The notes below the pieces were generated by a model, which did no database searches, had not been told where the DNA came from, and worked only from the letters and a program-made list of their open reading frames with translations. Positions 1-64,000 of a DNA stretch of 64,000 nucleotides are shown in pieces; position 1 is the stretch's first letter, and every line of letters starts with the position of its first letter. The translations under genes and the position numbers were made by a program. Source of the DNA: Escherichia coli. GTDB taxonomy: Bacteria > Pseudomonadota > Gammaproteobacteria > Enterobacterales > Enterobacteriaceae. The stretch lies in the NCBI RefSeq assembly GCF_013122565.1, contig NZ_CP053258.1; one strand, given 5' to 3'.

Positions 1-299
1 AGCAGGTTGATATTCTGGGTAAATTCCCGCTGCCAGTAGAAGTTATCCCGATGGCACGTAGTGCAGTGGCGCGCCAGCTGGTGAAACTGGGCGGTCGTCC
101 GGAATACCGTCAGGGCGTGGTGACCGATAATGGCAACGTGATCCTCGACGTCCACGGCATGGAAATCCTTGACCCGATAGCGATGGAAAACGCCATAAAT
201 GCGATTCCTGGCGTGGTGACTGTTGGCTTGTTTGCTAACCGTGGCGCGGACGTTGCGCTGATTGGTACACCTGACGGTGTCAAAACCATTGTGAAATGA
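1..299 (+). CDS. rpiA: ribose-5-phosphate isomerase A, 3' portion (5' end lies outside the window)
   Basis: ORF 51..299 ends ...[11 protein letters not shown], matching the RpiA C-terminus; frame is open to the window edge; position upstream of serA fits known synteny. Confidence 0.85.
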
Positions 300-554
300 T
301 CTGACGGGGGAACCTCCCCCGTTAAAAAAATTCTCTTCATTAAATTTGGTGACATGTGTCACGTTTTTACCTGGCTATTGTCGATTGCTCTAAATAAATC
401 CTCTAAACCAGCATATTCATCCAAGAAATACCTTTGCGTGATATTTCCTCAACATCGCGACGCAAACGTTCATATTGCCGCAATATTATTTTTTGATATG
501 TTGAAAGGCGGATGCAAATCCGCACACAACATTTCAAAAGACAGGATTGGGTAA

Positions 555-1787
555 ATGGCAAAGGTATCGCTGGAGAAAGACAAGATTAAGTTTCTGCTGG
601 TAGAAGGCGTGCACCAAAAGGCGCTGGAAAGCCTTCGTGCAGCGGGTTACACCAACATTGAATTTCACAAAGGCGCGCTGGATGATGAACAATTAAAAGA
701 ATCCATCCGCGATGCCCACTTCATCGGCCTGCGATCCCGTACCCATCTGACTGAAGACGTGATCAACGCCGCAGAAAAACTGGTCGCTATCGGCTGTTTC
801 TGTATCGGAACAAACCAGGTTGATCTGGATGCGGCGGCAAAGCGCGGGATCCCGGTATTTAACGCACCGTTCTCAAATACGCGCTCTGTTGCGGAGCTGG
901 TGATTGGCGAACTGCTGCTGCTATTGCGCGGCGTACCGGAAGCCAATGCTAAAGCGCACCGTGGCGTGTGGAACAAACTGGCGGCGGGTTCTTTTGAAGC
1001 GCGCGGCAAAAAGCTGGGTATCATCGGCTACGGTCATATTGGTACACAATTGGGCATTCTGGCTGAATCGCTGGGAATGTATGTTTACTTTTATGATATT
1101 GAAAACAAACTGCCGCTGGGCAACGCCACTCAGGTACAGCATCTTTCTGACCTGCTGAATATGAGTGATGTGGTGAGTCTGCATGTACCAGAGAATCCGT
1201 CCACCAAAAATATGATGGGCGCGAAAGAAATTTCACTAATGAAGCCCGGCTCGCTGCTGATTAATGCTTCGCGCGGTACTGTGGTGGATATTCCGGCGCT
1301 GTGTGATGCGCTGGCGAGCAAACATCTGGCGGGGGCGGCAATCGACGTATTCCCGACGGAACCGGCGACCAATAGCGATCCATTTACCTCTCCGCTGTGT
1401 GAATTCGACAACGTCCTTCTGACGCCACACATTGGCGGTTCGACTCAGGAAGCGCAGGAGAATATCGGCCTGGAAGTTGCGGGTAAATTGATCAAGTATT
1501 CTGACAATGGCTCAACGCTCTCTGCGGTGAACTTCCCGGAAGTCTCGCTGCCACTGCACGGTGGGCGTCGTCTGATGCACATCCACGAAAACCGTCCGGG
1601 CGTGCTAACTGCGCTGAACAAAATCTTCGCCGAGCAGGGCGTCAACATCGCCGCGCAATATCTACAAACTTCCGCCCAGATGGGTTATGTGGTTATTGAT
1701 ATTGAAGCCGACGAAGACGTTGCCGAAAAAGCGCTGCAGGCAATGAAAGCTATTCCAGGTACCATTCGCGCCCGTCTGCTGTACTAA
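555..1787 (+). CDS. serA: D-3-phosphoglycerate dehydrogenase
   Basis: 410 aa ORF with 2-hydroxyacid dehydrogenase NAD-binding fold (GIIGYGHIGTQ) and C-terminal ACT domain; N-terminus MAKVSLEKDKIKFLLVEG. Confidence 0.95.
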   Translation: MAKVSLEKDKIKFLLVEGVHQKALESLRAAGYTNIEFHKGALDDEQLKESIRDAHFIGLRSRTHLTEDVINAAEKLVAIGCFCIGTNQVDLDAAAKRGIPVFNAPFSNTRSVAELVIGELLLLLRGVPEANAKAHRGVWNKLAAGSFEARGKKLGIIGYGHIGTQLGILAESLGMYVYFYDIENKLPLGNATQVQHLSDLLNMSDVVSLHVPENPSTKNMMGAKEISLMKPGSLLINASRGTVVDIPALCDALASKHLAGAAIDVFPTEPATNSDPFTSPLCEFDNVLLTPHIGGSTQEAQENIGLEVAGKLIKYSDNGSTLSAVNFPEVSLPLHGGRRLMHIHENRPGVLTALNKIFAEQGVNIAAQYLQTSAQMGYVVIDIEADEDVAEKALQAMKAIPGTIRARLLY

Positions 1788-1808
1788 TTCCCCTTCTCTG
1801 AAAATCAA

Positions 1809-1838
1809 CGGGCAGGTCACTGGCTTGCCCGTTTTTTT
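1809..1838 (+). terminator. rho-independent terminator downstream of serA
   Basis: GC-rich stem-loop (cgggcagg...cttgcccg) followed by a 7-T run. Confidence 0.6.
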
Positions 1839-1971
1839 ATCCCTTCTCCACACTGTTGCCGCGTTGCGCATTCTACTTTGCGAGTCTGCTCCAGAAAATA
1901 AATCAAAGTCAGATCAATGCGTTGTGTTTATTTAATGGGGATTTACGATGGCAGGACAGCACAGGGCTGTA

Positions 1972-2114
1972 ACGGTAAAGCCCTCACCGAAGCGAGGGCT
2001 TGAAGGAGAAGGGTTATGATGCGACTTGTCATCATACTGATTGTACTGTTACTGATAAGTTTCGGAGCTTATTAACAGTCAGTCTCAGGGGAGGAGTCAT
2101 CCTCCCTTACCCTT
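1972..2114 (-). ncRNA. sibC: Sib antisense sRNA (antitoxin), copy 1; ends approximate
   Basis: minus-strand sigma70-like promoter (TTGACA-17 nt-TAATTT; plus-strand 2145..2150 and 2122..2127) firing across the ibs ORF; hairpins at 1960..2001; boundaries inferred, not measured. Confidence 0.5.
2016..2075 (+). CDS. ibsC: Ibs-family type I toxin, 19 aa hydrophobic peptide (MMRLVIILIVLLLISFGAY)
   Basis: short ORF with RBS gaaggagaagg 6 nt upstream; sequence one residue different from the K-12 IbsC I recall. Confidence 0.75.
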   Translation: MMRLVIILIVLLLISFGAY

Positions 2115-2364
2115 ACTCACTAAATTAGGTCAAAGAATCAACGATGTCAATCAGGGCGATGCGGGGTGCATCGCCCTGAACCGATCTTTTTGATAGCCAC
2201 ATCATCGCCCGCGTTTACTGCTGCAATAAATCCCTTTTCCCTGCAATGTATGTCTGCCTTACATGACGTTTTACGAGTGCACTCGAAGAAAAGATTTAAA
2301 GGCAGATCAATGCGTTGTGTTTATTTAATGGGGATTTACGATGGCAGGGCAGCATGGGGCTGTA

Positions 2365-2507
2365 ACGGTAAAGCCCTCACCGAAGCGAGTGCTTGAAGGA
2401 GAAGGGTTATGATGCGACTTGCCATCATACTGATTGTACTGTTACTCATAAGTTTCCCAGCTTATTAACAGTCAGTCTCAGGGGCGGAGTCATCCTCCCT
2501 TACCCTT
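2365..2507 (-). ncRNA. Sib antisense sRNA (antitoxin), copy 2; ends approximate
   Basis: same promoter and hairpin architecture as copy 1, shifted by 393 bp (plus-strand 2538..2543 and 2515..2520). Confidence 0.45.
2409..2468 (+). CDS. Ibs-family type I toxin, second copy (MMRLAIILIVLLLISFPAY)
   Basis: paralogous 19-codon ORF with the same RBS; two substitutions relative to copy 1 (V5A, G17P). Confidence 0.7.
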   Translation: MMRLAIILIVLLLISFPAY

Positions 2508-2568
2508 ACTCACTAAATTAGGTCAAAGAATCAACGATGTCAATCAGGGCGATGCAGGTGTGTCGCCC

Positions 2569-3117
2569 TCACCACTCCCAGACTTTCGACGGTGTAACCA
2601 CCGCAGGAAGAGGGATATCCCACTCTTCAACGGGGAGTTTTTCCACCAACTGACAATCATGCGCATAACCCACCGGTTGCATTTTATAGTGCTGCCAGTT
2701 TTGTAAGGTCCGATCATAAAAACCACCGCCCATTCCCAGGCGCTGGCCGTACTCATCAAAGGCGACCAGCGGTGTGATCAACACGTCTAATCGGGAAAGG
2801 GGTAGCACGTCACGCACATCCAATTTTGGCTCATGGATCTTCAACCTGTTCATCACCAGTTCGCTTTGCGGATGGTAATTCAGGAACAGCAAATTACCGG
2901 CACTAAAGGGATGCAAAACTGGAAGATATACGCGCTTACCGGCGCGCCAGAGTTGTTCTATGAGTGGCTGGGTGTCGAGTTCGCCATCAAAAGAGAGGAA
3001 TACAGCGACCGTATGTGCCATCACCACCGGGGGATAAGTCATCATCCGGGTAGCGGCTTGTTGACCCATTTCCTGCTGTTGTTCCGGCGTTAACGTACGA
3101 CGACGTTGCCGAATCAT
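2569..3117 (-). CDS. ygfA: 5-formyltetrahydrofolate cyclo-ligase family protein
   Basis: 182 aa from MIRQRRRTLTPEQQ...; the ORF-track 248 aa form is an upstream extension that runs through ssrS. Confidence 0.85.
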   Translation of the reverse strand: MIRQRRRTLTPEQQQEMGQQAATRMMTYPPVVMAHTVAVFLSFDGELDTQPLIEQLWRAGKRVYLPVLHPFSAGNLLFLNYHPQSELVMNRLKIHEPKLDVRDVLPLSRLDVLITPLVAFDEYGQRLGMGGGFYDRTLQNWQHYKMQPVGYAHDCQLVEKLPVEEWDIPLPAVVTPSKVWEW

Positions 3118-3189
3118 TTTGCGGATTTCTTGTCGGGATAATGTCAGTGGGAGTTCTGGTAGTTGCGTCATGGCTGGTGCCAGATAAGA

Positions 3190-3375
3190 AGGGAATCTCC
3201 GAGATGCCGCCGCAGGCTGTAACCCTTGAACCCTTGGTTCAAGGTGAATGTGTCGTCGCAGTTTTAAGGCTTCTCGGACGGACCGAGCATGCTCACCAAC
3301 CGCGGAGCGCCACATTCTTGTGGTATGAAATATCGGCTCAGGGGACTGGCCCGCTTGCGAACATCTCAGAGAAAT
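3190..3375 (-). ncRNA. ssrS: 6S RNA
   Basis: plus strand carries the reverse complement of the 6S RNA sequence (5' AUUUCUCUGAGAUGUUCGCAAGCGGGCCAGUCCCCUGAGCC ... GGAGAUUCCCU 3'); immediately upstream of ygfA as in the known ssrS-ygfA operon. Confidence 0.9.
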
Positions 3376-3416
3376 TTTGTCTTCACGGTTACTCTACCAC
3401 AGTAAACCGAAAAGTG

Positions 3417-3812
<396 letters not shown>

Positions 3813-3913
3813 CTATAGCTACCCTGATGAGAAGAGACAAGCCCTTTTCTGGTCCACCAGGGCCCAAAGTGGTAGCATATCATGAATATTCCTCCCTTTG
3901 ACGACGAATGCTT

Positions 3914-4492
3914 ATGTCTATACAGAACGAAATGCCTGGTTACAACGAAATGAACCAGTATCTGAACCAACAAGGGACGGGTCTGACCCCTGCCGAGATG
4001 CATGGTTTAATCAGTGGGATGATATGTGGCGGTAACGATGACAGCTCATGGCTGCCGCTACTTCACGACCTGACGAACGAAGGCATGGCTTTCGGTCATG
4101 AGCTGGCACAGGCACTGCGTAAAATGCACTCTGCCACCAGCGATGCCCTGCAGGATGACGGCTTCCTTTTTCAGCTTTATCTGCCTGATGGCGATGATGT
4201 CAGCGTTTTCGATCGGGCTGATGCACTGGCAGGTTGGGTCAATCACTTCCTGCTTGGTCTTGGCGTTACGCAACCGAAGCTGGACAAAGTGACCGGAGAA
4301 ACCGGTGAAGCCATCGACGATCTGCGTAACATCGCGCAGCTGGGCTACGACGAAGACGAAGATCAGGAAGAGCTTGAAATGTCGCTTGAAGAGATCATCG
4401 AATACGTTCGTGTTGCCGCGCTGTTATGCCACGACACCTTTACTCATCCGCAACCGACCGCGCCAGAAGTACAAAAACCGACTCTACACTAA
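3914..4492 (+). CDS. ygfB: UPF0149 family protein YgfB
   Basis: 192 aa from [13 protein letters not shown]...; the ORF track starts two codons earlier. Confidence 0.85.
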
Positions 4493-4517
4493 AAACAAAA
4501 AACGTAAGGAGAGTGTT

Positions 4518-5843
4518 ATGAGTGAGATATCCCGGCAAGAGTTTCAGCGTCGCCGTCAGGCCCTGGTGGAGCAAATGCAACCCGGCAGCGCTGCGCTGAT
4601 TTTTGCTGCACCAGAAGTAACACGTAGCGCCGACAGCGAATACCCCTATCGTCAGAACAGTGACTTCTGGTACTTCACCGGCTTTAACGAACCGGAAGCG
4701 GTGCTGGTGCTGATTAAAAGCGATGACACTCATAACCACAGCGTTCTGTTTAACCGCGTTCGCGACCTGACGGCGGAGATCTGGTTTGGCCGTCGCTTAG
4801 GCCAGGATGCCGCGCCAGAGAAACTGGGCGTTGACCGCGCACTGGCATTCAGCGAAATCAATCAGCAACTTTATCAACTACTTAACGGCCTGGATGTGGT
4901 TTACCATGCCCAGGGCGAATATGCATATGCTGATGAAATCGTGAACAGTGCGCTGGAAAAACTGCGTAAAGGTTCGCGGCAAAATCTCACCGCACCGGCA
5001 ACGATGATCGACTGGCGTCCCATTGTTCATGAAATGCGCCTGTTCAAATCACCAGAAGAGATTGCCGTACTCCGCCGCGCGGGTGAAATCACCGCCCTGG
5101 CGCATACCCGGGCGATGGAAAAATGTCGTCCGGGAATGTTCGAGTACCATCTGGAAGGCGAAATTCACCACGAATTTAACCGCCACGGCGCGCGCTATCC
5201 TTCCTATAACACCATTGTCGGCAGCGGTGAAAACGGCTGCATTCTGCATTACACCGAAAACGAGTGTGAACTGCGCGACGGCGATCTGGTGTTGATTGAC
5301 GCGGGTTGCGAATACAAAGGTTACGCTGGCGATATTACCCGCACCTTCCCGGTCAACGGCAAATTCACTCAGGCTCAGCGTGAAATCTACGACATTGTGC
5401 TGGAGTCTCTCGAAACCAGCCTGCGCCTGTATCGTCCGGGAACTTCCATTCAGGAAGTCACCGGTGAAGTGGTGCGCATCATGGTTAGCGGCCTGGTAAA
5501 ACTCGGCATCCTGAAAGGTGATGTTGATGAACTGATCGCTCAGAACGCCCATCGTCCTTTCTTTATGCATGGCCTTAGCCACTGGTTAGGACTGGATGTC
5601 CATGACGTGGGTGTTTATGGTCAGGATCGCTCGCGCATTCTGGAACCGGGGATGGTACTGACCGTAGAGCCTGGTCTGTATATCGCGCCGGATGCGGATG
5701 TGCCGGAACAATATCGCGGTATCGGCATTCGTATTGAAGACGACATTGTGATTACCGAAACCGGCAACGAAAATCTCACCGCCAGCGTGGTGAAAAAGCC
5801 GGAAGAAATTGAAGCGTTGATGGCTGCTGCGAGAAAGCAATGA
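4518..5843 (+). CDS. pepP: Xaa-Pro aminopeptidase (aminopeptidase P II)
   Basis: 441 aa from MSEISRQEFQRRRQ with RBS aaggagag; M24B metallopeptidase motifs (HGLSHWLGLDVHD); ORF-track 5' extension trimmed. Confidence 0.95.
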   Translation: MSEISRQEFQRRRQALVEQMQPGSAALIFAAPEVTRSADSEYPYRQNSDFWYFTGFNEPEAVLVLIKSDDTHNHSVLFNRVRDLTAEIWFGRRLGQDAAPEKLGVDRALAFSEINQQLYQLLNGLDVVYHAQGEYAYADEIVNSALEKLRKGSRQNLTAPATMIDWRPIVHEMRLFKSPEEIAVLRRAGEITALAHTRAMEKCRPGMFEYHLEGEIHHEFNRHGARYPSYNTIVGSGENGCILHYTENECELRDGDLVLIDAGCEYKGYAGDITRTFPVNGKFTQAQREIYDIVLESLETSLRLYRPGTSIQEVTGEVVRIMVSGLVKLGILKGDVDELIAQNAHRPFFMHGLSHWLGLDVHDVGVYGQDRSRILEPGMVLTVEPGLYIAPDADVPEQYRGIGIRIEDDIVITETGNENLTASVVKKPEEIEALMAAARKQ

Positions 5844-7018
5844 GCGTAATCATCGTCGGTGGCGGCATGGCGGGCGCGACGCTGGCGCTGGCTATTTCCC
5901 GGTTAAGTTACGGGGCGCTGCCGGTACATTTGATTGAAGCGACCGCGCCAGAGTCACATGCTCATCCGGGCTTTGATGGACGAGCGATTGCGCTGGCGGC
6001 GGGTACCTGTCAGCAACTGGCGCGCATCGGCGTCTGGCAATCTCTGGCTGATTGCGCAACCGCCATCACCACCGTGCATGTCAGCGATCGTGGTCATGCT
6101 GGATTCGTCACCCTCGCCGCAGAAGATTACCAACTGGCGGCGCTGGGGCAGGTTGTTGAGTTGCACAATGTCGGGCAACGGCTGTTTGCATTGCTGCGCA
6201 AAGCACCTGGCGTAACGCTGCATTGCCCTGATCGCGTGGCTAACGTTGCCCGTACTCAGAGTCACGTTGAAGTGATGCTGGAGAGTGGCGAGACGCTGAC
6301 GGGCTGCGTGCTGGTAGCCGCTGATGGCACCCATTCAGCGTTAGCCACTGTGTGCGGCGTTGACTGGCAGCAGGAGCCTTACGAACAACTGGCCGTGATT
6401 GCCAACGTTGCGACTTCCGTTGCGCACGAAGGCCGCGCTTTTGAACGCTTTACGCAACATGGCCCGCTGGCGATGTTGCCGATGTCTGACGGACGCTGTT
6501 CGCTGGTCTGGTGTCATCCACTGGAACGGCGCGAAGAGGTGCTGTCGTGGAGTGACGAGAAGTTTTGCCGTGAGCTCCAGTCTGCCTTTGGCTGGCGACT
6601 GGGGCAAATTACCCACGCCGGTAAACGCAGTGCTTACCCGCTGGCATTAACCCGCGCCGCCAGACCGATTACCCATCGCACTGTGCTGGTGGGCAATGCG
6701 GCGCAAACCCTGCACCCCATCGCCGGGCAAGGGTTCAACCTCGGTATGCGAGATGTGATGAGCCTTGCGGAAACCCTGACTCAGGCGCAGGAGCGCGGAG
6801 AAGACATGGGTGATTACGGCGTATTGTGTCGTTATCAGCAGCGTCGACAGAGCGATCGCGAAGCAACCATTGGCGTCACGGACAGCCTTGTACATCTTTT
6901 TGCCAACCGTTGGACGCCGCTGGTTGTCGGGCGCAACATCGGGCTGATGACGATGGAATTATTTACCCCGGCACGCGATGTGCTGGCGCAGCGCACTCTC
7001 GGTTGGGTGGCGCGTTGA
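5840..7018 (+). CDS. ubiH: 2-octaprenyl-6-methoxyphenol hydroxylase (FAD-dependent monooxygenase)
   Basis: 392 aa, N-terminal FAD fingerprint IVGGGMAGATLA; start overlaps the pepP stop (ATGA). Confidence 0.95.
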   Translation: MSVIIVGGGMAGATLALAISRLSYGALPVHLIEATAPESHAHPGFDGRAIALAAGTCQQLARIGVWQSLADCATAITTVHVSDRGHAGFVTLAAEDYQLAALGQVVELHNVGQRLFALLRKAPGVTLHCPDRVANVARTQSHVEVMLESGETLTGCVLVAADGTHSALATVCGVDWQQEPYEQLAVIANVATSVAHEGRAFERFTQHGPLAMLPMSDGRCSLVWCHPLERREEVLSWSDEKFCRELQSAFGWRLGQITHAGKRSAYPLALTRAARPITHRTVLVGNAAQTLHPIAGQGFNLGMRDVMSLAETLTQAQERGEDMGDYGVLCRYQQRRQSDREATIGVTDSLVHLFANRWTPLVVGRNIGLMTMELFTPARDVLAQRTLGWVAR

Positions 7019-7040
7019 AGGCGGTTTTAAGGAATAAACA

Positions 7041-8243
7041 ATGCAAAGTGTTGATGTAGCCATTGTTGGCGGCGGCATGGTGGGGCTGGCGGTTGCCTGC
7101 GGCTTACAGGGGAGCGGCTTACGCGTTGCCGTACTGGAGCAGCGCGTACCGGAACCTCTGGCGGTAGATGCACCACCACAACTGCGCGTTTCGGCTATCA
7201 ATGCCGCCAGCGAAAAATTACTCACCCGTCTTGGCGTCTGGCAGGACATTCTCTCTCGTAGGGCCAGTTGCTATCACGGTATGGAAGTGTGGGACAAAGA
7301 CAGTTTTGGTCACATTTCGTTTGACGATCAAAGCATGGGCTATAACCATCTTGGGCATATCATTGAAAACTCAGTGATTCACTACGCGCTGTGGAACAAA
7401 GCGCAGCAGTCGTCAGATATCACTCTGTTGGCCCCCGCAGAATTACAGCAGGTCGCCTGGGGAGAAAATGAAACCTTCCTGACGTTGAAAGATGGCAGTA
7501 TGTTAACGGCGCGTCTGGTGATTGGCGCGGACGGCGCTAATTCCTGGTTGCGCAACAAAGCCGATATTCCGCTGACTTTCTGGGATTATCAGCATCACGC
7601 GCTGGTGGCGACCATTCGCACGGAAGAACCGCATGATGCGGTGGCGCGGCAGGTTTTCCATGGCGAAGGCATTCTGGCCTTTTTACCGCTTAGCGATCCG
7701 CATCTTTGCTCGATTGTCTGGTCACTGTCGCCAGAGGAAGCGCAGCGGATGCAGCAGGCAGGGGAAGACGAATTTAATCGCGCGTTAAATATCGCTTTTG
7801 ATAATCGCCTGGGCTTATGCAAGGTTGAGAGCGAGCGTCAGGTGTTCCCGCTAACGGGGCGTTATGCGCGCCAGTTTGCCGCGCACCGTCTGGCGCTGGT
7901 GGGCGACGCCGCGCATACCATTCACCCGCTGGCGGGGCAGGGGGTAAATCTCGGCTTTATGGATGCTGCAGAGCTGATTGCTGAACTGAAACGGTTGCAT
8001 CGTCAGGGTAAAGACATCGGGCAGTACATTTACCTGCGTCGCTATGAACGTAGCCGCAAGCACAGCGCGGCGCTGATGCTGGCTGGTATGCAGGGATTCC
8101 GCGATCTGTTTTCCGGTACCAATCCGGCGAAAAAACTGCTGCGTGATATTGGTCTGAAACTGGCCGACACGCTTCCTGGCGTTAAATCACAACTTATCCG
8201 CCAGGCAATGGGATTAAACGATTTGCCTGAATGGCTGCGTTAA
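7041..8243 (+). CDS. ubiI: 2-octaprenylphenol hydroxylase (FAD-dependent monooxygenase, VisC)
   Basis: 400 aa paralog of UbiH, IVGGGMVGLAVA fingerprint. Confidence 0.95.
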   Translation: MQSVDVAIVGGGMVGLAVACGLQGSGLRVAVLEQRVPEPLAVDAPPQLRVSAINAASEKLLTRLGVWQDILSRRASCYHGMEVWDKDSFGHISFDDQSMGYNHLGHIIENSVIHYALWNKAQQSSDITLLAPAELQQVAWGENETFLTLKDGSMLTARLVIGADGANSWLRNKADIPLTFWDYQHHALVATIRTEEPHDAVARQVFHGEGILAFLPLSDPHLCSIVWSLSPEEAQRMQQAGEDEFNRALNIAFDNRLGLCKVESERQVFPLTGRYARQFAAHRLALVGDAAHTIHPLAGQGVNLGFMDAAELIAELKRLHRQGKDIGQYIYLRRYERSRKHSAALMLAGMQGFRDLFSGTNPAKKLLRDIGLKLADTLPGVKSQLIRQAMGLNDLPEWLR

Positions 8244-8286
8244 AAATTTCTCTTCTGCTGTTTATTTGATACCCATCACACTTTCA

Positions 8287-8314
8287 TCTCCCGGTTTTTT
8301 CGCCGGGAGATTTT
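8287..8314 (+). terminator. rho-independent terminator after ubiI
   Basis: stem tctcccgg/ccgggaga followed by TTTT. Confidence 0.55.
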
Positions 8315-8689
8315 CCTCATTTGAAATAAACTAATTTCACCTCCGTTTTCGCATTATATTTTCTAATGTCACGAATTTTTGATTTAGTGTTTTTTGACAT
8401 TTTTTCAGCTCTTAATATTGCCTTATTCAAATTAACTCTCTCATCACATCATCTTTATATAGAAATTGGTGTGTTTTTTGGTTTTTTATTCCGTTGCGAT
8501 TTTGGCGTTTTTTAACCATAAGCTAATGTGATGATCAATTTTACCTTATGGTTAACAGTCTGTTTCGGTGGTAAGTTCAGGCAAAAGAGAACGATTGCGT
8601 TGGGGACCGGGAGTGGCTCCGATGCTGGGTTTCGTGGTGATAATTTCACCATGAAAAGTTGTCAGCCCCGCTTATTCAATGAGGACAAG

Positions 8690-9784
8690 ATGGCACAACA
8701 GACTCCTTTGTACGAACAACACACGCTTTGCGGCGCTCGCATGGTGGATTTCCACGGCTGGATGATGCCGCTGCATTACGGTTCGCAAATCGACGAACAT
8801 CATGCGGTACGTACCGATGCCGGAATGTTTGATGTGTCACATATGACCATCGTCGATCTTCGCGGCAGCCGCACCCGGGAGTTTCTGCGTTATCTGCTGG
8901 CGAACGATGTGGCGAAGCTCACCAAAAGCGGCAAAGCCCTTTACTCGGGGATGTTGAATGCCTCTGGCGGTGTGATAGATGATCTCATCGTCTACTACTT
9001 TACTGAAGATTTCTTCCGCCTCGTTGTTAACTCCGCCACCCGCGAAAAAGACCTCTCCTGGATTACCCAACACGCTGAACCTTTCGGCATCGAAATTACC
9101 GTTCGCGATGACCTTTCCATGATTGCCGTGCAAGGGCCGAATGCACAGGCAAAAGCTGCCACACTGTTTAATGACGCCCAGCGTCAGGCGGTGGAAGGGA
9201 TGAAACCGTTCTTTGGCGTGCAGGCGGGGGATCTGTTTATTGCCACCACTGGTTATACCGGTGAAGCGGGCTATGAAATTGCGCTGCCCAATGAAAAAGC
9301 GGCCGATTTCTGGCGCGCGCTGGTGGAAGCGGGCGTTAAGCCATGCGGCCTGGGCGCGCGTGACACGCTGCGTCTGGAAGCTGGCATGAATTTGTATAGT
9401 CAGGAGATGGACGAAACCATCTCTCCTTTAGCCGCCAACATGGGCTGGACCATCGCCTGGGAACCGGCAGATCGTGACTTTATCGGTCGTGAAGCTCTGG
9501 AAGCGCAGCGTGAACATGGCACAGAAAAACTGGTTGGTCTGGTGATGACCGAAAAAGGCGTGCTGCGTAATGAACTGCCGGTACGTTTTACCGATGCGCA
9601 GGGCAACCAGCATGAAGGCATTATCACCAGCGGGACTTTCTCCCCGACGCTGGGTTACAGCATTGCGCTGGCGCGCGTGCCGGAAGGTATTGGTGAAACA
9701 GCGATTGTGCAAATTCGCAACCGTGAAATGCCGGTTAAAGTGACGAAACCTGTTTTTGTGCGTAACGGCAAAGCCGTCGCGTGA
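8690..9784 (+). CDS. gcvT: glycine cleavage system aminomethyltransferase (T protein)
   Basis: 364 aa from [13 protein letters not shown] with RBS gagga; ORF-track extension to 8528 is upstream read-through. Confidence 0.95.
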
Positions 9785-9807
9785 TTTACTTTTTTGGAGA
9801 TTGATTG

Positions 9808-10197
9808 ATGAGCAACGTACCAGCAGAACTGAAATACAGCAAAGAACACGAATGGCTGCGTAAAGAAGCCGACGGCACTTATACCGTTGGCATCACCGAA
9901 CACGCTCAGGAGTTGTTGGGCGATATGGTGTTTGTTGACCTGCCGGAAGTGGGCGCGACGGTTAGCGCGGGCGATGACTGCGCGGTTGCCGAATCGGTAA
10001 AAGCGGCGTCAGACATTTATGCGCCAGTAAGCGGTGAAATCGTGGCGGTAAACGACGTACTGAGCGATTCCCCGGAACTGGTGAACAGCGAACCGTATGC
10101 AGGCGGCTGGATTTTCAAAATCAAAGCCAGCGATGAAAGCGAACTGGAATCACTGCTGGATGCGACCGCATACGAAGCATTGTTAGAAGACGAGTAA
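9808..10197 (+). CDS. gcvH: glycine cleavage system H protein (lipoyl carrier)
   Basis: 129 aa [17 protein letters not shown]..., lipoyl-lysine motif region ESVKAASD. Confidence 0.95.
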
Positions 10198-10228
10198 CGG
10201 CTTTATTCCTCTTCTGCGGGAGAGGATC

Positions 10229-10255
10229 AGGGTGAGGAAATTTACGCCTCACCCT
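10229..10255 (+). other. stem-loop in the gcvH-gcvP intergenic region
   Basis: perfect 9 bp inverted repeat agggtgagg / cctcaccct with a 9 nt loop; no following T-run. Confidence 0.4.
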
Positions 10256-10314
10256 CACTCTCTTCGTAAGGAGAGAGGTTCACAATTCACTGCACGTTTC
10301 AGGAACCATCGCTC

Positions 10315-13188
10315 ATGACACAGACGTTAAGCCAGCTTGAAAATAGCGGCGCTTTTATTGAACGCCATATCGGACCGGACGCCGCGCAACAGCAAGAAAT
10401 GCTGAATGCCGTTGGCGCACAATCGTTAAACGCGCTGACCGGCCAGATTGTACCGAAAGATATTCAGCTTGCGACCCCGCCGCAGGTTGGCGCACCGGCG
10501 ACCGAATACGCCGCGCTGGCGGAACTCAAGGCTATTGCCAGTCGCAATAAACGCTTCACGTCTTACATCGGCATGGGTTACACCGCCGTGCAGCTACCGC
10601 CGGTTATCCTGCGTAACATGCTGGAAAATCCGGGCTGGTATACCGCGTATACTCCGTATCAACCTGAAGTCTCCCAGGGCCGCCTTGAGGCACTGCTCAA
10701 TTTCCAGCAGGTAACGCTGGATTTAACCGGGCTGGATATGGCCTCTGCTTCTCTTCTTGACGAAGCCACCGCTGCCGCCGAAGCAATGGCGATGGCGAAA
10801 CGCGTCAGCAAACTGAAAAATGCCAACCGCTTCTTCGTGGCTTCCGATGTGCATCCGCAAACGCTGGATGTGGTACGTACTCGTGCCGAAACCTTTGGTT
10901 TTGAAGTGATTGTCGATGATGCGCAAAAAGTGCTCGACCACCAGGACGTCTTCGGCGTGCTGTTACAGCAGGTCGGCACTACTGGTGAAATTCACGACTA
11001 CACCACGCTTATTAGCGAACTGAAATCACGCAAAATTGTGGTCAGTGTCGCCGCCGATATTATGGCGCTGGTGCTGTTAACTGCGCCGGGTAAACAGGGC
11101 GCGGATATTGTCTTTGGTTCGGCGCAACGTTTCGGCGTGCCGATGGGCTACGGAGGCCCACACGCGGCATTCTTTGCGGCGAAAGATGAATACAAACGCT
11201 CAATGCCGGGCCGTATTATCGGTGTATCGAAAGATGCAGCTGGCAATACCGCACTGCGCATGGCGATGCAGACTCGCGAGCAACATATTCGTCGTGAGAA
11301 AGCGAACTCCAACATTTGTACTTCCCAGGTGCTGCTGGCAAACATCGCCAGCCTGTATGCCGTTTATCACGGCCCGGTTGGCCTGAAACGTATCGCTAAC
11401 CGCATTCACCGTCTGACCGATATCCTGGCGGCGGGCCTGCAACAAAAAGGTCTGAAACTGCGCCATGCGCACTATTTCGACACTCTGTGTGTGGAAGTGG
11501 CCGACAAGGCGGGCGTACTGGCGCGTGCCGAAGCGGCTGAAATCAACCTGCGTAGCGATATCCTGAACGCGGTTGGGATCACCCTTGATGAAACCACCAC
11601 GCGCGAAAACGTGATGCAGCTTTTCAGCGTACTGCTGGGGGATAACCACGGCCTGGACATCGACACGCTGGACAAAGACGTGGCTCACGACAGCCGCTCT
11701 ATCCAGCCTGCGATGCTGCGCGACGACGAAATCCTCACCCATCCGGTGTTTAATCGCTACCACAGCGAAACCGAAATGATGCGCTATATGCACTCGCTGG
11801 AGCGTAAAGATCTGGCGCTGAATCAGGCGATGATCCCGCTGGGTTCCTGCACTATGAAACTGAACGCCGCCGCCGAGATGATCCCCATCACCTGGCCGGA
11901 ATTTGCTGAACTGCATCCGTTCTGCCCGCCGGAGCAGGCCGAAGGTTATCAGCAGATGATTGCGCAGCTGGCTGACTGGCTGGTGAAACTGACCGGTTAC
12001 GACGCCGTTTGTATGCAGCCGAACTCTGGCGCACAGGGCGAATACGCGGGCCTGCTGGCGATTCGTCATTATCATGAAAGCCGCAACGAAGGGCATCGCG
12101 ATATCTGCCTGATCCCGGCTTCTGCGCACGGCACTAACCCTGCTTCTGCACATATGGCAGGAATGCAGGTGGTGGTTGTGGCGTGTGATAAAAACGGAAA
12201 TATCGATCTGACTGATCTGCGCGCGAAAGCCGAACAGGCAGGTGATAATCTCTCCTGCATCATGGTGACCTATCCTTCCACCCACGGTGTGTATGAAGAA
12301 ACGATCCGTGAAGTGTGTGAAGTCGTGCATCAGTTCGGCGGTCAGGTTTACCTTGATGGCGCGAACATGAACGCCCAGGTTGGCATCACCTCGCCAGGCT
12401 TTATTGGCGCGGACGTTTCGCACCTCAACCTGCATAAAACTTTCTGCATTCCGCACGGCGGTGGTGGTCCGGGTATGGGACCGATCGGCGTGAAAGCGCA
12501 TCTGGCACCGTTTGTACCGGGTCATAGCGTGGTACAAATTGAAGGCATGTTAACCCGTCAGGGCGCGGTTTCTGCGGCACCGTTCGGTAGCGCCTCTATC
12601 CTGCCAATCAGCTGGATGTACATCCGCATGATGGGCGCAGAAGGGCTGAAAAAAGCAAGCCAGGTGGCAATTCTTAACGCCAACTATATTGCCAGTCGCC
12701 TGCAGGATGCCTTCCCGGTGCTGTATACCGGTCGTGACGGTCGCGTGGCGCACGAATGTATTCTCGATATTCGTCCGTTGAAAGAAGAAACCGGCATCAG
12801 CGAGCTGGATATTGCCAAGCGCCTGATCGACTACGGTTTCCACGCGCCGACGATGTCGTTCCCGGTGGCGGGTACGCTGATGGTTGAACCGACTGAATCT
12901 GAAAGCAAAGTGGAACTGGATCGCTTTATCGACGCGATGCTGGCTATCCGCGCAGAAATTGACCAGGTGAAAGCCGGTATCTGGCCGCTGGAAGACAACC
13001 CGCTGGTGAACGCGCCGCACATTCAGAGCGAACTGGTCGCCGAGTGGGCGCATCCGTACAGCCGTGAAGTTGCGGTATTCCCGGCAGGCGTGGCAGACAA
13101 ATACTGGCCGACAGTGAAACGTCTGGATGATGTTTACGGCGACCGTAACCTGTTCTGCTCCTGCGTACCGATAAGCGAATACCAGTAA
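10315..13188 (+). CDS. gcvP: glycine dehydrogenase (decarboxylating), P protein
   Basis: 957 aa, PLP-dependent glycine decarboxylase family, [21 protein letters not shown]. Confidence 0.95.
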
Positions 13189-13210
13189 TTCACTGATTCG
13201 ACTATCTTCT

Positions 13211-13234
13211 AAAGGCGCTTCGGCGCCTTTTTAG
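13211..13234 (+). terminator. rho-independent terminator after gcvP
   Basis: aaaggcgcttcggcgccttttt hairpin with T-run. Confidence 0.65.
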
Positions 13235-13299
13235 CTTGTTAATAAAGTGCGCTTTGTGTGTCGGATGAAGCGTAAATATAAAATCCTGGAGTTCAATAT

Positions 13300-13350
13300 A
13301 TGACAGGAGCGCCAGGCCTGATGAGCGGGGCGCATCAGGCACATCGGGTA
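13300..13350. repeat. REP-like palindromic element
   Basis: gccaggcctgatgagcggggcgcatcaggc imperfect palindrome between convergent gcvP and bglA. Confidence 0.45.
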
Positions 13351-13351
13351 A

Positions 13352-14812
<1,461 letters not shown>

Positions 14813-14829
14813 TTACAGGAAATAGTACC

Positions 14830-15141
14830 ATGCAGCCAAACGACATCACTTTTTTTCAACGTTTCCAGGATGACATTCTGGCTGGGCGTAAAACCATCAC
14901 CATCCGCGACGAGTCTGAATCGCACTTCAAAACGGGTGATGTGCTTCGTGTCGGGCGTTTTGAAGATGACGGTTATTTTTGCACGATTGAAGTCACCGCA
15001 ACCTCAACCGTAACGCTGGATACGCTGACGGAAAAACATGCAGAGCAGGAAAATATGACCCTGACTGAACTGAAAAAGGTCATTGCCGACATCTATCCCG
15101 GTCAGACACAGTTTTATGTGATTGAATTTAAATGTCTTTAA
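14830..15141 (+). CDS. yqfB: ASCH-domain protein YqfB
   Basis: 103 aa [28 protein letters not shown]..., divergent from bglA. Confidence 0.85.
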
Positions 15142-15301
15142 ATTGAACTCACGCCTGTTAGTTGAAATTTCGCATTTAATTTCATGATTTTTAGGGGATT
15201 AGTCTCAAATCAGAATTTATTTTAGCTAACAGGTGTTCACTGGAACTATTCTCAGTTACGCTGGAGAGGTATACATGTGCGTGTACGTTTCTCCGGAGTA
15301 A

Positions 15302-15964
<663 letters not shown>

Positions 15965-15975
15965 TGGGTATGCCT

Positions 15976-16013
15976 TTGTAGGCCTGATAAGACGCGCCAG
16001 CGTCGCATCAGGC
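15976..16013. repeat. REP element
   Basis: tgtaggcctgataagacgcgccagcgtcgcatcaggcg, canonical REP-type palindrome between convergent yqfA and ygfZ. Confidence 0.6.
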
Positions 16014-16040
16014 GATAAATGCGTGATGCGACACAGAGAT

Positions 16041-17021
16041 TTACTCTTCGAGCGAATACGGCAGCGGCTCGATATGCAATGTATTCGCATCGTCACGTAC
16101 GCGGAAGATGCTGTCCGGTTCCATATCGTTATTCATGACGACCTGTACCACGACCTGACCATCTTCCAGTTTTACCGCAGCCAGCACCGTACCAGTACGA
16201 CGCCAGTTCTCGCCCATTTTCAGCTCTAAGTCTTCACCAGCTTCCGGCAGTCGGCTGGCACTACCTGTCAGCAACCAGAGCGCGCGTTTGTTGGCACCAC
16301 GGAATTTTGCTCGCGCCACCATCTCTTGTCCGGTATAGCAGCCTTTCTTAAAGCTGATACCGCCCAGCGCCTGGAGATTGGTCGCCTGTGGAATAAACTG
16401 CCCGCTGTTGGCGGCATCAATCACCGGGAAACCCGCTTCAATGTTTAATGCCAGCCACTGTTGGCTATTGTTCAGTTCCGCTTCACCGCGCAGTTTGTCG
16501 GTCAGCATATTGGCAGTAGCTTCATCGGTTACGATCAGGAAACGTTCTGCCGGGTGTTCAAACCATAGCAAAGTGGTCGCGCCTTCTTTAACTACCTGTT
16601 TTTCTTTCGAAGGCAGTTCACTAAAGAGATTGGCCAGTGCGGCGCGCGCCTGAAAACCGGCAACACCAAGCAGCACACGCTCGTCGTCTGGCGCGATGGT
16701 CACTTTAGAGAATACCGCATATTTTTTCAGTTCAGTCAGCTGCGGTTCACGCACGCTGCGCCGTTCAATCCACGCAAAGCCATCGCCGTCGCGGAACAGA
16801 CGTAAATTGCTCCACATTTTACCTTTGGCGTCGCAATGGGCGGCCAGCAGGTGCTGATCTTCTGTCATCTGGCTGACGTCTGCTGTCACCTGACCCTGCA
16901 TATATTTTTCGCTGTCCGCGCCAGTAATGGTGGCAAGCGCCCAGTCATCAAGCGTCATCAGTGTCAGTGGCAAACGGGCAGAAGCCGTAGGCTGACGGGG
17001 AGGAAAAGGTGTAAAAGCCAT
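16041..17021 (-). CDS. ygfZ: folate-binding tRNA-modifying / Fe-S cluster repair protein YgfZ
   Basis: 326 aa, GcvT-like fold protein, [27 protein letters not shown]. Confidence 0.9.
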
Positions 17022-17251
17022 AATAGAGTCCTGAGTTGCTTAACGGCGTATTAATCACTAATGGTAAAAGAGCTATGAGGCAATGCAAGTGCTTTCACTA
17101 CGCGATCTGTGCCTTCTGCGAGGCGACTTCCAAAAAAATGAAGCCCTTGAATTGTTGTGAATTAATTTCGCGATCGCGATGGTGTTTACTGATATTCCCG
17201 TAAAAGAAGTCGAAAAACACGTTACAATAGCGGGGTACTGGATTTTCGTGA

Positions 17252-17918
<667 letters not shown>

Positions 17919-17957
17919 AGATGACGGCAAAGCATATGCGCTAAGCCGTCAGTGACA

Positions 17958-18479
17958 TCAGGCGTAATGCTCTGCCATTTCGTTGAGGATTTGCTCGCAC
18001 CAGCTCTGAATACGCTCGTCGCTAAGGTCATACTGGTTAGTTTCGTCCAGCGCCAGCCCCACGAACAGTTGCCCGTCAGCAATCACCGGTTTCGGGCTGG
18101 TAAATTCATATCCTTCCGTTGGCCAGTAGCCGACGAACTTCACGCCTTTGGTCGAGAGTTTGTCATGCAGCATACCGAGCGCATCGAGGAACCACTCGCC
18201 GTATCCCAGTTGATCGCCAAGCCCATACAGCGCAACAATTTTACCTTCAAGGTTCAGGTCGTCGAGCTGATCCCAGACGGCTTCCCAGTCTTCCTGGATT
18301 TCACCAAAATCCCAGGTCGGGATACCCAGAATGAGCACATCGTACTGCTCCATTAATTTCGGGGAGTCGTCCTTGAGGTTATGTAAGGTCACCAGTTCTG
18401 GGCCGATAATATCGCGGATTTTTTCTGCCGCCATTTCGGTGTAACAGGTGCTGGAACCGTAAAAAAGACCCATATTCAT
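17958..18479 (-). CDS. fldB: flavodoxin 2
   Basis: 173 aa long-chain flavodoxin, [21 protein letters not shown]. Confidence 0.9.
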
Positions 18480-18590
18480 AACGTAAGCTTCTCGATTCTG
18501 CTGTGGCTTTTGCAGCTAGTGTATCAGAATCGCTTTAGTCACGGCACAATAAGGCATAATGGATCAAATGAGTGACCATAAGGGGCGCAA

Positions 18591-19487
18591 GTGAAACAGG
18601 ATCTGGCATGCATCGAGCAGTTTCTTGATGCTCTGTGGCTGGAAAAAAATCTGGCTGAAAATACGTTGAACGCTTACCGTCGCGATCTGTCAATGATGGT
18701 GGAGTGGTTGCATCACCGCGGGTTGACGCTGGCGACGGCGCAAAGTGACGATTTGCAGGCATTACTGGCAGAACGGCTGGAGGGCGGGTATAAAGCCACC
18801 AGCTCAGCGCGTTTGCTGAGTGCAGTGCGCCGATTGTTCCAGTATCTTTATCGCGAAAAGTTTCGTGAAGACGATCCCAGTGCGCATCTCGCTTCACCGA
18901 AATTGCCCCAGCGTTTGCCAAAAGATTTAAGCGAAGCGCAGGTCGAACGTTTATTACAGGCACCATTAATTGATCAGCCACTGGAGCTACGCGATAAAGC
19001 CATGCTTGAAGTGTTGTATGCTACCGGGCTGCGTGTCTCTGAACTGGTCGGGCTGACAATGAGTGATATCAGCCTGCGTCAGGGCGTAGTGCGGGTCATT
19101 GGTAAAGGCAACAAAGAGCGCCTGGTGCCGTTAGGTGAAGAGGCGGTTTACTGGTTGGAGACCTATCTGGAACATGGGCGTCCGTGGCTGCTGAATGGTG
19201 TGTCAATTGACGTGTTGTTTCCCAGCCAGCGTGCGCAGCAGATGACGCGACAGACCTTCTGGCACCGCATTAAACATTATGCCGTGCTGGCGGGTATCGA
19301 CAGCGAAAAGCTGTCCCCGCATGTGTTGCGTCACGCTTTTGCCACTCATTTATTAAATCATGGTGCGGATTTACGCGTGGTGCAGATGCTACTGGGCCAC
19401 AGCGATCTCTCCACCACGCAAATTTATACGCATGTCGCTACCGAGCGTCTGCGGCAACTTCATCAACAGCATCACCCGCGGGCGTGA
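18591..19487 (+). CDS. xerD: site-specific tyrosine recombinase XerD
   Basis: 298 aa, phage-integrase family catalytic residues (RHAFATHLL, LGHSDLSTTQIYTHV). Confidence 0.95.
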   Translation: MKQDLACIEQFLDALWLEKNLAENTLNAYRRDLSMMVEWLHHRGLTLATAQSDDLQALLAERLEGGYKATSSARLLSAVRRLFQYLYREKFREDDPSAHLASPKLPQRLPKDLSEAQVERLLQAPLIDQPLELRDKAMLEVLYATGLRVSELVGLTMSDISLRQGVVRVIGKGNKERLVPLGEEAVYWLETYLEHGRPWLLNGVSIDVLFPSQRAQQMTRQTFWHRIKHYAVLAGIDSEKLSPHVLRHAFATHLLNHGADLRVVQMLLGHSDLSTTQIYTHVATERLRQLHQQHHPRA

Positions 19488-19511
19488 TGTCTGAAAAGAA
19501 CGGGAAGATTT

Positions 19512-20222
19512 ATGAAGAAAGGTTTTATGTTGTTTACTTTGTTAGCGGCGTTTTCAGGCTTTGCTCAGGCTGATGACGCGGCAATTCAACAAACGTTAGC
19601 CAAAATGGGCATCAAAAGCAGCGATATTCAGCCCGCGCCCGTAGCTGGCATGAAGACAGTTCTGACTAACAGCGGCGTGTTGTACATCACCGATGATGGT
19701 AAACATATCATTCAGGGGCCAATGTATGACGTTAGTGGCACGGCTCCGGTCAATGTCACCAATAAGATGCTGTTAAAGCAGTTGAATGCGCTTGAAAAAG
19801 AGATGATCGTTTATAAAGCGCCGCAGGAAAAACACGTCATCACCGTGTTTACTGATATTACCTGTGGTTACTGCCACAAACTGCATGAGCAAATGGCAGA
19901 CTACAACGCGCTGGGGATCACCGTACGTTATCTTGCTTTCCCGCGCCAGGGGCTGGATAGCGATGCTGAGAAAGAAATGAAAGCTATCTGGTGTGCGAAA
20001 GACAAAAACAAAGCGTTTGATGATGTGATGGCAGGTAAAAGCGTCGCACCAGCCAGTTGCGACGTGGATATTGCCGACCATTACGCACTTGGCGTCCAGC
20101 TTGGCGTTAGCGGTACTCCGGCAGTTGTGCTGAGCAATGGCACACTTGTTCCGGGTTACCAGCCGCCGAAAGACATGAAAGAATTCCTCGACGAACACCA
20201 AAAAATGACCAGCGGTAAATAA
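19512..20222 (+). CDS. dsbC: thiol:disulfide interchange protein DsbC
   Basis: 236 aa with signal peptide and CGYC active site. Confidence 0.95.
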   Translation: MKKGFMLFTLLAAFSGFAQADDAAIQQTLAKMGIKSSDIQPAPVAGMKTVLTNSGVLYITDDGKHIIQGPMYDVSGTAPVNVTNKMLLKQLNALEKEMIVYKAPQEKHVITVFTDITCGYCHKLHEQMADYNALGITVRYLAFPRQGLDSDAEKEMKAIWCAKDKNKAFDDVMAGKSVAPASCDVDIADHYALGVQLGVSGTPAVVLSNGTLVPGYQPPKDMKEFLDEHQKMTSGK

Positions 20223-20227
20223 TTCGC

Positions 20228-21961
20228 GTGAAACAACAGATACAACTTCGTCGCCGTGAAGTCGATGAAACGGCAGACTTGCCCGCTGAATTGCCTCCCT
20301 TGCTGCGCCGTTTATACGCCAGCCGAGGAGTACGCAGTGCGCAAGAACTGGAACGCAGTGTTAAAGGTATGTTGCCCTGGCAGCAACTGAGCGGCGTCGA
20401 AAAGGCCGTTGAGATCCTTTACAACGCTTTTCGCGAAGGAACGCGGATTATTGTGGTCGGTGATTTCGACGCCGACGGTGCCACCAGCACGGCTCTAAGC
20501 GTGCTGGCGATGCGCTCGCTTGGTTGCAGCAATATCGACTACCTGGTTCCAAACCGTTTCGAAGACGGTTACGGCTTAAGCCCGGAAGTGGTCGATCAGG
20601 CCCATGCCCGTGGCGCGCAGTTAATTGTCACGGTGGATAACGGTATTTCCTCCCATGCAGGGGTTGAACACGCTCGTTCGTTGGGCATTCCGGTTATTGT
20701 TACCGATCACCATTTGCCGGGCGACACATTACCCGCGGCGGAAGCGATCATTAACCCTAACTTGCGCGACTGCAATTTCCCGTCGAAATCACTGGCAGGC
20801 GTGGGGGTGGCGTTTTATCTGATGCTGGCGCTGCGCACCTTTTTGCGCGATCAGGGCTGGTTTGATGAGCGCGGCATCGCAATTCCTAATCTGGCAGAAC
20901 TGCTGGATCTGGTCGCGCTGGGGACAGTGGCGGACGTCGTGCCGCTGGACGCTAATAATCGCATTCTGACCTGGCAGGGGATGAGTCGCATCCGTGCCGG
21001 AAAGTGCCGTCCGGGAATCAAAGCGCTGCTGGAAGTGGCGAACCGCGATGCGCAAAAACTCGCCGCCAGCGATTTAGGTTTTGCGCTGGGGCCACGTCTC
21101 AATGCTGCCGGGAGACTGGACGATATGTCCGTCGGTGTGGCGCTGTTGCTGTGCGACAACATCGGCGAAGCGCGCGTGCTGGCAAATGAACTCGATGCCC
21201 TAAACCAGACGCGAAAAGAGATCGAACAAGGAATGCAGGTTGAAGCCCTGACCCTGTGCGAGAAACTGGAGCGCAGCCGTGACACGCTACCCGGCGGGCT
21301 GGCAATGTATCACCCCGAATGGCATCAGGGCGTTGTCGGTATTCTGGCTTCGCGCATCAAAGAGCGTTTTCACCGTCCGGTTATCGCGTTTGCGCCAGCA
21401 GGTGACGGTACGCTGAAAGGTTCCGGTCGCTCCATTCAGGGGCTACATATGCGTGATGCGCTGGAGCGATTAGACACACTCTACCCCGGCATGATGCTCA
21501 AGTTTGGCGGTCATGCGATGGCGGCGGGTTTGTCGCTGGAAGAGGATAAATTCGAACTCTTTCAACAACGGTTTGGCGAGCTGGTTACTGAGTGGCTGGA
21601 CCCTTCGCTATTGCAAGGCGAAGTGGTGTCAGACGGTCCGTTAAGCCCGGCCGAAATGACCATGGAAGTGGCGCAGCTGCTGCGCGATGCTGGCCCGTGG
21701 GGGCAGATGTTCCCGGAGCCGCTGTTTGACGGTCATTTCCGTCTGCTGCAACAGCGGCTGGTGGGCGAACGTCATTTGAAAGTCATGGTCGAACCGGTCG
21801 GCGGCGGTCCGCTGCTGGATGGTATTGCTTTTAATGTCGATACCGCCCTCTGGCCGGATAACGGCGTGCGCGAAGTGCAACTGGCTTACAAGCTCGATAT
21901 CAACGAGTTTCGCGGCAACCGCAGCCTGCAAATTATCATCGACAATATCTGGCCAATTTAG
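20228..21961 (+). CDS. recJ: single-stranded-DNA-specific exonuclease RecJ
   Basis: 577 aa DHH-family phosphoesterase; GTG start at 20228. Confidence 0.95.
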   Translation: MKQQIQLRRREVDETADLPAELPPLLRRLYASRGVRSAQELERSVKGMLPWQQLSGVEKAVEILYNAFREGTRIIVVGDFDADGATSTALSVLAMRSLGCSNIDYLVPNRFEDGYGLSPEVVDQAHARGAQLIVTVDNGISSHAGVEHARSLGIPVIVTDHHLPGDTLPAAEAIINPNLRDCNFPSKSLAGVGVAFYLMLALRTFLRDQGWFDERGIAIPNLAELLDLVALGTVADVVPLDANNRILTWQGMSRIRAGKCRPGIKALLEVANRDAQKLAASDLGFALGPRLNAAGRLDDMSVGVALLLCDNIGEARVLANELDALNQTRKEIEQGMQVEALTLCEKLERSRDTLPGGLAMYHPEWHQGVVGILASRIKERFHRPVIAFAPAGDGTLKGSGRSIQGLHMRDALERLDTLYPGMMLKFGGHAMAAGLSLEEDKFELFQQRFGELVTEWLDPSLLQGEVVSDGPLSPAEMTMEVAQLLRDAGPWGQMFPEPLFDGHFRLLQQRLVGERHLKVMVEPVGGGPLLDGIAFNVDTALWPDNGVREVQLAYKLDINEFRGNRSLQIIIDNIWPI

Positions 21962-22051
21962 CGTCATCTTCTCTATAAAAAAGAGCGTGGATTGGGTACA
22001 ATCCCGCTCTTATCACCGCATTTTGACTAGCTCAATAAAAGAAATCAGACC

Positions 22052-23150
22052 ATGTTTGAAATTAATCCGGTAAATAATCGCATTCAGGACCTCACGGAAC
22101 GCTCCGACGTTCTTAGGGGGTATCTTTGACTACGACGCCAAGAAAGAGCGTCTGGAAGAAGTAAACGCCGAGCTGGAACAGCCGGATGTCTGGAACGAAC
22201 CCGAACGCGCACAGGCGCTGGGTAAAGAGCGTTCCTCCCTCGAAGCCGTTGTCGACACCCTCGACCAAATGAAGCAGGGGCTGGAAGATGTTTCTGGTCT
22301 GCTGGAACTGGCTGTAGAAGCTGACGACGAAGAAACCTTTAACGAAGCCGTTGCTGAACTCGACGCCCTGGAAGAAAAACTGGCGCAGCTTGAGTTCCGC
22401 CGTATGTTCTCTGGCGAATATGACAGCGCCGACTGCTACCTCGATATTCAGGCGGGGTCTGGCGGTACGGAAGCACAGGACTGGGCGAGCATGCTTGAGC
22501 GTATGTATCTGCGCTGGGCAGAATCGCGTGGTTTCAAAACTGAAATCATCGAAGAGTCGGAAGGTGAAGTGGCGGGTATTAAATCCGTGACGATCAAAAT
22601 CTCCGGCGATTACGCTTACGGCTGGCTGCGTACAGAAACTGGCGTTCACCGCCTGGTGCGTAAGAGCCCGTTTGACTCCGGCGGTCGTCGCCATACGTCG
22701 TTCAGCTCCGCGTTTGTTTACCCGGAAGTCGATGACGATATCGATATCGAAATCAACCCGGCGGATCTGCGCATTGACGTTTATCGCGCGTCCGGCGCGG
22801 GCGGTCAGCACGTTAACCGTACCGAATCTGCGGTGCGTATTACCCACATCCCGACCGGGATCGTGACCCAGTGCCAGAACGACCGTTCCCAGCACAAGAA
22901 CAAAGACCAGGCCATGAAGCAGATGAAAGCGAAGCTTTATGAACTGGAGATGCAGAAGAAAAATGCCGAGAAACAGGCGATGGAAGATAACAAATCCGAC
23001 ATCGGCTGGGGCAGCCAGATTCGTTCTTATGTCCTTGATGACTCCCGCATTAAAGATCTGCGCACCGGGGTAGAAACCCGCAACACGCAGGCCGTGCTGG
23101 ACGGCAGCCTGGATCAATTTATCGAAGCAAGTTTGAAAGCAGGGTTATGA
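22052..23150 (+). CDS. prfB: peptide chain release factor 2; needs a programmed +1 frameshift (join 22052..22126 and 22128..23150)
   Basis: 25-codon leader [25 protein letters not shown] ends at CUU followed by in-frame UGA; downstream +1 frame encodes RF2 with SPF and GGQ motifs. Confidence 0.9.
22113..22130 (+). promoter_or_regulatory. prfB +1 frameshift site (internal SD-like AGGGGG, then UAU CUU UGA C)
   Basis: sequence ttagggggtatctttgac matches the classical RF2 autoregulatory frameshift cassette. Confidence 0.9.
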
Positions 23151-23159
23151 GGAACCAAC

Positions 23160-24677
23160 ATGTCTGAACAACACGCACAGGGCGCTGACGCGGTAGTCGA
23201 TCTTAACAATGAACTGAAAACGCGTCGTGAGAAGCTGGCGAACCTGCGCGAGCAGGGGATTGCCTTCCCGAACGATTTCCGTCGCGATCATACCTCTGAC
23301 CAATTGCACGCAGAATTCGACGGTAAAGAGAACGAAGAACTGGAAGCGTTGAACATCGAAGTCGCCGTTGCTGGCCGCATGATGACCCGCCGTATTATGG
23401 GTAAAGCGTCTTTCGTTACCCTGCAGGATGTGGGTGGCCGCATTCAGCTGTACGTTGCCCGTGACGATCTGCCGGAAGGCGTTTACAACGAGCAGTTCAA
23501 AAAATGGGACCTCGGCGACATCCTCGGCGCGAAAGGTAAACTGTTCAAAACCAAAACCGGCGAACTGTCTATCCACTGTACCGAGCTGCGTCTACTGACC
23601 AAAGCACTGCGTCCGCTGCCGGATAAATTCCACGGCTTGCAGGATCAGGAAGCGCGCTATCGTCAGCGTTATCTGGATCTCATCTCTAACGATGAATCCC
23701 GTAACACCTTTAAAGTGCGCTCGCAGATCCTCTCTGGTATTCGCCAGTTCATGGTGAACCGCGGCTTTATGGAAGTTGAAACGCCGATGATGCAGGTGAT
23801 CCCTGGCGGTGCCGCTGCGCGTCCGTTTATCACCCACCATAACGCGCTGGATCTCGACATGTACCTGCGTATCGCGCCGGAACTGTACCTCAAGCGTCTG
23901 GTGGTCGGTGGCTTCGAGCGTGTATTCGAAATCAACCGTAACTTCCGTAACGAAGGTATCTCCGTACGTCATAACCCAGAGTTCACCATGATGGAACTCT
24001 ATATGGCTTACGCAGATTACAAAGATCTGATTGAGCTGACCGAATCGCTGTTCCGTACTCTGGCACAGGATATTCTCGGTAAGACGGAAGTGACCTACGG
24101 CGACGTGACGCTGGACTTCGGTAAACCGTTCGAAAAACTAACCATGCGTGAAGCGATCAAGAAATATCGCCCGGAAACCGACATGGCGGATCTGGACAAC
24201 TTCGACTCTGCGAAAGCGATTGCTGAATCTATCGGTATCCACGTTGAGAAGAGCTGGGGTCTGGGCCGTATCGTTACCGAGATCTTCGAAGAAGTGGCAG
24301 AAGCACATCTGATTCAGCCGACCTTCATTACTGAATATCCGGCAGAAGTTTCTCCGTTGGCGCGTCGTAACGACGTTAACCCGGAAATCACAGACCGCTT
24401 TGAGTTCTTCATTGGTGGTCGTGAAATCGGTAACGGCTTTAGCGAGCTGAATGACGCGGAAGATCAGGCGCAGCGCTTCCTGGATCAGGTTGCCGCGAAA
24501 GATGCAGGTGACGACGAAGCGATGTTCTACGATGAAGATTACGTCACCGCACTGGAACATGGCTTACCGCCGACAGCAGGTCTGGGGATTGGCATCGACC
24601 GTATGGTAATGCTGTTCACCAACAGCCATACCATCCGCGACGTTATTCTGTTCCCGGCGATGCGTCCGGTGAAATAA
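23160..24677 (+). CDS. lysS: lysyl-tRNA synthetase (constitutive)
   Basis: 505 aa class II aaRS with N-terminal OB anticodon-binding domain; 9 nt after the prfB stop. Confidence 0.95.
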
Positions 24678-24695
24678 GCATTACGTTATGCTCAC

Positions 24696-24724
24696 AACCC
24701 CGGCAAATGTCGGGGTTTTTTATT
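24696..24724 (+). terminator. rho-independent terminator after lysS
   Basis: hairpin aaccccggcaaatgtcggggtt followed by a T-run; overlaps the idi stop codon. Confidence 0.65.
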
Positions 24725-25268
24725 TAAGCTGGGTAAATGCAGATAATCGTATTCTGGCTTCGCGATTTGTCGCCTGCATCACCATCCACGGACTGAACGC
24801 CCACGGCGTGGCATCAATACCGCGTAATACATCAGCTAAATCACACCATTGATAATCCATCACTTCATCATCGTTGATCTGTAACGCACTGGTGGTGCGT
24901 GCGGCAAATACCGGACACACTTCATTTTCCACAATGCCATTCGGATCGGTGGCGCGATAGCGAAAGTCAGGATAGATAGATTCAGGAGGCGTAATTTCCA
25001 CGCCAAGCTCATAACGGCAACGGCGGATCACCGCGTCTTCGTTGCTTTCTCCCAGTTGTGGGTGCCCACAAACCGAGTTAGTCCACACGCCAGGCCATGC
25101 TTTTTTGCTCAGTGCGCGGCGGGTAACTAATAATTGTCCTTTGGCATTAAACAGCCAACTGGAGAACGCGAGATGTAAGCGGGTGTCTGCCGTGTGTGCG
25201 GCATACTTTTCCAGCGTACCCGTGGGAACTCCCTGTGCATTCAATAAAATGACGTGTTCCGTTTGCAT
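24720..25268 (-). CDS. idi: isopentenyl-diphosphate delta-isomerase (type 1, Nudix-like)
   Basis: 182 aa [25 protein letters not shown]... Confidence 0.9.
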
Positions 25269-25517
25269 AATTTCTCACATGTAATTCTGATCACTCATCA
25301 TTATAGATAATTGAAGAGTGAAATGATTAACCAAGTGAGCGTTTATCGACAACCGCCCGTTTTGAGCGGATGTCGACAGGTAAAAACCATTTAAAAAAGT
25401 AGCATCATATATTTGAAGCGACTTTCAATGGCCATTGCAACACAGTCAGAAATGACAGGAATAGAGAGAGTAAAAAGCAACAGCAGACTGAATATAGCGC
25501 GCATTAAAAAATTCATA

Positions 25518-26966
25518 TTATTCTCCATGCTCATTTTTCTTCAGCTTGCGCATCAGAAGCCACATACGTACTGTCCTGACTTTTAAATCTTTATCAGAGA
25601 CGGATTCCTTCACCAGGTCAGCATGATGCTGGTAGCCATTAAAGAAGACATTCAGCACAACGGCGCTAAGGGTTGCGAGCATAATGCCGCTATGCAGCAG
25701 CGGTTGCAGTACGGCCGGTAACTTAGAAAAGAAATCGTGAGAGAGCGTTGGAGTCATGCCAACGCCGAGACTGATCGCCACAATATAGAGGTTGTAACGG
25801 TTGGTGGTGTAGTTACAGCGCGACAGAATTCGAATCCCTGTCGCCAGTACCATGCCGAACATCACCAGCCCAGCGCCGCCCAGCACAAATTGCGGAATGG
25901 AGGCTACCAGCACCGCCATTTTTGGCACCATGCCAAACAGGATTAATATAATTCCCGAAGAAATACACACCCAGCGGCTATGAACGCGCGTCACGCTAAC
26001 CAGGCCAACGTTTTGAGAAAATGACGTATGGGGGAAGCTGTTAAACGTTCCGCCTATCATTGTCCCTACGCCATCGACACGCAGCCCGCGAATAATATCG
26101 TGTGAAGAGAGTTTACGACCAACTATTTCACCCAGTGCCAGGAACATCCCCATCGACTCGATAAACACGATGATTAACACGGCAGTCATGGTCAGAATGG
26201 AAACGGGATCAAAAATCGGCATACCAAACGACATCGGCGTAACAATCGCAAACCATGAAGCATCATGTAGCCCGGATAAATTGACTTCATTCATCATCCA
26301 CGAAAGTAAAAAGCCAAATACAATCCCCAGTAATACGGCGACGTTGGACATAAATCCTTTCGCATAGCGAGTAATGAGCAAGATAAAAATTAAGACGGCA
26401 AAGGAGATACCTAAATAAACGGGATTACCATATTGCGGATTCCCTTTACCTCCGGCGGCCCAGTCAATACCCACCTGAATGATGCTAAGCCCGATAGAAG
26501 TAATAACCACACCGGTAACCAGTGGCGGAAATAAAGGCATCAAGCGACCGATAAGTGGCGCTAATAATGTGGTGATAAAACCCGCGGCGATAGTGGCACC
26601 AAATATCCCCAGCAGGCCGATATCCGGGTTCATCCCAATGGCTATCATTGGTGTTACAGCAGCAAAGGTCACCGACATAATCACCGGCAGGCGGATCCCC
26701 ATAAAGCGGCCGATACCGATACATTGCAATAATGTGACGATCCCGCAGCAAAAGAGATCCGAGCTAATGAGCATCGCAATAGCATCTTTTGAGAGGCCCA
26801 GTCGGTCACCAATCATAAGAGGAACAGCGACTGCACCTGCGTACATGACAAGGACGTGTTGCAGACCGAGTATGATCAGCTTTCCTGGTGATAATATGCG
26901 GTCAACCTCATCAGTTGGGCGGTCTTGCCCAGAAGATGAGGGAAGTTGGGAATCTATGGCGCTCAT
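25518..26966 (-). CDS. uacT: uric acid permease (NCS2/NAT family)
   Basis: 482 aa from MSAIDSQLPSSSGQ; polytopic NAT-family transporter; ORF-track 43-codon extension trimmed. Confidence 0.9.
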   Translation of the reverse strand: MSAIDSQLPSSSGQDRPTDEVDRILSPGKLIILGLQHVLVMYAGAVAVPLMIGDRLGLSKDAIAMLISSDLFCCGIVTLLQCIGIGRFMGIRLPVIMSVTFAAVTPMIAIGMNPDIGLLGIFGATIAAGFITTLLAPLIGRLMPLFPPLVTGVVITSIGLSIIQVGIDWAAGGKGNPQYGNPVYLGISFAVLIFILLITRYAKGFMSNVAVLLGIVFGFLLSWMMNEVNLSGLHDASWFAIVTPMSFGMPIFDPVSILTMTAVLIIVFIESMGMFLALGEIVGRKLSSHDIIRGLRVDGVGTMIGGTFNSFPHTSFSQNVGLVSVTRVHSRWVCISSGIILILFGMVPKMAVLVASIPQFVLGGAGLVMFGMVLATGIRILSRCNYTTNRYNLYIVAISLGVGMTPTLSHDFFSKLPAVLQPLLHSGIMLATLSAVVLNVFFNGYQHHADLVKESVSDKDLKVRTVRMWLLMRKLKKNEHGE

Positions 26967-27401
26967 CAGTGTTTCTCCTTTCGCCCGCCAGAGTAAAAAG
27001 CAACCGTTTACGTTAATGAAACTGTCTAAACACATGCTCGTGGAGTGCCAGTTTTTGCGAGGAAGGGGAGTTAGAGACAGGAATTGCGGAGGCAATCACA
27101 TAATCGTGCTTAAACCACGAAAATGACAAGAGAACCTGACAATGGAATTATCTGTAATTTTCTCATATTGATATTTCATTAATCATTCTGGCATGTCGCA
27201 CTCTCGCATTTAATCGTTTTTATCTGGATAGCGCTCTTTTGATCGGCAATGTTGAAATAATGAAAGCGGCATAGATTGAGGGGCAATAATTTGAACTCAG
27301 TCGCAAAATTATAATTAAAACGGTCATGCTACCTAATATATGCCCGTTTATTGCATCGCGAAATTTGAGAAGACATAACTCATTAAATGAAAGGGATGCA
27401 A

Positions 27402-29321
27402 ATGAATAAGTTTATCGCTGCTGAAGCTGCGGAATGTATAGGCTGTCATGCTTGTGAAATTGCCTGTGCGGTGGCACACAATCAAGAAAACTGGCCGCTG
27501 AGTCACAGTGACTTTCGACCACGTATCCACGTTGTAGGGAAAGGCCAGGCTGCGAATCCGGTGGCCTGCCATCACTGCAACAATGCCCCTTGCGTTACGG
27601 CTTGTCCGGTTAATGCTCTGACTTTCCAGTCCGATAGCGTACAACTGGACGAGCAAAAATGTATTGGTTGTAAAAGATGCGCAATCGCTTGCCCCTTTGG
27701 CGTCGTTGAGATGGTCGATACGATTGCGCAGAAATGCGACCTTTGTAACCAGCGCAGTTCCGGCACGCAAGCCTGTATTGAAGTTTGCCCAACACAGGCG
27801 TTACGACTGATGGACGATAAAGGGTTACAGCAGATAAAGGTGGCCCGCCAGCGCAAAACGGCAGCAGGAAAAGCGTCATCAGACGCTCAGCCATCTCGCA
27901 GTGCAGCGTTGCTCCCCGTTAACTCGCGTAAAGGCGCAGATAAAATTTCAGCAAGTGAACGGAAAAACCACTTTGGCGAAATCTATTGCGGGCTGGATCC
28001 ACAACAAGCGACTTATGAGAGTGACCGCTGTGTTTATTGTGCCGAAAAAGCTAACTGCAACTGGCATTGCCCGCTGCATAACGCTATTCCGGATTACATC
28101 CGTCTGGTACAGGAGGGAAAGATTATTGAAGCGGCAGAACTTTGCCACCAGACCAGTTCCTTACCAGAAATCTGCGGCAGGGTATGTCCACAGGACCGTC
28201 TTTGTGAAGGTGCATGTACTTTGAAAGATCACTCTGGCGCAGTCTCTATCGGTAATCTGGAACGCTACATCACCGATACCGCGCTGGCGATGGGCTGGCG
28301 TCCCGATGTCAGCAAAGTTGTTCCCCGTATCGAGAAAGTGGCGGTGATTGGCGCTGGGCCTGCAGGGTTAGGGTGTGCTGATATTCTGGCGCGCGCAGGA
28401 GTTCAGGTCGATGTCTTTGATCGCCATCCAGAAATTGGCGGTATGCTGACTTTTGGCATTCCTCCTTTCAAACTCGATAAAACGGTATTAAGCCAGCGGC
28501 GAGAGATATTCACCGCAATGGGAATCGACTTTCATCTTAACTGTGAAATTGGCCGCGATATTACCTTTAGCGATTTAACTTCTGAATATGATGCAGTTTT
28601 CATCGGCGTGGGGACTTACGGGATGATGCGAGCAGATCTGCCACATGAAGATGCGCCCGGTGTCATTCAGGCTCTACCGTTCCTGACTGCCCATACCCGC
28701 CAGCTCATGGGATTGCCGGAGTCTAAAGAGTATCCGCTGACGGACGTGGAAGGTAAGCGAGTCGTGGTATTGGGCGGTGGCGATACGACAATGGATTGTT
28801 TGCGGACTTCCATTCGCCTCAATGCTGCCAGCGTGACCTGCGCGTATCGTCGTGATGAAGTCAGTATGCCGGGCTCGCGCAAAGAGGTGGTCAATGCGCG
28901 CGAGGAAGGTGTCGAGTTTCAATTCAATGTTCAGCCGCAATATATCGCTTGTGACGAAGATGGGCGTTTAACTGCGGTGGGCCTGATTCGTACCGCCATG
29001 GGTGAGCCGGGGCCGGATGGTCGCCGTCGTCCTCGTCCGGTAGCGGGTTCAGAGTTTGAATTGCCCGCCGATGTTCTCATTATGGCCTTTGGTTTCCAGG
29101 CGCATGCCATGCCGTGGTTGCAGGGCAGCGGAATTAAACTCGATAAATGGGGCCTGATTCAAACCGGCGACGTTGGGTATTTACCTACCCAGACGCATCT
29201 GAAAAAAGTCTTTGCTGGTGGTGATGCAGTTCATGGCGCGGATCTGGTTGTCACTGCAATGGCCGCAGGAAGGCAGGCGGCGCGCGATATGTTAACTCTG
29301 TTTGATACGAAGGCATCGTGA
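27402..29321 (+). CDS. ygfT: Fe-S flavoprotein: N-terminal 2x[4Fe-4S] ferredoxin domain fused to a GltD-like NAD(P)H/FAD oxidoreductase
   Basis: four CxxCxxCxxxCP clusters, then dinucleotide-binding motifs [14 protein letters not shown] and [13 protein letters not shown]; RBS aaggga 5 nt before the ATG at 27402. Confidence 0.9.
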
Positions 29322-29809
29322 TGAAATCGTTAATTATCGTTAATCCGGCTGACTGTATTGGCTGCCGTACTTGTGAAGTAGCCTGTGTGGTCGCTCACCC
29401 TTCAGAACAGGAGTTGAATGCCGATGTCTTTTTACCCCGGCTGAAGGTACAGCGATTGGACAGCATCAGTGCGCCGGTGATGTGCCATCAGTGTGAAAAC
29501 GCCCCTTGTGTTGGCGCTTGCCCCGTGGGGGCGCTGACGATGGGCGAGCAGGTGGTGCAGACCAATTCTGCCCGTTGTATTGGCTGTCAGAGTTGCGTCA
29601 GTGCGTGCCCGTTTGGAATGATCACCATTCAGTCGTTGCCGGGGGATACCCGGCAACAAATCGTGAAATGCGATCTCTGTGAACAGCGGGAAGAGGGGCC
29701 AGCCTGCGTTGAATCTTGCCCAACACAGGCGCTGCAGTTGCTTACTGAAAGAGAACTCAGGCGAGTCCGCCAGCAGCGTATTGTTGCCAGCGGTGAGAAT
29801 CCTCTGTGA
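29321..29809 (+). CDS. ygfS: 4Fe-4S ferredoxin-like electron-transfer protein
   Basis: 162 aa with four Cys clusters ([43 protein letters not shown]...CVESCP); start overlaps the ygfT stop. Confidence 0.85.
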
Positions 29810-29844
29810 AAGAAATCTCCGCGCTGAAAGGCGCGGAGAATCTA

Positions 29845-31212
29845 TTAGATTGCCCAACCACCCGCGTAAAATGCGACCAGTGCGGCAGTAATGATCACCG
29901 TACCAATATTCAGCTTTTGCCATTCGCGTGCAAAGACGCGGCCTACGACCAGTGTCACAAAGCCCAGCATAATACCGGTAACGATATTACAAGTCAGAAC
30001 GATGAACACGGCACACACCAGGCCAGCCATAGCGTCAATAAAATCATTGAAATCCAGCTTCGAGACGTTACTTAACATCAGCAAACCCACGTACATCAGA
30101 GCGGGTGCAGTGGCGTAACCAGGGATCAAAAATGACAGCGGTGATAAGAACAGAATCAGCAGGAATAACGCCCCCACTACGGTTGCGGTTAACCCTGTTT
30201 TACCCCCGGCGGCGGTTCCTGCCGCTGATTCGATATAAACCGCTGCGGGCGCTGCGCCCACCAGACCGGAGAATATTGAACTTACTGAGTCACTGGTCAG
30301 GGCTTTGCCGCCGTTGATGATCTGGTTGTCTTTATCCAACAAATTCGCCTGACCGGCGACAGCACGGATGGTGCCAGTAGCGTCGAACACTGCGGTCATC
30401 ACCAATGCCAGTACACTCGGAAGTACAGTTGGCTGGAGTGCGCCCATAATATCGAGGCTGAAAATCAGAGACTTACCATCTTCGCCAGTCAGGCTTGGCA
30501 TCGCCACCAGACCGTGGTATTTCACCGCTGGGTCAAAGATTAAGCCGATGATCGAAATTGCAATAATCACCAACAAGATCCCGCCGGGTACGCGACACTT
30601 CTCCAGACCGAAGATGACCGCCAGCCCCAGCAAGCTCATCATCACCGGGAAGGAGGTAAACGCACCGAGCGCCACTGGCAAGCCTTCAATCGGGTTTTTG
30701 ATAACCATACCCACACCGTTAGCAGCAATCAGCAGCAGAAACAGCCCGATACCGATACCTGTACCGTGAGCGATACCCATCGGCAAATTACGTAAGATCC
30801 AGGTACGCACACCGGTTACGGAAATGGCGGTGAAGATGACGCCCATCAGAAAGACCGCGCCCAGTGCGACAGGAACGCTAATTTGTTGCCCGAGTACCAG
30901 ACTGAATGCGGTAAACGCCGTCAGGGAAATCGCGCAACCAATCGCCATTGGCAAATTGGCCCATAACCCCATCAGCAACGAGCCGAAGCCCGCGACCAGA
31001 CAGGTGGCAACAAACACAGCTGCGGGAGGAAAACCTGCTTTGCCCAGCATTCCCGGAACAACGATAACGGAATAAACCATGGCCAGAAAGGTCGTTAAGC
31101 CAGCCAGTACTTCCTGACGAACGGTACTGCCACGAGCGGTAATTTTAAAATAATTATCCAGCGCGCCCTGTGGCTTTGGTGCGTCCGGTGTTTGTAGGAT
31201 GTCTCCAGACAT
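29845..31212 (-). CDS. ghxQ: guanine/hypoxanthine permease (NCS2 AzgA-like)
   Basis: 455 aa polytopic transporter [34 protein letters not shown]. Confidence 0.9.
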
Positions 31213-31247
31213 AATGATGTCCTCACGAGGATGTTAAAGTTTTATTA

Positions 31248-32564
31248 TTAGTTGCGTTCGTACACCAGACGACCATCAACGTAGGTGCGGTAGATCGAAC
31301 GGTCATCGCCCAACGTCATCATCACGAACAATTTGTCGACTAAAGAAACAGAGTTGTCATAGCGCAGCTGCTGTAGCGGAGTGGCGGTGGGTTCCATCAC
31401 CACGAAATCAGCCTCTTTGCCAGGTAAAAAGTTGCCAATCAAATCGTCAAGGCCCAGAGATTTCGCTCCGCCGAGCGTGGCCAGGTAAAACGCTTCATAT
31501 GCCGAGAGGCGATAGCCTTGTAATTGCAATACTTTGTAGGCTTCGTTCAGCGTTTGCAGCATGTTGAAAGTGGTTCCGGCACCAATATCCGTTCCCATGC
31601 CCACTTTGACTTTCTTCTGCCATGCTTTTTTCAGGTTGAATAAGCCGCTGCCGAGGTAAAGGTTGGAGGTCGGACAGAAAGCAATGCTGGATTTGGTTTC
31701 GCTGAGACGATCCCACTCTTTTTCTTCGAGATGGACGCAGTGAGCAAAGACACAGTTTTTACCGGTCAGGCCGTACTGATGGTAAACATCCAGATAACCA
31801 TCATGGTCAGGATAAAGCGATTTCACCCAGGCAATTTCATCTTTGTTTTCACAGAGATGGGTATGTACCCACGTATCCGGATATTCCTCTTTCAGGCGTT
31901 GCGCCATCGCCATCTGTTCAGGAGAAGAAGTAGGGGCGAAGCGTGGTGTAATCGCATATAGCAGACGACCATTTTTGTGCCAGCGTTCAATCAGTTCTTT
32001 GCTTTGGTGATAGCTGCTTTCGGCAGTGTCGAGCAGATAATCCGGTGCGTTACGGTCCATCATCACCTTACCGGCAATCATACGCATATTGATATGACTG
32101 GCGGCTTCAAACAGCGCATCAACGGATTGCGGATGAACAGTGCCAAACACCAGCGCCGTGGTGGTTCCGTTACGTAAAAGCTGCTTGATGAAGAACGCCG
32201 ACATTTCGCGGGCGTACTCTAAATCCTCATAACGCCGTTCAGTAGGGAAGGTGTGTTTATTCAACCACTCCAGCAATTGTTCACCATAGGCCCCCACCAT
32301 TTCACTTTGCGGATAATGGATATGTGTATCGACAAAGCCCGGTACTATCAGTTTGCCGCGATAGTCGCGCACGCGAATGGTGTCAGGAATTTGATGCTTT
32401 CCGTTTTCCCATTCGCCAAACCATTCCACTTTTCCCTGTTTAATGAGTAATAAACCATCCTCAATAAACCGCAGCGCAGAGGCAATCTCTTCCGGGTTAT
32501 CGACCGTACGGGTGACATCAATAAAACTGCCTCGTACCGCTTTTAACGTGTGTTCTCCTGACAT
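31248..32564 (-). CDS. guaD: guanine deaminase
   Basis: amidohydrolase with metal-binding HxH (DTHIHYPQ); start MSGEHTLK preceded by RBS aaggag; ORF-track extension trimmed. Confidence 0.9.
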   Translation of the reverse strand: MSGEHTLKAVRGSFIDVTRTVDNPEEIASALRFIEDGLLLIKQGKVEWFGEWENGKHQIPDTIRVRDYRGKLIVPGFVDTHIHYPQSEMVGAYGEQLLEWLNKHTFPTERRYEDLEYAREMSAFFIKQLLRNGTTTALVFGTVHPQSVDALFEAASHINMRMIAGKVMMDRNAPDYLLDTAESSYHQSKELIERWHKNGRLLYAITPRFAPTSSPEQMAMAQRLKEEYPDTWVHTHLCENKDEIAWVKSLYPDHDGYLDVYHQYGLTGKNCVFAHCVHLEEKEWDRLSETKSSIAFCPTSNLYLGSGLFNLKKAWQKKVKVGMGTDIGAGTTFNMLQTLNEAYKVLQLQGYRLSAYEAFYLATLGGAKSLGLDDLIGNFLPGKEADFVVMEPTATPLQQLRYDNSVSLVDKLFVMMTLGDDRSIYRTYVDGRLVYERN

Positions 32565-32581
32565 TATTGACTCCTTTACTG

Positions 32582-33982
32582 TTAATCCATCTCTTCCGCT
32601 GAGGTAATACCAGGCAGAACGTTTTCCTGTCGGTAGCCACCAGGGAGGATAATATTTAATAAAATCGCAGTTAACCCGCCAGCACAAATAGGGTTTTCAA
32701 CTAATACATAAATAGAGGCTGGCAATATTTTAAAAATTTCGGGATCGTAGGAGACGCCAAGCCCTAAACCTAAAGAAGTGGCGACAATAAGTGTTTCACG
32801 CCGCTTTAATCCGTTGGTGATGATGATGCGAATCCCAGCGATGGCAATCATGGAAAACATCAACGTCATTGCGCCTCCCAGAACTGCCGAGGGAATGGTC
32901 GTGAAGAAGCCGCCAATCATCGGAAATAAGCCGAGGATAACCAGCATTACCGCGATGGTTCGCCCGACATAACGTGAAGCGACGCCAGTCATCTGAATAA
33001 CCCCATTATTTTGCGCAAACGTGGTTAATGGTAATGAACCGACAGCGGAGGCGATAACAGAAACCAGACCATCTGCCAGCACGCCGCCTTTCAGTCGGGA
33101 CTGATACTCTTCCCCCTGAATGGGGCGGCGGGAAACCATTGCCGTGGCGGTGATATCGCCGACTGCTTCCAGCACGCTAAGCAGATAAATCGTGCCAACC
33201 ACCAGGAACTGATGGAAGCTAAAACTAAAGCCGTATTTGAACGGATGCGGGATGGTGATTAACGGCAAATTGCGCATACTGCTGAAATCCACCATGCCCA
33301 GGCATAACGATGCGATATAGCCGACACATAGCCCAATGGCGATCCCTCCCATGCGTAGCAACGGACTGCGACAGCAGTTAAAGCCGATCACCACAATTAA
33401 AACCAATAAACCAACGCCGAGATGTTCGTAATTGCCGAACGTACCACTGCTTTTGGCTGCAAATCCTCCACCAAAATCGATAATGCCGACTTTAATCAGG
33501 CTTAAGCCGATCATCAGTACCACAATACCGCTGACGGTAGGCGTAATAACCCGACGTAAATAGGGCAAGATAAATGAAGATCCGACAACCAGAAATGCGC
33601 CAACGAAGGAGACGCCGAGAAGCGACGACATGATTAACTCTTCGTGAAAACCGTCGCTTTTCATGCTGCTGCCCAGCGCAATCATGACCGTAACAAATGA
33701 AAAATTGACTGACTGAATTGAGAGTAGGCCAGAACCGACGATGCCGTAGCGGTTTACTTGTAACCAGGTACCAATACCAGAGGCGATCATCGCCATAGAA
33801 ACAAGATAGGCGGTTGTTTCAGCGGAAAGCTGTAAGGCCGCACCCACGATTAACGCGGGGGTTACCATCGGAACGAAAATTGCCAACAGATGGGTAATGG
33901 CACCAACGAGAGACTGATGAAAGGGAGGGCGATCCTCCAGTTCAAATATAAGGTCAGAACCTGCATGGTTTATATCAGACAT
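32582..33982 (-). CDS. xanQ: xanthine permease (NCS2/NAT family)
   Basis: 466 aa from MSDINHAGSDLIFELEDRPPFHQ; NAT signature region. Confidence 0.9.
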   Translation of the reverse strand: MSDINHAGSDLIFELEDRPPFHQSLVGAITHLLAIFVPMVTPALIVGAALQLSAETTAYLVSMAMIASGIGTWLQVNRYGIVGSGLLSIQSVNFSFVTVMIALGSSMKSDGFHEELIMSSLLGVSFVGAFLVVGSSFILPYLRRVITPTVSGIVVLMIGLSLIKVGIIDFGGGFAAKSSGTFGNYEHLGVGLLVLIVVIGFNCCRSPLLRMGGIAIGLCVGYIASLCLGMVDFSSMRNLPLITIPHPFKYGFSFSFHQFLVVGTIYLLSVLEAVGDITATAMVSRRPIQGEEYQSRLKGGVLADGLVSVIASAVGSLPLTTFAQNNGVIQMTGVASRYVGRTIAVMLVILGLFPMIGGFFTTIPSAVLGGAMTLMFSMIAIAGIRIIITNGLKRRETLIVATSLGLGLGVSYDPEIFKILPASIYVLVENPICAGGLTAILLNIILPGGYRQENVLPGITSAEEMD

Positions 33983-34146
33983 CCCTTCACTCCTTTTAAA
34001 GTAAATTTGATCATCTGAATTAGTAAAATAAATTCCCACGAATTTGGGGCGCAGGACGCCTTGAGAACGGCTTATCTCATTTTCGCAGTCACTATTTAGT
34101 CATCGTTCAAACAGAGAAACAGGCCGCCGAAGCGGCCATTTATTAT

Positions 34147-37017
34147 TTATATTTTTTCCAGCGCAGTGAGTATTTTCTCCGGTGTGAAATGCCATTCGCG
34201 TAACCAGATGCCGCAGGCATCGTGAATTGCGGTAGCAATCGCCGGAGCTGCGCCATTTACACCGATTTCCGAGATCGATTTCGCCCCGAACGGGCCGACT
34301 TTATCGTCGCTCGGCACCAGCACAGCGCGGAAATCACGCGGAATGTCACCAATTTTCGGTGCGCCGTAACTGCGTAAATCACGCGTTAACGGGTGACCTT
34401 CGGCGTCATAAATGATCTCTTCGCTCATACTGTGGCCGATAGCACGCAGGGTGGCACCGTAGATTTGTCCCAACGCTAACTCTGGATTGACCGGTGTACC
34501 GCAGTCCAGCAAGGCGTAGAATTTATCCAGGCTGATTTCACCCGTACGCGTGTTGACGGCAACTTCAGCGAAGTTTGCGCCATACGGGAAAGCGAAATCA
34601 GGCGTGATATAACTGCCAGTTCCCACCAGTGAACCAAAGCCGGTGCCGGTTTCGCCTTTATGGGCAATATCCCCGAAACTAACTTCGCCTTTCTTGCCGC
34701 GCACGACGCCCGGCGTTGCTAGTTGAACATCTGCCACTGGCTCACCCAACATTTGCGCGCCGTGGAACAGAATTTTCTCCCGCAGATTTTCCGCTGCTAA
34801 ACGCGCCGCGTTACCCGAGAAGCAAGTACCGGACGAGGCATATGCGCCTTTATCAAACAACGCATGATCGGTATCACCGGAGATAACATGCACGTCCTGT
34901 GGTGGGCAGTGCAGCACTTCTGCTGCCAGTTTCGTCACCACAGTATCCAGACCAGTACCAATATCCGCACCGCCAGAATGAACAATAAAGGTGCCGTCCG
35001 ATTCCAGTTTGATCATGCAGTTAGCCTGATCGATATCCGGGATACCCGATTTCTGCATGATAATGGCGACGCCGCGACCGATGTGCCAGTCACCATTTTG
35101 CGGTTTCGGTGACGACCATTGGATCATCTCGCGACCCTGACGCAGGATCTCTTCCAGTGCGCAGCTGGCGGCGGAAGGAACGGAGGTTGGCGCTTTACCT
35201 TCACCGATTGCACCGAGAATTTTCAGCTCTTGCCCTTCGTGTACCCGGTTACGTTCGATAATTTCCAGTTGGTCGATCTGTAACTGTTCAGCCAGTTCCG
35301 CTAATGCCATGGTGATAGCGAAGTTACCTTTCGGTGCGCCATAACCCTGATAAGCACCATTTGGGCAAATGTTGCTGTAGTAGGTGGTGACCTGGAAATC
35401 GACGTTATCGCACGGATATAACGGCAGCGACAGCGCCGGTCCGTTACATGGTACGGTGAGTGAGTGGTTGCCGTAAGGGCCAGTGTTGGCGCGGAAATCC
35501 ATCTTCACTGCCGTCAGGCGACCATCTTTTTTCGCTCCCAGTTTGACGGTGACTTTCGCGACGTGACGAGAGGTGTTAGCAATAAACTCTTCTTCACGGG
35601 TGTAGCGGAACAGTACCGGACGCCCGGTCACGCAGGTTGCCCAGGCGCACACTTCTTCCAGCAGGATGTCCTGTTTGGAACCAAAACCGCCGCCAACTCG
35701 CTCTTTAATGACATGAACTTTATGCTGTTTCATGCCCACGAGGCGCGCGACCTGGCGGCGTAAGTGCCATGGTACCTGGGTGGAGGCGTGGATAACCAGA
35801 CGATCGCCGTCCATACGAGTAAAGCAGATATGTGTTTCAGTCGGGCACTGCTGCGCCTGCGTTGAGTTATAGGTTCGCTCAATGATCACATCGGCATCGG
35901 CAAAGCCTTTGTCCATATCGCCAATATGACCATGAATACTGGCGGCGATATTTTTGCGTGGACGAGAACCGATCGGGAAGTTGATGATCATATGCTCGCC
36001 GCGCTGGGCTGCATGGCTGTTATCGTCTTCCAGAGTATCTGGCGCACCAGCAACATACACCACCGGTTCATCGTGCACGACAGGCGCATCTTCCGCCATT
36101 GCTTCGTCGATCGACATTACCGGCTTAAGCACTTCATATTCAACGTCGATGAGCTTCAGTGCTTCGAGCGCAATTTCTTCACTTTCAGCGACCACCGCAG
36201 CAACGCGATCGCCGACGTGACGCATTTTCTTGCCGAACATACGGCGGTCAAGCGGTGACGGTTCCGGTGCGCTCTGCCCCCCCGGGGTATAGTAGATATC
36301 CGGGCAATTCAGGTGAGTAATAACGTGAACGACGCCCGGTAAGGCTTCAGCTTTGCTGACATCCAGATGAGTAATCAGTGCGTGAGCGTGTGGGCTACGT
36401 AACATTTTAATGACGCAGGCGTCAGCCGTTACGCGGTCTTCAACATAGCAGGGTTTCGCCTGCACCATTTTCGCGGCATCAGTTTTAGGATAATGCTTGC
36501 CAATGACGTCAAGGTCGTCACGGAAAGTCGGAGCGATATCAATGGTGGCCTGCGGATTATTTTTACGTGCAACCGCCAGTTCAATGACCTGATAGTATTG
36601 TTGCCAGCCTGCATCGCGGCTGAACAAACCAGAAAGCGCGTCGTCGATCTCTTCGCGGGTAGGTGCGGCGATACGATCGAGAAGATCGGTGATAATCAGA
36701 GCTGCAGCTGGATCGTTATAACCAGACTGCACCACGCCAACATCAACCATTGCCTGTTGAACCAGACTTAACTCGTTCCATTTGCCCAGAGATTCTGCGG
36801 TACGAATATCTGCCTTCTCTAACTGTGCGGCAATAAGCAAGGACGCGTTAACGATATTACCTTTAAAGATAATTGCGTCAGAACCGGCAAACCCAAAGCC
36901 ATCATCACTGTTGCGTACAGAGTGCATTCCCATGTTAAACAACAGATTCTGCACGTTTTCGCCTGGATTAACGGTTAGCTCCTGAGGCGCGCCATTTAAA
37001 GTAAAGTGGATGATCAT
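34147..37017 (-). CDS. xdhD: molybdopterin-dependent hydroxylase, fused [2Fe-2S] and Mo-binding subunit (xanthine-dehydrogenase family)
   Basis: 956 aa with N-terminal 2Fe-2S ferredoxin-like region followed by aldehyde oxidase / xanthine dehydrogenase Mo-binding domains. Confidence 0.9.
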   Translation of the reverse strand: MIIHFTLNGAPQELTVNPGENVQNLLFNMGMHSVRNSDDGFGFAGSDAIIFKGNIVNASLLIAAQLEKADIRTAESLGKWNELSLVQQAMVDVGVVQSGYNDPAAALIITDLLDRIAAPTREEIDDALSGLFSRDAGWQQYYQVIELAVARKNNPQATIDIAPTFRDDLDVIGKHYPKTDAAKMVQAKPCYVEDRVTADACVIKMLRSPHAHALITHLDVSKAEALPGVVHVITHLNCPDIYYTPGGQSAPEPSPLDRRMFGKKMRHVGDRVAAVVAESEEIALEALKLIDVEYEVLKPVMSIDEAMAEDAPVVHDEPVVYVAGAPDTLEDDNSHAAQRGEHMIINFPIGSRPRKNIAASIHGHIGDMDKGFADADVIIERTYNSTQAQQCPTETHICFTRMDGDRLVIHASTQVPWHLRRQVARLVGMKQHKVHVIKERVGGGFGSKQDILLEEVCAWATCVTGRPVLFRYTREEEFIANTSRHVAKVTVKLGAKKDGRLTAVKMDFRANTGPYGNHSLTVPCNGPALSLPLYPCDNVDFQVTTYYSNICPNGAYQGYGAPKGNFAITMALAELAEQLQIDQLEIIERNRVHEGQELKILGAIGEGKAPTSVPSAASCALEEILRQGREMIQWSSPKPQNGDWHIGRGVAIIMQKSGIPDIDQANCMIKLESDGTFIVHSGGADIGTGLDTVVTKLAAEVLHCPPQDVHVISGDTDHALFDKGAYASSGTCFSGNAARLAAENLREKILFHGAQMLGEPVADVQLATPGVVRGKKGEVSFGDIAHKGETGTGFGSLVGTGSYITPDFAFPYGANFAEVAVNTRTGEISLDKFYALLDCGTPVNPELALGQIYGATLRAIGHSMSEEIIYDAEGHPLTRDLRSYGAPKIGDIPRDFRAVLVPSDDKVGPFGAKSISEIGVNGAAPAIATAIHDACGIWLREWHFTPEKILTALEKI

Positions 37018-37793
37018 ACGGCTTCCTCCCCAGCCTGTTGGCAGTCGGCATACAGGTCGGCTACCAGAACTCCCGTGATATAGCGTTTATAGGCCACGCT
37101 GCCCCGCAAATCTTCCTGCGGGAAAATGGCGTTGGCGACAGCCTGTTCAAGTGCATTGCCTTCCAGATTTTGTTTTTCGACATCGTGCAGACGCAGTGCT
37201 TTACTGGCGACGCCATCCAGCGCAATTCGCATACCGTCGTGGTCTGTCATTGCAACGGCAGCCGTCACGACGGTTAAACCTGCCTGAGAACGGCTAATTT
37301 TGCGGGTCGCACAGGTACGATACGGATCTTTAATGATAATTTCAGTTAGCAGGCGATCGCATGGGCAGGCCAGGTAGTCCTCGATTGACAGCGTTTCGCC
37401 GTTGCCAAAAACCAGTTCAGCATCCAGTGCCAGCAGGACGGGAAGCAGCACCGACTCTTCCTGCCGGGCAGCGATTTCACCACCAATGGTCGACTGATTA
37501 CGAACATGGCGTGAGTAAACAAAACCGAGAGCTTCACGCAGTGCTGCAGGAATAAATCGCGCATCACGCAGTGGCTGCAAGCGAGACATTGCACCAATCC
37601 GCAGTGCACCGTTATCCCAGTCAACCCAGTCCAGTTCCAGATCCTGTAAGGAAATGGCAATCTTTTTATCGGTACGGGTTGGTGTAGCGTTGAGTTTGCT
37701 GCCCCCGGCGAACCAGACGGCTTCATCCTGGTAGCGGCGCTTCAGTTCCAGCGCCTGTTCGACAGAGTCGGGCCTGAAAAATTGTTCAATCAT
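37014..37793 (-). CDS. ygfM: FAD-binding subunit of a molybdo-hydroxylase (CoxM/XdhB-like)
   Basis: 259 aa; stop overlaps the xdhD start. Confidence 0.85.
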   Translation of the reverse strand: MIEQFFRPDSVEQALELKRRYQDEAVWFAGGSKLNATPTRTDKKIAISLQDLELDWVDWDNGALRIGAMSRLQPLRDARFIPAALREALGFVYSRHVRNQSTIGGEIAARQEESVLLPVLLALDAELVFGNGETLSIEDYLACPCDRLLTEIIIKDPYRTCATRKISRSQAGLTVVTAAVAMTDHDGMRIALDGVASKALRLHDVEKQNLEGNALEQAVANAIFPQEDLRGSVAYKRYITGVLVADLYADCQQAGEEAV

Positions 37794-37843
37794 CTTCTTT
37801 CCTTATTTAACCCTCTTCCCTGCGGGAAGAGGGCATCTGTCAT

Positions 37844-39172
37844 TTATGCCAGCGCATCCATCCGACGCCACATACTGGCAGCGGCTTTTCTGGCTTGTGC
37901 ATAAATGGAATCGCAATCGAAGTTAAACTGACGGTCTTCATAGACCATCACACCATTGACCATCACGCTGTGAACGCTGCCTGAGCCCATACCGAAAGCG
38001 ATATGCCCGGCGATATTGTCTGCCAGCAGCGGCGTCGGCGAGTTGTAATCGCAAATGGTTAAATCAGCTTTGTAACCGGCTTCCAGAAGCCCAAATTTCG
38101 CGCCAAAGTTGCGACTCATCAGTTCGTTACCGTTAGTCAGGGCTTTGGCAAAACTGTCAGGCCACAGCGGACCACCCGCATCGCGATGTTTAAAGAAGGC
38201 AAATTTCATCTCTTCAAACATGTCCGAACCAATGCCGTCCGTTCCCAACGCCAGATTGCGGATGTCGCTAAGGTGATGGTTGTAGCCGACATGGTTGTTC
38301 ATGTTTGAACGGGCGTTATGCACCAGGAACGCATCGCGCTGATTGAGTAGGGCGATGTCATCTTTCGACAAGTACAGCCCATGAGCGACCAGCGTTTTGC
38401 TGTCGATGAGATCGAATTGCGCCAGTCGTGCCAGCAGGTCTTTGCCGTACCTGTGGTGACTGTAGGAAACGTCGTAAAGGTCTTCCGCAGCGTGAATATG
38501 CAAACCACGGCCTGTGGCTTTCACGGCTTCACGCAGCATCTCCAGACCGGCATCTGGCACGGTAAACGGTGCGTGAGCGCCGATATGTGCTTCCACCAGA
38601 TACGGCTCGGTTGCTGCTTTCTTCGCCTCATCAATCTGACGGGCGAAGCGGATGTTTTCTTCTACACCTTCCTGCAACTCTTTGATGCCGTTGTTACGGT
38701 CAGTAGTTTCAAAACAGGTCATCGCGCGCAGGCCAACTTTTAAAAATGCGTCGCGCAATGTGGAGAGCGACCCGCCGATATACGCCGGAGAGGCATGGTG
38801 ATCGATAACCGATGTACATCCGCTCTTAATCGCTTCCAGGGAGCAAATCAGCCCGCTGTAATAGAGCGACTCTTCATCAAGGGCGCGATCGAGCCGCCAC
38901 CAGAGATTTTTCAGCGTTGAGATGAAATCCGGGCAGGGGGCGATGTTTGCCATAATTCCGCGGGAAAGCCCCGAGTAAAAATGGTTGTGCGAGCAGACAA
39001 TTCCCGGCATCACAATCCGACCATGCATCTCTTTGTAGCTGGCATCGGGGTAGCGTTGCGTCAGGGCATCTCCGATAGCGACAATCACATCATTTTCGAT
39101 AGCGATATCAACGCCTTCCTGCACTTTCGCCGGGTGTAACTGCACTGCGGTGACATTCTTCAGAATCAACAT
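37844..39172 (-). CDS. ssnA: amidohydrolase-superfamily protein (chlorohydrolase / deaminase-like)
   Basis: 442 aa with metal-binding HxH near the N-terminus (SHNHFYSG). Confidence 0.85.
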   Translation of the reverse strand: MLILKNVTAVQLHPAKVQEGVDIAIENDVIVAIGDALTQRYPDASYKEMHGRIVMPGIVCSHNHFYSGLSRGIMANIAPCPDFISTLKNLWWRLDRALDEESLYYSGLICSLEAIKSGCTSVIDHHASPAYIGGSLSTLRDAFLKVGLRAMTCFETTDRNNGIKELQEGVEENIRFARQIDEAKKAATEPYLVEAHIGAHAPFTVPDAGLEMLREAVKATGRGLHIHAAEDLYDVSYSHHRYGKDLLARLAQFDLIDSKTLVAHGLYLSKDDIALLNQRDAFLVHNARSNMNNHVGYNHHLSDIRNLALGTDGIGSDMFEEMKFAFFKHRDAGGPLWPDSFAKALTNGNELMSRNFGAKFGLLEAGYKADLTICDYNSPTPLLADNIAGHIAFGMGSGSVHSVMVNGVMVYEDRQFNFDCDSIYAQARKAAASMWRRMDALA

Positions 39173-39174
39173 GA

Positions 39175-42100
39175 TTACACCTCCACGCGGCCCAGCAGAT
39201 AATGATGATGCTGGTGGACATGGCTAATAATGCGGCACATATCGTTCAGCTCATGTGGTACGTTGTTGAACTGACCTTCGCTGTCGATGTTTAACACCCA
39301 GCTTTGGTTATTCAGACGCACTCGTACCCGGCAATCTTCCACAAGGAAGCCTGGGTTGCTGCTGTTATCAAAGTCTTGCGCCAGGCTGAAGACGGTGATT
39401 TTGTCTTTGTATGGTTTACCGTTCCACGGACAGAACTGAGCGCAGTTGCCGCATTCGTTACAGTAAGCGTCGAGGTGCAGCGTCTGGAATCTATTCTGGA
39501 AGCCTGGGACCGCAATGGAGACGTTGGCGCGGTTCGGGCAGACATCCACACACTTGCTGCAAACGTAGTTACATTCGAGGCAGCGAGCGGCTTCCTGGGC
39601 GACAAACGCGTCACGATCGTCACTGTTCACCAGCGTGATAGAGATATCGCCTTTACGTTGATAGATTTCCGCCGGATTGACGTTGTTCCAGTATTTATCG
39701 TTCTGGTGGGAACGGATATTTTCCCGACTAAGGATGGCATCGGTCGCCCGACGCGCGGTTCCGACAGCAGCGACAATGGAGGATGGTCCGCGCTGTACGT
39801 CGCCGATCATAAAGACGTCAGTCAGACGAGTTTCGCCATTATGGTCGACGTCTGGCCAGCCGTTTTTGTCCAGCGGCACGCCCATCGCATTCAGGGCTTC
39901 AGTATCCTGCTGTTCACCAATGGCGGTGATCAGGCTGTCTACATGCAGTGTTACTGTTTCGTTGGTTTCAACCGGACGACGACGACCTTTCTCATCCGGT
40001 TCGCCAAGCGACATAACGCGCAAGGTTAAGGTGCCATCAGCATCGAAACGTTCCGGATTGTTCAGGAAACGGAACTCCACGCCGTCGTGCAACGCTTCTT
40101 CATACTCTTCGCGCCATGCGGGCATCTCTTGCAGTGAACGACGGTAAACGATCGTTGCTTTTTCTACGCCTGGAACGCGTAACGCCGCACGAGCGCAGTC
40201 CATTGCGGTGTTACCCGCCCCGACAACGACCACATGTTTGCCCAGCTTGAGCGCTGTACCCTTGTTGTATTCACGCAGGAAGGGGAGTGATTTCCAGACA
40301 TTTTGGTTGTCGCCCGCCAGTTTCACACCGCTATTTTTATCAGTGCCGGTGGCAATCAGAACATAGTGGAAGCCCTGATTTTTTAACTGTTCAACGGTCA
40401 AATCGGGTGAGCAGCCATACTCAAATTTCACGCCGTGAGCGGCAACAAAATCGATATCGTGCTGAATTAACTCTGCAGGAATACGGAACTGAGGGATGAT
40501 ATTTTTCACCACGCCGCCCGCATTGGCTTCGCGTTCAAACAGCGTAACCGGATGGCCCGCTCTGGCAAGGAAGTAACCTGCAGCCAGACCCGCCGGACCT
40601 GCACCAATCACGGCAACCGGATGGCGTGAACCAGAACCGGCTGGTTTGTGCCAACGTTGCTTATATTCATCCCAACCTTTTTCCAGCGCGACTTTTTTCA
40701 GTTCGCGGATATTCAGTGCACTGTCGTAATCCAGGCGGGTACAGTTGTATTGGCACTGGTGATCGCAAATATGACCGGTAATGGCGGGCAGGGCGTTGCG
40801 TTGGTAGATAAGTTCCAGCGCGTCGGCATAGCGGTGTTCGCCAAGCAGACGGATGTATTCCGGAATATCTTGCTTGATAGCGCAGGCAGTAACACAGGGG
40901 GCAACGTAGCAGTCGGTCAGCGGCAGGTCTTCTGCCACTTCAATACGCTCTTCTGGCTTCCAGTGTTTCTGGGTGTATTCCATGGTTAGCGCGTCTGCTG
41001 CCAGTCTGTTCAGTCGTTCGACGTCAACATGGTCAAGTCCCCAGGCGTCGGAGCCTTCCAGCTCGCGCATGCAGGCACTTAAGCGCAGATAGCCACCAGG
41101 TTTCAGCAGATCGGTTGCCATAGTAATAGGGCGAATACCAGTATCAAAAATATCGCGGATAGTCAGCTGACTGGCACCACCGGAATAAGAAATGGGCAGT
41201 TTGCCGTCAAAGGCGCGAGAGAGAACTGCTGCAACATTGATGGAGAGCGGGAACAGCGCACGGCCTGACATATACATCTCTTCACCGGGCAGTGCGCCTT
41301 TATTGTTGATGGTGCCGAGAGTGTTAGTCAGTTTTACGCCAAAGCCGAGTGATTTTTCTTTTGCCAGTGCCATCAGGCGTTCCAGCATTTCCAGCGCTTG
41401 CGTCAGCTTGAGGTCGTGATCAAATGACTCTTCTTTTAAGCCTATGTAACCGAAACCGCAGACATCGAGGATCTCACGAACACGCGCGTACCCCAGTAAG
41501 GTCGGGTTAAGTTTCACAAAGGTGTTGAGCCCTTTTTCTTCCAGCATGTAGCGGCAAATGGCTTCGATTTCATGCGGAGGACAGCCGTGCATGGTGGAGA
41601 GGGTGACGCCATGCACCATACTGGTGGGGATGCGAGCGGGTAAGGCTTGCAAGCTTTCGCGTTTTTCCTGCAATCCGTGGCGAGCTAAAAATGCGTCATC
41701 CTGGAGTAATTTATTCAGCGTATCGCGATATTGAGCGAATTTCGGATGGTCAGATGCGTCCATCATATTGTCGATGAACTGTTGCATCGGCGGTTGCTTA
41801 ATACCTTCGAGGTTGTAACCGACGCTCATATTAAAGATGAACGATTTACCGGAATCAGAAGGCTGGAACATCGCTTCGAGAAGGTGCAGGGCAAACCAGG
41901 CTTTGAGGTATTCATCCCAGGCTTTAAGCAGGGTAAATTCGGTAGACCATTCGGTGTTAAAACACTCGTCTTCGGCATCGATACAGGGCTTTTCCAGCTC
42001 CAGGCGGTCAAGAATTTGGACGGTTTTTAGTTCGATGAAGCGTCCGCCAGTCAGCCAGGAAGTGACAATATTTTGCGCGAGCTGCGTGTGCGGGCCAGCG

Positions 42101-42273
42101 GCAGGGCCGACGGGAGTGGCACAGGTTTCACCGAAGACGCTAACAGTTTTACCTTTTACGGGTGAGTAAAACTGTTGCTCGGGAATACCAAAGATTGAGC
42201 GTTGTTGTTGGTATTCATCAAATATGCGCGTCAAAAGTTCCTCAAACGGAATGGGACGCATAATATCCCCCAT
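39175..42273 (-). CDS. ygfK: large Fe-S flavoprotein oxidoreductase (GltD-like domain plus ferredoxin-like C-terminus)
   Basis: 1032 aa; dinucleotide-binding [21 protein letters not shown] and VVVVGAGNTAMDC; C-terminal Cys clusters. Confidence 0.9.
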   Translation of the reverse strand: MGDIMRPIPFEELLTRIFDEYQQQRSIFGIPEQQFYSPVKGKTVSVFGETCATPVGPAAGPHTQLAQNIVTSWLTGGRFIELKTVQILDRLELEKPCIDAEDECFNTEWSTEFTLLKAWDEYLKAWFALHLLEAMFQPSDSGKSFIFNMSVGYNLEGIKQPPMQQFIDNMMDASDHPKFAQYRDTLNKLLQDDAFLARHGLQEKRESLQALPARIPTSMVHGVTLSTMHGCPPHEIEAICRYMLEEKGLNTFVKLNPTLLGYARVREILDVCGFGYIGLKEESFDHDLKLTQALEMLERLMALAKEKSLGFGVKLTNTLGTINNKGALPGEEMYMSGRALFPLSINVAAVLSRAFDGKLPISYSGGASQLTIRDIFDTGIRPITMATDLLKPGGYLRLSACMRELEGSDAWGLDHVDVERLNRLAADALTMEYTQKHWKPEERIEVAEDLPLTDCYVAPCVTACAIKQDIPEYIRLLGEHRYADALELIYQRNALPAITGHICDHQCQYNCTRLDYDSALNIRELKKVALEKGWDEYKQRWHKPAGSGSRHPVAVIGAGPAGLAAGYFLARAGHPVTLFEREANAGGVVKNIIPQFRIPAELIQHDIDFVAAHGVKFEYGCSPDLTVEQLKNQGFHYVLIATGTDKNSGVKLAGDNQNVWKSLPFLREYNKGTALKLGKHVVVVGAGNTAMDCARAALRVPGVEKATIVYRRSLQEMPAWREEYEEALHDGVEFRFLNNPERFDADGTLTLRVMSLGEPDEKGRRRPVETNETVTLHVDSLITAIGEQQDTEALNAMGVPLDKNGWPDVDHNGETRLTDVFMIGDVQRGPSSIVAAVGTARRATDAILSRENIRSHQNDKYWNNVNPAEIYQRKGDISITLVNSDDRDAFVAQEAARCLECNYVCSKCVDVCPNRANVSIAVPGFQNRFQTLHLDAYCNECGNCAQFCPWNGKPYKDKITVFSLAQDFDNSSNPGFLVEDCRVRVRLNNQSWVLNIDSEGQFNNVPHELNDMCRIISHVHQHHHYLLGRVEV

Positions 42274-42594
42274 AACCCTCTCCTTAGCTTATACAGATAT
42301 CATTGAGTGACCGGTGTTGAGAAATCCGGTGGTTTAGGGGGATAGAGCAACAATCGCACCACTCTTGCCAGGTTTGGCGGGAAATATAAAAAAATGTGAG
42401 GCGGCTCGAAACTTAAGGGCTTTTTGTGAATGAACTCACAGGTGCCAAATGAGAATTAAAATCACTCCTGAAAATTATTATTGCCAGCCCATTTATCACT
42501 TTTTCTCTTTTCTCAAAATTAGTGATTCCTTATCATTATGATAAAGAGTGCTGGAGGGGTTAAATATTTGAACGCAATCGTTTAACTACGTTTT

Positions 42595-43173
42595 CTAAAT
42601 TTCAGTATACCTTTTCTTCGCTGTAATAAAGTCGTCCGGAGTATCAATATCTAAAATTATTTCTGCATTTTCTATTTCGACGGAATAATGATCTCCCATA
42701 AGGAATGCCTGACGCATATTGGTGACATTGGGTCGCTGGAATGCCTGCATCAAGCATGGTTTTGACACTAAAATCGGATGGCCGGGGATGCCATTATGAA
42801 GTGGCAGTATTGCGCCATCATTTCGTAACGACCAGATTTTTCTAAAAATATCAATGGTGAGGGTTGGCATGTCACCGTGGGTGAGAAAACAATGTTCTGT
42901 TTGCACTGCGGGTACTGCGGCCTTGACTGATGTTAGTAAACCCTGGGCATAATCTGGGTTGTGAATAATAGTGATATTACTCTGGTTCGCATAACGTTCG
43001 TGCAGTTCATTACCACGATAGCCGGTGACTAAAATAATTCGGCTACAAAACTGCAACGCATTTTTGATACTTGTATCAAGAATTGTTCCCTGTTGCCAGG
43101 GTAACATCATTTTCCATTGCCCCATTCTTGATGATAATCCGGCAGCGGTAATTATACAGTCGATGGCTGACAT
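42595..43173 (-). CDS. mocA: molybdenum cofactor cytidylyltransferase (MobA-like)
   Basis: 192 aa MSAIDCIITAAGLSSRMGQWKMMLPW, nucleotidyltransferase motif. Confidence 0.85.
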   Translation of the reverse strand: MSAIDCIITAAGLSSRMGQWKMMLPWQQGTILDTSIKNALQFCSRIILVTGYRGNELHERYANQSNITIIHNPDYAQGLLTSVKAAVPAVQTEHCFLTHGDMPTLTIDIFRKIWSLRNDGAILPLHNGIPGHPILVSKPCLMQAFQRPNVTNMRQAFLMGDHYSVEIENAEIILDIDTPDDFITAKKRYTEI

Positions 43174-43275
43174 AGTGGTTCCATTATTTATAGGGGCTAA
43201 TAACGCCTGATAATTGCGTTACTTCCTGATGGATTAAGTTGGGGGTAATTTATCCCAGAGAGGTCATAAAGACTC

Positions 43276-44046
43276 GTGAAAAGTATAGTTGACCCATCGG
43301 CATTATTCATTGATTTAGGTGCACAGAAACGTCCCACTGTGATTTCTGTTGTTGGTGCTGGGGGGAAAACCAGCTTGCTTTTTTGGCTGGCAGAACGGCT
43401 CCAGACTAGCGGCAGGCGTGTGTTAATCACGACGACGACACATATGTTTATGCCAACGTCACACTGGCCCGTGGTTTTCTGTCGTGATCCCGCCATGCTT
43501 CCTCATGCGTCTCTTACATCCCCCATTTCATTTTGTTTTCACAGCTGGAAAGCGAACCAGGGAAAAGTGCAGGGATTTACGCCAGAAGCGATTGATGCAC
43601 TGGTGCAACGACCAGAGTGTGACGTAATTCTCATTGAAGCAGATGGCTCGCGTGGAATGCCGTTAAAAGCCCCTGATGAGCACGAACCTTGCATACCCAA
43701 AAGCAGTTGCTGCGTGATTGCTGTGATGGGAGGACATATTTTGGGCGCGAAAGTGAGCACAGAAAATGTCCATCGCTGGTCGCAGTTTGCTGATATTACC
43801 GGGTTAACACCTGATGCAACCTTGCAACTGAGCGATCTCGTTGCGCTGGTTCGCCACCCTCAGGGGGCGTTTAAAAACGTACCGCAAGGTTGTCGGCGAG
43901 TCTGGTTCATTAACCGTTTTTCTCAATGTGAGAATGCGATTGCGCAAAGCGAGCTCCTTCAACCGCTGCAACAACACGACGTAGAGGCAATCTGGCTGGG
44001 CGATATACAAGAACATCCTGCAATCGCGCGCAGATTTGTGAATTAG
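43276..44046 (+). CDS. yqeC: YqeC-family accessory protein of selenium-dependent molybdenum hydroxylases (P-loop)
   Basis: 256 aa with Walker A-like VVGAGGKTS; paired with yqeB. Confidence 0.85.
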   Translation: MKSIVDPSALFIDLGAQKRPTVISVVGAGGKTSLLFWLAERLQTSGRRVLITTTTHMFMPTSHWPVVFCRDPAMLPHASLTSPISFCFHSWKANQGKVQGFTPEAIDALVQRPECDVILIEADGSRGMPLKAPDEHEPCIPKSSCCVIAVMGGHILGAKVSTENVHRWSQFADITGLTPDATLQLSDLVALVRHPQGAFKNVPQGCRRVWFINRFSQCENAIAQSELLQPLQQHDVEAIWLGDIQEHPAIARRFVN

Positions 44047-44093
44047 CGGCCCGGGTATTCCGGGTTACTGAAAGGATATCCATTGAGGTTGGT

Positions 44094-45719
44094 ATGAATA
44101 TTTTCACAGAGGCTGCAAAACTCGAAGAGCAAAATTGTCCGTTTGCGATGGCGCAAATTGTTGATAGCCGAGGCTCGACTCCCCGCCATTCTGCACAAAT
44201 GTTAGTGCGCGCCGATGGCTCTATCGTCGGTACAATTGGTGGCGGAATGGTTGAGCGGAAGGTGATTGAAGAGTCGCTTCAGGCATTGCAGGAGCGTAAG
44301 CCGCGATTATTCCATGGACGTATGGCTCGTAACGGTGCGGATGCTGTCGGGTCAGATTGTGGAGGTGCAATGTCAGTATTTATCAGCGTCCATGGTATGC
44401 GTCCACGTCTGGTGTTGATTGGCGCGGGGCATGTCAACCGGGCGATAGCCCAGAGTGCGGCGCTATTAGGATTTGATATTGCCGTTGCCGATATTTATCG
44501 CGAAAGCCTCAATCCTGAACTATTCCCTCCATCAACCACGCTTCTCCATGCTGAGTCGTTTGGTGCGGCAGTGGAAGCACTGGATATTCGCCCTGATAAT
44601 TTTGTCCTGATTGCCACGAATAATCAGGATCGTGAAGCCCTCGACAAACTCATTGAACAGCCCATTGCATGGTTGGGGTTGCTGGCAAGTCGTCGCAAGG
44701 TTCAGCTTTTCCTGCGTCAATTGCGTGAGAAAGGCGTGGCTGAAGAACATATTGCCCGTTTACATGCGCCCGTTGGTTACAACATAGGTGCGGAAACGCC
44801 GCAGGAGATCGCCATCAGCGTGCTGGCAGAAATATTACAGGTGAAAAATAACGCGCCGGGTGGGCTGATGATGAAACCTTCTCATCCTTCCGGACACCAG
44901 CTGGTGGTGATTCGCGGTGCGGGAGATATCGCCAGTGGTGTGGCGCTACGTCTGTATCATGCGGGTTTTAAAGTGATCATGCTGGAAGTGGAAAAACCGA
45001 CAGTGATTCGTTGTACCGTGGCGTTTGCCCAGGCCGTGTTCGATGGCGAAACGACGGTCGAAGGCGTCACTGCCCGCCTGGCAACCAGCTCTGCGGAAGC
45101 GATGAAACTTACCGAACGCGGATTCATCCCTGTGATGGTAGATCCCGCCTGTTCATTGCTTGATGAACTGAAACCGCTTTGCGTGGTGGACGCTATTCTG
45201 GCGAAACAGAATTTGGGAACGCGGGCAGATATGGCACCAGTAACAATCGCGCTTGGGCCGGGCTTTACTGCAGGGAAGGATTGTCATGCGGTAATTGAAA
45301 CAAATCGCGGGCACTGGCTCGGTCAGGTGATTTACTCTGGTTGTGCGCAGGAGAATACCGGTGTTCCTGGCAATATTATGGGGCATACCACCCGACGGGT
45401 GATCCGTGCTCCTGCTGCAGGCATTATGCGATCCAACGTGAAATTAGGCGATCTGGTGAAAGAGGGCGATGTGATTGCCTGGATTGGTGAGCATGAAATT
45501 AAAGCACCGTTGACGGGAATGGTGCGTGGCTTGTTGAACGACGGCCTGGCAGTGGTTGGTGGTTTTAAAATTGGTGATATTGATCCTCGTGGTGAAACCG
45601 CTGATTTCACCAGCGTTTCTGATAAAGCCCGGGCGATTGGCGGCGGCGTACTTGAGGCGTTAATGATGTTGATGCATCAGGGCGTTAAAGCGACGAAAGA
45701 AGTGCTGGAAGTGGCTTAA
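44094..45719 (+). CDS. yqeB: YqeB-family accessory protein of selenium-dependent molybdenum hydroxylases (XdhC/CoxI-like)
   Basis: 541 aa; XdhC-like Rossmann region. Confidence 0.85.
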   Translation: MNIFTEAAKLEEQNCPFAMAQIVDSRGSTPRHSAQMLVRADGSIVGTIGGGMVERKVIEESLQALQERKPRLFHGRMARNGADAVGSDCGGAMSVFISVHGMRPRLVLIGAGHVNRAIAQSAALLGFDIAVADIYRESLNPELFPPSTTLLHAESFGAAVEALDIRPDNFVLIATNNQDREALDKLIEQPIAWLGLLASRRKVQLFLRQLREKGVAEEHIARLHAPVGYNIGAETPQEIAISVLAEILQVKNNAPGGLMMKPSHPSGHQLVVIRGAGDIASGVALRLYHAGFKVIMLEVEKPTVIRCTVAFAQAVFDGETTVEGVTARLATSSAEAMKLTERGFIPVMVDPACSLLDELKPLCVVDAILAKQNLGTRADMAPVTIALGPGFTAGKDCHAVIETNRGHWLGQVIYSGCAQENTGVPGNIMGHTTRRVIRAPAAGIMRSNVKLGDLVKEGDVIAWIGEHEIKAPLTGMVRGLLNDGLAVVGGFKIGDIDPRGETADFTSVSDKARAIGGGVLEALMMLMHQGVKATKEVLEVA

Positions 45720-45770
45720 ATGAAAATGGCCGGATGGTATTACCCACCCGGCCTGAGACTGATGACAAAC

Positions 45771-45877
45771 GCCGAATTGCCTGATGGACTACGCTTATCA
45801 GGCCTACAAGTGCATTGCAATCTATTGAATTTACGATGTTTTGTAGGCCGGATAAGGCGCTCGCGCCGCATCCGGCA
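45771..45877. repeat. REP / BIME cluster
   Basis: two inverted REP palindromes (gcctgatggactacgcttatcaggcctac and gtaggccggataaggcgctcgcgccgcatccggca) between convergent yqeB and yqeA. Confidence 0.6.
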
Positions 45878-45938
45878 TCAACAAAGCGCGTTTTGTTAAC
45901 AATCTTTAACCGGATGGCGTATCCATCCGGCCTTTAAA

Positions 45939-46871
45939 TTACTGACAAATCACCGTTCCGGTTTTGCCTTCAATCCCTTCTTTCGCTTTGCTCAACACGG
46001 TAATCAGTGCTTCACGACCTGCGCGAGAGCGAGCAAACGAGGCGGCAGCTTCCACTTTAGGCAGCATAGAACCTTTCGCAAAATGACCTTCTTCGATAAA
46101 GCGTTCAGCATCACTTAATGACAGGCGATCGAGCCACTGTTCATTCTCTTTACCGAAGTTAATGGCCACTTTTTCTACCGCAGTCAGAATGATCAGCATA
46201 TCGGCATCAATCATTTCTGCTAAACGGGCGCTGGCCCAGTCTTTATCGATAACCGCACTGGCACCACGCAGGTGGTTACCTTCACGAATAACAGGGATAC
46301 CACCACCGCCAACGGTAATCACTACCTGGCCTGCTTCTACCAGCGCTTTTACCGTCTCTTTTTCAATAATATCAACCGGTTTTGGTGAAGCAACAACACG
46401 ACGATAGCCGCGACCAGCATCTTCTTTCAGGGTGTAGCCCTGTTTTGTCAGTTGCTCTGCTTCTTGCTCGGTAAAGAACGAACCGATCGGCTTGGTCGGG
46501 TTGAGGAATGCCGGGTCGTTAGCGTCGACTTCGACCTGAGTAACCAGCGTTGCTACAGGTTTATTAATGCCCCGAGAAAGCAGTTCTTCTCTTAAAGCGT
46601 TTTGTAGATCGTAACCAATATAACCCTGGCTTAATGCAACACAGACAGACATCGGCAGCATTGGCGAGTGTGCTTCAGTTTTTGCGGCAGCTTCAAAGGC
46701 CTGGTTAATCATGCCCACCTGTGGCCCGTTACCGTGAGTGACGATGACCTCATGTCCCTGGGCAATTAAATCAACAATTGCCTGAGAAGTAATTTTTACC
46801 GCTTTCATTTGCCCGGCCAGGTCATCGCCCAGCGCATTCCCGCCCAGGGCGAGAACAATTTTCTTACTCAT
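45939..46871 (-). CDS. yqeA: carbamate kinase-like protein
   Basis: 310 aa amino-acid-kinase family, MSKKIVLALGGNALG. Confidence 0.9.
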   Translation of the reverse strand: MSKKIVLALGGNALGDDLAGQMKAVKITSQAIVDLIAQGHEVIVTHGNGPQVGMINQAFEAAAKTEAHSPMLPMSVCVALSQGYIGYDLQNALREELLSRGINKPVATLVTQVEVDANDPAFLNPTKPIGSFFTEQEAEQLTKQGYTLKEDAGRGYRRVVASPKPVDIIEKETVKALVEAGQVVITVGGGGIPVIREGNHLRGASAVIDKDWASARLAEMIDADMLIILTAVEKVAINFGKENEQWLDRLSLSDAERFIEEGHFAKGSMLPKVEAAASFARSRAGREALITVLSKAKEGIEGKTGTVICQ

Positions 46872-46918
46872 TTTTCCTCACTCATCATTCTTGATTGTGT
46901 ATAGATCCCTGGCAGTGG

Positions 46919-48304
46919 TTAGAGCACGGGAGGGACAAACGGTTTGCGTCGCAGGAAACGACCTCGCCCGGCTTTGCCTGTAAAGGTGCCGTCACAGAAA
47001 ATCGTTTCACCACGGGATAAGGTTCTGACAATCGCGCCCTGACAGGTAAAACCCTCCCATGGCGAGTAGTCGGCGTTGTCGTGGAGATGGCGATGCTGAA
47101 TTTGTTGGCTCTGACGTGGGTCGATAATCACCACGTCGCCATCGGAACCGGGCGCTAATAATCCTTTTTGCGGCCACAGGCCAAACAGCCTGGCGGGCAT
47201 TGCGCTGGTTAATTCAACAAAGCGTTCCGGTGTTATACGTCCCGTCATCACGCCACTGGAAAACAGTAACTGCATGCGGTTTTCCACACCGGGTAAGCCA
47301 TTTGGGCAGCGACTGAAATCGCCTTTAGAAATTTGCAGGCGTTGAGCCATTGAGAACGTGCAGTGATCGGTCGCCACCACGTCAATCGCACCATCGCTGA
47401 TGCCACACCACAGTTTGTCCTGCTCGCGTACGTTACGCAGCGGTGGGCTAAGAATGAACTTCATGCCATCTTCTGTATCGTAACTGCGTTCGTCCAACAG
47501 GAGATATTGTGGGCAGGTTTCAACCCAGACTGGCTGGTGATTCGCACGGGCAAGACGCAGATAATCCAGACCTAAGCCGTTAGACAGGTGCACGATATAG
47601 AGCGGGGCGTTACCGGCAATTTGTGCCAGGTTAATCATGCGGGCGATGGCTTCCGCTTCGCATTCCAGAGGGCGACTCAAGGCGTGATAGCGCGGCGCGG
47701 TTAACCCTGCGGCGATAAACTCCGCCCGCTTGCTGGCGATAGCCGCATCATTTTCCGGGTGCACGGTGGTCAGCGCGCCGGATTCATGCAGACGGCGTAA
47801 TGCCTGCAAAACCTCGTCATCGTTGAGTTTGTATTGATAGGTTAAATAGAGTTTAAAACTGCTCAGTCCTTCCTCGACCATCATCGGGATTTCGTCGAGG
47901 ATGGCGTGATTAATGTGCTGGATCACACCGTGAAAGCTGTAATCGATGACCGCTTTATGGGCGGCATAACCACGATAAACCTCCAGTTGATGGCGTAACC
48001 GACAGCCGTTTGGGCCAAATCCCATATGGTCAATAATGGTTGTTGTACCGCCACACGCAGCTGCGCGGGTACCGGTAAAAAAATCATCACAACTGCGCGC
48101 GATGCCGACATCAATATTGAAATGCGTATGGACATCCACGCCGCCAGGGAAAACGTAACAGCCAGTGGCATCAATTTCTTCATACGGGAGCTGCGGCGAA
48201 ATATTGTTGCCCAACTGGCGAACAATCCCGCTTTCAATCAGCAAATCCTGTTTGGCTTGTCCATCTGCGTTAACGACAGTGCCGTTTTTGATCAATACGC
48301 GCAT
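46919..48304 (-). CDS. hyuA: D-phenylhydantoinase / dihydropyrimidinase-family cyclic amidohydrolase
   Basis: 461 aa from MRVLIKNGTVVNADGQ with HxH metal site (DVHTHF). Confidence 0.9.
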   Translation of the reverse strand: MRVLIKNGTVVNADGQAKQDLLIESGIVRQLGNNISPQLPYEEIDATGCYVFPGGVDVHTHFNIDVGIARSCDDFFTGTRAAACGGTTTIIDHMGFGPNGCRLRHQLEVYRGYAAHKAVIDYSFHGVIQHINHAILDEIPMMVEEGLSSFKLYLTYQYKLNDDEVLQALRRLHESGALTTVHPENDAAIASKRAEFIAAGLTAPRYHALSRPLECEAEAIARMINLAQIAGNAPLYIVHLSNGLGLDYLRLARANHQPVWVETCPQYLLLDERSYDTEDGMKFILSPPLRNVREQDKLWCGISDGAIDVVATDHCTFSMAQRLQISKGDFSRCPNGLPGVENRMQLLFSSGVMTGRITPERFVELTSAMPARLFGLWPQKGLLAPGSDGDVVIIDPRQSQQIQHRHLHDNADYSPWEGFTCQGAIVRTLSRGETIFCDGTFTGKAGRGRFLRRKPFVPPVL

Positions 48305-48356
48305 AGCAAACTCCAAAAACCCTCCGGCGAACCGGAGGGGAATAAGTGAAGAGTAA

Positions 48357-49568
48357 TTATTCGGTTGCCAGCCAGCTTAACGGGATTGCAGCGTACATCG
48401 CGGCACAGGTCACCAGGTGAGATTTCCAGGTTTTTTCGTTAGGTGCATGCGCTTCAGGTTCTTTACCCGGGCCAAAGCCGATCACCGGAATGCCGTGACG
48501 GCCCATGATAGATACGCCGTTAGTTGAGAAGGTCCACTTATCAACAACCGGCGCTTTGCCAAACAGCCCTTCGTAGGCATTCACCAGTGCTTTAACGGTG
48601 AAGTGATCTTCTTCCACTTTCCAGGTCGGGAAGTAGCATTCGGTTGGGTAAACCAGGCCAGTCCAGGACGGACGGTCGTAGTTGTACATAGAAACAACCG
48701 CGTTAGCTTTCTGTACTGCAGGCAGGGCGCGGATTTCGTCCAGCGCGCCTTCCCAGGTTTCGCCCCAGGTCAGACGGCGGTCAATAGAGACGGCGCAGCT
48801 ATCTGCTACAGCGCAACGGCTTGGGGATGTGAAGAAGATTTCAGAAACGGTGAGGGTGCCTTTGCCGAGGAATTCGTCATAACCCAGACGTTGGGAGAGT
48901 TCTTGTAATTCGCCAAGAATCGGACCCATTTTGAAAATGGCGTTGTCACCGCGTTCTGGCGCAGAACCGTGGCAGCTAACACCCTGAACATCAATACGAA
49001 TTTCCATACGACCGCGCTGACCACGGTATACCTGGCAGTCGGTTGGTTCGGTACTGACCACAAATTCCGGGCGAATGCCGGATTGTTCAATAATGTACTG
49101 CCAGCACAGACCGTCGCAGTCTTCTTCCTGCACAGTACCGGTAACCAGCAGGGTATATTCATCTTCCAGACCGAGGTCTTTAATGATTTTACCGGCATAA
49201 ACCATAGATGCCATGCCGCCTTCCTGGTCGGAAGTACCGCGACCACCGATCAGCTCATCAGTTTCCATGCCTTCGTACGGATCGAAGTCCCAGTTTTTGA
49301 TGTTGCCAATGCCGACGGTATCGATATGAGCGTCCATTGCCACCAGACGCGGGCCGTGGCCGATATAACCGAGAACGTTACCCATCGGGTCGATTTCAAC
49401 TTTATCGAAGCCGACTTTTTCCATCTCTTCTTTAATACGATGTACTACGCGTTTCTCGTCGCAGCTTTCACTGGGAATAGCAACCATGTCGCGCAGGAAG
49501 CGAGTCATATCCGCCTGGTAATCTTTTGCTTTTTCAAGAATCAGTTTGAATGGAATATTCTTAGCCAT
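48357..49568 (-). CDS. ygeY: M20-family peptidase / amidohydrolase
   Basis: 403 aa from [18 protein letters not shown]; ORF-track extension trimmed. Confidence 0.9.
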
Positions 49569-49624
49569 TATTTTTCTCCAGATTTTTACTCCCCGTTTTG
49601 CAGGGAGCAGTTCCAATAGGGTGA

Positions 49625-50821
49625 TTAAGGTGCTACAGCGTGTTTGCCTTCCCAGACAACTTCGCGGTAGTGCTTCACGTCGGTGTCGCCTTCAGTGCTG
49701 ATAACCAGCACTACGGCATCTTTGTTCAGCGCCAGTTTTTGCATCAGGCTTTGACGTTGCGGGTGATAATGAACCGCCGCGAGAACGCCCAAACCGACAG
49801 CGCCGGATTCACCGGAGATGATGCGCGGGTCGTTGCCGTACGGATTACCCAGCACGCGCATACCTAATGCGGCAACGCTGTCCTGGCAGGAGATGAATTG
49901 GGTGGCGCAGTTACGTAGGATTTCCCAGCCCAGCGGGTTAGGTTCGCCACAGGCCAGGCCCGCCATGATGGTGGCCATATCACCGCCAACGTTGACGATG
50001 TCGCCTTTGACGCCGGAGCGATAAATACAGTCAGCTTTGTCAGGTTCAACAATAATGCTGTGCAGATTTTGCGGGCTGTAGACGTCGACCAGATAACCCA
50101 GCACACCACCGGCCATTGCACCGACACCGGCTTGCAGCAGAACGTGTGTCGGGGTTACGCCCATTTCACGCATTTGCTCGACGGCTTCATCTGCCAGTGT
50201 TGCGTAGCCTTGCATGATCCAGGTTGGGATTTTAGTGTAACCTTCCCATGCCGTGTCCTGTACCACTTCCCAGCCGTGCTGCTGCGCGTGTTGCATGGTC
50301 AGGCGAACGGTATCGTCATAGTTCATATCCGTGACGATGCACTCGGCACCGAGGTTCAGAATGGCGTCAACGCGTTCCTGAGCAGAACCTTTCGGCATGT
50401 AAATCACCGCATTCTGTCCGAGTTGCTGTGCTGCCCACGCCACACCGCGCCCGTGGTTGCCGTCGGTGGTGGTCGCGAAAGTCATTTTTTCGCCGATGGC
50501 ATTTTTCAGGTGCTCAAATGACAGCGTTTCGATATCAAGATGATATTTTTCACACAATAATTGAGCGATGGCGTACGCACCGCCGAGCATTTTGAAGGCG
50601 TTCAGACCGAATCGTTTTGATTCGTCTTTGACGAGAATTTTCTTCACACCAAAAAGGTTTGCGAGATCGTCCAGCGCACAAAGCGGTGTTGGGCGATAAC
50701 CAGCTATTTTCTGGTGGAACTGGCGCGCCAGTTTGGCCTGGCTTTGCGAAAAGAGCGGTGATGTTTCGCCGTTGAAAAATTTGTTATCGGCGATATCAAT
50801 CTTCAATGAGAAAACGGACAT
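49625..50821 (-). CDS. ygeX: 2,3-diaminopropionate ammonia-lyase (PLP-dependent)
   Basis: 398 aa, tryptophan-synthase-beta-like PLP fold; the alternative name for this gene is dpaL. Confidence 0.9.
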
Positions 50822-50878
50822 ATCCTATCCTTTTGGCCTCTGGAAATAGAGGGCCGACCAGCTGATCGGCCCGAGGGG

Positions 50879-52069
50879 TTATTTCACGCGTTCTTGCGCT
50901 TCTTTCAGCAGTTGCTCGAGCAGTGCACCTGGTTTGGCGTATTTACGGGACAGGATCATCGCGGCGATGATATAAGGCTTCCAGCTGGCTTCTTTGTAGG
51001 TAGCGATACGGTATTTTTCGAATACGCCTTCAGTCACTTCACCTTCTTTGCAGGATACGCCGCTGATATCAGCTGGCAGGCAGTGCATGTACAGGGCTTC
51101 GCCATCACGGGTCAGTTCCATCATCTCTTCAGTACAATGCCAGTCTTTGTGTTGCGCGTTCTGTGCCAGACACTGTTTTTCCAGTGCTTTTAAGCCTTCG
51201 TGGTCGTTTGCACGCAGCAATTCAGTACGCTCTTCCATCACTTTGTAAGGTGCCCATGACTTCGGATAAACGATGTCTGCGTCTTTGAAGGCTTCTTCCA
51301 TGCTGGTGACCTGACGGAAGCTACCACCGGAGGCTTTAGCATTGTTTTTCGCCACTTCAACCACATCCGGGATCAGGTCGTAGCCTTCCGGATGGGCCAG
51401 GGTGACATCCATACCGAAGCGAGTCATCAGACCGATGATGCCTTGTGGTACAGAGAGCGGTTTGCCATAGCTTGGGGAGTAGGCCCAGGTCATGGCGATT
51501 TTTTTACCTTTCAGGTTTTCCAGTGAACCAAAGTGTTCACGTAACCATGCCAGGTCAGCCATTGACTGAGTCGGGTGGTCAATATCACATTGCAGGTTCA
51601 CTAAAGCCGGACGTTGCGGCAGAACACCCTGCTTGTAACCGTCATCAAGTGCAGCGCCAACTTCACGCATATAGGCGTTGCCTGCGCCCAGATACATATC
51701 GTCGCGAATACCAATAGCGTCGGCGCAGAAGGAGATCATATTGGCGGTTTCACGCACGGTTTCGCCGTGAGCGATTTGTGATTTGCCTTCGTCGAGATCT
51801 TGCTGTGCAAGGCCGAGCAGGTTAAGCGCGGAAGCATAAGAGAAGCGGGTACGAGTGGAGTTGTCGCGGAATACGGAAATACCTAATCCACTGTTAAAGA
51901 CTTTGGTTGAGATGTTTTCAGCACGCAGTGCTTTTAATGCTGCGGCAACGTCCAGTACTTGTTTCAGTTCATCTGGCGTCTGTTCCCACGTTAACAAAAA
52001 ATCTTTCTCGTGAAGGTGAGAGGTCAGCGAATTGATATCCTTAATCAGCTCATTAACAGTTTTCATCAT
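50879..52069 (-). CDS. ygeW: carbamoyltransferase-family protein (OTC/ATC fold, substrate unresolved)
   Basis: 396 aa with STRTR carbamoyl-phosphate-binding motif and HCLP motif. Confidence 0.9.
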   Translation of the reverse strand: MMKTVNELIKDINSLTSHLHEKDFLLTWEQTPDELKQVLDVAAALKALRAENISTKVFNSGLGISVFRDNSTRTRFSYASALNLLGLAQQDLDEGKSQIAHGETVRETANMISFCADAIGIRDDMYLGAGNAYMREVGAALDDGYKQGVLPQRPALVNLQCDIDHPTQSMADLAWLREHFGSLENLKGKKIAMTWAYSPSYGKPLSVPQGIIGLMTRFGMDVTLAHPEGYDLIPDVVEVAKNNAKASGGSFRQVTSMEEAFKDADIVYPKSWAPYKVMEERTELLRANDHEGLKALEKQCLAQNAQHKDWHCTEEMMELTRDGEALYMHCLPADISGVSCKEGEVTEGVFEKYRIATYKEASWKPYIIAAMILSRKYAKPGALLEQLLKEAQERVK

Positions 52070-52544
52070 AAAGTCCCGGTAGTGGAATGACAGGCAAAGT
52101 GGTTTATTTCACTGTGACTTGCCAAAGTGATTGGTGTTTTCACAGCTATACTTGGGACTAACAATAAGTGTGCCAGAATTATCCACGGGGCTGCAAAAGA
52201 CTAATTTGACGGATAATGTGTGGGGTTGATCACAAATTGATGCCAGCTTCCGGTTGTTTGTAAAATACGAAAACGTTTGGCTTTTTTTATCGCGTTATTT
52301 ATTTGCTGCTAAGTATCAGAAATAAGATAAAGGGGCAGGCTATCCCTCGTCAGTTTGATAAACTCACCGCCGTAATTCTCATATTGATATAGAAATGTGA
52401 TATCTCTTCCATAATTTCATTAGAAAGTGATAAAAATCTTATGTTTTTATCAAAGCCAATTTCGCCTGAGTTAATATCATCATGATCTGTGAACCATCAA
52501 CGTCTTCAATGATCGACTTTTAAGTAAGTCTGGAAGGTAAAGCT

Positions 52545-54323
52545 ATGGAGCTTGCTACTACGCAGTCAGTATTGATGCAAATTCAACCGACAATTCAGCG
52601 TTTTGCCAGAATGCTTGCCAGCGTTTTGCAGCTTGAGGTTGAGATCGTTGATGAAAACTTGTGTCGCGTCGCCGGAACTGGCGCGTATGGGAAGTTTCTT
52701 GGTCGCCAGTTGAGCGGCAACTCACGCCTGCTCCGCCACGTCCTGGAAACGAAAACTGAAAAAGTTGTGACACAGTCTCGCTTCGATCCCCTTTGTGAAG
52801 GTTGCGATAGTAAAGAAAATTGCCGCGAAAAAGCATTTCTGGGTACGCCTGTCATTTTACAGGATCGTTGTGTTGGGGTGATAAGTTTGATTGCCGTTAC
52901 CCACGAGCAACAAGAGCATATTAGTGATAATTTACGCGAATTTTCTGATTACGTTCGCCATATATCCACCATTTTTGTTTCGAAACTTCTGGAGGATCAG
53001 GGACCAGGAGATAACATCAGTAAAATATTCGCGACCATGATCGATAATATGGATCAGGGCGTATTAGTTATTGATGACGATAATCGGATTCAGTTTGTTA
53101 ATCAGACAGCCTTAAAAACACTCGGTGTTGTGCAAAATAATATTATTGGGAAACCTATCCGTTTCAGACCATTAACATTTGAGAGTAATTTTACCCATGG
53201 ACATATGCAGCATATTGTTTCGTGGGACGATAAAAGTGAGTTAATCATTGGTCAATTGCATAACATTCAGGGCCGACAATTATTTTTAATGGCGTTTCAC
53301 CAATCGCATACCAGTTTTTCTGTAGCAAATGCACCTGATGAACCGCATATTGAACAATTGGTTGGCGAGTGCCGTGTTATGCGGCAATTAAAACGACTCA
53401 TTAGCCGTATTGCACCCAGCCCATCCAGCGTTATGGTGGTTGGTGAAAGCGGCACGGGTAAAGAAGTCGTCGCCCGTGCAATCCATAAGTTGAGCGGAAG
53501 ACGGAATAAACCCTTTATTGCTATCAACTGTGCCGCGATTCCGGAGCAGCTTCTGGAGAGCGAACTGTTCGGTTATGTTAAAGGCGCATTTACTGGCGCT
53601 TCTGCCAACGGTAAAACAGGGTTGATTCAGGCGGCGAATACGGGCACGCTGTTTCTCGATGAAATAGGTGATATGCCATTAATGTTGCAGGCTAAATTAC
53701 TGCGCGCTATTGAGGCACGTGAAATTCTGCCGATTGGTGCCAGTAGCCCAATACAAGTCGACATTCGCATCATTTCTGCAACTAACCAGAATTTGGCCCA
53801 GTTCATTGCAGAAGGTAAATTCCGCGAAGATCTCTTCTACCGACTTAATGTTATCCCGATAACTCTGCCACCGCTGCGTGAACGTCAGGAAGATATTGAA
53901 CTACTGGTGCATTATTTTTTACATCTGCATACCCGTCGTCTGGGATCGGTTTATCCGGGCATTGCTCCCGATGTCGTCGAAATATTGCGTAAGCATCGTT
54001 GGCCCGGAAACCTGCGCGAGTTAAGCAATTTGATGGAATATCTGGTTAACGTGGTTCCTTCAGGTGAAGTTATCGACAGCACGCTATTGCCGCCAAATCT
54101 GCTGAATAATGGCACAACGGAGCAAAGTGATGTAACAGAGGTCAACGAGGCGCACCTGGCACTCGATGATGCGGGCGGCACGGCGCTGGAGGAGATGGAA
54201 AAGCAAATGATCCGCGAGGCGCTTTCACGTCATAACAGCAAGAAGCAAGTTGCTGATGAACTGGGCATCGGCATTGCTACGCTCTATCGCAAGATTAAGA
54301 AATATGAGTTGTTAAACACATAA
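52545..54323 (+). CDS. ygeV: sigma54-dependent transcriptional activator (bacterial enhancer-binding protein)
   Basis: 592 aa; AAA+ core with Walker A GESGTGKE and the sigma54-contact GAFTGA motif; C-terminal HTH; N-terminal sensory region. Confidence 0.9.
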   Translation: MELATTQSVLMQIQPTIQRFARMLASVLQLEVEIVDENLCRVAGTGAYGKFLGRQLSGNSRLLRHVLETKTEKVVTQSRFDPLCEGCDSKENCREKAFLGTPVILQDRCVGVISLIAVTHEQQEHISDNLREFSDYVRHISTIFVSKLLEDQGPGDNISKIFATMIDNMDQGVLVIDDDNRIQFVNQTALKTLGVVQNNIIGKPIRFRPLTFESNFTHGHMQHIVSWDDKSELIIGQLHNIQGRQLFLMAFHQSHTSFSVANAPDEPHIEQLVGECRVMRQLKRLISRIAPSPSSVMVVGESGTGKEVVARAIHKLSGRRNKPFIAINCAAIPEQLLESELFGYVKGAFTGASANGKTGLIQAANTGTLFLDEIGDMPLMLQAKLLRAIEAREILPIGASSPIQVDIRIISATNQNLAQFIAEGKFREDLFYRLNVIPITLPPLRERQEDIELLVHYFLHLHTRRLGSVYPGIAPDVVEILRKHRWPGNLRELSNLMEYLVNVVPSGEVIDSTLLPPNLLNNGTTEQSDVTEVNEAHLALDDAGGTALEEMEKQMIREALSRHNSKKQVADELGIGIATLYRKIKKYELLNT

Positions 54324-54362
54324 CCTCAGTGAATCCGGCCTGAATTCAGGCCGGATATCCTT

Positions 54363-54842
54363 TTACTTCGTTTTCTCGCAATCCAGAACCGTATTTACAA
54401 TCATCTGATACCCCGTGCAGCGACAAAGATTTCCCGCCAGTCCGCGACGAATTTCCGTAATGGTTAATGGCTTCTCGCGTGGTTTCGCCAGCATTGCCGT
54501 GGTAGCCATAATCAGGCCAGGCGTACAAAACCCGCACTGCACTGCGCCGGATTTCGCATAAGCCTGCTGAACATGAGAAAGTTTTCCGCCTTTCGCTTCA
54601 CCTTCCAGCGTGCGGATCTCTTTTCCTTCAGCCCAGGCGGCAAGGTATAAGCAACTGTCTATTGCTGTGCCGTCGACCAGCACCGTACAGGCACCACATT
54701 CACCCACGCAGCACCCTTGTTTGACACTTAGCAGTCCTTGTTCGCGGAGTAATTCCGAGAGTGGCGTGCCTGGTGCGGCGTGAAGCTGAAAAGGCATCCC
54801 GTTAATGGTGCATTCGATGGTAATTGTTTCGCTGTGATTCAT
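54363..54842 (-). CDS. xdhC: xanthine dehydrogenase [2Fe-2S] subunit
   Basis: 159 aa with plant-type and second 2Fe-2S Cys motifs ([22 protein letters not shown]). Confidence 0.9.
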
Positions 54843-55717
54843 TGCAATTTTCCCCCCGCCGCGGCGACGGCTTCGCTAATCACTTTTTTGGTCATCGTCT
54901 GGATGAGATGCAGACGAAACTCTTTACTGGCCCGCCATGAAGAACGCGGGGCGACATCTTGCAGGACAGATTCGCTGATAGCTTCCAGCGTTTGCAGTTT
55001 TAATGGCGCATTTTGTGCAGTCTGTTCGGCATGTTGGCAGCGAATCGGCGTTGGCGCGGCAACACCAAATGCCAGACGTAATTCGCTGAAATTGCCGTTA
55101 TCCAGTCGGCAATGTGCGGCGCAGCCAATCGTTGAAATATCCATTGCGTCGCGCATGGCATATTTAAAATGCGCGCTGCCCGCGTGTTCTTTCGGCTGGG
55201 GCGGAAAATGAAAGGCGACAAGGATTTCGTCATGCTCAAGAGACACTTTGCCCGGCCCAGTGTGAAAGCCATTAATCGGGACGAAACGAACACCGCGTGG
55301 GGAGTGGATCTCCAGCTTTGCGTCATAAATTAGCGTTGGCGTGGCAGAATCTGCGCTGGTGGCACCGTTGCAAATATTTCCACCGTAGGTAGCGACGTTA
55401 CGGATCTGCGGTCCGGCAATGGATGAGGCCGCAGCACATAACGCCGGGAGATGACGTTGAGTTACAGGATCTTCAATGAGCTGGGTAAATGTCGTTGCAG
55501 AGCCGATACGTAGCGAGCCATCTTCCGCCAGCGTAATTCCCCGCAATTCCGCCAGATTATGAATATCAACAATATGGCGATAACGGTCATTGTGATGGTG
55601 GAGCTGAATCAGTACGTCAGTGCCACCGGCGAGCAGTTTGGCCTGCGGGTTGTCAGCCAGCAGGTTGATGGCATCGGCAAGGGTTGCTGCGCGATGGTAA
55701 GAAGCAAAATCAAACAT
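54839..55717 (-). CDS. xdhB: xanthine dehydrogenase FAD-binding subunit
   Basis: 292 aa CO-dehydrogenase flavoprotein fold; overlaps the xdhC start. Confidence 0.9.
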
Positions 55718-55727
55718 GATGTTATCC

Positions 55728-57986
55728 TCAAATCAATCCTGCCAGATGGAACTCTTCATATAACCGTTTTGGCGTCAGCGGCAGTGTATTGATTGCAACA
55801 CCGGTAGCCATCTTCACCGCGTTACGAATAGCTGCGGCAACAGGAATTATTGGTGGCTCACCCAGTGACTTATGTCCGTATGCGGATTGCGGCTCATTGA
55901 TTTCGACGAACGCGCTTTCCAGTTGTGGCAGATCCGGCATGGTCGGCATTTTGTAATCCAGCAGATTGGGGTTACGGACCACGCCGCTTTTCGCATCGAT
56001 GATCATCTCTTCAAATAGTGCCCAGCCAATGCCCATTCCCATTCCGCCGTGTACCTGACCTTCTGCTAGCAGCGGATTAAGAATATGCCCCGAATCATGA
56101 ACGTTGAGGATGCGGTTGATGGTGACTTTACACAGCGCAATATCGACCGTCAGGTCAACAAAGGTACAGCCAAACGCCGGTGGGTTAGTGGTGGTTTTGA
56201 TGGAGCTTTCAGCAGAGAGCTGCCCGCCGCGTTCAGAGTGGTAGAAAGCGTCCATCGCCAAAACTTTTAACGACATTAACGGCTCTTCCGGTCGTTCAAT
56301 TAGCACGATATGGCCTTTTATCAGGGTCAGATTCATCGCTGACTGATGTAGCATGACTGCGGCGTGAGCGATGATTTTCTCTTTTAATAACAGTGCTGCA
56401 CTGCGCAGCGCAGGCGCGGCAACATAGCTCTGGCGTGAGGCAAATGCGCCAGGATCGAACGGCGTAACGTCGGTATCTTGTGTTGAAATAACGCGAATGT
56501 CGCTGACCGGAACCCCCACGGTTTCTGCCACCATTTGCGAGAAGACGGTGTCGGCACCCTGGCCGATTTCCGTCGCGCCGCTTTGCACGTTGATGGTTCC
56601 ATCCTGATTCATCAACAGGCGCGCGCCTGCTATTTCTACGCCGACAGGCCAGGTGTTAGAGGTGTAGCTAAAACAGGCGACGCCAACGCCGCGGCGTAAA
56701 TTGCCTTGCTGGTTCTGGCACTCTGCACGGCGTTTTTCCCATTCAAAGATTTTCCGGCCTTTTTCAAGACACTCCGGCAACCCTGCGCTGTAAATACGTT
56801 TGCCTGTGAGCGGATTAGCATCTCCTTCGCGGGCGGCGTTGCGTAAACGAATTTCAACAGGATCAATACCTAACGCTGTCGCGGCGTCATCAAGCATAGA
56901 CTCAACGGCAAATACGACTTGTGGCGCGCCATAACCACGCATCGCACCAGCCGAGGGGAGGTTGGTATAGCAGGTCTTTGAACTGTAAGCGTAGGCACAA
57001 CGAGGATAAAGGTAAGCGACTTTATTCCCCCCCGCAGAAGCGATGGAGTGCCCGTGAGATGCGTAAGCGCCGGTGTTAGACAGAACATCCAGACTATAAC
57101 CTTTCAATGTTCCGTCGCGGTTCACGCCCATTTGCCCGTCAATAGTAAAAGCGTGGCGGGTACGGGTTGCGAGGAAACACTCTTCACGGCTAAGGGACAC
57201 TTTCACCGGAATGCCGCCAAGCTTGCTGGTCAGGAATGCCGCCATTGGCTCTTCCAGTACATCCTGTTTATTACCAAAACCGCCACCGACAAACGGTTTG
57301 ATGACTCGTACGCATGACCAGGGAATATTCAGCGCCTGACCAACCACACGGCGAACAATGTGCGGGATCTGGGTGCTGGAAACGATGGTAATTCGCGAGT
57401 CATCCTCCATCCATGCCAGCGATGTCACGCTTTCCATGTGACAATGTTGAATGACCGGCGTCTGATAGTGCCCCTGTACCTGGTAGTCGGCGGCATCGAT
57501 TGTTTGTTGGACATTGCCCGTCGACATCGTGCTTTGTTTTAGTAAATTGCCGCCGTTATGGATTGGTGCAGCGTCATCAGCCAGCGCCGCTTCTGGGGTG
57601 GTGATAACGGGTAATTCTTGCCACTCAATGCTGACCAATTGCGCCGCTTTTTCTGCCGTGAGTTCATCACGGGCCACGACGATGGCAACGGCGTCACCAT
57701 GGTGACGAACATGGCGAGTTAGCAGTGCGCGATCGGCGGTATCGCGCTTGTTTTCGTCAAGTGTCCAGGCATGCCCAGCTGTAGCGAATGGGATATCAGG
57801 CACATCTTCCCAGGTAAAAATCGCCAGTACGCCCGGTAAACTTCTGGCTTGTTCATCATTAATACTTACGGCATAACCATGTGCGATAGGGCTACGTACA
57901 TATTTCGCGTAACACATGCCCGCCATAACATAATCGTCAGTATATCGTGCCCGCCCGGTGACCTTAGCAATGGCATCTACGCGCAT
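55728..57986 (-). CDS. xdhA: xanthine dehydrogenase molybdenum-binding subunit
   Basis: 752 aa from MRVDAIAKVTGRARYTDDY; ORF-track 13-codon extension trimmed. Confidence 0.9.
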   Translation of the reverse strand: MRVDAIAKVTGRARYTDDYVMAGMCYAKYVRSPIAHGYAVSINDEQARSLPGVLAIFTWEDVPDIPFATAGHAWTLDENKRDTADRALLTRHVRHHGDAVAIVVARDELTAEKAAQLVSIEWQELPVITTPEAALADDAAPIHNGGNLLKQSTMSTGNVQQTIDAADYQVQGHYQTPVIQHCHMESVTSLAWMEDDSRITIVSSTQIPHIVRRVVGQALNIPWSCVRVIKPFVGGGFGNKQDVLEEPMAAFLTSKLGGIPVKVSLSREECFLATRTRHAFTIDGQMGVNRDGTLKGYSLDVLSNTGAYASHGHSIASAGGNKVAYLYPRCAYAYSSKTCYTNLPSAGAMRGYGAPQVVFAVESMLDDAATALGIDPVEIRLRNAAREGDANPLTGKRIYSAGLPECLEKGRKIFEWEKRRAECQNQQGNLRRGVGVACFSYTSNTWPVGVEIAGARLLMNQDGTINVQSGATEIGQGADTVFSQMVAETVGVPVSDIRVISTQDTDVTPFDPGAFASRQSYVAAPALRSAALLLKEKIIAHAAVMLHQSAMNLTLIKGHIVLIERPEEPLMSLKVLAMDAFYHSERGGQLSAESSIKTTTNPPAFGCTFVDLTVDIALCKVTINRILNVHDSGHILNPLLAEGQVHGGMGMGIGWALFEEMIIDAKSGVVRNPNLLDYKMPTMPDLPQLESAFVEINEPQSAYGHKSLGEPPIIPVAAAIRNAVKMATGVAINTLPLTPKRLYEEFHLAGLI

Positions 57987-58080
57987 GCATGATTCACCTG
58001 TAGCGGTTGCTTCCCGCGCTTCCATAGAAATCCCCTCGATTTGAACATTTGGTTCTTATGGCAAAGATTTAGTCTAAGCA

Positions 58081-58097
58081 GGCAAGATTTACGCCAG
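58081..58097 (-). promoter_or_regulatory. candidate sigma54 -24/-12 promoter upstream of xdhABC
   Basis: minus-strand sequence cTGGCgtaaatcTTGCc with GG-N10-GC spacing, about 95 nt upstream of the xdhA ATG; sigma54 activator gene ygeV is adjacent. Confidence 0.35.
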
Positions 58098-58441
58098 AAA
58101 CGACGATAAGCGTTAAGGGAGGAAGGAAGTGTGATGATGTTAAAAAAAACACAGATATGATACGAAACAGGACCCTGAATAGGGGCAGTGATACGTATCA
58201 ATATGAGTGGCGATAAAATCAATGTGATAAATTGGGATTATTACGCATCAGGATGGGAAATAGGGTAAATGAGTCAGGAAATTCGATACCTCTACAGTGA
58301 ATATTTTGCTGATGATACTTCCCTTTGCCAAATGAAATTAATCTCTTTCTCTATTACTGCGTTTTTCCAGAAGCAAGAGATTGGGTATCAAGAGGCTGGC
58401 TGCTATGATATGGCGTCTTGTTTTTTAAGCGAGGAAAGATT

Positions 58442-59194
58442 TTGAGTGCGGGACGCCTGAATAAAAAATCTCTGGGTATCGTGATGTTGTTATCGGTTGG
58501 ACTGCTTTTGGCGGGCTGTTCGGGTAGCAAATCATCCGATACAGGAACGTATTCCGGCTCCGTTTACACCGTGAAACGGGGGGATACTCTATATCGTATT
58601 TCGCGCACCACGGGAACCAGCGTAAAAGAGCTGGCGCGACTGAACGGCATTTCCCCCCCTTACACCATTGAAGTTGGTCAGAAACTAAAACTGGGTGGGG
58701 CGAAAAGTAGCAGTACACGTAAATCAACCGCCAAATCAACGACCAAAACCGCATCTGTTACACCGTCATCAGCGGTACCGAAATCTTCCTGGCCGCCAGT
58801 AGGGCAACGTTGTTGGTTATGGCCAACGACAGGGAAAGTTATCATGCCGTATTCGACAGCTGATGGCGGCAATAAAGGGATTGATATCTCAGCACCACGG
58901 GGTACACCTATTTACGCCGCGGGTGCAGGAAAGGTGGTGTATGTAGGCAATCAGCTGCGTGGCTACGGTAATCTCATCATGATTAAACACAGTGAAGATT
59001 ATATTACGGCTTACGCACATAATGACACGATGCTGGTTAATAATGGGCAAAGCGTGAAGGCTGGGCAAAAAATCGCCACTATGGGGAGCACTGATGCGGC
59101 ATCTGTTCGCCTGCATTTCCAGATTCGTTACCGTGCAACGGCAATTGATCCGCTACGTTACTTGCCGCCTCAGGGCAGCAAGCCAAAATGCTGA
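58442..59194 (+). CDS. ygeR: LysM-domain / M23-peptidase-family lipoprotein
   Basis: lipobox LLLAGC, LysM (YTVKRGDTLYRISR) and M23 LytM-like C-terminus; start uncertain (TTG at 58442 with RBS gagga, TTG at 58418, or ATG at 58484). Confidence 0.8.
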   Translation: MSAGRLNKKSLGIVMLLSVGLLLAGCSGSKSSDTGTYSGSVYTVKRGDTLYRISRTTGTSVKELARLNGISPPYTIEVGQKLKLGGAKSSSTRKSTAKSTTKTASVTPSSAVPKSSWPPVGQRCWLWPTTGKVIMPYSTADGGNKGIDISAPRGTPIYAAGAGKVVYVGNQLRGYGNLIMIKHSEDYITAYAHNDTMLVNNGQSVKAGQKIATMGSTDAASVRLHFQIRYRATAIDPLRYLPPQGSKPKC

Positions 59195-59272
59195 TGGCGA
59201 ATTAATCAGCAGTCAGCAGCGCGGCACTTGCTAAGGAGAGCGTAAGGTTTATAATGCCTTACGCATCTCGAA

Positions 59273-59346
59273 GCGGGCGTAGTTCAATGGTAGAACGAGA
59301 GCTTCCCAAGCTCTATACGAGGGTTCGATTCCCTTCGCCCGCTCCA
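59273..59346 (+). tRNA. glyU: tRNA-Gly (anticodon CCC)
   Basis: 74 nt cloverleaf GCGGGCGUAGUUCAAUGGUAGAACGAGAGCUUCCCAAGCUCUAUACGAGGGUUCGAUUCCCUUCGCCCGCUCCA; encoded CCA. Confidence 0.95.
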
Positions 59347-59579
59347 ATTTATCTTCACCTCATCAACCTGCCATTTTTGTTGTATCTGATTTTCTATATT
59401 ATCTTAATTCAATCGGTTCAGACTTTTCGCAATCGCCGTAATACTTCCCCATTTTTTTGTAAATAAAAAGCGATTACGCAATGCAATCCTTTTGTAACAA
59501 TCCAGGTAAAATACCTTATTTTCAAGTTGTTAAATAAGTGGTTATCTACGCTTTTAACAAACGATTGATGGAATATTTT

Positions 59580-61190
59580 ATGAAAGGGAAATCTGCATTA
59601 ACTCTTCTGCTCGCTGGTATATTTTCATGCGGCACCTGCCAGGCGACAGGGGCAGAAGTGACGAGTGAATCTGTATTTAACATTCTTAATTCCACGGGGG
59701 CAGCAACAGATAAAAGTTATTTATCGTTAAATCCAGATAAGTATCCTAATTATCGTCTTCTGATTCACTCAGCCAAATTAAAAAATGAAATAAAGAGCCA
59801 CTATTCCAAAGACGAAATTCAAGGATTGTTAACATTAACAGAAAATACACGAAAGTTAACGTTGACGGAGAAACCCTGGGGAACATTTATTCTTGCTTCT
59901 ACTTTCGAAGATGACAAAACAGCGGCAGAAACCCACTATGATGCTGTCTGGCTGAGGGATAGTTTATGGGGCTATATGGCCTTAGTATCAGATCAGGGAA
60001 ATAGTGTAGCCGCAAAAAAGGTTCTGCTCACCCTGTGGGATTATATGTCTACGCCCGACCAGATTAAGCGGATGCAGGACGTCATTAGCAACCCAAAACG
60101 ACTGGATGGAATTCCTGGGCAAATGAATGCTGTGCATATCCGATTTGACAGCAACTCCCCCGTGATGGCGGATGTGCAGGAAGAAGGCAAGCCGCAGCTG
60201 TGGAACCATAAACAAAATGATGCGTTAGGTCTTTATCTTGATCTCCTTATACAAGCAATCGACACTGGTACTATTAACGCTGAAGATTGGCAAAAAGGTG
60301 ACCGATTAAAATCGGTTGCGCTGCTGATTGCTTATCTGGATAAAGCCAATTTCTATGTTATGGAAGATTCCGGAGCGTGGGAAGAAGATGCCAGATTAAA
60401 CACATCTTCCGTTGCACTGGTGACCTCTGGACTGGAACGTTTGTCGAACTTACTCTCGAAGAAAGACTCTGTTTTTGTCTCTGATTTACTACGTGAAGCT
60501 AAAGCCAATGAACTGGATGAACCTCTTTCAACAACGAGGTTGAACCACCTCATAGATAAAGGTTATGAAAGAATAACGTTACAGCTTGATTTAGGGGGAG
60601 AATCCCCAGGTTATCTGGAAAAAGATAAACATTACAGAGAAGCCGATGCGGCTTTACTTAATGTTATTTATCCTGCAAATCTTTCAAAGATAAACACCAG
60701 AAGAAAAGAGCAAGTTCTAAAAATAGTTAAAAAACTAGCAGGTCCGTATGGTATAAAAAGATACGAGAAGGATAATTATCAGTCGGCAAATTTTTGGTTC
60801 AATGATATTAAAACCGATACCGATCAAAATTCGCATGCAAAAAGAGAAAAGAGCTTCATTCCATCAACAGAAGCAGAATGGTTTTTTGACTCATGGTATG
60901 CAAAATCAGCAGCAATTGTTTATAAAGAATCAAGAAAAGAAGAGTATTTGAATGACTCAGTGCAATTTATGAATAGATCATTGGCCCAAATAACAGGCGA
61001 GAATATGATTGGTGCAAATGGCAGGAGTGTACCTGAAATGGCACTTCCCGAAAGCTATAACTATATCCACAAGTCGGGAACTTTGCATGAAGCGCCAAGC
61101 CCTATCATTCCGCTAAATTGGTCGAAAGCATCAATGACTCTCATGTTGAAAGAGATGTCCAACCTTATCAATGATGAGGGAAATAAATAG
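59580..61190 (+). CDS. secreted glycoside hydrolase family 15-like protein (glucoamylase / glucodextranase fold)
   Basis: signal peptide MKGKSALTLLLAGIFSCGTCQA; GH15-type motifs WLRDS and EDSGAWEED; start uncertain (GTG 59538, ATG 59568 or ATG 59580). Confidence 0.7.
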   Translation: MKGKSALTLLLAGIFSCGTCQATGAEVTSESVFNILNSTGAATDKSYLSLNPDKYPNYRLLIHSAKLKNEIKSHYSKDEIQGLLTLTENTRKLTLTEKPWGTFILASTFEDDKTAAETHYDAVWLRDSLWGYMALVSDQGNSVAAKKVLLTLWDYMSTPDQIKRMQDVISNPKRLDGIPGQMNAVHIRFDSNSPVMADVQEEGKPQLWNHKQNDALGLYLDLLIQAIDTGTINAEDWQKGDRLKSVALLIAYLDKANFYVMEDSGAWEEDARLNTSSVALVTSGLERLSNLLSKKDSVFVSDLLREAKANELDEPLSTTRLNHLIDKGYERITLQLDLGGESPGYLEKDKHYREADAALLNVIYPANLSKINTRRKEQVLKIVKKLAGPYGIKRYEKDNYQSANFWFNDIKTDTDQNSHAKREKSFIPSTEAEWFFDSWYAKSAAIVYKESRKEEYLNDSVQFMNRSLAQITGENMIGANGRSVPEMALPESYNYIHKSGTLHEAPSPIIPLNWSKASMTLMLKEMSNLINDEGNK

Positions 61191-61256
61191 TTTTCATAAT
61201 GAGGCGGTCCTGGATTAAAAGGACCGCTCAAAGAGAAATCGAAAGGGGAGGTAAAA

Positions 61257-61436
61257 GTGATCAATAAATTACTGTTAGCTTACCTGATAGGTCTGGTTGT
61301 GACATCGACTTTAATATTTATCTTCTCGGAAGAAAAAGTAACATATCGGTTGTTTGCTGCAATAATTACAGGTTTAACCTGGCCGCTTAGTCTCATTCCT
61401 TCCATTATAAGTCTCATGATTCGTAAATCCGACTAA
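61257..61436 (+). CDS. hypothetical small membrane protein (59 aa, two predicted TM helices)
   Basis: GTG start with strong RBS aaggggagg 5 nt upstream; two hydrophobic stretches (LLLAYLIGLVVTSTLIFIF, LFAAIITGLTWPLSLIPSIISLMI); absent from the ORF track because of the non-ATG start. Confidence 0.4.
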   Translation: MINKLLLAYLIGLVVTSTLIFIFSEEKVTYRLFAAIITGLTWPLSLIPSIISLMIRKSD

Positions 61437-61781
61437 CAAGAAAATTATATGATCGATTAAGAAAAATAGAATCGAACAGGAGAATAAAATATATGCGGGG
61501 AGTAACAAAACACTCGCAGTGCGTTAATGAAGAACTAACAAATATGATTTGTATTGAAAATAGTTACCAAACAAGTGTTATAAGAAATACGAGGTGTGTT
61601 TAAGTAAAGCATATCAACAGTTACAAATCTGTATATGGACAGGATGACGTACAAGTGTAAGTGGCTGATAGCTATTCGCTCATAACAAAATCATTATTTT
61701 ATAAATAGGAATCATCACTTTTTAATCATGTTTTTATAGCAATTTTATGGAGAATGAGAATATGGAATAAGGAGATGAAAC

Positions 61782-62531
61782 ATGATTGAAGAAGGGCTGT
61801 TACTTCCAATGAATGTTTTGCTTCAAGGACAGAAGTTAACCCTACTGGACCCTGAAATGTGGTTCTTACGGGGAAATGAAAACAAGGATGTAACCCTTGT
61901 TATTACGATCGGTAATAACCATCAAAAATTAATGGTAGTGGAAGATATATTACTGCTCATTGACCGAAGCCAAATTGAGGTAACGGCAGGGAAAGTAATT
62001 TATCATCCACTTCGCATTGATATCCTGAGTAAATTATTAGCTTTTATAGATGAATCAACGGGGAGTGTGGAAAGGGAGCACCATGAGTTGTTTGCTGATG
62101 CCTTGCCCTTTGCATCAGAAGTTGTGCTATTCAGTAAAGTTGCTAGTGAAGCCTGGTTTTTAGCCACTTATCTGAGCAGCGATAATATTAATGAAGTTCT
62201 GTTTCAGCATCTAAGAAAAACAGAATGCTATAAACTGGTTCGCTATTTATTATCGCAATCGCTTATACAGACTTCACTCTATGATCTTGGAGAGCTTTAC
62301 GGCGTATCGTATTCACATTTTCGCCGTTTATGTAGTTATGCATTGGGTGGTAAAGTTAAAACGGAATTATGTGGCTGGAGAGTTGCCAGAGCCGTGTTGG
62401 AAATCATTGAAGGAAACAGTGATATGACAACTATTGCGCATAAATATGGCTACTCTTCCTCATCACACTTTTCAGCCGAAGTAAAAAGCCGGTTAGGAAA
62501 AACACCGAGAGAACTATGTAAAAAGCTATGA
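61782..62531 (+). CDS. eivF: AraC-family transcriptional activator, InvF-like (ETT2 type III secretion regulator)
   Basis: 249 aa; C-terminal AraC HTH (GVSYSHFRRLCSYALGGKVKTEL...YGYSSSSHFS) closely parallels Salmonella InvF; RBS aaggag. Confidence 0.8.
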   Translation: MIEEGLLLPMNVLLQGQKLTLLDPEMWFLRGNENKDVTLVITIGNNHQKLMVVEDILLLIDRSQIEVTAGKVIYHPLRIDILSKLLAFIDESTGSVEREHHELFADALPFASEVVLFSKVASEAWFLATYLSSDNINEVLFQHLRKTECYKLVRYLLSQSLIQTSLYDLGELYGVSYSHFRRLCSYALGGKVKTELCGWRVARAVLEIIEGNSDMTTIAHKYGYSSSSHFSAEVKSRLGKTPRELCKKL

Positions 62532-64000
62532 AAATAAAAATACGCATTACTATTATATTAATTTCAGTCTTATGCATTTTTAATGGATTATCGACTCCTG
62601 GTGCATATGCCGCAGCAGCGAATGGATACGTAGCAAATAAAGAAAATCTACGTAGTTTTTTTGAAACGGTTTCATCATATGCGGGTAAGCCTACAATAGT
62701 TAGTAAGCTTGCCATGAAGAAACAGATCAGCGGAAATTTTGATTTAACAGAACCCTATGCCTTGATTGAACGCCTGTCGGCACAGATGGGGCTTATTTGG
62801 TATGATGATGGCAAAGCTATTTATATCTATGACTCATCAGAGATGCGTAATGCATTGATTAATCTGAGAAAGGTATCGACGAATGAGTTTAATAATTTCT
62901 TAAAAAAATCGGGTCTGTATAACTCTCGTTATGAAATTAAAGGGGGCGGCAATGGTACTTTCTATGTATCGGGGCCACCGGTTTATGTTGACCTGGTCGT
63001 TAATGCTGCGAAATTAATGGAGCAAAACAGCGATGGCATTGAGATCGGTCGAAATAAAGTAGGAATAATTCATCTGGTCAACACATTCGTTAATGACCGG
63101 ACTTATGAGTTACGTGGCGAAAAGATAGTTATTCCTGGCATGGCAAAAGTACTATCGACGTTGTTAAATAATAACATTAAGCAAAGCACAGGGGTGAACG
63201 TACTTTCTGAAATTTCAAGTCGTCAACAACTAAAAAACGTATCACGTATGCCTCCTTTTCCTGGGGCTGAAGAAGATGATGACCTACAAGTAGAGAAAAT
63301 AATATCGACAGCAGGAGCGCCAGAGACTGACGATATACAAATTATTGCATATCCTGATACCAACAGTTTACTTGTTAAAGGAACAGTATCTCAGGTTGAT
63401 TTTATCGAGAAGTTAGTAGCTACGCTTGATATTCCAAAGCGACACATTGAATTATCTTTATGGATAATAGATATTGATAAGACTGATCTAGAACAGCTAG
63501 GTGCTGACTGGTCGGGCACGATAAAAATTGGATCCAGCTTAAGTGCATCATTTAATAATTCAGGTTCAATTAGTACCCTTGATGGGACACAGTTTATTGC
63601 AACAATACAGGCACTTGCACAAAAAAGAAGAGCCGCCGTTGTTGCTCGTCCCGTCGTTTTAACACAGGAGAATATTCCTGCTATATTTGATAATAACCGC
63701 ACTTTCTATACTAAATTAGTCGGCGAGCGTACTGCGGAATTGGATGAAGTAACCTATGGTACGATGATTAGCGTGCTACCACGATTTGCTGCGCGAAATC
63801 AAATTGAATTACTCTTGAATATTGAAGATGGAAATGAAATCAATTCCGACAAGACCAATGTTGATGATCTGCCTCAGGTTGGTAGAACACTTATAAGTAC
63901 TATTGCACGCGTGCCCCAAGGGAAAAGTCTTTTGATTGGGGGATATACACGCGATACGAATACCTATGAAAGTCGCAAGATCCCAATATTAGGCAGCATT
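62528..64000 (+). CDS. eivG: type III secretion system secretin, InvG/YscC family; 3' end beyond the window
   Basis: open frame from the ATG at 62528 to the window end, hand-translated; signal peptide, then near-colinear similarity to InvG (FYVSGPPVYVD, IIAYPDTNSLLVKGT, RPVVLTQENIPAIFDNNRTFYTKL, GRTLISTIARVPQGKSLLIGGYTRD). Confidence 0.85.
   Translation, partial: MKIKIRITIILISVLCIFNGLSTPGAYAAAANGYVANKENLRSFFETVSSYAGKPTIVSKLAMKKQISGNFDLTEPYALIERLSAQMGLIWYDDGKAIYIYDSSEMRNALINLRKVSTNEFNNFLKKSGLYNSRYEIKGGGNGTFYVSGPPVYVDLVVNAAKLMEQNSDGIEIGRNKVGIIHLVNTFVNDRTYELRGEKIVIPGMAKVLSTLLNNNIKQSTGVNVLSEISSRQQLKNVSRMPPFPGAEEDDDLQVEKIISTAGAPETDDIQIIAYPDTNSLLVKGTVSQVDFIEKLVATLDIPKRHIELSLWIIDIDKTDLEQLGADWSGTIKIGSSLSASFNNSGSISTLDGTQFIATIQALAQKRRAAVVARPVVLTQENIPAIFDNNRTFYTKLVGERTAELDEVTYGTMISVLPRFAARNQIELLLNIEDGNEINSDKTNVDDLPQVGRTLISTIARVPQGKSLLIGGYTRDTNTYESRKIPILGSI

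Follow-up and report, generated by a model that had tools for sequence, protein, structure and literature searches.

In the window (the whole 64-kb stretch of DNA that was analysed), the genes from uacT to xdhA are taken, with a probability of about 0.9, to be the standard E. coli cluster that converts imported purines into uric acid and breaks it down anaerobically to pyruvate, ammonia, CO2 and ATP. The block is real and no longer an open problem, as its chemistry was already described by two groups in 2025. What is added here is a candidate palindromic operator, CRP-like sites at two promoters and a predicted DHOD-like fold of the YgfK N-terminus. A sequence-only reading of this DNA had guessed that purines are broken down anaerobically by a route that ends in carbamoyl phosphate and carbamate kinase, a guess with which the 2025 enzymology agrees. 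However, its description of the biochemistry as largely unresolved is out of date, and the substrates of XdhD, YgfK, SsnA, YgeW, YgeY and HyuA can no longer be called unassigned, as every pathway enzyme was assigned by Li et al. (Life Metab 2025, PMC12507026) and Liu et al. 2025 (bioRxiv 10.1101/2025.04.24.650524).

Content and conservation of the block

A total of 22 intact genes, uacT through xdhA, were found at 25518-58025, with a coding density of 93% and no internal stop in any of the 22 translations. Gene content, order and strands were those described by the sequence-only reading, in agreement with the annotation, the profile searches and the 98-100% identity of the 22 proteins to their RefSeq counterparts in E. 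coli strain A30. In the profile searches, 20 of the 22 genes matched specific protein families above curated cut-offs, and the remaining two, ygfS and ghxQ, were identified by their match to annotated A30 proteins (98% and 100%, respectively). Regarding the limits first proposed, position 27402 is the ATG of ygfT, while 57986 is an ATG inside xdhA, whose reading frame continues to the ATG at 58025 and gives the 765-aa form that RefSeq has for strain A30. The functional unit spans roughly 25518-58230, since the sigma-54 promoter of xdhA and its upstream sites extend to about 58230.

Compared with the complete E. coli genomes nearest to it, the window DNA was 98.3-99.0% identical (1-1.7% diverged). 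Among the 5,426 complete genomes of the species, no fewer than 5,146 contain the block, counted as those holding at least 80% of 27402-47402. Moreover, close YgeW relatives (68-96% identity) were found in at least 80 other species, in most of which the neighbouring cluster genes recur, and ygeY, hyuA, yqeA, ygeX, ygeV, yqeB, ssnA and ygfK again adjoin ygeW in other genera and phyla. The block is therefore no chance grouping, being widespread in E. coli and having a ygeW-centred core that recurs across genera and phyla.

Published chemistry and proposed route

The steps were reconstituted with purified E. coli enzymes by Li et al., and Liu et al. used C. sporogenes and E. coli enzymes together with isotope tracing and mutants. 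A commentary (PMC12990295), according to which the preprint later appeared in Nat Microbiol 10:2291, regards the pathway as elucidated. Urate breakdown by E. coli takes place only in certain media. The steps from import to pyruvate, as well as the MocA step, have been demonstrated by other groups, using enzymes of clostridia or of other E. coli strains. In the present strain, urate would be imported by UacT, xanthine by XanQ, and guanine and hypoxanthine by GhxQ; guanine would be converted into xanthine by GuaD, and hypoxanthine and xanthine into urate by XdhABC. XdhD-YgfM would then use NADH to remove the oxygen at C6 of urate, yielding 2,8-dioxopurine; the route passes via this xanthine isomer and avoids a return through xanthine itself. 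Reduction of the pyrimidine ring by YgfK with NAD(P)H and hydrolysis by SsnA would give ureidomethyl-hydantoin, the hydantoin ring of which HyuA would open to 2,3-diureidopropionate. One carbamoyl group would be transferred to phosphate by YgeW, with YqeA forming ATP, CO2 and NH3 from the resulting carbamoyl phosphate, and the second ureido group would be hydrolysed by YgeY to leave 2,3-diaminopropionate (DAP), from which YgeX would form pyruvate and ammonia. Furthermore, MocA would supply the cytidine-dinucleotide Mo cofactor, YqeB and YqeC probably insert the labile selenium required by the two molybdenum hydroxylases, and formate-derived electrons may enter the four-electron reduction via YgfT and YgfS.

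Purine uptake, urate formation and electron input

The urate/H+ symporter gene uacT (25518-26966, minus strand), of the NCS2 family, scored 509.6 bits against TIGR03173 (cut-off 414), with 99% identity to A30. On the same strand, ghxQ (29845-31212), guaD (31248-32564) and xanQ (32582-33982) supply purines toward xanthine. GhxQ was identical to the annotated guanine/hypoxanthine transporter of strain A30 (100%) and had no NCBIfam match at E<=1e-40, guanine deaminase GuaD scored 633.6 bits (TIGR02967), and the xanthine transporter XanQ scored 455.2 bits against the NCS2 superfamily model TIGR00801 (cut-off 291.8) and 413.7 against the pbuX model, slightly below its cut-off of 414.15. The xanthine dehydrogenase genes xdhC (54363-54842; 341.9 bits), xdhB (54839-55717; 531.8 bits) and xdhA (55728-58025; 1479.9 bits), also on the minus strand, all lay above their cut-offs. 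XdhABC converts hypoxanthine and xanthine into urate; Li et al. found that a xdhA deletion leaves xanthine unconsumed and that a xdhD deletion piles up urate.

On the plus strand, ygfT (uacF; 27402-29321) encodes a GltD/AegA-type Fe-S flavoprotein (NF009451, 1503.6 bits, cut-off 1154) and overlaps by 4 bp with ygfS (29318-29809), the product of which is a HydN-like 4Fe-4S ferredoxin with 98% identity to an A30 '4Fe-4S dicluster domain-containing protein'. No curated cut-off was reached by ygfS in the profile search, its best complete-model match being HydN (137 bits vs. 260). Both genes probably form the electron-input module for formate-dependent urate use. Urate is reported to induce ygfT strongly, in a source that also cites the result of Iwadate & Kato 2019.

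Hydantoin-to-pyruvate genes

Five genes on the minus strand, all matched above curated cut-offs, cover the second half of the route: ygeW (50879-52069, or starting at 52066; phosphorolytic removal of a ureido group), ygeX/dpaL (49625-50821; DAP to pyruvate), ygeY (48357-49568; hydrolytic removal of a ureido group), hyuA (46919-48304; hydantoin ring opening) and the carbamate kinase gene yqeA/arcC (45939-46871). YgeW matched the solved E. coli structure 3q98 (E 5.9e-270); as to which ureido group it removes, the two 2025 papers disagree (PMC12507026; bioRxiv 10.1101/2025.04.24.650524; PMC12990295). The five genes described as a carbamoyltransferase-to-carbamate-kinase operon are thus all present. 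However, strong hairpin-plus-T-run elements lie on the coding strand after ygeW (50851-50872) and after ygeY (48320-48339), and a single uninterrupted transcript is therefore putative.

Regulation by YgeV and sigma-54 promoters

The ygeV gene (uacR; 52545-54323, plus strand) encodes a sigma-54 enhancer-binding protein in which Pfam models identify weak GAF, PAS, AAA+ and Fis-type HTH domains, with Walker A GESGTGKE at residue 300 and GAFTGA at residue 347. According to cited work, ygfT expression is down and urate use impaired in a ygeV mutant. All four sigma-54 sites found by ChIP-seq in K-12 (PMC4591121) occur letter for letter in the window. The ygfT motif TATGCCCGTTTATTGCA (27339-27355, plus strand), an exact match to the K-12 motif, resembles the consensus only weakly, its score in the table of that study being 4.5. 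The other three, on the minus strand, precede the ygfK operon (GTGGTGCGATTGTTGCT, 42346-42362; kept in 12 of 13 other genera), ygeW (CTGGCACACTTATTGTT, 52160-52176; TGGCA and TATTG cores invariant in a 21-sequence alignment) and xdhABC (CTGGCGTAAATCTTGCC, 58081-58097; kept in 7 of 8 other loci). Moreover, the YgeV iModulon comprises xdhABC, ygeWXY, hyuA, ygfK, ssnA, ygfM, xdhD, ygfT and uacT. Independent regulation of the sub-operons together with unrelated substrates, named by the sequence-only reading as the outcome that would speak against it, was not what was found: four sigma-54 promoters and one iModulon join the sub-operons, which are therefore considered co-regulated.

Upstream of all four promoters, a conserved palindrome, ATCA-N3-TGA(T/G), is proposed from sequence comparison as a candidate YgeV/UacR operator. 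In the 64 kb there are exactly three copies of the 12-mer TATCAATATGAG, each upstream of one of the four promoters, and the fourth promoter has a palindromic variant. The candidates lie in the uacT-ygfT intergenic region (27162-27173, minus strand; TATCAATATGAG, separated by 180 bp from the sigma-54 motif of ygfT), upstream of ygfK (42531-42542, plus strand; 12-mer TATCATTATGAT, 182 bp from the motif, forming with the next base the perfect palindrome TATCATTATGATA), upstream of ygeW (52378-52389, minus strand; 215 bp from the motif and flanked by more ATCA half-sites) and, in two copies, upstream of xdhA (58196-58228, plus strand; ATCAATATGAG at 58197 and, 21 bp from it, ATCAATGTGAT at 58218; distance to the motif about 112 bp). 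Among loci of other genera, 33 of 35 with a divergent ygeV carry the core motif upstream of ygeW, some 213 bp away from the -24 element; it also precedes ygfK in 11 of 13 loci and xdhA in 6 of 8, against a background of 0.185 per kb. These loci are phylogenetically related, so that binomial tails overstate the significance. In contrast, the motif was found upstream of ygeW in none of 40 loci from other phyla without ygeV. YgeV/UacR would sense urate or a derivative and bind these palindromes, which precede the sigma-54 promoters of ygfT, ygfK, ygeW and xdhA by 110-215 bp, although the palindrome could be bound by another factor.

Between candidate operator and sigma-54 promoter, a perfect TGTGA-N6-TCACA CRP-like site was found at ygfK (42425-42440), kept in 7 of 13 other loci, and another with one mismatch at ygeW (52219-52234). 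A native Crp site in the ygeW intergenic region and repression of urate use by glucose were reported by Li et al. (PMC12507026); such repression may act via the sites at both ygfK and ygeW.

It is very unlikely that the block consists of independent modules with unrelated substrates, namely purine salvage (xdhABC, guaD and the permeases), a hydantoin/D-amino-acid operon (hyuA as D-phenylhydantoinase, ygeX for DAP detoxification) and an orphan molybdoenzyme. The D-phenylhydantoinase annotation of HyuA, the characterisation of YgeX alone as DAP ammonia-lyase, the hairpins within the five-gene operon and the absence of ghxQ-guaD-xanQ from the iModulon list would fit this view, but stepwise reconstitution in vitro ties each enzyme to the preceding product (2025 papers), the modules have sigma-54 promoters, a single iModulon and a single upstream motif in common, and the cluster genes adjoin across genera and phyla.

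Urate reduction and ring opening

Urate 6-dehydroxylase is encoded by xdhD (34147-37017; Mo/Fe-S subunit, TIGR03313, 2115.6 bits) and ygfM (37014-37793; FAD subunit, TIGR03312, 489.7 bits), followed by the ring-opening amidohydrolase gene ssnA (37844-39172; TIGR03314, 739.5 bits), which acts on the six-membered ring, and ygfK (39175-42273; NAD(P)H:2,8-dioxopurine reductase, TIGR03315, 1783.2 bits), all on the minus strand. E. coli XdhD-YgfM reduces urate to 2,8-dioxopurine with NADH (PMC12507026), and Glu606 of XdhD, highlighted by Li et al., is conserved in the window's protein. The cofactor of YgfK is NAD(P)H in one 2025 paper and NADPH only in the other. Residues 1-450 of YgfK had no Pfam hit, but a structure model of residues 1-455 (pLDDT 82.5, pTM 0.85) retrieved dihydroorotate dehydrogenases in all 50 hits listed by Foldseek from the PDB (E 6e-7, probability 1.0). 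This predicts a DHOD-like FMN barrel fold, which would fit an FMN ring-reduction site analogous to that of dihydropyrimidine dehydrogenase.

Scores above cut-off were also obtained for the Mo-cofactor cytidylyltransferase gene mocA (42595-43173, minus strand; TIGR03310, 213.7 bits) and, on the plus strand, for yqeC (43276-44046; TIGR03172, 241.9 bits) and yqeB (44094-45719; TIGR03309, 416.6 bits), a pair of genes that marks selenium-dependent maturation of molybdenum hydroxylases. In C. sporogenes, the urate pathway needs selenium and SelD (Liu et al., bioRxiv 10.1101/2025.04.24.650524). NCBIfam still carries the names 'putative selenate reductase YgfK' and 'selenium metabolism-linked hydrolase', and the genes occur alongside the SelD-linked YqeB/YqeC trait (PMC2276186); even so, a selenate reductase or selenium-metabolism system formed by ygfK-ssnA-ygfM-xdhD, yqeBC and ygeY is extremely improbable, as selenium-dependent maturation of molybdenum hydroxylases accounts for the selenium link. 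The selenate reductase reading of YgfK had already been largely refuted by Liu et al., in whose hands its activity was specific for 2,8-dioxopurine and neither needed nor gained from selenate. Finally, the review PMC12623156 argues from gene content and from a link reported between NrdR and the ygfK operon that the island mainly clears guanine and pterin by-products in oxidised or modified form, perhaps with release of guanidine, instead of gaining energy from urate. This is hardly credible given that the review offers no enzymology, that its claim of an E. coli-specific island conflicts with the YgeW relatives and neighbouring cluster genes in other species, and that the defined substrates and products include no guanidine-forming step.

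Comparison with known systems

The urate-degrading block has the same genes in the same order as the '2,8-dioxopurine' cluster of E. coli K-12/Nissle (Li 2025; Liu 2023, 2025; Kasahara 2023), with no functional difference detected; the sigma-54 motifs are identical to those of the K-12 reductive uricolytic cluster and Glu606 of XdhD is kept. The C. sporogenes and C. difficile clusters share the XDH-family urate 6-dehydroxylase, SsnA, HyuA, YgeY, YgeX and the YqeB/YqeC/SelD selenium trait. However, the clostridial dehydroxylase, unlike that of E. coli, has no YgfM FAD subunit and makes no use of NAD(P)H, and C. difficile has a PydA-like UacX instead of YgfK and the hydrolase UacY instead of YgeW/YqeA, so that no ATP is formed at that step. 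Neither a YgeV-type regulator nor the ATCA-N3-TGAT motif was found in the non-proteobacterial loci examined.

Reductive pyrimidine degradation (PydA, PydB, beta-ureidopropionase) follows the same logic of flavin/Fe-S ring reduction, opening by an amidohydrolase and ureido removal. YgfK matches DPD/GltD-type domains in its central part, its N-terminus is predicted to be a DHOD/DPD-like barrel, and HyuA matches the dihydropyrimidinase model. In contrast, the substrate of the E. coli island is a purine isomer, the predicted FMN barrel is N-terminal in YgfK while it follows the FAD/NADPH domains in dihydropyrimidine dehydrogenase, and one ureido group leaves by phosphorolysis, allowing ATP formation. 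In this last respect, the arginine deiminase pathway (OTC and carbamate kinase) is alike, coupling a reversed catabolic carbamoyltransferase to carbamate kinase for substrate-level phosphorylation. YgeW is a distant relative of OTC and N-acetylornithine carbamoyltransferase, a 'knotted' carbamoyltransferase whose substrate is ureido-DAP, whereas that of the arginine deiminase pathway is citrulline.

Gene content and genomic setting of the cluster

The block of 22 genes running from uacT to xdhA (about 25518-58230) is the E. coli reductive uricolytic cluster itself and not a variant of it, and as such it is already known. Its gene content and order, as listed by the sequence-only reading, were borne out by the open reading frames, by the RefSeq annotation of E. 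coli strain A30 (the best DNA match, taken as the gene reference), by NCBIfam and by intact translations, with no internal stop in any of the 22 genes. In the A30 annotation, the order by strand is uacT (-), ygfT-ygfS (+), ghxQ-guaD-xanQ (-), xdhD-ygfM-ssnA-ygfK (-), mocA (-), yqeC-yqeB (+), arcC(yqeA)-hyuA-ygeY-dpaL(ygeX)-ygeW (-), ygeV (+) and xdhC-xdhB-xdhA (-), and all 22 proteins were 98-100% identical to their A30 counterparts. A total of 20 genes received a specific-family NCBIfam assignment above the curated cut-off (e.g. YgeW, NF005538, 825.2 bits; YgeY, TIGR03526, 721.6 bits). The remaining two were identified by their matches to annotated A30 proteins: ghxQ (100% identity), for which NCBIfam gave nothing at E<=1e-40, and ygfS (98%), whose NCBIfam matches fell under every cut-off. 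The start first proposed for the block, 27402, is the ATG of ygfT, while the proposed end, 57986, does lie within xdhA but at an internal ATG, as both the open reading frame and the A30 RefSeq model run to 58025.

Positions 27402-47402 belong to the ordinary E. coli chromosome: 5,146 of 5,426 complete E. coli genomes have 80% or more of this segment. No genome of that collection exceeded 99.0% DNA identity to it, which means that the exact strain is not among them; with flanks at 98.3-98.6%, the window thus derives from an E. coli-group lineage without close representation among these genomes. Beyond the cluster, at least 80% of the stretch 58026-64000 was present in only 914 of the 5,426 genomes, and the junction is therefore variable. 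Here a tRNA-Gly (59273-59343) comes first, then a gene for a family 15 glycoside hydrolase and the beginning of a type III secretion island, whose genes are annotated sctC and eivF and which we take to be of the ETT2 type. Within the cluster, no riboswitch or small RNA was found by Rfam; the left end of the window, which is not part of the cluster, carries two Sib antitoxin RNAs in tandem and 6S RNA (ssrS), at 2000-2150, 2393-2543 and 3192-3375 (- strand).

The carbamoyltransferase-to-carbamate-kinase genes had been described as a five-gene operon. The five genes are indeed present in that order, but strong hairpin-plus-T-run elements lie inside: two GC-rich ones on the - strand, directly 3' of ygeW (50851-50872) and of ygeY (48320-48339), may act as internal terminators or attenuators tuning the relative enzyme levels. 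Terminator-like sites were at chance level between 25000 and 44999 and somewhat above it between 42000 and 60000 (33 found vs. 21.1 +/- 4.6 expected), and the terminator evidence is limited to a few individually strong hairpins. Scans for sigma-70 promoters gave matches at chance level.

Enzymes of the pathway

The earlier statement that the substrates of these enzymes were unassigned is outdated, since two 2025 studies assign them. The anaerobic purine-to-carbamate route proposed from the sequence was right in outline, but the published key intermediate is the 2,8-isomer and not xanthine. Li et al. (Life Metab 2025, PMC12507026), working mainly with purified E. coli proteins, reported that XdhD is purified together with YgfM and, when supplied with NADH, turns urate into 2,8-dioxopurine ('yanthine'), that HyuA (the C. 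difficile enzyme was assayed) opens both products to 2,3-diureidopropionate, that YgeW with phosphate removes one ureido group, and that YgeY and YgeX form pyruvate. In the same study, xanthine consumption was lost on deletion of xdhA, urate accumulated on deletion of xdhD and hydantoin formation was lost on deletion of ygfK. The same scheme was reached independently by Liu et al. (bioRxiv 10.1101/2025.04.24.650524; later Nat Microbiol 10:2291, as given in PMC12990295), who further reported ATP formation from 2,3-diureidopropanoate by YgeW and YqeA, and a fitness advantage of the pathway in mice. The pathway is regarded as solved in the commentary by Percudani (PMC12990295), which records a dispute over the group targeted by YgeW: the 3-ureido group, giving 3-amino-2-ureidopropanoate (bioRxiv 10.1101/2025.04.24.650524), or the 2-ureido group, giving albizziin (PMC12507026). 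The two studies also differ on the use of NADH by YgfK (PMC12507026; bioRxiv 10.1101/2025.04.24.650524). Judging from N-acetylornithine carbamoyltransferase and from the M20 hydrolases of the ArgE/DapE type as analogues, YgeW would be expected to target the 3-ureido group and YgeY the 2-ureido group.

In the window, XdhD (34147-37017, - strand) scored 2115.6 bits against TIGR03313 (cut-off 1101.9), as an XdhD-type Mo/Fe-S hydroxylase, and retains Glu606, the residue proposed to be responsible for urate orientation (PMC12507026). The adjoining gene for the FAD subunit YgfM (37014-37793, - strand; TIGR03312, 489.7 bits, cut-off 241.5) overlaps xdhD by 4 bp, and a gap of 2 bp separates ssnA (37844-39172, - strand; TIGR03314, 739.5 bits) from ygfK (39175-42273, - strand; TIGR03315, 1783.2 bits). 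HyuA, YgeW, carbamate kinase, YgeY and YgeX were all over their curated NCBIfam cut-offs, and YgeW matched PDB entry 3q98 with an E-value of 5.9e-270. From the 98-100% identity to the proteins of a RefSeq E. coli strain, we infer that the proteins of the window would convert urate to pyruvate via 2,8-dioxopurine, as the literature demonstrates for the enzymes of K-12, Nissle and clostridia.

Older labels present ygfK and other genes of the block as a selenate reductase. The marker pair of the selenium-dependent molybdenum hydroxylase trait (Haft & Self 2008) is present beside the enzymes of the xanthine dehydrogenase family, YqeB (TIGR03309, 416.6 bits) and YqeC (TIGR03172, 241.9 bits) being encoded between the ygfK and ygeW operons, while selD is absent from the 64-kb window. 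YgfK activity is independent of selenate, and it is the clostridial dehydroxylase that requires SelD, with selenium dependence in C. sporogenes (bioRxiv 10.1101/2025.04.24.650524). The selenate-reductase reading was rejected, selenate being irrelevant to YgfK activity, and these labels are misnomers. A guanidine reading of the block was likewise rejected.

Predicted architecture of YgfK

Residues 1-450 of YgfK had no Pfam match and no PDB sequence match; the PDB sequence matches covered only residues ~436-892, so that the N-terminus had to be approached by predicting its structure. An AlphaFold2 model built from a 20-sequence alignment of orthologues (pLDDT 82.5, pTM 0.85) was compared with the PDB by Foldseek, and all 50 listed matches were dihydroorotate dehydrogenases (E-value 6e-7, probability 1.0, TM 0.47-0.6), which points to a barrel of this type, binding FMN, at the N-terminus. 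YgfK as modelled is thus composed of a predicted N-terminal FMN barrel, a GltD/DPD-type Fe-S, FAD and NAD(P)H module and a tail with two [4Fe-4S] clusters. In contrast to DPD, where the FMN domain lies behind the Fe-S/FAD/NADPH module, the predicted FMN domain of YgfK precedes it. The modelled layout fits the mechanism given by Li et al., 'PydA-like reductive dearomatisation' (PMC12507026).

Sigma-54 promoters and co-regulation of the sub-operons

Sigma-54 ChIP-seq in K-12 located binding upstream of xdhA, ygeW, ygfK and ygfT (Bonocora et al., PMC4591121). All four 17-mers were found exactly in the window, at 58081-58097 (- strand, xdhA), 52160-52176 (- strand, ygeW), 42346-42362 (- strand, ygfK) and 27339-27355 (+ strand, ygfT), and three of them were kept in other genera. 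Consensus-like matches across the window were at chance level (42 found vs. 42.9 expected), so the argument is carried by position, identity to the K-12 ChIP-seq sites and conservation, not by the count.

The product of ygeV (uacR; 52545-54323, + strand), divergent from ygeW (50879-52069, - strand), is a sigma-54 enhancer-binding protein with a weak GAF domain, PAS, AAA+ and a Fis-type HTH in this order (Pfam Sigma54_activat, E-value 2.1e-70; HTH_8, 3e-13), bearing Walker A GESGTGKE at residue 300 and GAFTGA at residue 347. The 'YgeV iModulon' of PRECISE-1K comprises xdhABC, ygeWXY, hyuA, ygfK, ssnA, ygfM, xdhD, ygfT and uacT, and a ygeV mutant is reported to have lowered ygfT expression. The block might be read as a set of independent modules; independent regulation of the sub-operons was what the sequence-only reading had named as refuting its proposal. 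The independent-modules reading was rejected, as the evidence is the opposite: four sigma-54 sites and a single YgeV iModulon point to shared regulation.

A candidate YgeV operator

Comparison of the four regions upstream of ygfT, ygfK, ygeW and xdhA yielded an exact 12-mer, TATCAATATGAG, with three copies in the 64-kb window, each upstream of a sigma-54 promoter of the cluster: at 27162-27173 for ygfT (and possibly uacT), at 52378-52389 for ygeW and at 58196-58207 for xdhA (candidate region 58196-58228). Upstream of the fourth promoter, that of ygfK, a palindromic variant, TATCATTATGATA, appears at 42531-42542. The distance from these sites to the sigma-54 motifs was 112-215 bp, centre-to-centre.

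The core, ATCA-N3-TGA(T/G) (TATCAATATGAG in E. coli), was then found upstream of ygeW in 33 of 35 other-genus loci where ygeV is divergent, at a distance of ~213 bp from the -24 element, and in none of 40 loci of other phyla without ygeV, which served as a negative control; it was also present upstream of ygfK (11 of 13 other-genus loci) and of xdhA (6 of 8). Its background rate was 0.185 per kb, equivalent to roughly 8% for every 480 nt, although binomial tails overstate the significance of these counts, as the compared loci are related by descent. Moreover, 21 aligned ygeV-ygeW intergenic regions retained the islands ATCACA..TATCAATATGAKA..TTATCAWWWTG in otherwise diverged sequence, together with a TGTGA-N6-TCACA-like site and TGGCAC-N5-TTGT. 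Such a pattern is what the operator of an enhancer-binding protein would resemble.

At both ygfK and ygeW, the interval from the candidate operator to the sigma-54 promoter contains a CRP-like site with partial conservation across genera: a perfect TGTGA-N6-TCACA at 42425-42440 for ygfK, and one with a single mismatch at 52219-52234 for ygeW. They fit the Crp site and the repression by glucose that Li et al. described (PMC12507026). Taken together, we put at roughly 60% the probability that ATCA-N3-TGA(T/G) is the YgeV/UacR operator and, with the CRP sites, defines a single urate-responsive, glucose-repressed regulon across gamma- and beta-proteobacteria. No description of the palindrome was found in the searchable literature, with Iwadate & Kato 2019 and RegulonDB outside that scope, and it may already be known; a search by motif text returned unrelated primer sequences only.

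At 27035-27050 on the - strand, some 70 bp ahead of the start of uacT and some 120 bp away from the operator-like sequence of 27162-27173, stands a further sigma-54-like motif, TGGCACTCCACGAGCA, with the GG-N10-GC spacing kept. This motif is absent from the K-12 sigma-54 ChIP-seq table, and could be a uacT promoter sharing the upstream site with ygfT. Furthermore, PurR-box-like sequences with three mismatches to ACGCAAACGTTTGCGT appear in the uacT-ygfT (26998-27013) and ygeW-ygeV (52267-52282) divergent regions. Conservation of the copy at ygeW was restricted to the four or five nearest genera (Citrobacter, Atlantibacter, Klebsiella indica, Trabulsiella), and ygeW was once placed in a computational PurR regulon (PMC4576408). 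These boxes stay outside the regulatory model as a weak lead.

Distribution, significance and relation to known systems

The profiling of co-occurrence suggested with the sequence-only reading was run with YgeW loci and reproduced the published distribution. At least 80 loci came from a scan of ~100,000 species genomes, ranging from Citrobacter to Bacteroidota, Riflebacteria and Spirochaetales. Among 81 loci (80 of these and the A30 reference), the neighbours encoded no more than 10 kb from ygeW were ygeY (70), hyuA (46), yqeA (44), ygeX (39), ygeV (37), yqeB (21), ssnA (20) and ygfK (16). The set ygeW-ygeX-ygeY-hyuA-yqeA with ygeV was found by the genome scan in Citrobacter, Klebsiella, Edwardsiella, Hafnia, Serratia, Morganella, Photobacterium and beta-proteobacteria, while in Aeromonas the operon was present and ygeV was detected at some of the loci. 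This runs against the statement in a review that the ygeW island is E. coli-specific (PMC12623156).

The importance of the cluster is already recognised and published: gut bacteria bearing it clear a substantial share of human urate, and in uricase-deficient mice the serum urate was brought down by an E. coli Nissle strain that over-expressed it (PMC12507026; PMC12990295). The small addition made here is the candidate operator and the common promoter layout (operator, CRP site, sigma-54 promoter), which could help to engineer inducible or de-repressed uricolytic probiotics.

Finally, the uricolytic cluster shares with reductive pyrimidine degradation a common logic of ring reduction, cyclic amidohydrolase and ureido removal, and, like the arginine deiminase pathway, it has an ATP-yielding step of carbamoyltransferase and carbamate kinase.

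Follow-up and report, generated by a model that had tools for sequence, protein, structure and literature searches.

A sigma54-binding site upstream of ygfK in Escherichia coli: very probable promoter of the uric acid operon ygfK-ssnA-ygfM-xdhD, with candidate YgeV and CRP sites

Promoters of the prpBCDE type combine sigma54 and a dedicated activator with a need for cAMP-CRP, which results in catabolite repression. The ygfK-ssnA-ygfM-xdhD operon of Escherichia coli is responsible for the first steps of reductive, anaerobic uric acid degradation: XdhD and YgfM convert uric acid to isoxanthine, and YgfK and SsnA carry out ring reduction and cleavage. The sigma54 site upstream of ygfK is already known, having been mapped in 2015 by ChIP-seq in strain MG1655 as the high-stringency site OS31 (Bonocora, Smith, Lapierre & Wade 2015, PMC4591121). 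That site has its peak at 3014019, a fold-above-threshold value of 26 and a motif centre at 3014001; it was assigned to ygfK, with 62 bp from the predicted start to the ATG, and was marked ‘P’ (predicted in EcoCyc) (PMC4591121). The sites upstream of xdhA (OS29) and ygeW (OS30) appear in the same table, and the term ‘binding site’ was deliberately chosen over ‘promoter’ (PMC4591121). These two and ygfT (OS32) are sister promoters of ygfK, being likewise sense-oriented, intergenic sigma54 ChIP sites (PMC4591121), with genes that are co-expressed with ygfK. The sisters differ from ygfK and from one another in the −24 box, which is TGGCGT at xdhA, TGGCAC at ygeW and a very weak ATGCCC at ygfT, and the ChIP score of ygfK is the highest of the four (26, versus 11, 3 and 3).

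A sigma54 regulon with orthologous targets, that of DioR, has been described in Clostridiales and includes ygeW-ygfK-ssnA-ygeY, yqeB, yqeC-ygfJ and xdhABC (Nie et al. 2019, PMC6615313). Like ygfK, it combines a sigma54 promoter with TTATCA-N3-TGATAA enhancers, but it belongs to another phylum, its operon order is different and CRP sites are unreported there (PMC6615313). The enhancer given in the supplement of Nie et al. 2019 for C. botulinum ygeW-ygfK-ssnA-ygeY, ATTTATCATAATGATAAGG (PMC6615313), is one flanking base apart from the corresponding E. coli ygfK site, CTTTATCATAATGATAAGG.

The window, i.e., the whole 64-kb stretch of DNA analysed here, comes from the E. coli chromosome: of 5426 complete E. 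coli genomes, 5171 are matched by a 701-nt query that spans the site, with mocA and ygfK as the annotated genes. Positions 42274 to 42594 are exactly the 321-nt intergenic region between mocA and ygfK, whose layout is the same in the K-12 record, and the ygfK ATG lies at 42273 on the minus strand (Table 1). The element of the window, GTGGTGCGATTGTTGCT, and OS31 of K-12 are the same object: the 17-mer, the downstream gene, the 62-nt distance and the surrounding 61 nt are all identical (PMC4591121). K-12 and 4483 of the 5426 complete genomes carry this 61-nt promoter core with 100% identity. Between the window and K-12 (locus L081, positions 1292 to 1612) there are seven intergenic substitutions, all of them outside or between the conserved blocks and none in the core, and these differences constitute a small within-species footprint.

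Table 1. Coordinates in the window of the ygfK promoter elements, the neighbouring genes and the related sites
Feature	Position	Strand	Basis or remark
Sigma54 −24/−12 element GTGGTGCGATTGTTGCT	42362..42346	−	GG at 42360-42359, GC at 42348-42347; matrix, ChIP-seq and conservation
Predicted transcription start	42335	−	19 nt downstream of motif centre 42354; rule of Bonocora et al. (PMC4591121)
Proximal half-CRP-like site TTCGAGCCGCCTCACA	42395..42410	−	Centre −67.5; 30 bp from distal site; putative factor
Distal CRP-type site TGTGAGTTCATTCACA	42440..42425	−	Both half-sites perfect, TGTGA-N6-TCACA; centre −97.5 from predicted start
Conserved 21-nt box GAGTGATTTTAATTCTCATTT	42447..42467	−	About 90% conserved from Escherichia to Morganella
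Conserved box TTTTGAGAAAA	42508..42518	−	TGAGA half-site about 24 bp downstream of palindrome centre; 80-90% columns in 25-sequence alignment
Candidate enhancer (UAS) palindrome TATCATAATGATA, 13 bp	42543..42531	−	Perfect match to TATCA-N3-TGATA; conserved; probable YgeV site
Palindromes before sigma54 sites	27161..27173 (ygfT), 42531..42543 (ygfK), 52377..52389 and 52475..52487 (ygeW), 58217..58229 (xdhA)
ygfK Shine-Dalgarno AAGGAGAG	42278..42285	−	>90% conserved in alignment
ygfK CDS, 1032 aa, first gene of ygfK-ssnA-ygfM-xdhD	39175..42273	−	ORF list; RefSeq annotation of matching genomes
Genes downstream of ygfK, tightly spaced	37844..39172, 37014..37793, 34147..37017		ORF list
mocA	42595..43173	−	ORF list
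Sigma54 motif, xdhA	58097..58081		Matrix score 15.5
Sigma54 motif, ygeW	52176..52160		Matrix score 13.75
Sigma54 motif, ygfT	27339..27355
ygeV	52545..54323	+	No other sigma54 activator is encoded in the cluster

A first-pass annotation of this DNA, made from its letters, had tentatively placed a sigma54-type element here, and its reading of the motif was confirmed. The plus strand at 42347 to 42361 is gcaacaatcgcacca, and its reverse complement, TGGTGCGATTGTTGC, has GG at positions 2 and 3 and GC at positions 14 and 15, i.e., the GG-N10-GC spacing, or equivalently TGG-N8-TTGC. The motif is in the sense orientation with respect to ygfK. Its placement upstream of the ATG also stands, at a distance of 74 to 88 nt rather than the 75 to 90 nt given earlier.

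A position weight matrix had been proposed as a check on the motif. Tables 1 and 2 of Bonocora et al. 2015 list 135 motif instances; a log-odds matrix was built from them after the five sites located in the window had been held out, which left 130 ChIP sites for training. The ygfK site scores 14.23, close to the median of the training sites (14.4) and at their 47th percentile, and ranks second among the ∼128,000 positions of the window (both strands, 2 × 64 kb). It stands between xdhA and ygeW in score, and these three top-scoring positions are all intergenic and sense oriented, before xdhA, ygfK and ygeW. The earlier concern that the −24 box (TGGTGC) is imperfect proved unfounded: a T follows TGG in 26 of the 135 validated sites, 8 of which have TGC at positions 5 to 7, and TGGTGC is a normal variant.

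A match of this kind could in principle arise by chance and lack function. Bare TGG-N8-TTGC occurs 12 times in the window, which is within chance (13.7 expected from shuffles), and a matrix score of ≥14.23 is expected about 1 to 2.3 times per 2 × 64 kb by chance. Against this, only 0.0024 such matches are expected on the sense strand of the 321-nt intergenic region in which the site lies, and the same 17-mer is occupied in published ChIP-seq data. The site is therefore above chance by its intergenic sense placement, its place among the top three scores, its conservation in 79 of 80 loci (see below) and the ChIP-seq signal on the same 17-mer.

Conservation was assessed by scanning one genome per species, which yielded 80 ygfK loci, and by seeking the best matrix match in the 500 nt before ygfK at each locus. 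TGG-N8-TTGC is the best match in 79 of the 80, with scores of 11.6 to 19.9, and these loci span Enterobacterales, Morganella, Aeromonas, Photobacterium and Betaproteobacteria; the remaining locus, in Ideonella (L074), has no such motif within 500 nt before ygfK. In the 79 motif-bearing loci, the element lies 57 to 130 nt from the ygfK start codon, save in one (L042), where the distance is 233 nt. TGG and TTGC are invariant in all 78 distinct orthologous upstream regions, and TGG is followed by T in 39 of these and by C in 39. The upstream neighbour of ygfK differs from locus to locus (mocA, yqeC, a divergent yqeB-like gene, or xdhC), which indicates that the sigma54 element travels with ygfK and not with the neighbour. 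The invariance of GG and TTGC over four bacterial orders and two classes of Proteobacteria, together with the ChIP-seq data, effectively refutes the chance reading, to which we attach a negligible probability.

An overlapping register, TGGCAAGAGTGGTGC (42370 to 42356), lies 9 nt further upstream and was printed for ygfK by Zhao et al. 2010. It has the same GG-N10-GC spacing and a better −24 box (TGGCAA), and sites 9 bp apart are beyond the resolution of ChIP-seq. It is nevertheless very unlikely to be the functional element: it scores 8.2 versus 14.2 for the downstream register, and it has GTGC in place of TTGC as its −12 box. It is also confined to Escherichia and one close Citrobacter, with a median score at that offset of −17.5 over the 78 distinct loci, and MEME in the study by Bonocora et al. 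picked the downstream register (PMC4591121). TGGCAAGAGTGGTGC was rejected on its low score and lack of conservation; the conserved register is that of the first-pass annotation and of Bonocora et al., at 42361 to 42347, as judged from the sequence comparisons.

Published ChIP-seq of the identical sequence shows that sigma54 holoenzyme occupies the site in vivo. Occupancy might still be nonproductive, with a sigma70 promoter, or read-through from mocA, as the source of the ygfK transcript. Bonocora et al. note that most sigma54 sites hold inactive holoenzyme and that many are perhaps not promoters (PMC4591121). The mocA-ygfK gap has no terminator-like structure and includes a weak sigma70-like match at 42563 to 42535, and the ygfK start site is a predicted position only. 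Several observations weigh against nonproductive binding and make it improbable. First, the site is sense oriented at a canonical distance from ygfK and is kept in 79 of 80 loci, including those that lack mocA or have a divergent gene upstream. Second, ygfK mRNA responds to rpoN: in the microarray study of Zhao et al. 2010, the changes were modest, with a 2.4-fold decrease of ygfK when rpoN was deleted and a 2.1-fold increase after sigma54 induction. Most of the 22 candidates of Zhao et al. were judged false by Bonocora et al., and ygfK is among only five that were confirmed (PMC4591121). Third, an enhancer-type palindrome is held at helically phased distances upstream (see below). Finally, sigma70-like matches number 2 versus 1.5 expected, which is chance level. 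For a sigma70 promoter between mocA and ygfK, a search gave only weak matches to the consensus, no more frequent than by chance; the sole terminator-like match falls inside the ygfK start region, and both kinds of candidate were rejected.

The YgeV iModulon, derived from RNA-seq co-expression, comprises ygfK, ssnA, ygfM and xdhD together with xdhABC, ygeWXY, hyuA, ygfT and uacT. Two data sets give the site no support. RpoN holoenzyme was used in one, an in vitro gSELEX screen whose list includes ygeV/ygeW and lacks ygfK. In the other, a 2026 preprint on massively parallel reporter assays, the YgeV iModulon promoters as a group had no consistent footprints. The main text of a paper on an RpoN ChIP-exo pipeline makes no mention of these genes. 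The literature searched yielded no transcription start data for ygfK. The first-pass annotation had proposed a sigma54 element for ygfK, which would place the xdhD operon under sigma54 control in common with xdhABC. Both proposals hold: the element is the same 17-mer as OS31, ygfK mRNA responds to rpoN as described above, and the two operons have ChIP sites (OS31 and OS29) and membership of the YgeV iModulon in common. We conclude that the element at 42362 to 42346 is very probably the sigma54 (RpoN) promoter of ygfK-ssnA-ygfM-xdhD, with control by YgeV and CRP as the best explanation of its regulation.

Between the centre of the palindrome TATCATAATGATA and that of the sigma54 motif downstream are 183 bp, which puts the palindrome centre at −202 from the predicted start. 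With at most one mismatch, the palindrome is present in 74 of 79 orthologous loci, versus 0.02 by chance, and its main spacings from the motif centre are −183/−184 and −162/−163, a 21-bp step equal to two helical turns. Among all 80 loci, 75 of 103 palindrome matches fall within 250 nt before ygfK, an enrichment of about 90-fold. The window contains six matches with at most one mismatch, versus 1.5 expected, and five of these are upstream of the four sigma54 ChIP sites, i.e., those of ygfK, xdhA, ygeW (two copies) and ygfT (P ∼3e−8). At the sister promoters, a TATCA-N3-TGATA-type palindrome lies 130 to 315 bp upstream of each sigma54 motif, and the enhancer distances differ from that of ygfK. 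The sixth copy, TATCAAGATGATA, is perfect and is situated inside ygeX at 50533 to 50545; no good sigma54 motif lies downstream of it, and it may be a chance occurrence or a distal enhancer.

The domains of YgeV are PAS, a Sigma54_activat AAA+ domain with GAFTGA at residue 347, and HTH_8, and a domain search detected no receiver domain. The protein has been renamed IsrR, for ‘indole-sensing regulator’, in a paper that calls it an ‘orphan response regulator’. No binding site for YgeV was stated in the literature searched. The palindrome TATCATAATGATA is probably the YgeV enhancer, and by the promoter type and palindrome that its operons have in common, the cluster of xdhABC, ygeWXY-hyuA, the ygfK operon and ygfT would form one sigma54/YgeV regulon. 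A reading of TATCATAATGATAA as a Fur box was rejected by eye: in orthologues, conservation is limited to TATCA and TGATA, and the spacers vary and often contain G or C. In addition, the orientation of the half-sites is opposite to that of the Fur consensus.

Two further conserved blocks lie between the palindrome and the promoter. Box TTTTGAGAAAA, with its TGAGA half-site, is possibly a second activator contact. The 21-nt box GAGTGATTTTAATTCTCATTT has no other copy in the window at up to three mismatches, so that nothing ties it to a regulon-wide motif, and it is not known to fit any regulator consensus.

The remaining conserved blocks resemble CRP sites. TGTGAGTTCATTCACA is the sole mismatch-free CRP match among five in the window at ≤1 mismatch, and the offset of this distal site is fixed at −78/−79 from the motif centre in most Enterobacterales. 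The proximal site corresponds to TTNGA-N6-TCAC, which is found in 61 of 79 loci, versus 0.007 by chance, and which is nearly always at −48 to −50 from the motif centre; the distance is 12 bp greater in Morganella and a few others. CRP targets reported from gSELEX include ygfK, ygeV<>ygeW and ygfT<>ygfU, and the uric acid degradation pathway is glucose repressed. The sister promoter ygeW has a one-mismatch CRP-type site at 52219 to 52234, in the corresponding part of the promoter. In comparison with the prpBCDE type, the proposed role of CRP at ygfK draws on sequence, gSELEX and the glucose repression of the pathway, and no IHF site was recognised by eye between enhancer and promoter in a comparison with WATCAANNNNTTR.

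Several highly conserved blocks in a 321-nt noncoding region might also point to a structured RNA leader or a small RNA rather than to protein-binding DNA. The region has no Rfam match at an E value of ≤1, however, and folding of the predicted leader is no stronger than that of shuffled sequences (z = +0.77). In addition, most of the conserved blocks are upstream of the predicted start, and they correspond, as DNA palindromes, to protein sites of known types (CRP and activator enhancer). An RNA element is accordingly a highly implausible explanation of the conservation.

We propose the following mechanism. Sigma54-RNA polymerase forms a closed complex at the GG/GC element, a step shown by ChIP-seq in K-12 on the identical sequence, and would await an ATP-dependent activator, most probably YgeV (IsrR). 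YgeV would bind the TATCA-N3-TGATA palindrome ∼180 bp upstream, to which conservation and regulon-wide co-occurrence point. Between enhancer and promoter, cAMP-CRP may occupy the perfect TGTGA-N6-TCACA site and perhaps also the half-site 30 bp downstream, bending the DNA and bringing the activator to the polymerase; this architectural role is suggested by sequence, gSELEX and physiology. Binding of CRP at the ygfK promoter would make the operon glucose repressible. Transcription is predicted to start near 42335 and to give a 62-nt unstructured leader; the rule of Bonocora et al., applied to the window, yields the same 62 nt as their tabulated distance (PMC4591121).

The likeness to the DioR regulon invites a broader reading, which we favour by a narrow measure: Firmicutes and Proteobacteria would have in common a uric acid control module made up of a sigma54 promoter, a PAS-AAA+-HTH activator and a TATCA-N3-TGATA enhancer, and YgeV would be the orthologue of DioR. 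[quoted passage not shown]

As a discovery, the sigma54 site itself adds nothing new. What is added to prior knowledge is the evidence on the register, the candidate YgeV enhancer at four promoters and the link to the clostridial DioR motif; these three points were not found in the literature searched and are modest extensions of known kinds. The gut-bacterial pathway of uric acid degradation is now being engineered into probiotic E. coli for gout, and in the published engineered strain the ygeV-ygeW control region alone was replaced. The ygfK promoter, with an enhancer and CRP sites of its own, constitutes a separate point of control, and its dependence on sigma54, an activator (probably YgeV) and CRP matters for any rational de-repression of the pathway.

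Additional sigma54 motifs were observed around yqeB. The intragenic site IS34 of Bonocora et al., TGAGCACGAACCTTGCA, is present in the window at 43677 to 43693 on the plus strand, inside yqeC and pointing at yqeB. Versions with higher scores (GGGGCACGAACCTTGCA) are found at the equivalent location in Edwardsiella, Enterobacillus and other loci, and yqeB is therefore probably in the same sigma54 regulon. Seven loci (L059, L061, L065, L072, L073, L076 and L078) have a short yqeB-like gene divergent from ygfK, and these have a second strong sigma54 motif (∼3317 to 3746, minus strand), e.g., AAGGCATGAAAATTGCA, in the opposite direction. In L061, L065, L076 and L078, this second motif has its intergenic region and palindrome in common with the ygfK promoter.

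Follow-up and report, generated by a model that had tools for sequence, protein, structure and literature searches.

Genes mocA, yqeC and yqeB of Escherichia coli: a probable molybdenum cofactor maturation module with a selenium step

A labile selenium ligand on molybdenum constitutes a third biological route for selenium, the biochemistry of which is still undefined. Xanthine-oxidase-family enzymes with labile selenium that is not selenocysteine (Sec) include the nicotinate dehydrogenase, xanthine dehydrogenase and purine hydroxylase of Eubacterium barkeri and Clostridium purinolyticum, and the DOPDH of C. sporogenes, counterpart of E. coli XdhD, which was inactive once purified from a selD mutant (10.1101/2025.04.24.650524). 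Two gene families, yqeB and yqeC (HP1 and HP2), were read as markers of this trait by Haft & Self 2008 and Zhang 2008, and the reading is by now part of RefSeq product names; the trait signature requires the yqeB and yqeC pair together (PMC5029168), and the YqeB family has been reported only from selD-positive genomes. In C. difficile, where yqeB and yqeC are unlinked, a yqeB deletion resembles a selD deletion on xanthine and urate, a yqeC deletion has no obvious phenotype, so that the role of YqeC may be minor, and the double mutant is partially complemented by yqeB alone (PMC11448449). For the E. coli XdhD, which works with the FAD subunit YgfM and NADH, reduction of urate to 2,8-dioxopurine was demonstrated in 2025 (10.1101/2025.05.19.654654); YgfK reduces the 2,8-dioxopurine, and the entire pathway has been reconstituted as urate degradation (10.1101/2025.04.24.650524, 10.1101/2025.05.19.654654). 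This client pathway, by which gut bacteria degrade urate anaerobically, bears on hyperuricaemia and gout.

The DNA analysed here, referred to as the window, is a 64,000-nucleotide stretch of an E. coli genome (contig NZ_CP053258.1), for which the best match among complete RefSeq E. coli genomes does not exceed 98.8% identity. Open reading frames for mocA, yqeC and yqeB were found exactly where the initial annotation had placed them, and the names it gave them hold, each protein scoring above the cut-off of its own NCBIfam equivalog model (MocA 213.7 bits against TIGR03310, cut-off 186.45; YqeC 241.9 bits against TIGR03172, cut-off 73; YqeB 416.6 bits against TIGR03309, cut-off 220) and RefSeq annotating the same genes in the closest genome. 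By pairwise comparison all three are intact, equal in length to K-12 b2877, b2876 and b2875, and 98.1-99.2% identical to them in DNA (mocA 98.1%), with one amino-acid difference in YqeB and four each in YqeC and MocA; K-12 also shares the gene order, the intergenic regions and the sigma-54 sites. The pair yqeB/yqeC had been described as conserved and divergent, which is not the arrangement here: both lie in tandem on the plus strand, yqeB starting 47 bp downstream of yqeC, and the divergent pair is instead mocA/yqeC, 102 bp apart. The flanks are as first described, mocA being followed by ygfK, ssnA, ygfM and xdhD on the minus strand (Table 1). These are ordinary, already annotated E. coli genes, and nothing about them is new, because their selenium link was published in 2008.

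Table 1. Features of the mocA-yqeC-yqeB locus and its surroundings (window positions)
Feature	Position	Strand	Description
xdhD	34147-37017	-	956 aa
ygfK-ssnA-ygfM-xdhD	34147..42273	-	Candidate client XdhD-YgfM (urate to 2,8-dioxopurine) and next pathway steps; ORFs, annotation, 10.1101/2025.05.19.654654
ygfK	39175-42273	-	1032 aa
Sigma-54 promoter upstream of ygfK (GTGGTGCGATTGTTGCT)	42346..42362	-	Identical to K-12 ChIP-seq site OS31 (PMC4591121)
mocA (ygfJ, b2877 orthologue)	42595..43173	-	Predicted CTP:molybdopterin cytidylyltransferase, 192 aa; TIGR03310 and K-12 comparison
mocA-yqeC divergent intergenic region	43174..43275	.	102 bp; 1 of 102 bases differs from K-12
yqeC (b2876 orthologue)	43276..44046	+	GTG start, 256 aa; SIMIBI-class P-loop NTPase, accessory marker of selenium-cofactor trait
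Sigma-54 promoter within yqeC, driving yqeB (TGAGCACGAACCTTGCA)	43677..43693	+	Identical to K-12 validated site
yqeB (b2875 orthologue)	44094..45719	+	541 aa, two-domain protein
YqeB N-terminal half	44127..44834	+	XdhC-type molybdenum cofactor chaperone domains: XdhC_CoxI and XdhC_C Rossmann
YqeB C-terminal half	44904..45671	+	TIGR03309 domain, the actual selenium-trait marker; Rossmann-like start, then beta-rich part
yqeB-arcC spacer	45720..45938	.	REP/BIME-like inverted repeats, terminator-like hairpins
ygeV	52545..54323	+	Sigma-54 enhancer-binding protein encoded within island; annotation
xdhCBA	54363..58025	-	Xanthine dehydrogenase, likely second client of cofactor module; ORFs and annotation
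Sigma-54 site by xdhCBA	58081-58097	.	Identity to mapped K-12 site

The genes for xdhD, xdhA (765 aa) and ygfK are uninterrupted and of annotated length, and so, as had been claimed, no hydroxylase frame contains an in-frame UGA; a search of the window against Rfam gave no match to a SECIS-type element. A xanthine-oxidase-family hydroxylase without a Sec codon thus occurs together with yqeB and yqeC, the gene complement of the SDMH trait, and the xdhD and xdhA genes lie 5.6 kb and 10 kb from the yqeB locus, which gives the hydroxylase locus that accompanies TIGR03309 along with the XdhC fusion. The selD gene lies outside the window but at the species level is found in 5425 of 5426 complete E. 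coli genomes and is a core E. coli gene, so that the lack of an obvious selenocysteine partner, as first reported, came from viewing one window in isolation. E. coli is furthermore equipped with the Sec machinery and with three formate dehydrogenases that contain Sec. Apart from this point and the divergent pair, the core of the original interpretation stood: the labile-selenium molybdenum hydroxylase reading of yqeB and yqeC agrees with the literature and with curated models, and the view that any selenium would be used as a non-Sec ligand, by a poorly defined mechanism, agrees with the same studies (PMC2276186, PMC2432076, PMC5029168, PMC11448449).

The description of YqeB as XdhC-like proved correct for one half of the protein. 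Pfam XdhC_CoxI and XdhC_C match residues 12-74 and 106-247, whereas the match to TIGR03309, the selenium-marker part, covers residues 271-526, a C-terminal half for which neither a Pfam family nor a sequence relative in the PDB was found; in the AlphaFold2 model (pLDDT 92.9) residues 254-267 form a disordered linker. The TIGR03309 domain occurs in 3254 clusters at 50% identity, and its invariant positions carry Arg, Lys, Asp, Glu, Gly and Pro, none being Cys; R306, K371, E402, R405, R435, R478, K492 and D495 of YqeB are among them. A proposal that this domain is a duplicated XdhC domain was unsupported, since hhalign aligned only the first 60 Rossmann columns, with a probability of 43%. The reading preferred here, at a probability of roughly 80%, is that mocA-yqeC-yqeB form a cofactor-maturation module of the E. 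coli anaerobic purine/urate catabolic island that includes a selenium step; what it prepares for the neighbouring urate- and xanthine-degrading enzymes is the molybdenum cofactor, probably with selenium.

The alternative that survives best, though it seems unlikely, holds that the E. coli module is a sulfur-type XdhC system only, in which YqeB equips XdhD and XdhA with ordinary sulfurated MCD and selenium is uninvolved. YqeB has a genuine XdhC domain as its N-terminal half, and the Moco literature sees the protein simply as a shared chaperone, proposed to be of the XdhC type and common to XdhABC and XdhD (PMC2997495); the searchable literature yielded no selenium measurement in E. coli XdhD or XdhA, and 75Se labelling of E. 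coli in LB made visible only Sec proteins, of 80-110 kDa (PMC2432076). Against a sulfur-only system stand the 416 bits of the C-terminal half on the selenium-marker model, the restriction of the reported YqeB family to selD-positive genomes, the almost universal retention of selD in E. coli, the inactivity without SelD of the C. sporogenes enzyme that carries out the same reaction (10.1101/2025.04.24.650524), and the coincidence of yqeB and selD phenotypes in C. difficile (PMC11448449). With regard to the LB labelling, the island is poorly expressed in that medium and labile selenium would disappear on such gels.

The experiments suggested with the initial annotation have largely been done already in clostridia, in C. 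difficile for dependence on selD and yqeB and in C. sporogenes for the SelD dependence of the XdhD counterpart, and the pathway of E. coli itself was worked out in 2025. A search of the literature for YqeB and YqeC biochemistry gave nothing later than the C. difficile genetics of 2024 and the pathway preprints of 2025, and in the searchable literature no E. coli yqeB, yqeC or selD mutants assayed for XdhD or XdhA activity were found. The window adds nothing beyond databases and papers; it is a reminder that the decisive experiments are unreported for E. coli, where they are easiest.

Gene neighbourhoods were compared in the best 80 loci by similarity to E. coli YqeB among species-representative genomes, 48 of these loci being from Collinsella. 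In 68 of the 80, spanning Gammaproteobacteria, Spirochaetes, Bacteroidetes, Firmicutes and Actinobacteria, yqeC is adjacent to yqeB, in more than one orientation: the two are in tandem in 24 of the 32 loci outside Collinsella and divergent in 44 of the 48 within it, and one further non-Collinsella locus is divergent too, with yqeC about 2.2 kb off on the opposite strand. Urate-pathway or xdh genes are commonly close by, and selD lies within 10 kb of yqeB in six of the 32 non-Collinsella loci. The YqeB C-domain was also followed through 150 family representatives, one per 50%-identity cluster; it stands alone in half of them (75) and is fused to XdhC, in either order, in 28, to MocA in 12 and to YqeC in 10 (P0135, for example, is a YqeB C-domain-YqeC fusion), and one protein of the survey (P0127) is a triple fusion of YqeC, MocA and the YqeB C-domain. 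Split neighbouring genes for XdhC and the YqeB C-domain also occur. It is far less probable than a sulfur-only system that the cluster serves selenate and selenite reduction and detoxification, with yqeB and yqeC treating selenium as substrate and not as cofactor. That notion persists in the RefSeq name "putative selenate reductase subunit YgfK" and in the Haft & Self term "purine catabolism and selenate reduction region"; it is opposed by the reduction of 2,8-dioxopurine by YgfK within reconstituted urate degradation, and by the partners of the YqeB C-domain, which are cofactor-synthesis proteins (MocA, XdhC, ModE) and include no selenium-oxyanion reductases or transporters.

YqeC, described at the outset as a P-loop protein, has intact Walker A (GAGGKT) and Walker B (EADG) motifs that are conserved across phyla, matches Pfam PF19842 with an E-value of 2e-42, and has the SIMIBI NTPase fold. 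The HEPC sequence, invariant in enterobacterial YqeC, was considered as a metal- or selenium-binding motif in the manner of UreG, HypB or CooC, and was rejected because the surveyed loci outside Enterobacterales (Endozoicomonas, Spirochaetes, Bacteroidetes, Firmicutes, Collinsella) all have Val, Arg or Gln in place of Cys139; in the gammaproteobacterial sequences aligned this Cys is invariant only in Enterobacterales and Aeromonas. Judged from sequence, the adjacency, the natural fusions and the NTPase fold of YqeC agree that mocA, yqeC and yqeB would work together. The least probable alternative of all, that yqeC is functionally unrelated to yqeB and its neighbour through common island ancestry only, can point to the silent yqeC deletion and unlinked genes of C. 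difficile (PMC11448449) and to the separate yqeB promoter within E. coli yqeC (PMC4591121), but has against it an adjacency that recurs from Gammaproteobacteria to Actinobacteria in more than one orientation, the YqeC fusions including the triple one, and the partial complementation of the C. difficile double mutant by yqeB alone (PMC11448449).

Sigma-54 promoters were called by exact identity to experimentally mapped K-12 sites, as a general search of the window for sigma-54 motifs gave 42 matches where 42.9 were expected and is no evidence alone. The site inside yqeC overlies codons D-E-H-E-P-C-I, and its mutation in K-12 leaves YqeB protein undetectable (PMC4591121). Within the mocA-yqeC intergenic region sigma-70-like matches in a motif scan were weak and their count not above chance, and K-12 mapping places no sigma-54 site there (PMC4591121); sigma-70 and terminator scans across the region likewise did not exceed shuffled expectation. 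Multi-copy BLAST matches of the yqeB-arcC spacer arise from its REP/BIME-like repeats. With a sigma-54 promoter of its own, yqeB would be tied to the ygfK, ygeW, xdhA and ygfT sigma-54 promoters of the island, which also encodes ygeV, a gene that appears in the Haft & Self listing.

A scheme for the selenium-containing module may be proposed as follows. The K-12 MocA was shown by Neumann 2009, as cited in PMC2997495, to add CMP to Mo-molybdopterin, giving the MCD cofactor for xanthine-oxidase-family enzymes, and by its sequence the MocA of the window is predicted to be the same CTP:molybdopterin cytidylyltransferase, producing the MCD form. The XdhC-like half of YqeB would hold MCD and deliver it to apo-XdhD and apo-XdhA; in this scheme neither enzyme has an XdhC gene of its own. 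The TIGR03309 domain would carry out the selenium-specific step, replacing the terminal Mo ligand with selenium from selenophosphate made by SelD, so that the product would be a labile Mo=Se centre and not selenocysteine. As its invariant charged residues are Arg, Lys, Asp and Glu and never Cys, the domain is expected to bind an anionic donor or the dinucleotide cofactor, and would carry no selenium on cysteine. YqeC would give nucleotide-dependent help in the selenium step or in insertion, perhaps being partly dispensable, and the natural fusion proteins suggest a complex of YqeC, MocA and YqeB. The most specific form of the proposal is tentative, and somewhat more likely wrong than right: E. 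coli XdhD and/or XdhA would bear Mo=Se, and the cysteine-free TIGR03309 domain, complexed with MocA and the NTPase YqeC, would install it directly from selenophosphate on MCD bound to the fused XdhC domain, bypassing any persulfide-like or perselenide cysteine relay. If true, E. coli would become a tractable model of the least understood biological selenium route.

As SIMIBI cofactor-assembly NTPases, UreG, HypB and CooC have fold and Walker A and B motifs in common with YqeC, which likewise accompanies metal-cofactor maturation; MobB, by analogy, is presumably another of this class. The N-terminal half of YqeB has the XdhC_CoxI and XdhC_C domains of the system-specific Moco chaperones XdhC of Rhodobacter capsulatus and PaoD of E. 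coli, and is expected, as they do, to bind Moco or MCD, to allow exchange of the terminal ligand and to place the cofactor in the apo-enzyme (PMC2997495); it differs from them in the additional 270-residue TIGR03309 domain and in lying outside the operon of its client enzymes, and has GGGMVE in place of the SGGC(V/L)E of the solved XdhC-like proteins 2we7 and 3on5. [quoted passage not shown] E. faecalis has a stand-alone YqeB domain with selD inside the cluster, and Sec and selenouridine systems are reported to be absent from it (PMC2276186), whereas the E. coli YqeB carries an XdhC fusion, selD lies some 1.2 Mb off by K-12 coordinates, and the Sec trait is present. A labile, cyanolysable selenium needed for activity and dependent on SelD has been shown or implied for clostridial hydroxylases; selenium has been demonstrated in the E. 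barkeri and C. purinolyticum enzymes and SelD dependence in DOPDH. A selenium centre in the E. coli enzymes would be by analogy to these, the reaction of DOPDH being identical to that of E. coli XdhD.

The initial annotation had grouped mocA, yqeC and yqeB as markers of a selenium trait, and its boundaries agree exactly with three open reading frames, each of which matches an NCBIfam equivalog model: MocA to TIGR03310 (213.7 bits, cut-off 186), YqeC to TIGR03172 (241.9 bits, cut-off 73) and YqeB to TIGR03309 (416.6 bits, cut-off 220). The genes are equal in length to K-12 b2877, b2876 and b2875, with DNA identity of 98.1-99.2% and four amino acid changes in MocA, four in YqeC and one in YqeB. 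It had also been proposed that yqeB and yqeC form a divergent pair; here they are in tandem on the plus strand with a gap of 47 bp, and it is mocA that is transcribed divergently from yqeC, with 102 bp between them. A 99-aa ORF on the minus strand (43197-43496), antisense to the yqeC start and the mocA-yqeC spacer, is without annotation in reference genomes and is probably spurious.

Coordinates of genes, sigma-54 sites and RNA matches in the window
Feature	Position	Strand	Remarks
mocA	42595-43173	-	192-aa ORF; RefSeq: molybdenum cofactor cytidylyltransferase
yqeC	43276-44046	+	256-aa ORF, GTG start; RefSeq: selenium cofactor biosynthesis protein YqeC
yqeB	44094-45719	+	541-aa ORF; RefSeq: selenium-dependent molybdenum cofactor biosynthesis protein YqeB
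sigma-54 site, ygfT	27339-27355	+	identical to K-12 site
sigma-54 site, ygfK	42346-42362	-	identical to K-12 site
sigma-54 site inside yqeC	43677-43693	+	identical to K-12 site
sigma-54 site, ygeW	52160-52176	-	identical to K-12 site
sigma-54 site, xdhA	58081-58097	-	identical to K-12 site
two Sib antitoxin RNAs, 6S RNA (ssrS), a tRNA	2000-2150, 2393-2543, 3192-3375, 59273-59343		Rfam

The window is chromosomal DNA of E. coli. Of 5426 complete E. coli genomes, 5156 align with 80% or more of the 4.5-kb segment that surrounds the three genes (42000-46500), with a top identity of 98.8%, and positions 1-25000 reach at most 98.4% identity to complete RefSeq E. coli genomes; the source strain thus belongs to a lineage for which that collection has no very closely related complete genome. 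The 4.5-kb query matches a median of five places per genome because the yqeB-arcC spacer (45720-45938) carries REP/BIME-like inverted repeats, together with two terminator-like hairpins. Rfam matches are limited to the tabulated RNAs. The counterpart of the tRNA in the closest annotated genome, allowing for an offset of about 22 kb, is a tRNA-Gly gene, after which come a glycoside hydrolase gene, a GhoT/OrtT-family toxin gene and genes for type III secretion; nothing in this set is unusual.

As had been noted, the minus strand continues downstream of mocA with ygfK, ssnA, ygfM and xdhD (34147-42273), and the other side holds arcC/yqeA, hyuA, ygeY, ygeX, ygeW, ygeV and xdhCBA. The xdhD (956 aa), xdhA (765 aa) and ygfK (1032 aa) ORFs are unbroken at annotated length and therefore free of in-frame UGA, in agreement with the earlier claim for the hydroxylases, and the Rfam search of the window found no SECIS-type element. 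The suggestion that the genome has no obvious selenocysteine partner is beyond what a single window can decide, and all but one of the 5426 complete E. coli genomes (5425) carry selD. Selenocysteine machinery and selenocysteine-containing formate dehydrogenases are established in E. coli.

ChIP-seq in K-12 mapped five sigma-54 sites in the island (PMC4591121), and all five are present verbatim in the window. A generic sigma-54 motif scan gave results not above chance, so the case for these sites is their exact match to the ones validated in K-12. The site inside yqeC is needed in K-12 for yqeB mRNA and detectable YqeB protein (PMC4591121), so that yqeB is expressed with the catabolic genes and partly independently of yqeC; K-12 data for this promoter point to induction under nitrogen limitation. 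The other four sites, together with the sigma-54 activator gene ygeV (52545-54323), make the island as a whole look like a single sigma-54 regulon. The yqeC-internal promoter overlies the codons for D-E-H-E-P-C-I. Five further yqeC genes from Enterobacterales, whose proteins are about 50% identical, keep its core, GCAY-GAACC-TTGCA, along with the synonymous positions of GAA, CCT and TGC, and the HEPC cysteine (Cys139) is not kept across phyla, being absent outside Enterobacterales and Aeromonas; the promoter, in addition to the protein, may thus constrain this DNA.

The predicted structure of YqeB (pLDDT 92.9) has two domains, with residues 254-267 forming a disordered linker between them. The C-terminal TIGR03309 domain opens with a Rossmann-like GAGD motif and, in profile comparison with the XdhC-like N-terminal half, aligns over the first 60 columns only (43% probability). 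Its invariant residues are G277, P302, R306, K371, G388, P389, E402, R405, G406, P425, R435, G443, G475, R478, G479, K492, D495 and K511, with no cysteine among them. In the XdhC domain, residues 48-55 (44235-44258) read GGGMVE against SGGC(V/L)E in the solved XdhC-like structures 2we7 and 3on5, and in the alignment that column is likewise free of cysteine in every XdhC-type domain fused to the YqeB domain. YqeC keeps across phyla its Walker A, TTT and Walker B (ExDG) motifs, K131, P138 and N213.

At the 50% identity level, 3254 protein clusters contain the TIGR03309 domain. In the 150 best representatives it stands alone in 75, and is joined to an XdhC-like domain, in either order, in 28, to a MocA-like domain in 12 and to YqeC in 10. 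One 777-aa protein (P0127) combines YqeC, MocA and the YqeB C-domain, and another (P0158) adds a ModE-like N-terminal domain. Natural fusions to MocA, YqeC or both are found among the related proteins P0127, P0133, P0135, P0153, P0158 and P0182; XdhC and the YqeB C-domain also occur as split genes 4 bp apart. Species-representative genomes were scanned with the YqeB alignment, and the best 80 loci, a sample skewed to relatives of E. coli YqeB, were searched by tblastn with the window proteins and K-12 SelD. In the 32 non-Collinsella loci (Enterobacterales, Endozoicomonas, Spirochaetes, Bacteroidetes, Firmicutes, Chloroflexi), yqeC is directly upstream of yqeB on the same strand in 23, directly downstream on that strand in one, and about 2.2 kb off on the opposite strand in one more; selD lies within 10 kb in six. 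In Collinsella, 44 of 48 loci have yqeC just upstream of yqeB in divergent orientation, and YqeB has its domains reversed, TIGR03309 first. Across the 80 loci, mocA divergent from yqeC is confined to Gammaproteobacteria, and urate-pathway genes or xdhABC are frequent neighbours. Fusions and conserved adjacency argue strongly that MocA, YqeC and YqeB share one process on the cytidine dinucleotide form of the molybdenum cofactor (MCD).

We therefore read the module, with a probability of roughly 0.8, as an MCD maturation system for XdhD and XdhA in which selenium is involved. The K-12 MocA orthologue is a cytidylyltransferase shown to form MCD (Neumann & Leimkühler 2010, PMC2997495). In YqeB, the XdhC half would hold MCD for XdhD and XdhA, neither of which has its own XdhC gene, and the TIGR03309 half would carry out a selenium-specific ligand exchange with selenium activated by SelD; YqeC would assist in a nucleotide-dependent step. 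The charged, cysteine-free conserved surface of the TIGR03309 half suggests, from residue conservation, binding of an anionic donor or dinucleotide cofactor, not a perselenide carrier. Use of the module for sulfur only in E. coli is unlikely. Our literature search found no report of selenium measurements on E. coli XdhD or XdhA, of assays of these activities in E. coli mutants of yqeB, yqeC or selD, or of a defined biochemical role for YqeB or YqeC. Haft & Self (2008) named E. coli YqeB, YqeC and YgfJ with a "23-gene purine catabolism and selenate reduction region" (PMC2276186); the biochemistry published in 2025 and the fusion proteins make a selenate-reductase reading of the cluster very unlikely, and likewise one of mere chance neighbours.

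A role in selenium use has already been published for these very genes and is now part of their RefSeq product names; apart from gene orientation the initial annotation was correct, and its interpretation standard. Haft & Self built TIGR03309, TIGR03172 and TIGR03310 from orphan-selD genomes (PMC2276186), Zhang et al. (2008) listed the E. coli genes as HP1 (XdhC-fused), HP2 and a MobA-related protein and mentioned fusions of these families with MobA-related and XdhC proteins (PMC2432076), and Peng et al. (2016) took SelD, YqeB and YqeC jointly as the trait signature (PMC5029168). Tests like those proposed initially have largely been done already in clostridia (PMC11448449; 10.1101/2025.04.24.650524). 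In C. difficile, where yqeB and yqeC are unlinked, a yqeC deletion has no obvious phenotype, and yqeB alone only partially rescues the double mutant (PMC11448449). The C. difficile yqeB deletion leaves urate unused and growth on xanthine much poorer, is complemented by a yqeB plasmid, and closely resembles selD mutants in its growth on both purines (PMC11448449); 2,8-dioxopurine dehydrogenase purified from a C. sporogenes selD mutant is intact but inactive (10.1101/2025.04.24.650524).

Follow-up and report, generated by a model that had tools for sequence, protein, structure and literature searches.

A conserved five-gene block of Escherichia coli and its probable place in the lower half of anaerobic uric-acid degradation

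The DNA considered here is a stretch of 64,000 nucleotides from Escherichia coli (GCF_013122565.1, NZ_CP053258.1), referred to below as the window. Positions 45939-52069 are wholly occupied by five intact open reading frames on the minus strand. The first, ygeW (50879..52069), encodes a knotted carbamoyltransferase that is 100% identical to its K-12 counterpart. It is followed by ygeX, also called dpaL (49625..50821), encoding a PLP-dependent 2,3-diaminopropionate ammonia-lyase (397/398 identical to K-12, or 99.7%); ygeY (48357..49568; 403 aa), encoding an M20 metallohydrolase (403/403, 100%); hyuA (46919..48304; 461 aa), encoding a D-stereospecific hydantoinase (460/461, 99.8%); and yqeA, also called arcC (45939..46871), encoding a carbamate kinase (309/310, 99.7%). 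The alignments to the K-12 proteins contain no frameshifts in any of the five genes. The mechanically called frames of ygeY (48357-49616) and hyuA (46919-48316) both open at upstream TTG codons, and alignment to K-12 places the true starts at 49568 and 48304, respectively. With these starts, the intergenic gaps are 57, 56, 52, and 47 bp, so that the genes lie close together without overlapping. Of 5426 complete E. coli genomes, 5161 carry a 7.1-kb stretch at a coverage of at least 80%, and the best E. coli nucleotide match is 99.0%.

Families were assigned by comparing bit scores with the curated NCBIfam equivalog cut-offs, which all five proteins exceed. YgeW scores 825 bits against NF005538 (cut-off 453) and 675 against TIGR03316 (500), YgeX 650 against the diaminopropionate ammonia-lyase model TIGR03528 (532), YgeY 721 against the YgeY hydrolase model TIGR03526 (321), HyuA 675 against the D-hydantoinase/dihydropyrimidinase model TIGR02033 (393), and YqeA 386 against the carbamate kinase model TIGR00746 (358). 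The original prediction of five co-directional, tightly spaced genes of these families thus holds, with cut-offs passed and gaps of 47-57 bp.

The surroundings of the block are equally intact. On the same strand, ygfK, ssnA, ygfM, and xdhD (34147..42273) align over their full length by tblastn at 99.1-99.6% identity; taken with yqeB, yqeC, and mocA, the selenium/molybdenum cofactor genes linked to the block, they lie within 34150-45716 and are complete, with identities of 98.4-99.8%. According to the literature, XdhD-YgfM, YgfK, and SsnA form an upper module that converts urate via 2,8-dioxopurine and a reduced ring to ureidomethyl-hydantoin. A sigma-54 site of this upper half, TGGTGCGATTGTTGCT (42346-42361), equals the ChIP-seq site OS31. 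The block ends at the convergent gap between yqeA and yqeB (45720..45938), where a hairpin immediately follows the stop codon of yqeA, together with REP-type palindromes and sub-threshold Rfam matches to the REP-derived naRNA4 and ES036 families. The window also contains intact xdhABC and, divergent from ygeW on the plus strand, ygeV (52545..54323). The latter encodes a sigma-54 enhancer-binding regulator of the cluster that is 99% identical to E. coli YgeV, which is annotated as a sigma-54 interaction-domain protein.

The region between ygeV and ygeW carries several features that read on the minus strand. A sigma-54 promoter, CTGGCACACTTATTGTT (52160..52176), has a single mismatch to TGGCAC-N5-TTGCW, namely a non-canonical TTGT rather than TTGC in the -12 element. 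It is identical to the K-12 sigma-54 ChIP-seq site OS30, which has been assigned to ygeW and whose signal was reported to be weak. In most of 80 loci the site precedes ygeW by 86-130 nt, and in a few Vibrionaceae by up to about 250 nt. Nearly all of these loci lack the C that normally belongs to the -12 GC, and the site is the most conserved block in a footprint of 65 distinct intergenic regions. A conserved sigma-54 promoter that lacks the usual -12 C is a new observation of this analysis. Further upstream, a moderately conserved CRP-like site, TGTGATCAACCCCACA (52219..52234), matches TGTGA-N6-TCACA at 9 of 10 positions and probably serves catabolite control; Li et al. described a native Crp site between ygeV and ygeW and found urate degradation to be repressed by glucose. 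A candidate YgeV enhancer region (52375..52452) comprises two elements seen in the same footprint, an inverted repeat, TGATAAAAA-N7-TTTTTATCA (52428-52452), and a strongly conserved stretch in which ATATCA recurs (52375-52406). The motif TTTATCA/TGATAAA occurs four times in 475 bp, compared with 0.36 per kb across the window, and related palindromes are found upstream of ygfK and xdhA. Judged by their sequence, these repeats are candidate YgeV-binding sites. Transcription would start from the sigma-54 promoter roughly 90 nt upstream of ygeW, presumably activated by YgeV and modulated by CRP.

The arrangement of the block is not restricted to E. coli. In a genome scan at the species level, the five-gene order and strand were kept in 71 of the 73 loci with enough sequence, spanning Enterobacterales, Aeromonas, Vibrionaceae, and Shewanella; the two exceptions are betaproteobacterial loci where ygeX is missing from the block. 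The fifth slot holds a carbamate kinase in 71 of the 73 loci, which in Vibrionaceae and Shewanella belongs to a different lineage (37-41% identity). In most loci, ygeW is preceded by a divergently oriented ygeV. Because the order is conserved so widely, the arrangement is not due to chance, and this conservation across 71/73 proteobacterial loci is also new here.

Two of the intercistronic gaps contain conserved stem-loops on the minus strand. The first, GGGCCGAUC-AGCU-GGUCGGCCC (50851..50872), follows ygeW; the fold of the segment around it has -25.5 kcal/mol (z -2.35), and a perfect stem of at least 7 bp is found in 61 of 69 distinct gaps at this place. Compensatory changes affect seven of its nine pairs (36 cells), a level reached by none of 500 shuffles, and 80% of cells are paired as opposed to 20-50% when the stem is slid along the alignment. 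The second, CCCUCCGG-UUCG-CCGGAGGG (48320..48339), follows ygeY and has a GC-rich 8-bp stem. At this place, 51 of 55 distinct gaps have a stem of at least 7 bp (median z -3.2), and the aligned stems differ in sequence between loci while occupying one shared position. A weaker stem-loop after ygeX, CUCCCUG-CAAAA-CGGGGAG (49587..49609, minus strand), emerged from folding; its counterparts reach 7 bp in only 33 of 63 distinct gaps (median z -1.0). The covarying stem-loops after ygeW and ygeY are a further new observation. In this window the post-ygeY hairpin looks like a terminator, because it is followed by a run of UUUUU and by the Shine-Dalgarno sequence of hyuA. Across genera, a T-rich tail is found in just 6 of the 55 gaps whereas the hairpin is found in 51, and therefore termination is not the property that has been conserved.

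How the block is transcribed can be judged from several sides. A single five-gene transcript from ygeW to yqeA is plausible given the 47-57 bp gaps, the conserved order, and a promoter scan in which neither the intercistronic gaps nor their vicinity gave a sigma-70-like promoter; most likely, transcription would read through all five genes, with the stem-loops after ygeW and ygeY setting the mRNA levels of individual segments. That the block is one operon is likely, but no more than that, because the stem-loops suggest a segmented transcript. The literature and databases name a ygeWXY operon, and hyuA belongs to the same published YgeV iModulon as ygeWXY, whose gene list does not contain yqeA. 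The original prediction of an operon is therefore upheld as far as the co-regulation of hyuA with ygeWXY is concerned, and separate transcription under unrelated inducers does not fit this shared iModulon; the ygeWXY annotation and the conserved stem-loop between ygeY and hyuA, however, speak against the operon as it was drawn.

These same observations might indicate at least two co-regulated units, ygeWXY and hyuA-yqeA, separated by real termination at the ygeY-hyuA hairpin. The existing annotation, the GC-rich stem with its UUCG loop and UUUUU tail in this window, and the iModulon list without yqeA are all in keeping with such a division. Nevertheless, the scan found no sigma-70-like candidate in or just upstream of the 52-bp gap; the sole promoter-like hit is inside ygeY (49186-49214), some 880 nt upstream of the hyuA start. 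In addition, hyuA co-varies with ygeWXY, the T-rich tail is as rare as described above while the hairpin and the gene order are widely kept, and a promoter inserted upstream of ygeW by Li et al. increased the flux through the pathway. Two separate units are, in our estimate, rather unlikely, and a single transcript is preferred. It is tempting to speculate, tentatively, that the stem-loops after ygeW and ygeY and the promoter without its -12 C constitute an undescribed layer of expression tuning, which would split one sigma-54 transcript into the segments ygeW, ygeX-ygeY, and hyuA-yqeA, differing in stability or read-through. In that case, the ratios of the enzymes around the YgeW step, which is thermodynamically unfavourable, would be set in this way.

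Taken together, the findings make it very probable that the block encodes the lower half of the route by which E. coli breaks down uric acid anaerobically (the reductive, 2,8-dioxopurine pathway). This pathway was solved experimentally in 2023-2025, so the interpretation is supported yet no longer new. Each enzymatic step and the formation of ATP rest on published experiments, to which the present analysis adds identity, synteny, and the conservation of promoter and stem-loops; the activities of the five proteins are accordingly those assigned to K-12 enzymes that are 99.7-100% identical to them. Two studies from 2025 (Liu et al.; Li et al.) reconstituted the pathway using K-12 enzymes. HyuA was found to cleave ureidomethyl-hydantoin, YgeW with phosphate took off one ureido group, and YgeY plus YgeX produced pyruvate (PMC12507026). 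Stepwise reconstitution led from urate to pyruvate, and ATP was formed in vitro from diureidopropionate only when YgeW and YqeA were present together (bioRxiv 10.1101/2025.04.24.650524). When ygeW, ygeX, ygeY, or hyuA was mutated, E. coli no longer formed labelled acetate from urate, and 33 of 39 gut strains were reported to have a carbamate kinase in the cluster. When a ygeY mutant was given [1,3-15N2]urate, only an M+1 product appeared, which matched authentic 3-amino-2-ureidopropionate. The organism in this tracing was C. sporogenes, not E. coli.

By analogy with the K-12 enzymes, HyuA would hydrolyse the hydantoin ring of ureidomethyl-hydantoin to give (R)-2,3-diureidopropionate. YgeW, a knotted transcarbamylase acting in the catabolic direction, would use phosphate to cleave off a single ureido group, which leaves as carbamoyl phosphate; this is most probably the 3-ureido group, so that (R)-3-amino-2-ureidopropionate remains. 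YqeA would transfer the phosphate to ADP, yielding ATP and carbamate; for each urate, substrate-level phosphorylation would provide one ATP, and this step would also draw the unfavourable reaction of YgeW forward. YgeY would hydrolyse the (2-)ureido group that is left, giving diaminopropionate without energy conservation, and in the last step YgeX would convert diaminopropionate to pyruvate and two NH3. The sequence predicted earlier, from ring opening through decarbamoylation and carbamoyl phosphate to ATP, matches the two 2025 studies, and the distinct fermentation branch that was proposed for an N-heterocycle, similar to the arginine deiminase route, has turned out to be that of urate. The five genes were read correctly as a catabolic branch, but they make up only the lower half of a larger pathway. 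Nor is YgeW any longer an orphan carbamoyltransferase, because the K-12 enzyme releases carbamoyl phosphate from 2,3-diureidopropionate.

The only contested part of the pathway is the order in which the two ureido groups are removed, which is listed as unresolved in a commentary. YgeW is 100% identical to PDB 3Q98 and contains the STRTR, HPTQ, and HCLP motifs, a proline-rich loop, and the residues Q98, D124, Q160, S200, K203, K270, D334, and E344. Apart from YgeW itself, its nearest relatives of solved structure are N-acetylornithine transcarbamylases (AOTCases), which carbamoylate an amine in the side chain of an amino acid that is acylated at N-alpha; the solved relatives found at E < 1e-10 include no ATCase. 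K270 and Q160 of YgeW sit at the carboxylate-anchor positions of K252 and E144 in AOTCase. The closest solved relatives of YgeY are ArgE, DapE, LysK, and CPG2, of which the first three are N-alpha-deacylases. The 15N tracing and these family relationships are the basis on which YgeW most probably removes the 3-ureido group.

Li et al. proposed the reverse order for the same pathway, in which phosphorolysis by YgeW takes off the 2-ureido (N-alpha) group, so that D-albizziin is formed, and the 3-ureido group is left for hydrolysis by YgeY. The coupled HyuA and YgeW product co-eluted with commercial albizziin (2-amino-3-ureidopropionate), EcYgeY plus YgeX converted albizziin to pyruvate (PMC12507026), and an overexpressing strain accumulated albizziin. 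However, the albizziin peak formed by YgeW was small (PMC12507026), and the LC method may not have separated the two mono-ureido isomers. Furthermore, the tracing yielded only singly labelled product, YgeY consumed just one of two chemically made mono-ureido isomers, and the placement of YgeW in the branch for side-chain amines of N-alpha-acyl amino acids, and of YgeY among N-alpha-deacylases, is at odds with this order. The reverse order is therefore regarded as distinctly unlikely. It is a possibility that the order differs between organisms because YgeY accepts both isomers. Removal of the 3-ureido group first remains the preferred reading.

The historical expectation, drawn from the adjacent carbamate kinase and general family membership, that YgeW is an oxamate transcarbamylase or a plain ornithine or aspartate carbamoyltransferase (OTCase or ATCase) and that the block serves allantoin or arginine catabolism has virtually no probability left: YgeW falls far below the OTCase (133 against 281 bits), ATCase (75/263), AOTCase (129/288), and PTCase (108/500) cut-offs, the block contains neither arcA nor an allantoin gene, and oxamate transcarbamylase is AllFGH, which has no sequence relation to YgeW. 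These activities had already been refuted by published assays, in which YgeW showed no activity towards compounds related to oxamate or allantoin; the sequences of AllFGH were likewise described as unrelated to the ATCase/OTCase/YgeW family.

The 2,8-dioxopurine cluster of E. coli K-12 (b2870-b2874) shares its genes, gene order, neighbours, and sigma-54 promoter sequence with this locus, and the only difference is nucleotide divergence at the strain level. The arginine deiminase pathway (ArcA, the catabolic OTCase ArcB, and ArcC) also applies a catabolic transcarbamylase to a ureido compound and gains ATP via carbamate kinase, an analogy drawn by the authors of the biochemical study as well (bioRxiv 10.1101/2025.04.24.650524). 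The substrate there is citrulline rather than 2,3-diureidopropionate, and YgeW, unlike ArcB, is knotted and fails the OTCase cut-off. No arcA-like gene lies in or beside the block, which has no deiminase and combines the transcarbamylase step with those of a hydantoinase, an M20 hydrolase, and a PLP lyase; only the carbamate kinase step is common to the arginine deiminase operon. In Xanthomonas-type arginine synthesis, the knotted AOTCase is nearest to YgeW and the acetylcitrulline deacetylase of the ArgE family is nearest to YgeY; by analogy, the transcarbamylase would handle a ureido group in the side chain of an N-alpha-acylated amino acid, and the M20 enzyme the N-alpha-acyl group. That system is anabolic and built on an ornithine backbone, whereas the block is catabolic with a D-diaminopropionate backbone, and YgeW differs from AOTCase by additional helices and a pocket of more hydrophilic character. 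The allantoin-oxamate route (AllFGH with AllK/YbcF) similarly leads from a purine-derived ureido compound via carbamoyl phosphate to ATP, but its transcarbamylase consists of three subunits unrelated in sequence to YgeW, acts on oxalurate, and is encoded at a different locus. Finally, reductive pyrimidine degradation (PydA/PydB/PydC) and the industrial D-hydantoinase/D-carbamoylase process share with the block a cyclic amidohydrolase for opening a reduced ring, followed by decarbamoylation of the resulting N-carbamoyl compound; HyuA, a D-hydantoinase, matches the dihydropyrimidinase model as well. For decarbamoylation, the Pyd and industrial routes utilise a single carbamoyl-cleaving hydrolase, while the block employs two enzymes, a phosphorolytic transcarbamylase and a hydrolase of the M20 family.

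The gene block at 45939-52069 belongs to the published 2,8-dioxopurine or reductive urate cluster, indeed is that same locus, and is already known. An ORF listing of this interval returns five minus-strand reading frames and no others of comparable size. In transcription order they are ygeW (50879-52069), ygeX/dpaL (49625-50821), ygeY (48357-49568), hyuA (46919-48304) and, last, yqeA/arcC (45939-46871). The mechanical ORFs of ygeY and hyuA begin at an upstream TTG; alignment with K-12 places the true starts at ATG, after which the gaps between the five genes are 57, 56, 52 and 47 bp. All five products score above the curated NCBIfam cut-off of the family named in the original prediction, and pairwise they are 99.7-100% identical to their E. 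coli K-12 counterparts, free of frameshift or truncation. The description of five co-directional, tightly spaced genes is thus borne out in full.

The block was found in 5161 of 5426 complete E. coli genomes, and its surroundings follow the K-12 map in reverse orientation. One flank carries xdhABC and the divergent regulator gene ygeV, while yqeB, yqeC, mocA, ygfK, ssnA, ygfM and xdhD lie on the opposite flank. The DNA is that of E. coli, and its top match among the complete genomes has an identity of only 99.0% across 7.1 kb. Escherichia sp. E1V33 and E. whittamii share a 100% identical YgeW; the source strain may come from a lineage of which few complete genomes exist. The convergent gap between yqeA and yqeB (45720-45938) has strong hairpins on both strands together with REP-type palindromes, with sub-threshold Rfam matches only (naRNA4/ES036). 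Past actS there is a single tRNA-Gly(CCC) gene, glyU (59273-59346, plus strand). In the closest complete genome, strain-specific genes (DUF6538, recombinase, AIPR) come after this tRNA, whereas in K-12 other genes stand there (ygeQ and, with IS2, remnants of the ETT2 region). The glyU site looks like an integration hotspot.

The pathway has emerged in stages. The structure of YgeW was determined in 2011, without a substrate being identified at that time. In 2013, the synteny of ygeW-yqeA with ssnA, the xdh genes and a urate permease was pointed out. RNA-seq and genetics in Clostridium sporogenes and E. coli then tied ygeX, ygeY, ygeW, ygfK, ssnA and hyuA to the anaerobic conversion of urate to acetate (2022-23), and in 2025 the pathway was reconstituted with K-12 enzymes by two groups (Li et al., PMC12507026; Liu et al., 10.1101/2025.04.24.650524). 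According to these reconstitutions, the first step in E. coli is the reduction of urate to 2,8-dioxopurine by XdhD-YgfM, and the ring is then dearomatised by YgfK. HyuA opens the hydantoin ring to give 2,3-diureidopropionate, YgeW takes off one of the two ureido groups by phosphorolysis, YgeY removes the other by hydrolysis, and YgeX converts 2,3-diaminopropionate to pyruvate. ATP was formed from ADP on diureidopropionate only when YgeW and YqeA were present together; YgeW accepted the (R) enantiomer only and was stimulated by YqeA (Liu et al., 10.1101/2025.04.24.650524). Because the window proteins are near-identical to the assayed enzymes, the K-12 functions can be transferred to them.

The predicted logic, in which a ring is opened, the product is decarbamoylated and carbamoyl phosphate yields ATP, is therefore that of the reconstituted route. 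The reconstruction, made from sequence only, describes a real pathway and is confirmed, although it is not a discovery. Calling the carbamoyltransferase an orphan is out of date, since its reaction has been known since 2025. The five genes do act in one pathway, but as its full extent they are incomplete: they make up only the lower half of a urate system of about 25 kb.

A protein search for YgeW homologues gave identities of at least 85% throughout the 120 matches listed. A YgeW profile built from seven sequences and run against one genome per species gave at least 569 confirmed relatives, of which the best 80 were kept; these are all from Proteobacteria, at 82% identity or more, so conservation in Firmicutes and Actinobacteria rests on the literature. 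Among those best 80, the sequence of 73 loci extends far enough downstream, and in 71 of these tblastn placed ygeW, ygeX, ygeY, hyuA and a carbamate kinase gene in the same order and on the same strand; the 71 span Enterobacterales, Aeromonas, Vibrionaceae and Shewanella. The remaining two eligible loci are betaproteobacterial and have the block without ygeX. Three of the 80 loci, from Betaproteobacteria of the Rhodocyclaceae/Accumulibacter type (L060, L062 and L064), have no ygeX between ygeW and ygeY.

YgeW is the most conserved protein of the block (83-100% identity in the best 80 of at least 569). The fifth-gene carbamate kinase of Vibrionaceae and Shewanella is only 37-41% identical to YqeA, and judged by these identities another carbamate kinase lineage appears to have replaced YqeA at the same slot. 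This argues that the kinase function, and not the particular gene, is kept beside the pathway. In the loci of Photobacterium, Vibrio, Aliivibrio and Shewanella (L065-L082), identities of the other four proteins range from 62 to 85%.

Expression of the block is probably driven by sigma-54. The element CTGGCACACTTATTGTT at 52160-52176 on the minus strand, some 90 nt upstream of where ygeW begins, is letter for letter the K-12 sigma-54 ChIP-seq site assigned to ygeW. The ChIP-seq sites of ygfK (GTGGTGCGATTGTTGCT, 42346-42361, minus) and xdhA (CTGGCGTAAATCTTGCC, 58081-58097, minus) are likewise unchanged from K-12, so that one regulon has three or more sigma-54 promoters in the window. The ygeW element is kept in nearly all of the best 80 of at least 569 loci, and in nearly all of these the C of the -12 GC is missing: the -12 region is TTGT in most Enterobacterales and TTGG in Vibrionaceae, whereas Aeromonas, Serratia and betaproteobacteria have TTGA. 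From the aligned promoters, this deviation is itself conserved. Two Shewanella loci have apparently retained the -12 GC.

A conservation footprint over 65 distinct ygeV-ygeW intergenic regions has the sigma-54 promoter as its top-conserved block and also includes a CRP-like site (52219-52234); Li et al. (PMC12507026) refer to a native Crp site and to repression by glucose. Farther upstream of ygeW, at 52375-52452, there is a 9-bp inverted repeat, TGATAAAAA-N7-TTTTTATCA, with repeated ATATCA motifs. Related inverted repeats based on TGATA/TATCA occur upstream of ygfK (TTATCATAATGATAA, 42495-42545) and upstream of xdhA (TGATACGTATCA, about 58195-58210), so that three of the cluster's sigma-54 promoters are preceded by such repeats. 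Together with the ATATCA motifs they are candidate sites for YgeV, the predicted sigma-54 enhancer-binding regulator.

GC-rich, stable stem-loops lie 3' of ygeW (50851-50872, minus) and of ygeY (48320-48339, minus), both in the window and in other genera. With stems and z-scores computed per sequence, a perfect stem of at least 7 bp is present in 61 of 69 distinct ygeW-ygeX gaps (median z -2.4) and 51 of 55 distinct ygeY-hyuA gaps (median z -3.2), compared to 33 of 63 for ygeX-ygeY (median z -1.0) and 11 of 35 for hyuA-yqeA (median z about 0). When the window's ygeW-ygeX stem was scored on a 39-sequence gap alignment, seven of nine pairs had compensatory changes, in 36 cells altogether, a count attained by none of 500 shuffles; 80% of cells were paired, as against 20-50% with the partner columns slid. 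RNAalifold predicted no consensus structure from this 39-sequence alignment because loop lengths vary and outliers are misaligned. In the ygeY-hyuA alignment the stem arms are out of register. The intercistronic hairpins have no Rfam match and vary in sequence between genera, and a reading of them as REP elements was rejected on these grounds. After both genes, the structure is kept while the sequence differs by genus, mostly without a U-tail. As T-rich tails are uncommon, termination is not the conserved property of these stem-loops.

The E. coli ygeY-hyuA hairpin is exceptional in having a UUUUU run, and division into two transcription units, ygeWXY and hyuA-yqeA, is a possibility to which we give rather little credence. 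Contrary to separate induction, ygeW, ygeX, ygeY and hyuA respond together in a single RNA-seq iModulon, the co-expressed gene set of YgeV, which also holds xdhABC, ygfK, ssnA, ygfM, xdhD, ygfT and uacT. Our reading is of one sigma-54 transcript: starting from ygeW, it would be divided into segments by stem-loops that may be either stabilising or attenuating.

Which ureido group YgeW removes is contested and deserves specialist attention. Li et al. (PMC12507026) report that the 2-ureido group is lost and albizziin formed, whereas Liu et al. (10.1101/2025.04.24.650524) report loss of the 3-ureido group to give 3-amino-2-ureidopropionate; a commentary lists the question as unresolved, and our literature search found no later paper settling it. 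In favour of the former, E. coli YgeY and YgeX turn albizziin into pyruvate (Li et al., PMC12507026), so YgeY may accept both isomers. In the supplement of Liu et al., the two labels of [1,3-15N2]urate both come to lie in the 3-ureido group, and a ygeY mutant accumulated singly labelled product only, which matched custom-synthesised 3-amino-2-ureidopropionate. The latter experiment is the more discriminating.

Homology can be added to this. After YgeW itself (3Q98, 2YFK), its closest solved structures are N-acetylornithine transcarbamylases (AOTCases), followed by OTCases and PTCases, with no ATCase at E < 1e-10. These relatives carbamoylate a side-chain amine, and in the knotted branch the substrate is also N-alpha-acylated. 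YgeW K270 and Q160, both present in the window protein, occupy the positions of AOTCase K252 and E144, the residues by which that enzyme holds the alpha-carboxylate. The closest solved relatives of YgeY are the N-alpha-deacylases ArgE, DapE and LysK. By analogy, YgeW/YgeY would resemble AOTCase/ArgE in reverse, with like handling of an N-alpha-acyl, side-chain-ureido amino acid. This homology argument points to the 3-ureido group, and we consider its removal by YgeW quite probable.

The pathway disposes of urate in E. coli and many gut anaerobes with a gain of ATP and pyruvate, and gut urate breakdown of this type affects urate levels in serum and the risk of gout. In mice, urate was lowered by an engineered E. 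coli Nissle that overexpresses the cluster. Our additions are modest: the conserved sigma-54 promoter without the -12 C, candidate YgeV sites, covarying intercistronic stem-loops, carbamate-kinase replacement in Vibrionaceae and the homology argument on YgeW regiochemistry. The first three also deserve specialist attention, as they would be relevant to re-engineering cluster expression for uricolytic probiotics.

A stand-alone hydantoin or D-amino-acid utilisation system was considered and rejected. YgeW as a plain ornithine or aspartate carbamoyltransferase is also rejected, as its scores fall well short of the cut-offs for OTCase, AOTCase, PTCase and ATCase. The block differs from the oxamate route, where AllFGH is the transcarbamylase; YgeW is reported to be inactive on compounds of that route, and a role as oxamate transcarbamylase is rejected. 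The original prediction, which likened the block to the arginine deiminase and allantoin-oxamate routes but saw in it a separate branch of N-heterocycle fermentation, was correct in the light of the 2025 studies. Membership of the arginine deiminase pathway fails, since the block lacks a deiminase and YgeW does not qualify as an OTCase, but the step from carbamoyl phosphate to ATP is alike in both.

Follow-up and report, generated by a model that had tools for sequence, protein, structure and literature searches.

Catabolic sigma-54 promoters with a divergently encoded activator are exemplified by prpBCDE, which is served by the enhancer-binding protein PrpR and subject to CRP catabolite control. 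The ygeW locus of Escherichia coli shares with prpBCDE a divergent enhancer-binding protein and probable CRP control, whereas pathway and activator differ. Promoters of the sigma-54 family form a closed complex that stays locked unless an upstream AAA+ activator contacts sigma-54 and hydrolyses ATP. According to reviews and Schaefer et al. (PMC4551910), the C of the -12 element is located at a repressive fork-junction structure, and a less conserved C at this position correlates with low-level activator-independent transcription. Two promoters lacking this C, pspA (TTGGCACGCAAATTGTA) and pspG (TTGGCATGATTCTTGTA), carry TTGT at -12 and are flagged as experimentally confirmed in Table 1 of Bonocora et al. 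2015 (PLoS Genet, PMC4591121). Like ygeW, they combine a consensus -24 TGGCA with TTGT at -12 and are bound in ChIP-seq, but they differ from ygeW in their activator (PspF), in the physiological signal and in occupancy, with a fold-above-threshold (FAT) of 21 and 15 versus 3. Because both are confirmed, TTGT is a known functional variant, which answers the worry raised in a preliminary description of this DNA that the degenerate -12 of ygeW might abolish function.

YgeW carries out the phosphorolytic cleavage of a 2-ureido group, and ygeW, dpaL and ygeY provide late steps of reductive uric-acid degradation (PMC12507026 among other sources). This pathway of gut bacteria, in which ygeW supplies the carbamoyltransferase step, is linked to host urate and gout, and work to engineer it in probiotic E. 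coli already replaces the same ygeV/ygeW spacer that is analysed here (PMC12507026 among the sources). In the YgeV iModulon, ygeWXY, xdhABC, ygfK and ygfT are co-expressed, and ygfT expression is reportedly lowered in a ygeV mutant. Three sigma-54 sites of this set lie with ygeW in the window, by which we mean the whole stretch of 64,000 nt of E. coli DNA that was analysed and to which all positions refer:

58081..58097, sigma-54 site of xdhA, ChIP-verified
42346..42362, sigma-54 site of ygfK, ChIP-verified
27339..27355, sigma-54 site of ygfT, ChIP-verified

All three resemble ygeW in belonging to the same cluster and the same iModulon and in having a TATCA-N3-TGATA sequence upstream. Unlike ygeW, they show the consensus C at -12 (TTGCC, TTGCT and TTGCA), and the spacing between the candidate enhancer and the promoter differs from that at ygeW; the -24 boxes of xdhA and ygfK are less perfect than the one of ygeW. 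ChIP occupancy was lower at ygeW (FAT 3) than at xdhA (11) and ygfK (26) (PMC4591121).

The window covers the E. coli ygeV/ygeW region in an orientation reversed relative to K-12, with the following features around the divergent spacer:

52070..52544, ygeV/ygeW intergenic spacer, 475 bp, between the divergent genes
50879..52069, minus strand, ygeW, based on the list of open reading frames, RefSeq annotation and the Pfam domains OTCace_N and OTCace
52545..54323, plus strand, ygeV, divergent from ygeW, a sigma-54 enhancer-binding protein according to Pfam and RefSeq

The spacer has exactly the length of 475 bp given in the preliminary description; 5180 of the 5426 complete E. coli genomes contain it, with an identity of 95-99.6%. 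YgeW is annotated by RefSeq as a knotted carbamoyltransferase and by Pfam as an OTCase-fold enzyme, and dpaL (ygeX) and then ygeY follow downstream on the same strand. On the other side of the spacer, RefSeq lists YgeV as a sigma-54 interaction domain protein, followed by xdhCBA. Pfam assigned to YgeV a PAS domain, a Sigma54_activat AAA+ domain (E 6e-71), an AAA lid and an HTH_8 domain. Besides the PAS domain it has an uncharacterised N-terminal region (residues 1-160), and it lacks a receiver domain, so that the label 'orphan response regulator' (PMC9426417) does not fit the domain content.

Upstream of ygeW, the spacer contains a sigma-54 element and a start site predicted from it:

52160..52176, minus strand, sigma-54 -24/-12 element CTGGCACACTTATTGTT, based on the sequence, a weight matrix, identity with ChIP-seq site OS30 and conservation
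52149, minus strand, predicted start of transcription, 80 nt ahead of the ygeW ATG, rule-based

The string quoted for this element in the preliminary description, cTGGCACacttaTTGTt, is indeed present as the reverse complement, but at 52160..52176 rather than at 52161..52177, an offset of one base. Its reading as a perfect -24 with a degenerate -12 was borne out: compared with TGGCAC-N5-TTGCW, both TGGCAC and the spacing are perfect (-24 GG at 52172-52173), while the -12 TTGT keeps the G and has a T in place of C, reading GT and not GC. The element faces ygeW on the sense strand, with the first base of TGGCAC 106 nt and the end of the motif 90 nt ahead of the ygeW ATG, which agrees with the earlier estimate of about 100 nt and with the orientation and distance to the gene start expected for a sigma-54 promoter. 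The element had also been placed directly opposite the ygeV start; it is in fact 368 bp away from the ygeV ATG. The transcription start was predicted by the rule of Bonocora et al. 2015 (PMC4591121), which sets it 19 bp downstream from the centre of the motif.

The same 17-mer has been described before. Row OS30 in Table 1 of Bonocora et al. 2015 (PMC4591121) is a sigma-54 ChIP-seq peak with an identical 17-mer (peak centre 3004190, plus strand, b2870 ygeW, distance 80, PSSM 9.837, FAT 3, no EcoCyc flag at that time). With 17-mer, gene, orientation and 80-nt distance identical, the ygeW element and OS30 are the same object, and the sigma-54 site of ygeW has thus been known since 2015; the proposal was correct but not new. 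The OS30 peak overlaps region 3003550-3004653 of an independent ChIP-chip study (PMC4591121, S3 table). In addition, Shimada et al. 2021 (PMC8743547) reported a genomic SELEX peak of the RpoN holoenzyme at 3004270 in the ygeV/ygeW spacer, with 53-55% relative intensity for the reconstituted holoenzyme (PMC8743547). Binding of the sigma-54 holoenzyme is therefore documented in the literature by ChIP-seq, ChIP-chip and SELEX, and the lack of sigma-54 binding in ChIP, which the preliminary description had named as speaking against the element, is contradicted by the OS30 peak. The motif of the window strain shows no differences from OS30. Position 52152, which follows the motif at a distance of 8 nt downstream and precedes the predicted start by about 3 nt, is a private A; the base is G in K-12, O157:H7 and three other E. 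coli strains. Among the 5426 complete E. coli genomes, none matched the 81 bp around 52152 at 100%.

For weight-matrix scoring, a check already named in the preliminary description, we used 130 published sigma-54 ChIP-seq sites, the 5 sites within the window being excluded from the 135. CTGGCACACTTATTGTT scored 13.8 bits (per-position P ~1e-5) and was the third-best of the 128,000 window positions, exceeded only by the published xdhA and ygfK sites, and it ranked 82nd among the 135 ChIP-seq sites. In 64 kb, between 1.2 and 2.7 scores of this height are expected, so that for the window as a whole the sequence by itself cannot decide the question. When only the spacer was shuffled, 55 of 5000 shuffles reached the score of the motif. 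Further sigma-54-like motifs of 11.8-12.8 bits were found on the plus strand at 33868..33884 and 55003..55019 and on the minus strand at 30361..30377 and 51153..51169; all four appear to fall within genes, and the high-stringency list of Bonocora et al. 2015 contains none of them. An intragenic site that has been published, IS34 in yqeC, maps to 43677..43693 on the plus strand.

Conservation of the promoter was examined in the 400 nt upstream of YgeW homologues at 80 loci, of which 37 are gamma- or beta-proteobacterial loci with a YgeW of 79% identity or more. At 36 of these 37 loci, the best match on the sense strand scored 11.4-15.4 bits, and the best antisense matches were mostly below 9.5 bits. 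The motif ended 65-110 nt before the ygeW ATG in 35 loci and 228 nt before it in one Photobacterium. Upstream of the ygeW homologues of Bacteroidota, Riflebacteria and other distant loci, the motif was missing. The divergent neighbour was ygeV in most proteobacterial loci, and three loci (L016, L018 and L024) had the promoter but no ygeV within 4 kb. In a spacer alignment of 19 Enterobacterales, TGGCA and TTATTG.T were invariant at a mean column identity of 37%, and across five diverse E. coli strains the 17-mer was invariant while adjacent bases varied. Published PSSM scores for other genera are 9.46 in Citrobacter, 9.84 in Yokenella, 10.55 in Raoultella and 0.07 in Cedecea (PMC4591121, S5 table). 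A different 17-mer, TTGGCCCGGGCAATGAA, found about 110-380 nt upstream of the ygeW homologues of Bacteroidota and Riflebacteria (L039-L079), was rejected as a regulatory motif or riboswitch: it is coding sequence of an upstream M20 peptidase (ygeY-like) gene, reading ...GFGPGNEV.AHAPNEK..., and Rfam gave no family above threshold for 12 loci carrying it.

The unusual base at -12 is a common property of the ygeW promoters of these bacteria. At motif position 16, 125 of the 135 bound sites have C, 6 have A and 4 have T, and G does not occur. In 36 of the 37 proteobacterial loci, this position holds T, A or G: T in most Enterobacterales, G in most Photobacterium, and A in Aeromonas, some Serratia, Erwinia and Betaproteobacteria. 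C is possibly present in one locus only, a Rubrivivax genome bin (L035) with ATGCA. We do not claim selection against C, as the loci represent only about five or six independent lineages and the pattern is not statistically significant. In an in vitro transcription library from Pseudomonas putida, -12 boxes with TTGAAT and with TTGCAT were both recovered, and TTGCAT was the only one in the strongest class, which fits the low occupancy of ygeW (FAT 3). We infer that the T at -12 lowers the occupancy of ygeW within the regulon without abolishing binding.

Upstream of the promoter, a second conserved region is a candidate binding site for an activator:

52351..52415, unstranded, conserved upstream block and candidate YgeV enhancer, from the alignment of 19 Enterobacterales
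52377..52389, core palindrome TATCAATATGAGA (ygeW sense), centre at about -234, of the TATCA-N3-TGATA type
52390..52402, flanking half-site TATCACATTTCTA
52351..52362, flanking half-site TTTATCAAACTG
52475..52487, second, weaker palindrome TATCATCATGATC, centre at about -332, 58 bp from the ygeV ATG
27161..27173, palindrome upstream of ygfT
42531..42543, palindrome upstream of ygfK
58217..58229, palindrome upstream of xdhA

The last three lie 150-200 bp upstream of the respective sigma-54 sites. While the core reads TATCAATATGAGA in E. coli, it reads TATCAATATGATA, that is TATCA-N3-TGATA, in most genera, and TATCA, TGA and TCAC are invariant columns of the alignment of 19 Enterobacterales. Allowing at most one mismatch, TATCA-N3-TGATA has 6 matches in the window versus 1.5 expected, a number that none of 100 shuffles reached. 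Of the six matches, five precede the four ChIP-verified sigma-54 sites by 150-335 bp, with centres at -234 and -332 for ygeW, -153 for xdhA, -202 for ygfK (a perfect copy) and -199 for ygfT; the chance probability of this placement near sigma-54 sites is 1.4e-8. From the core palindrome to the -24 box, the distance is about 210 bp at ygeW, compared with an enhancer-to-promoter distance of about 130 bp at xdhA. Moreover, ygeW and ygfT have the 15-mer ATATCAATATGAGAA in common, in opposite orientations (0 of 2000 shuffles). The sixth match, a perfect copy (TATCAAGATGATA) at 50533..50545, lies within the coding sequence of dpaL/ygeX, and no sigma-54-like motif of at least 8 bits was found within a few hundred bases downstream of it; this copy is either a chance match or an unexplained internal site.

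The palindrome is also found in other species. In 34 of the 37 proteobacterial loci it occurs between -160 and -275, and it is 44-fold enriched at -400 to -100 compared with the remainder of the loci, and three other genera have weaker matches at -332 to -336. The recognition helix of YgeV, LGIGIATLYRKIKKY, is identical in all loci with both the palindrome and a detectable YgeV C-terminus. Covariation of helix and palindrome was considered and found to be too weak, as the loci lacking the palindrome (L034 and L036) differ by a single conservative residue in the helix. The suggestion in the preliminary description that the spacer may carry enhancer sites is thus supported by the palindrome, which is conserved and recurs at three further promoters of the cluster.

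Between this block and the promoter lies a CRP-like site:

52219..52234, unstranded, CRP-like site TGTGATCAACCCCACA, one mismatch to TGTGA-N6-TCACA, centre at about -77.5

Its position relative to the sigma-54 motif is kept at -76.5 to -78.5 in Enterobacterales and Aeromonas, and the columns GTGA and C..CA are invariant or nearly so across 19 Enterobacterales genera; the window as a whole does not contain significantly many CRP-type cores. In line with this site, a study from 2025 (PMC12507026) mentions a 'native Crp-binding site' in the spacer and reports that glucose represses uric-acid degradation. CRP-like sites differ in strength within the cluster, being strong at ygeW and ygfK and weak at xdhA and ygfT. 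Upstream of the sigma-54 promoter of ygfK, there is a perfect TGTGA-N6-TCACA core at 42425..42440 (centre at about -97.5), and xdhA and ygfT have weaker cores with two mismatches at about -68 to -76. An inspection by eye gave no convincing match to the IHF consensus between enhancer and promoter.

Taken together, we consider it likely that 52160..52176 is the sigma-54 promoter of the ygeW-dpaL(ygeX)-ygeY operon in the cluster for anaerobic uric-acid degradation, and that it operates with YgeV and CRP as follows. Sigma-54 polymerase bound at ygeW would be unable to open the DNA without an AAA+ enhancer-binding protein. This activator would be YgeV, whose divergent gene lies 368 bp away. YgeV may assemble on the palindrome and half-sites at about -205 to -265, with the second copy at -332, and would reach the promoter by DNA looping, ATP hydrolysis then driving open-complex formation. 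Transcription would start near 52149, producing an 80-nt leader, and continue through ygeW, dpaL and ygeY. CRP at -77.5, between enhancer and promoter, would make expression depend on glucose being absent, probably through a bend in the DNA. Such a native control region, with its sigma-54 promoter, CRP site and enhancer, would account for the silence of the cluster in standard media and for the escape of the engineered strain from glucose repression once the region had been replaced.

A real sigma-54 site need not fire. Bonocora et al. (PMC4591121) point out that binding at a site does not make it a promoter, found most sites nearly silent under their conditions and warn that many of the 135 sites may be non-productive. 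The ygeW site could accordingly be poised or a decoy, with a CRP-dependent sigma-70 promoter at another place in the spacer driving ygeW, and the low occupancy (FAT 3), the CRP-like site and the reported glucose repression are all compatible with this. We nevertheless regard it as improbable. A consensus scan of the spacer for sigma-70 promoters gave no more matches than expected from shuffles and no usable promoter, the only match on the minus strand overlapping the start codon. Furthermore, the CRP-like site keeps a constant spacing to the sigma-54 motif and not to any -10 box, and the orientation of the motif, its distance to the ATG and the upstream palindrome are kept across gamma- and beta-proteobacteria, which would be hard to explain for a useless site.

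Given a functional sigma-54 promoter at ygeW, its dependence on YgeV is most likely, as indicated by co-expression in the YgeV iModulon and the shared upstream motif; no paper in the literature searched reports a direct YgeV dependence of ygeW transcription. The TATCA-N3-TGATA palindrome is probably the YgeV enhancer, an assignment made from sequence by association only. The AT-rich GATA repeats of the palindrome loosely resemble other operators, which speaks against this assignment, and a factor other than YgeV could bind there. The greater distance of the palindrome from the promoter at ygeW than at xdhA and the perfect copy within dpaL also count against the model. Neither a YgeV binding motif nor a YgeV-bound site is reported in the literature searched, with RegulonDB and EcoCyc outside its scope. 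The promoter might thus be served by another of the approximately dozen enhancer-binding proteins in E. coli, or by YgeV acting from solution without a specific enhancer, the palindrome belonging to a different regulator. Besides the lack of reported YgeV binding, the loci that have the promoter but no ygeV nearby (L016, L018 and L024) would agree with this. On balance we find it somewhat less probable still than a site that never fires, as most loci have ygeV as their divergent neighbour, the palindrome accompanies four sigma-54 promoters from a single co-expressed set that is named for YgeV, and the YgeV helix does not vary wherever it can be compared alongside a palindrome. A chance resemblance to the sigma-54 consensus, without binding or function, is highly improbable: such a score is expected one to three times per 64 kb and the GC dinucleotide at -12 is broken, but binding in three independent experimental data sets (ChIP-seq, ChIP-chip and SELEX) refutes it, and the motif is conserved across bacterial orders. 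Between the two readings offered in the preliminary description, a second YgeV target or a chance match, the latter is hence dismissed by binding data and conservation, and the former stands as a likely inference.

With regard to the proposed YgeV-dependent promoter, the sigma-54 site itself adds nothing new. The only items that may be unpublished are the enhancer palindrome and the cluster layout of enhancer, CRP-like site and sigma-54 promoter. We see about an even chance that TATCA-N3-TGATA is an undescribed YgeV motif, common to ygeW, xdhA, ygfK and ygfT and kept together with an invariant helix from Enterobacterales to Aeromonas, Photobacterium and Betaproteobacteria, and that the ygeW -12 without C is possibly tuned for lower occupancy or a different threshold than the other promoters of the regulon. 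With a defined enhancer motif for YgeV, the regulon could be predicted in other species.

Two minor observations concern the leader and start of ygeW. In a search of the spacer and ygeW leader for structured RNA, the sole Rfam match was a meaningless snoRNA (E 0.43). The 3' end of the leader, its last ~25 nt (GCCTGTCATTCCACTACCGGGAC; 52070..52110, alignment columns 780-825), has no Rfam match either and is conserved across Enterobacterales to an extent that exceeds the needs of a ribosome-binding site. The ygeW start itself (52064..52069) consists of two consecutive ATG codons, of which the K-12 RefSeq record uses the first (1191 nt) and other E. coli records the second (1188 nt).
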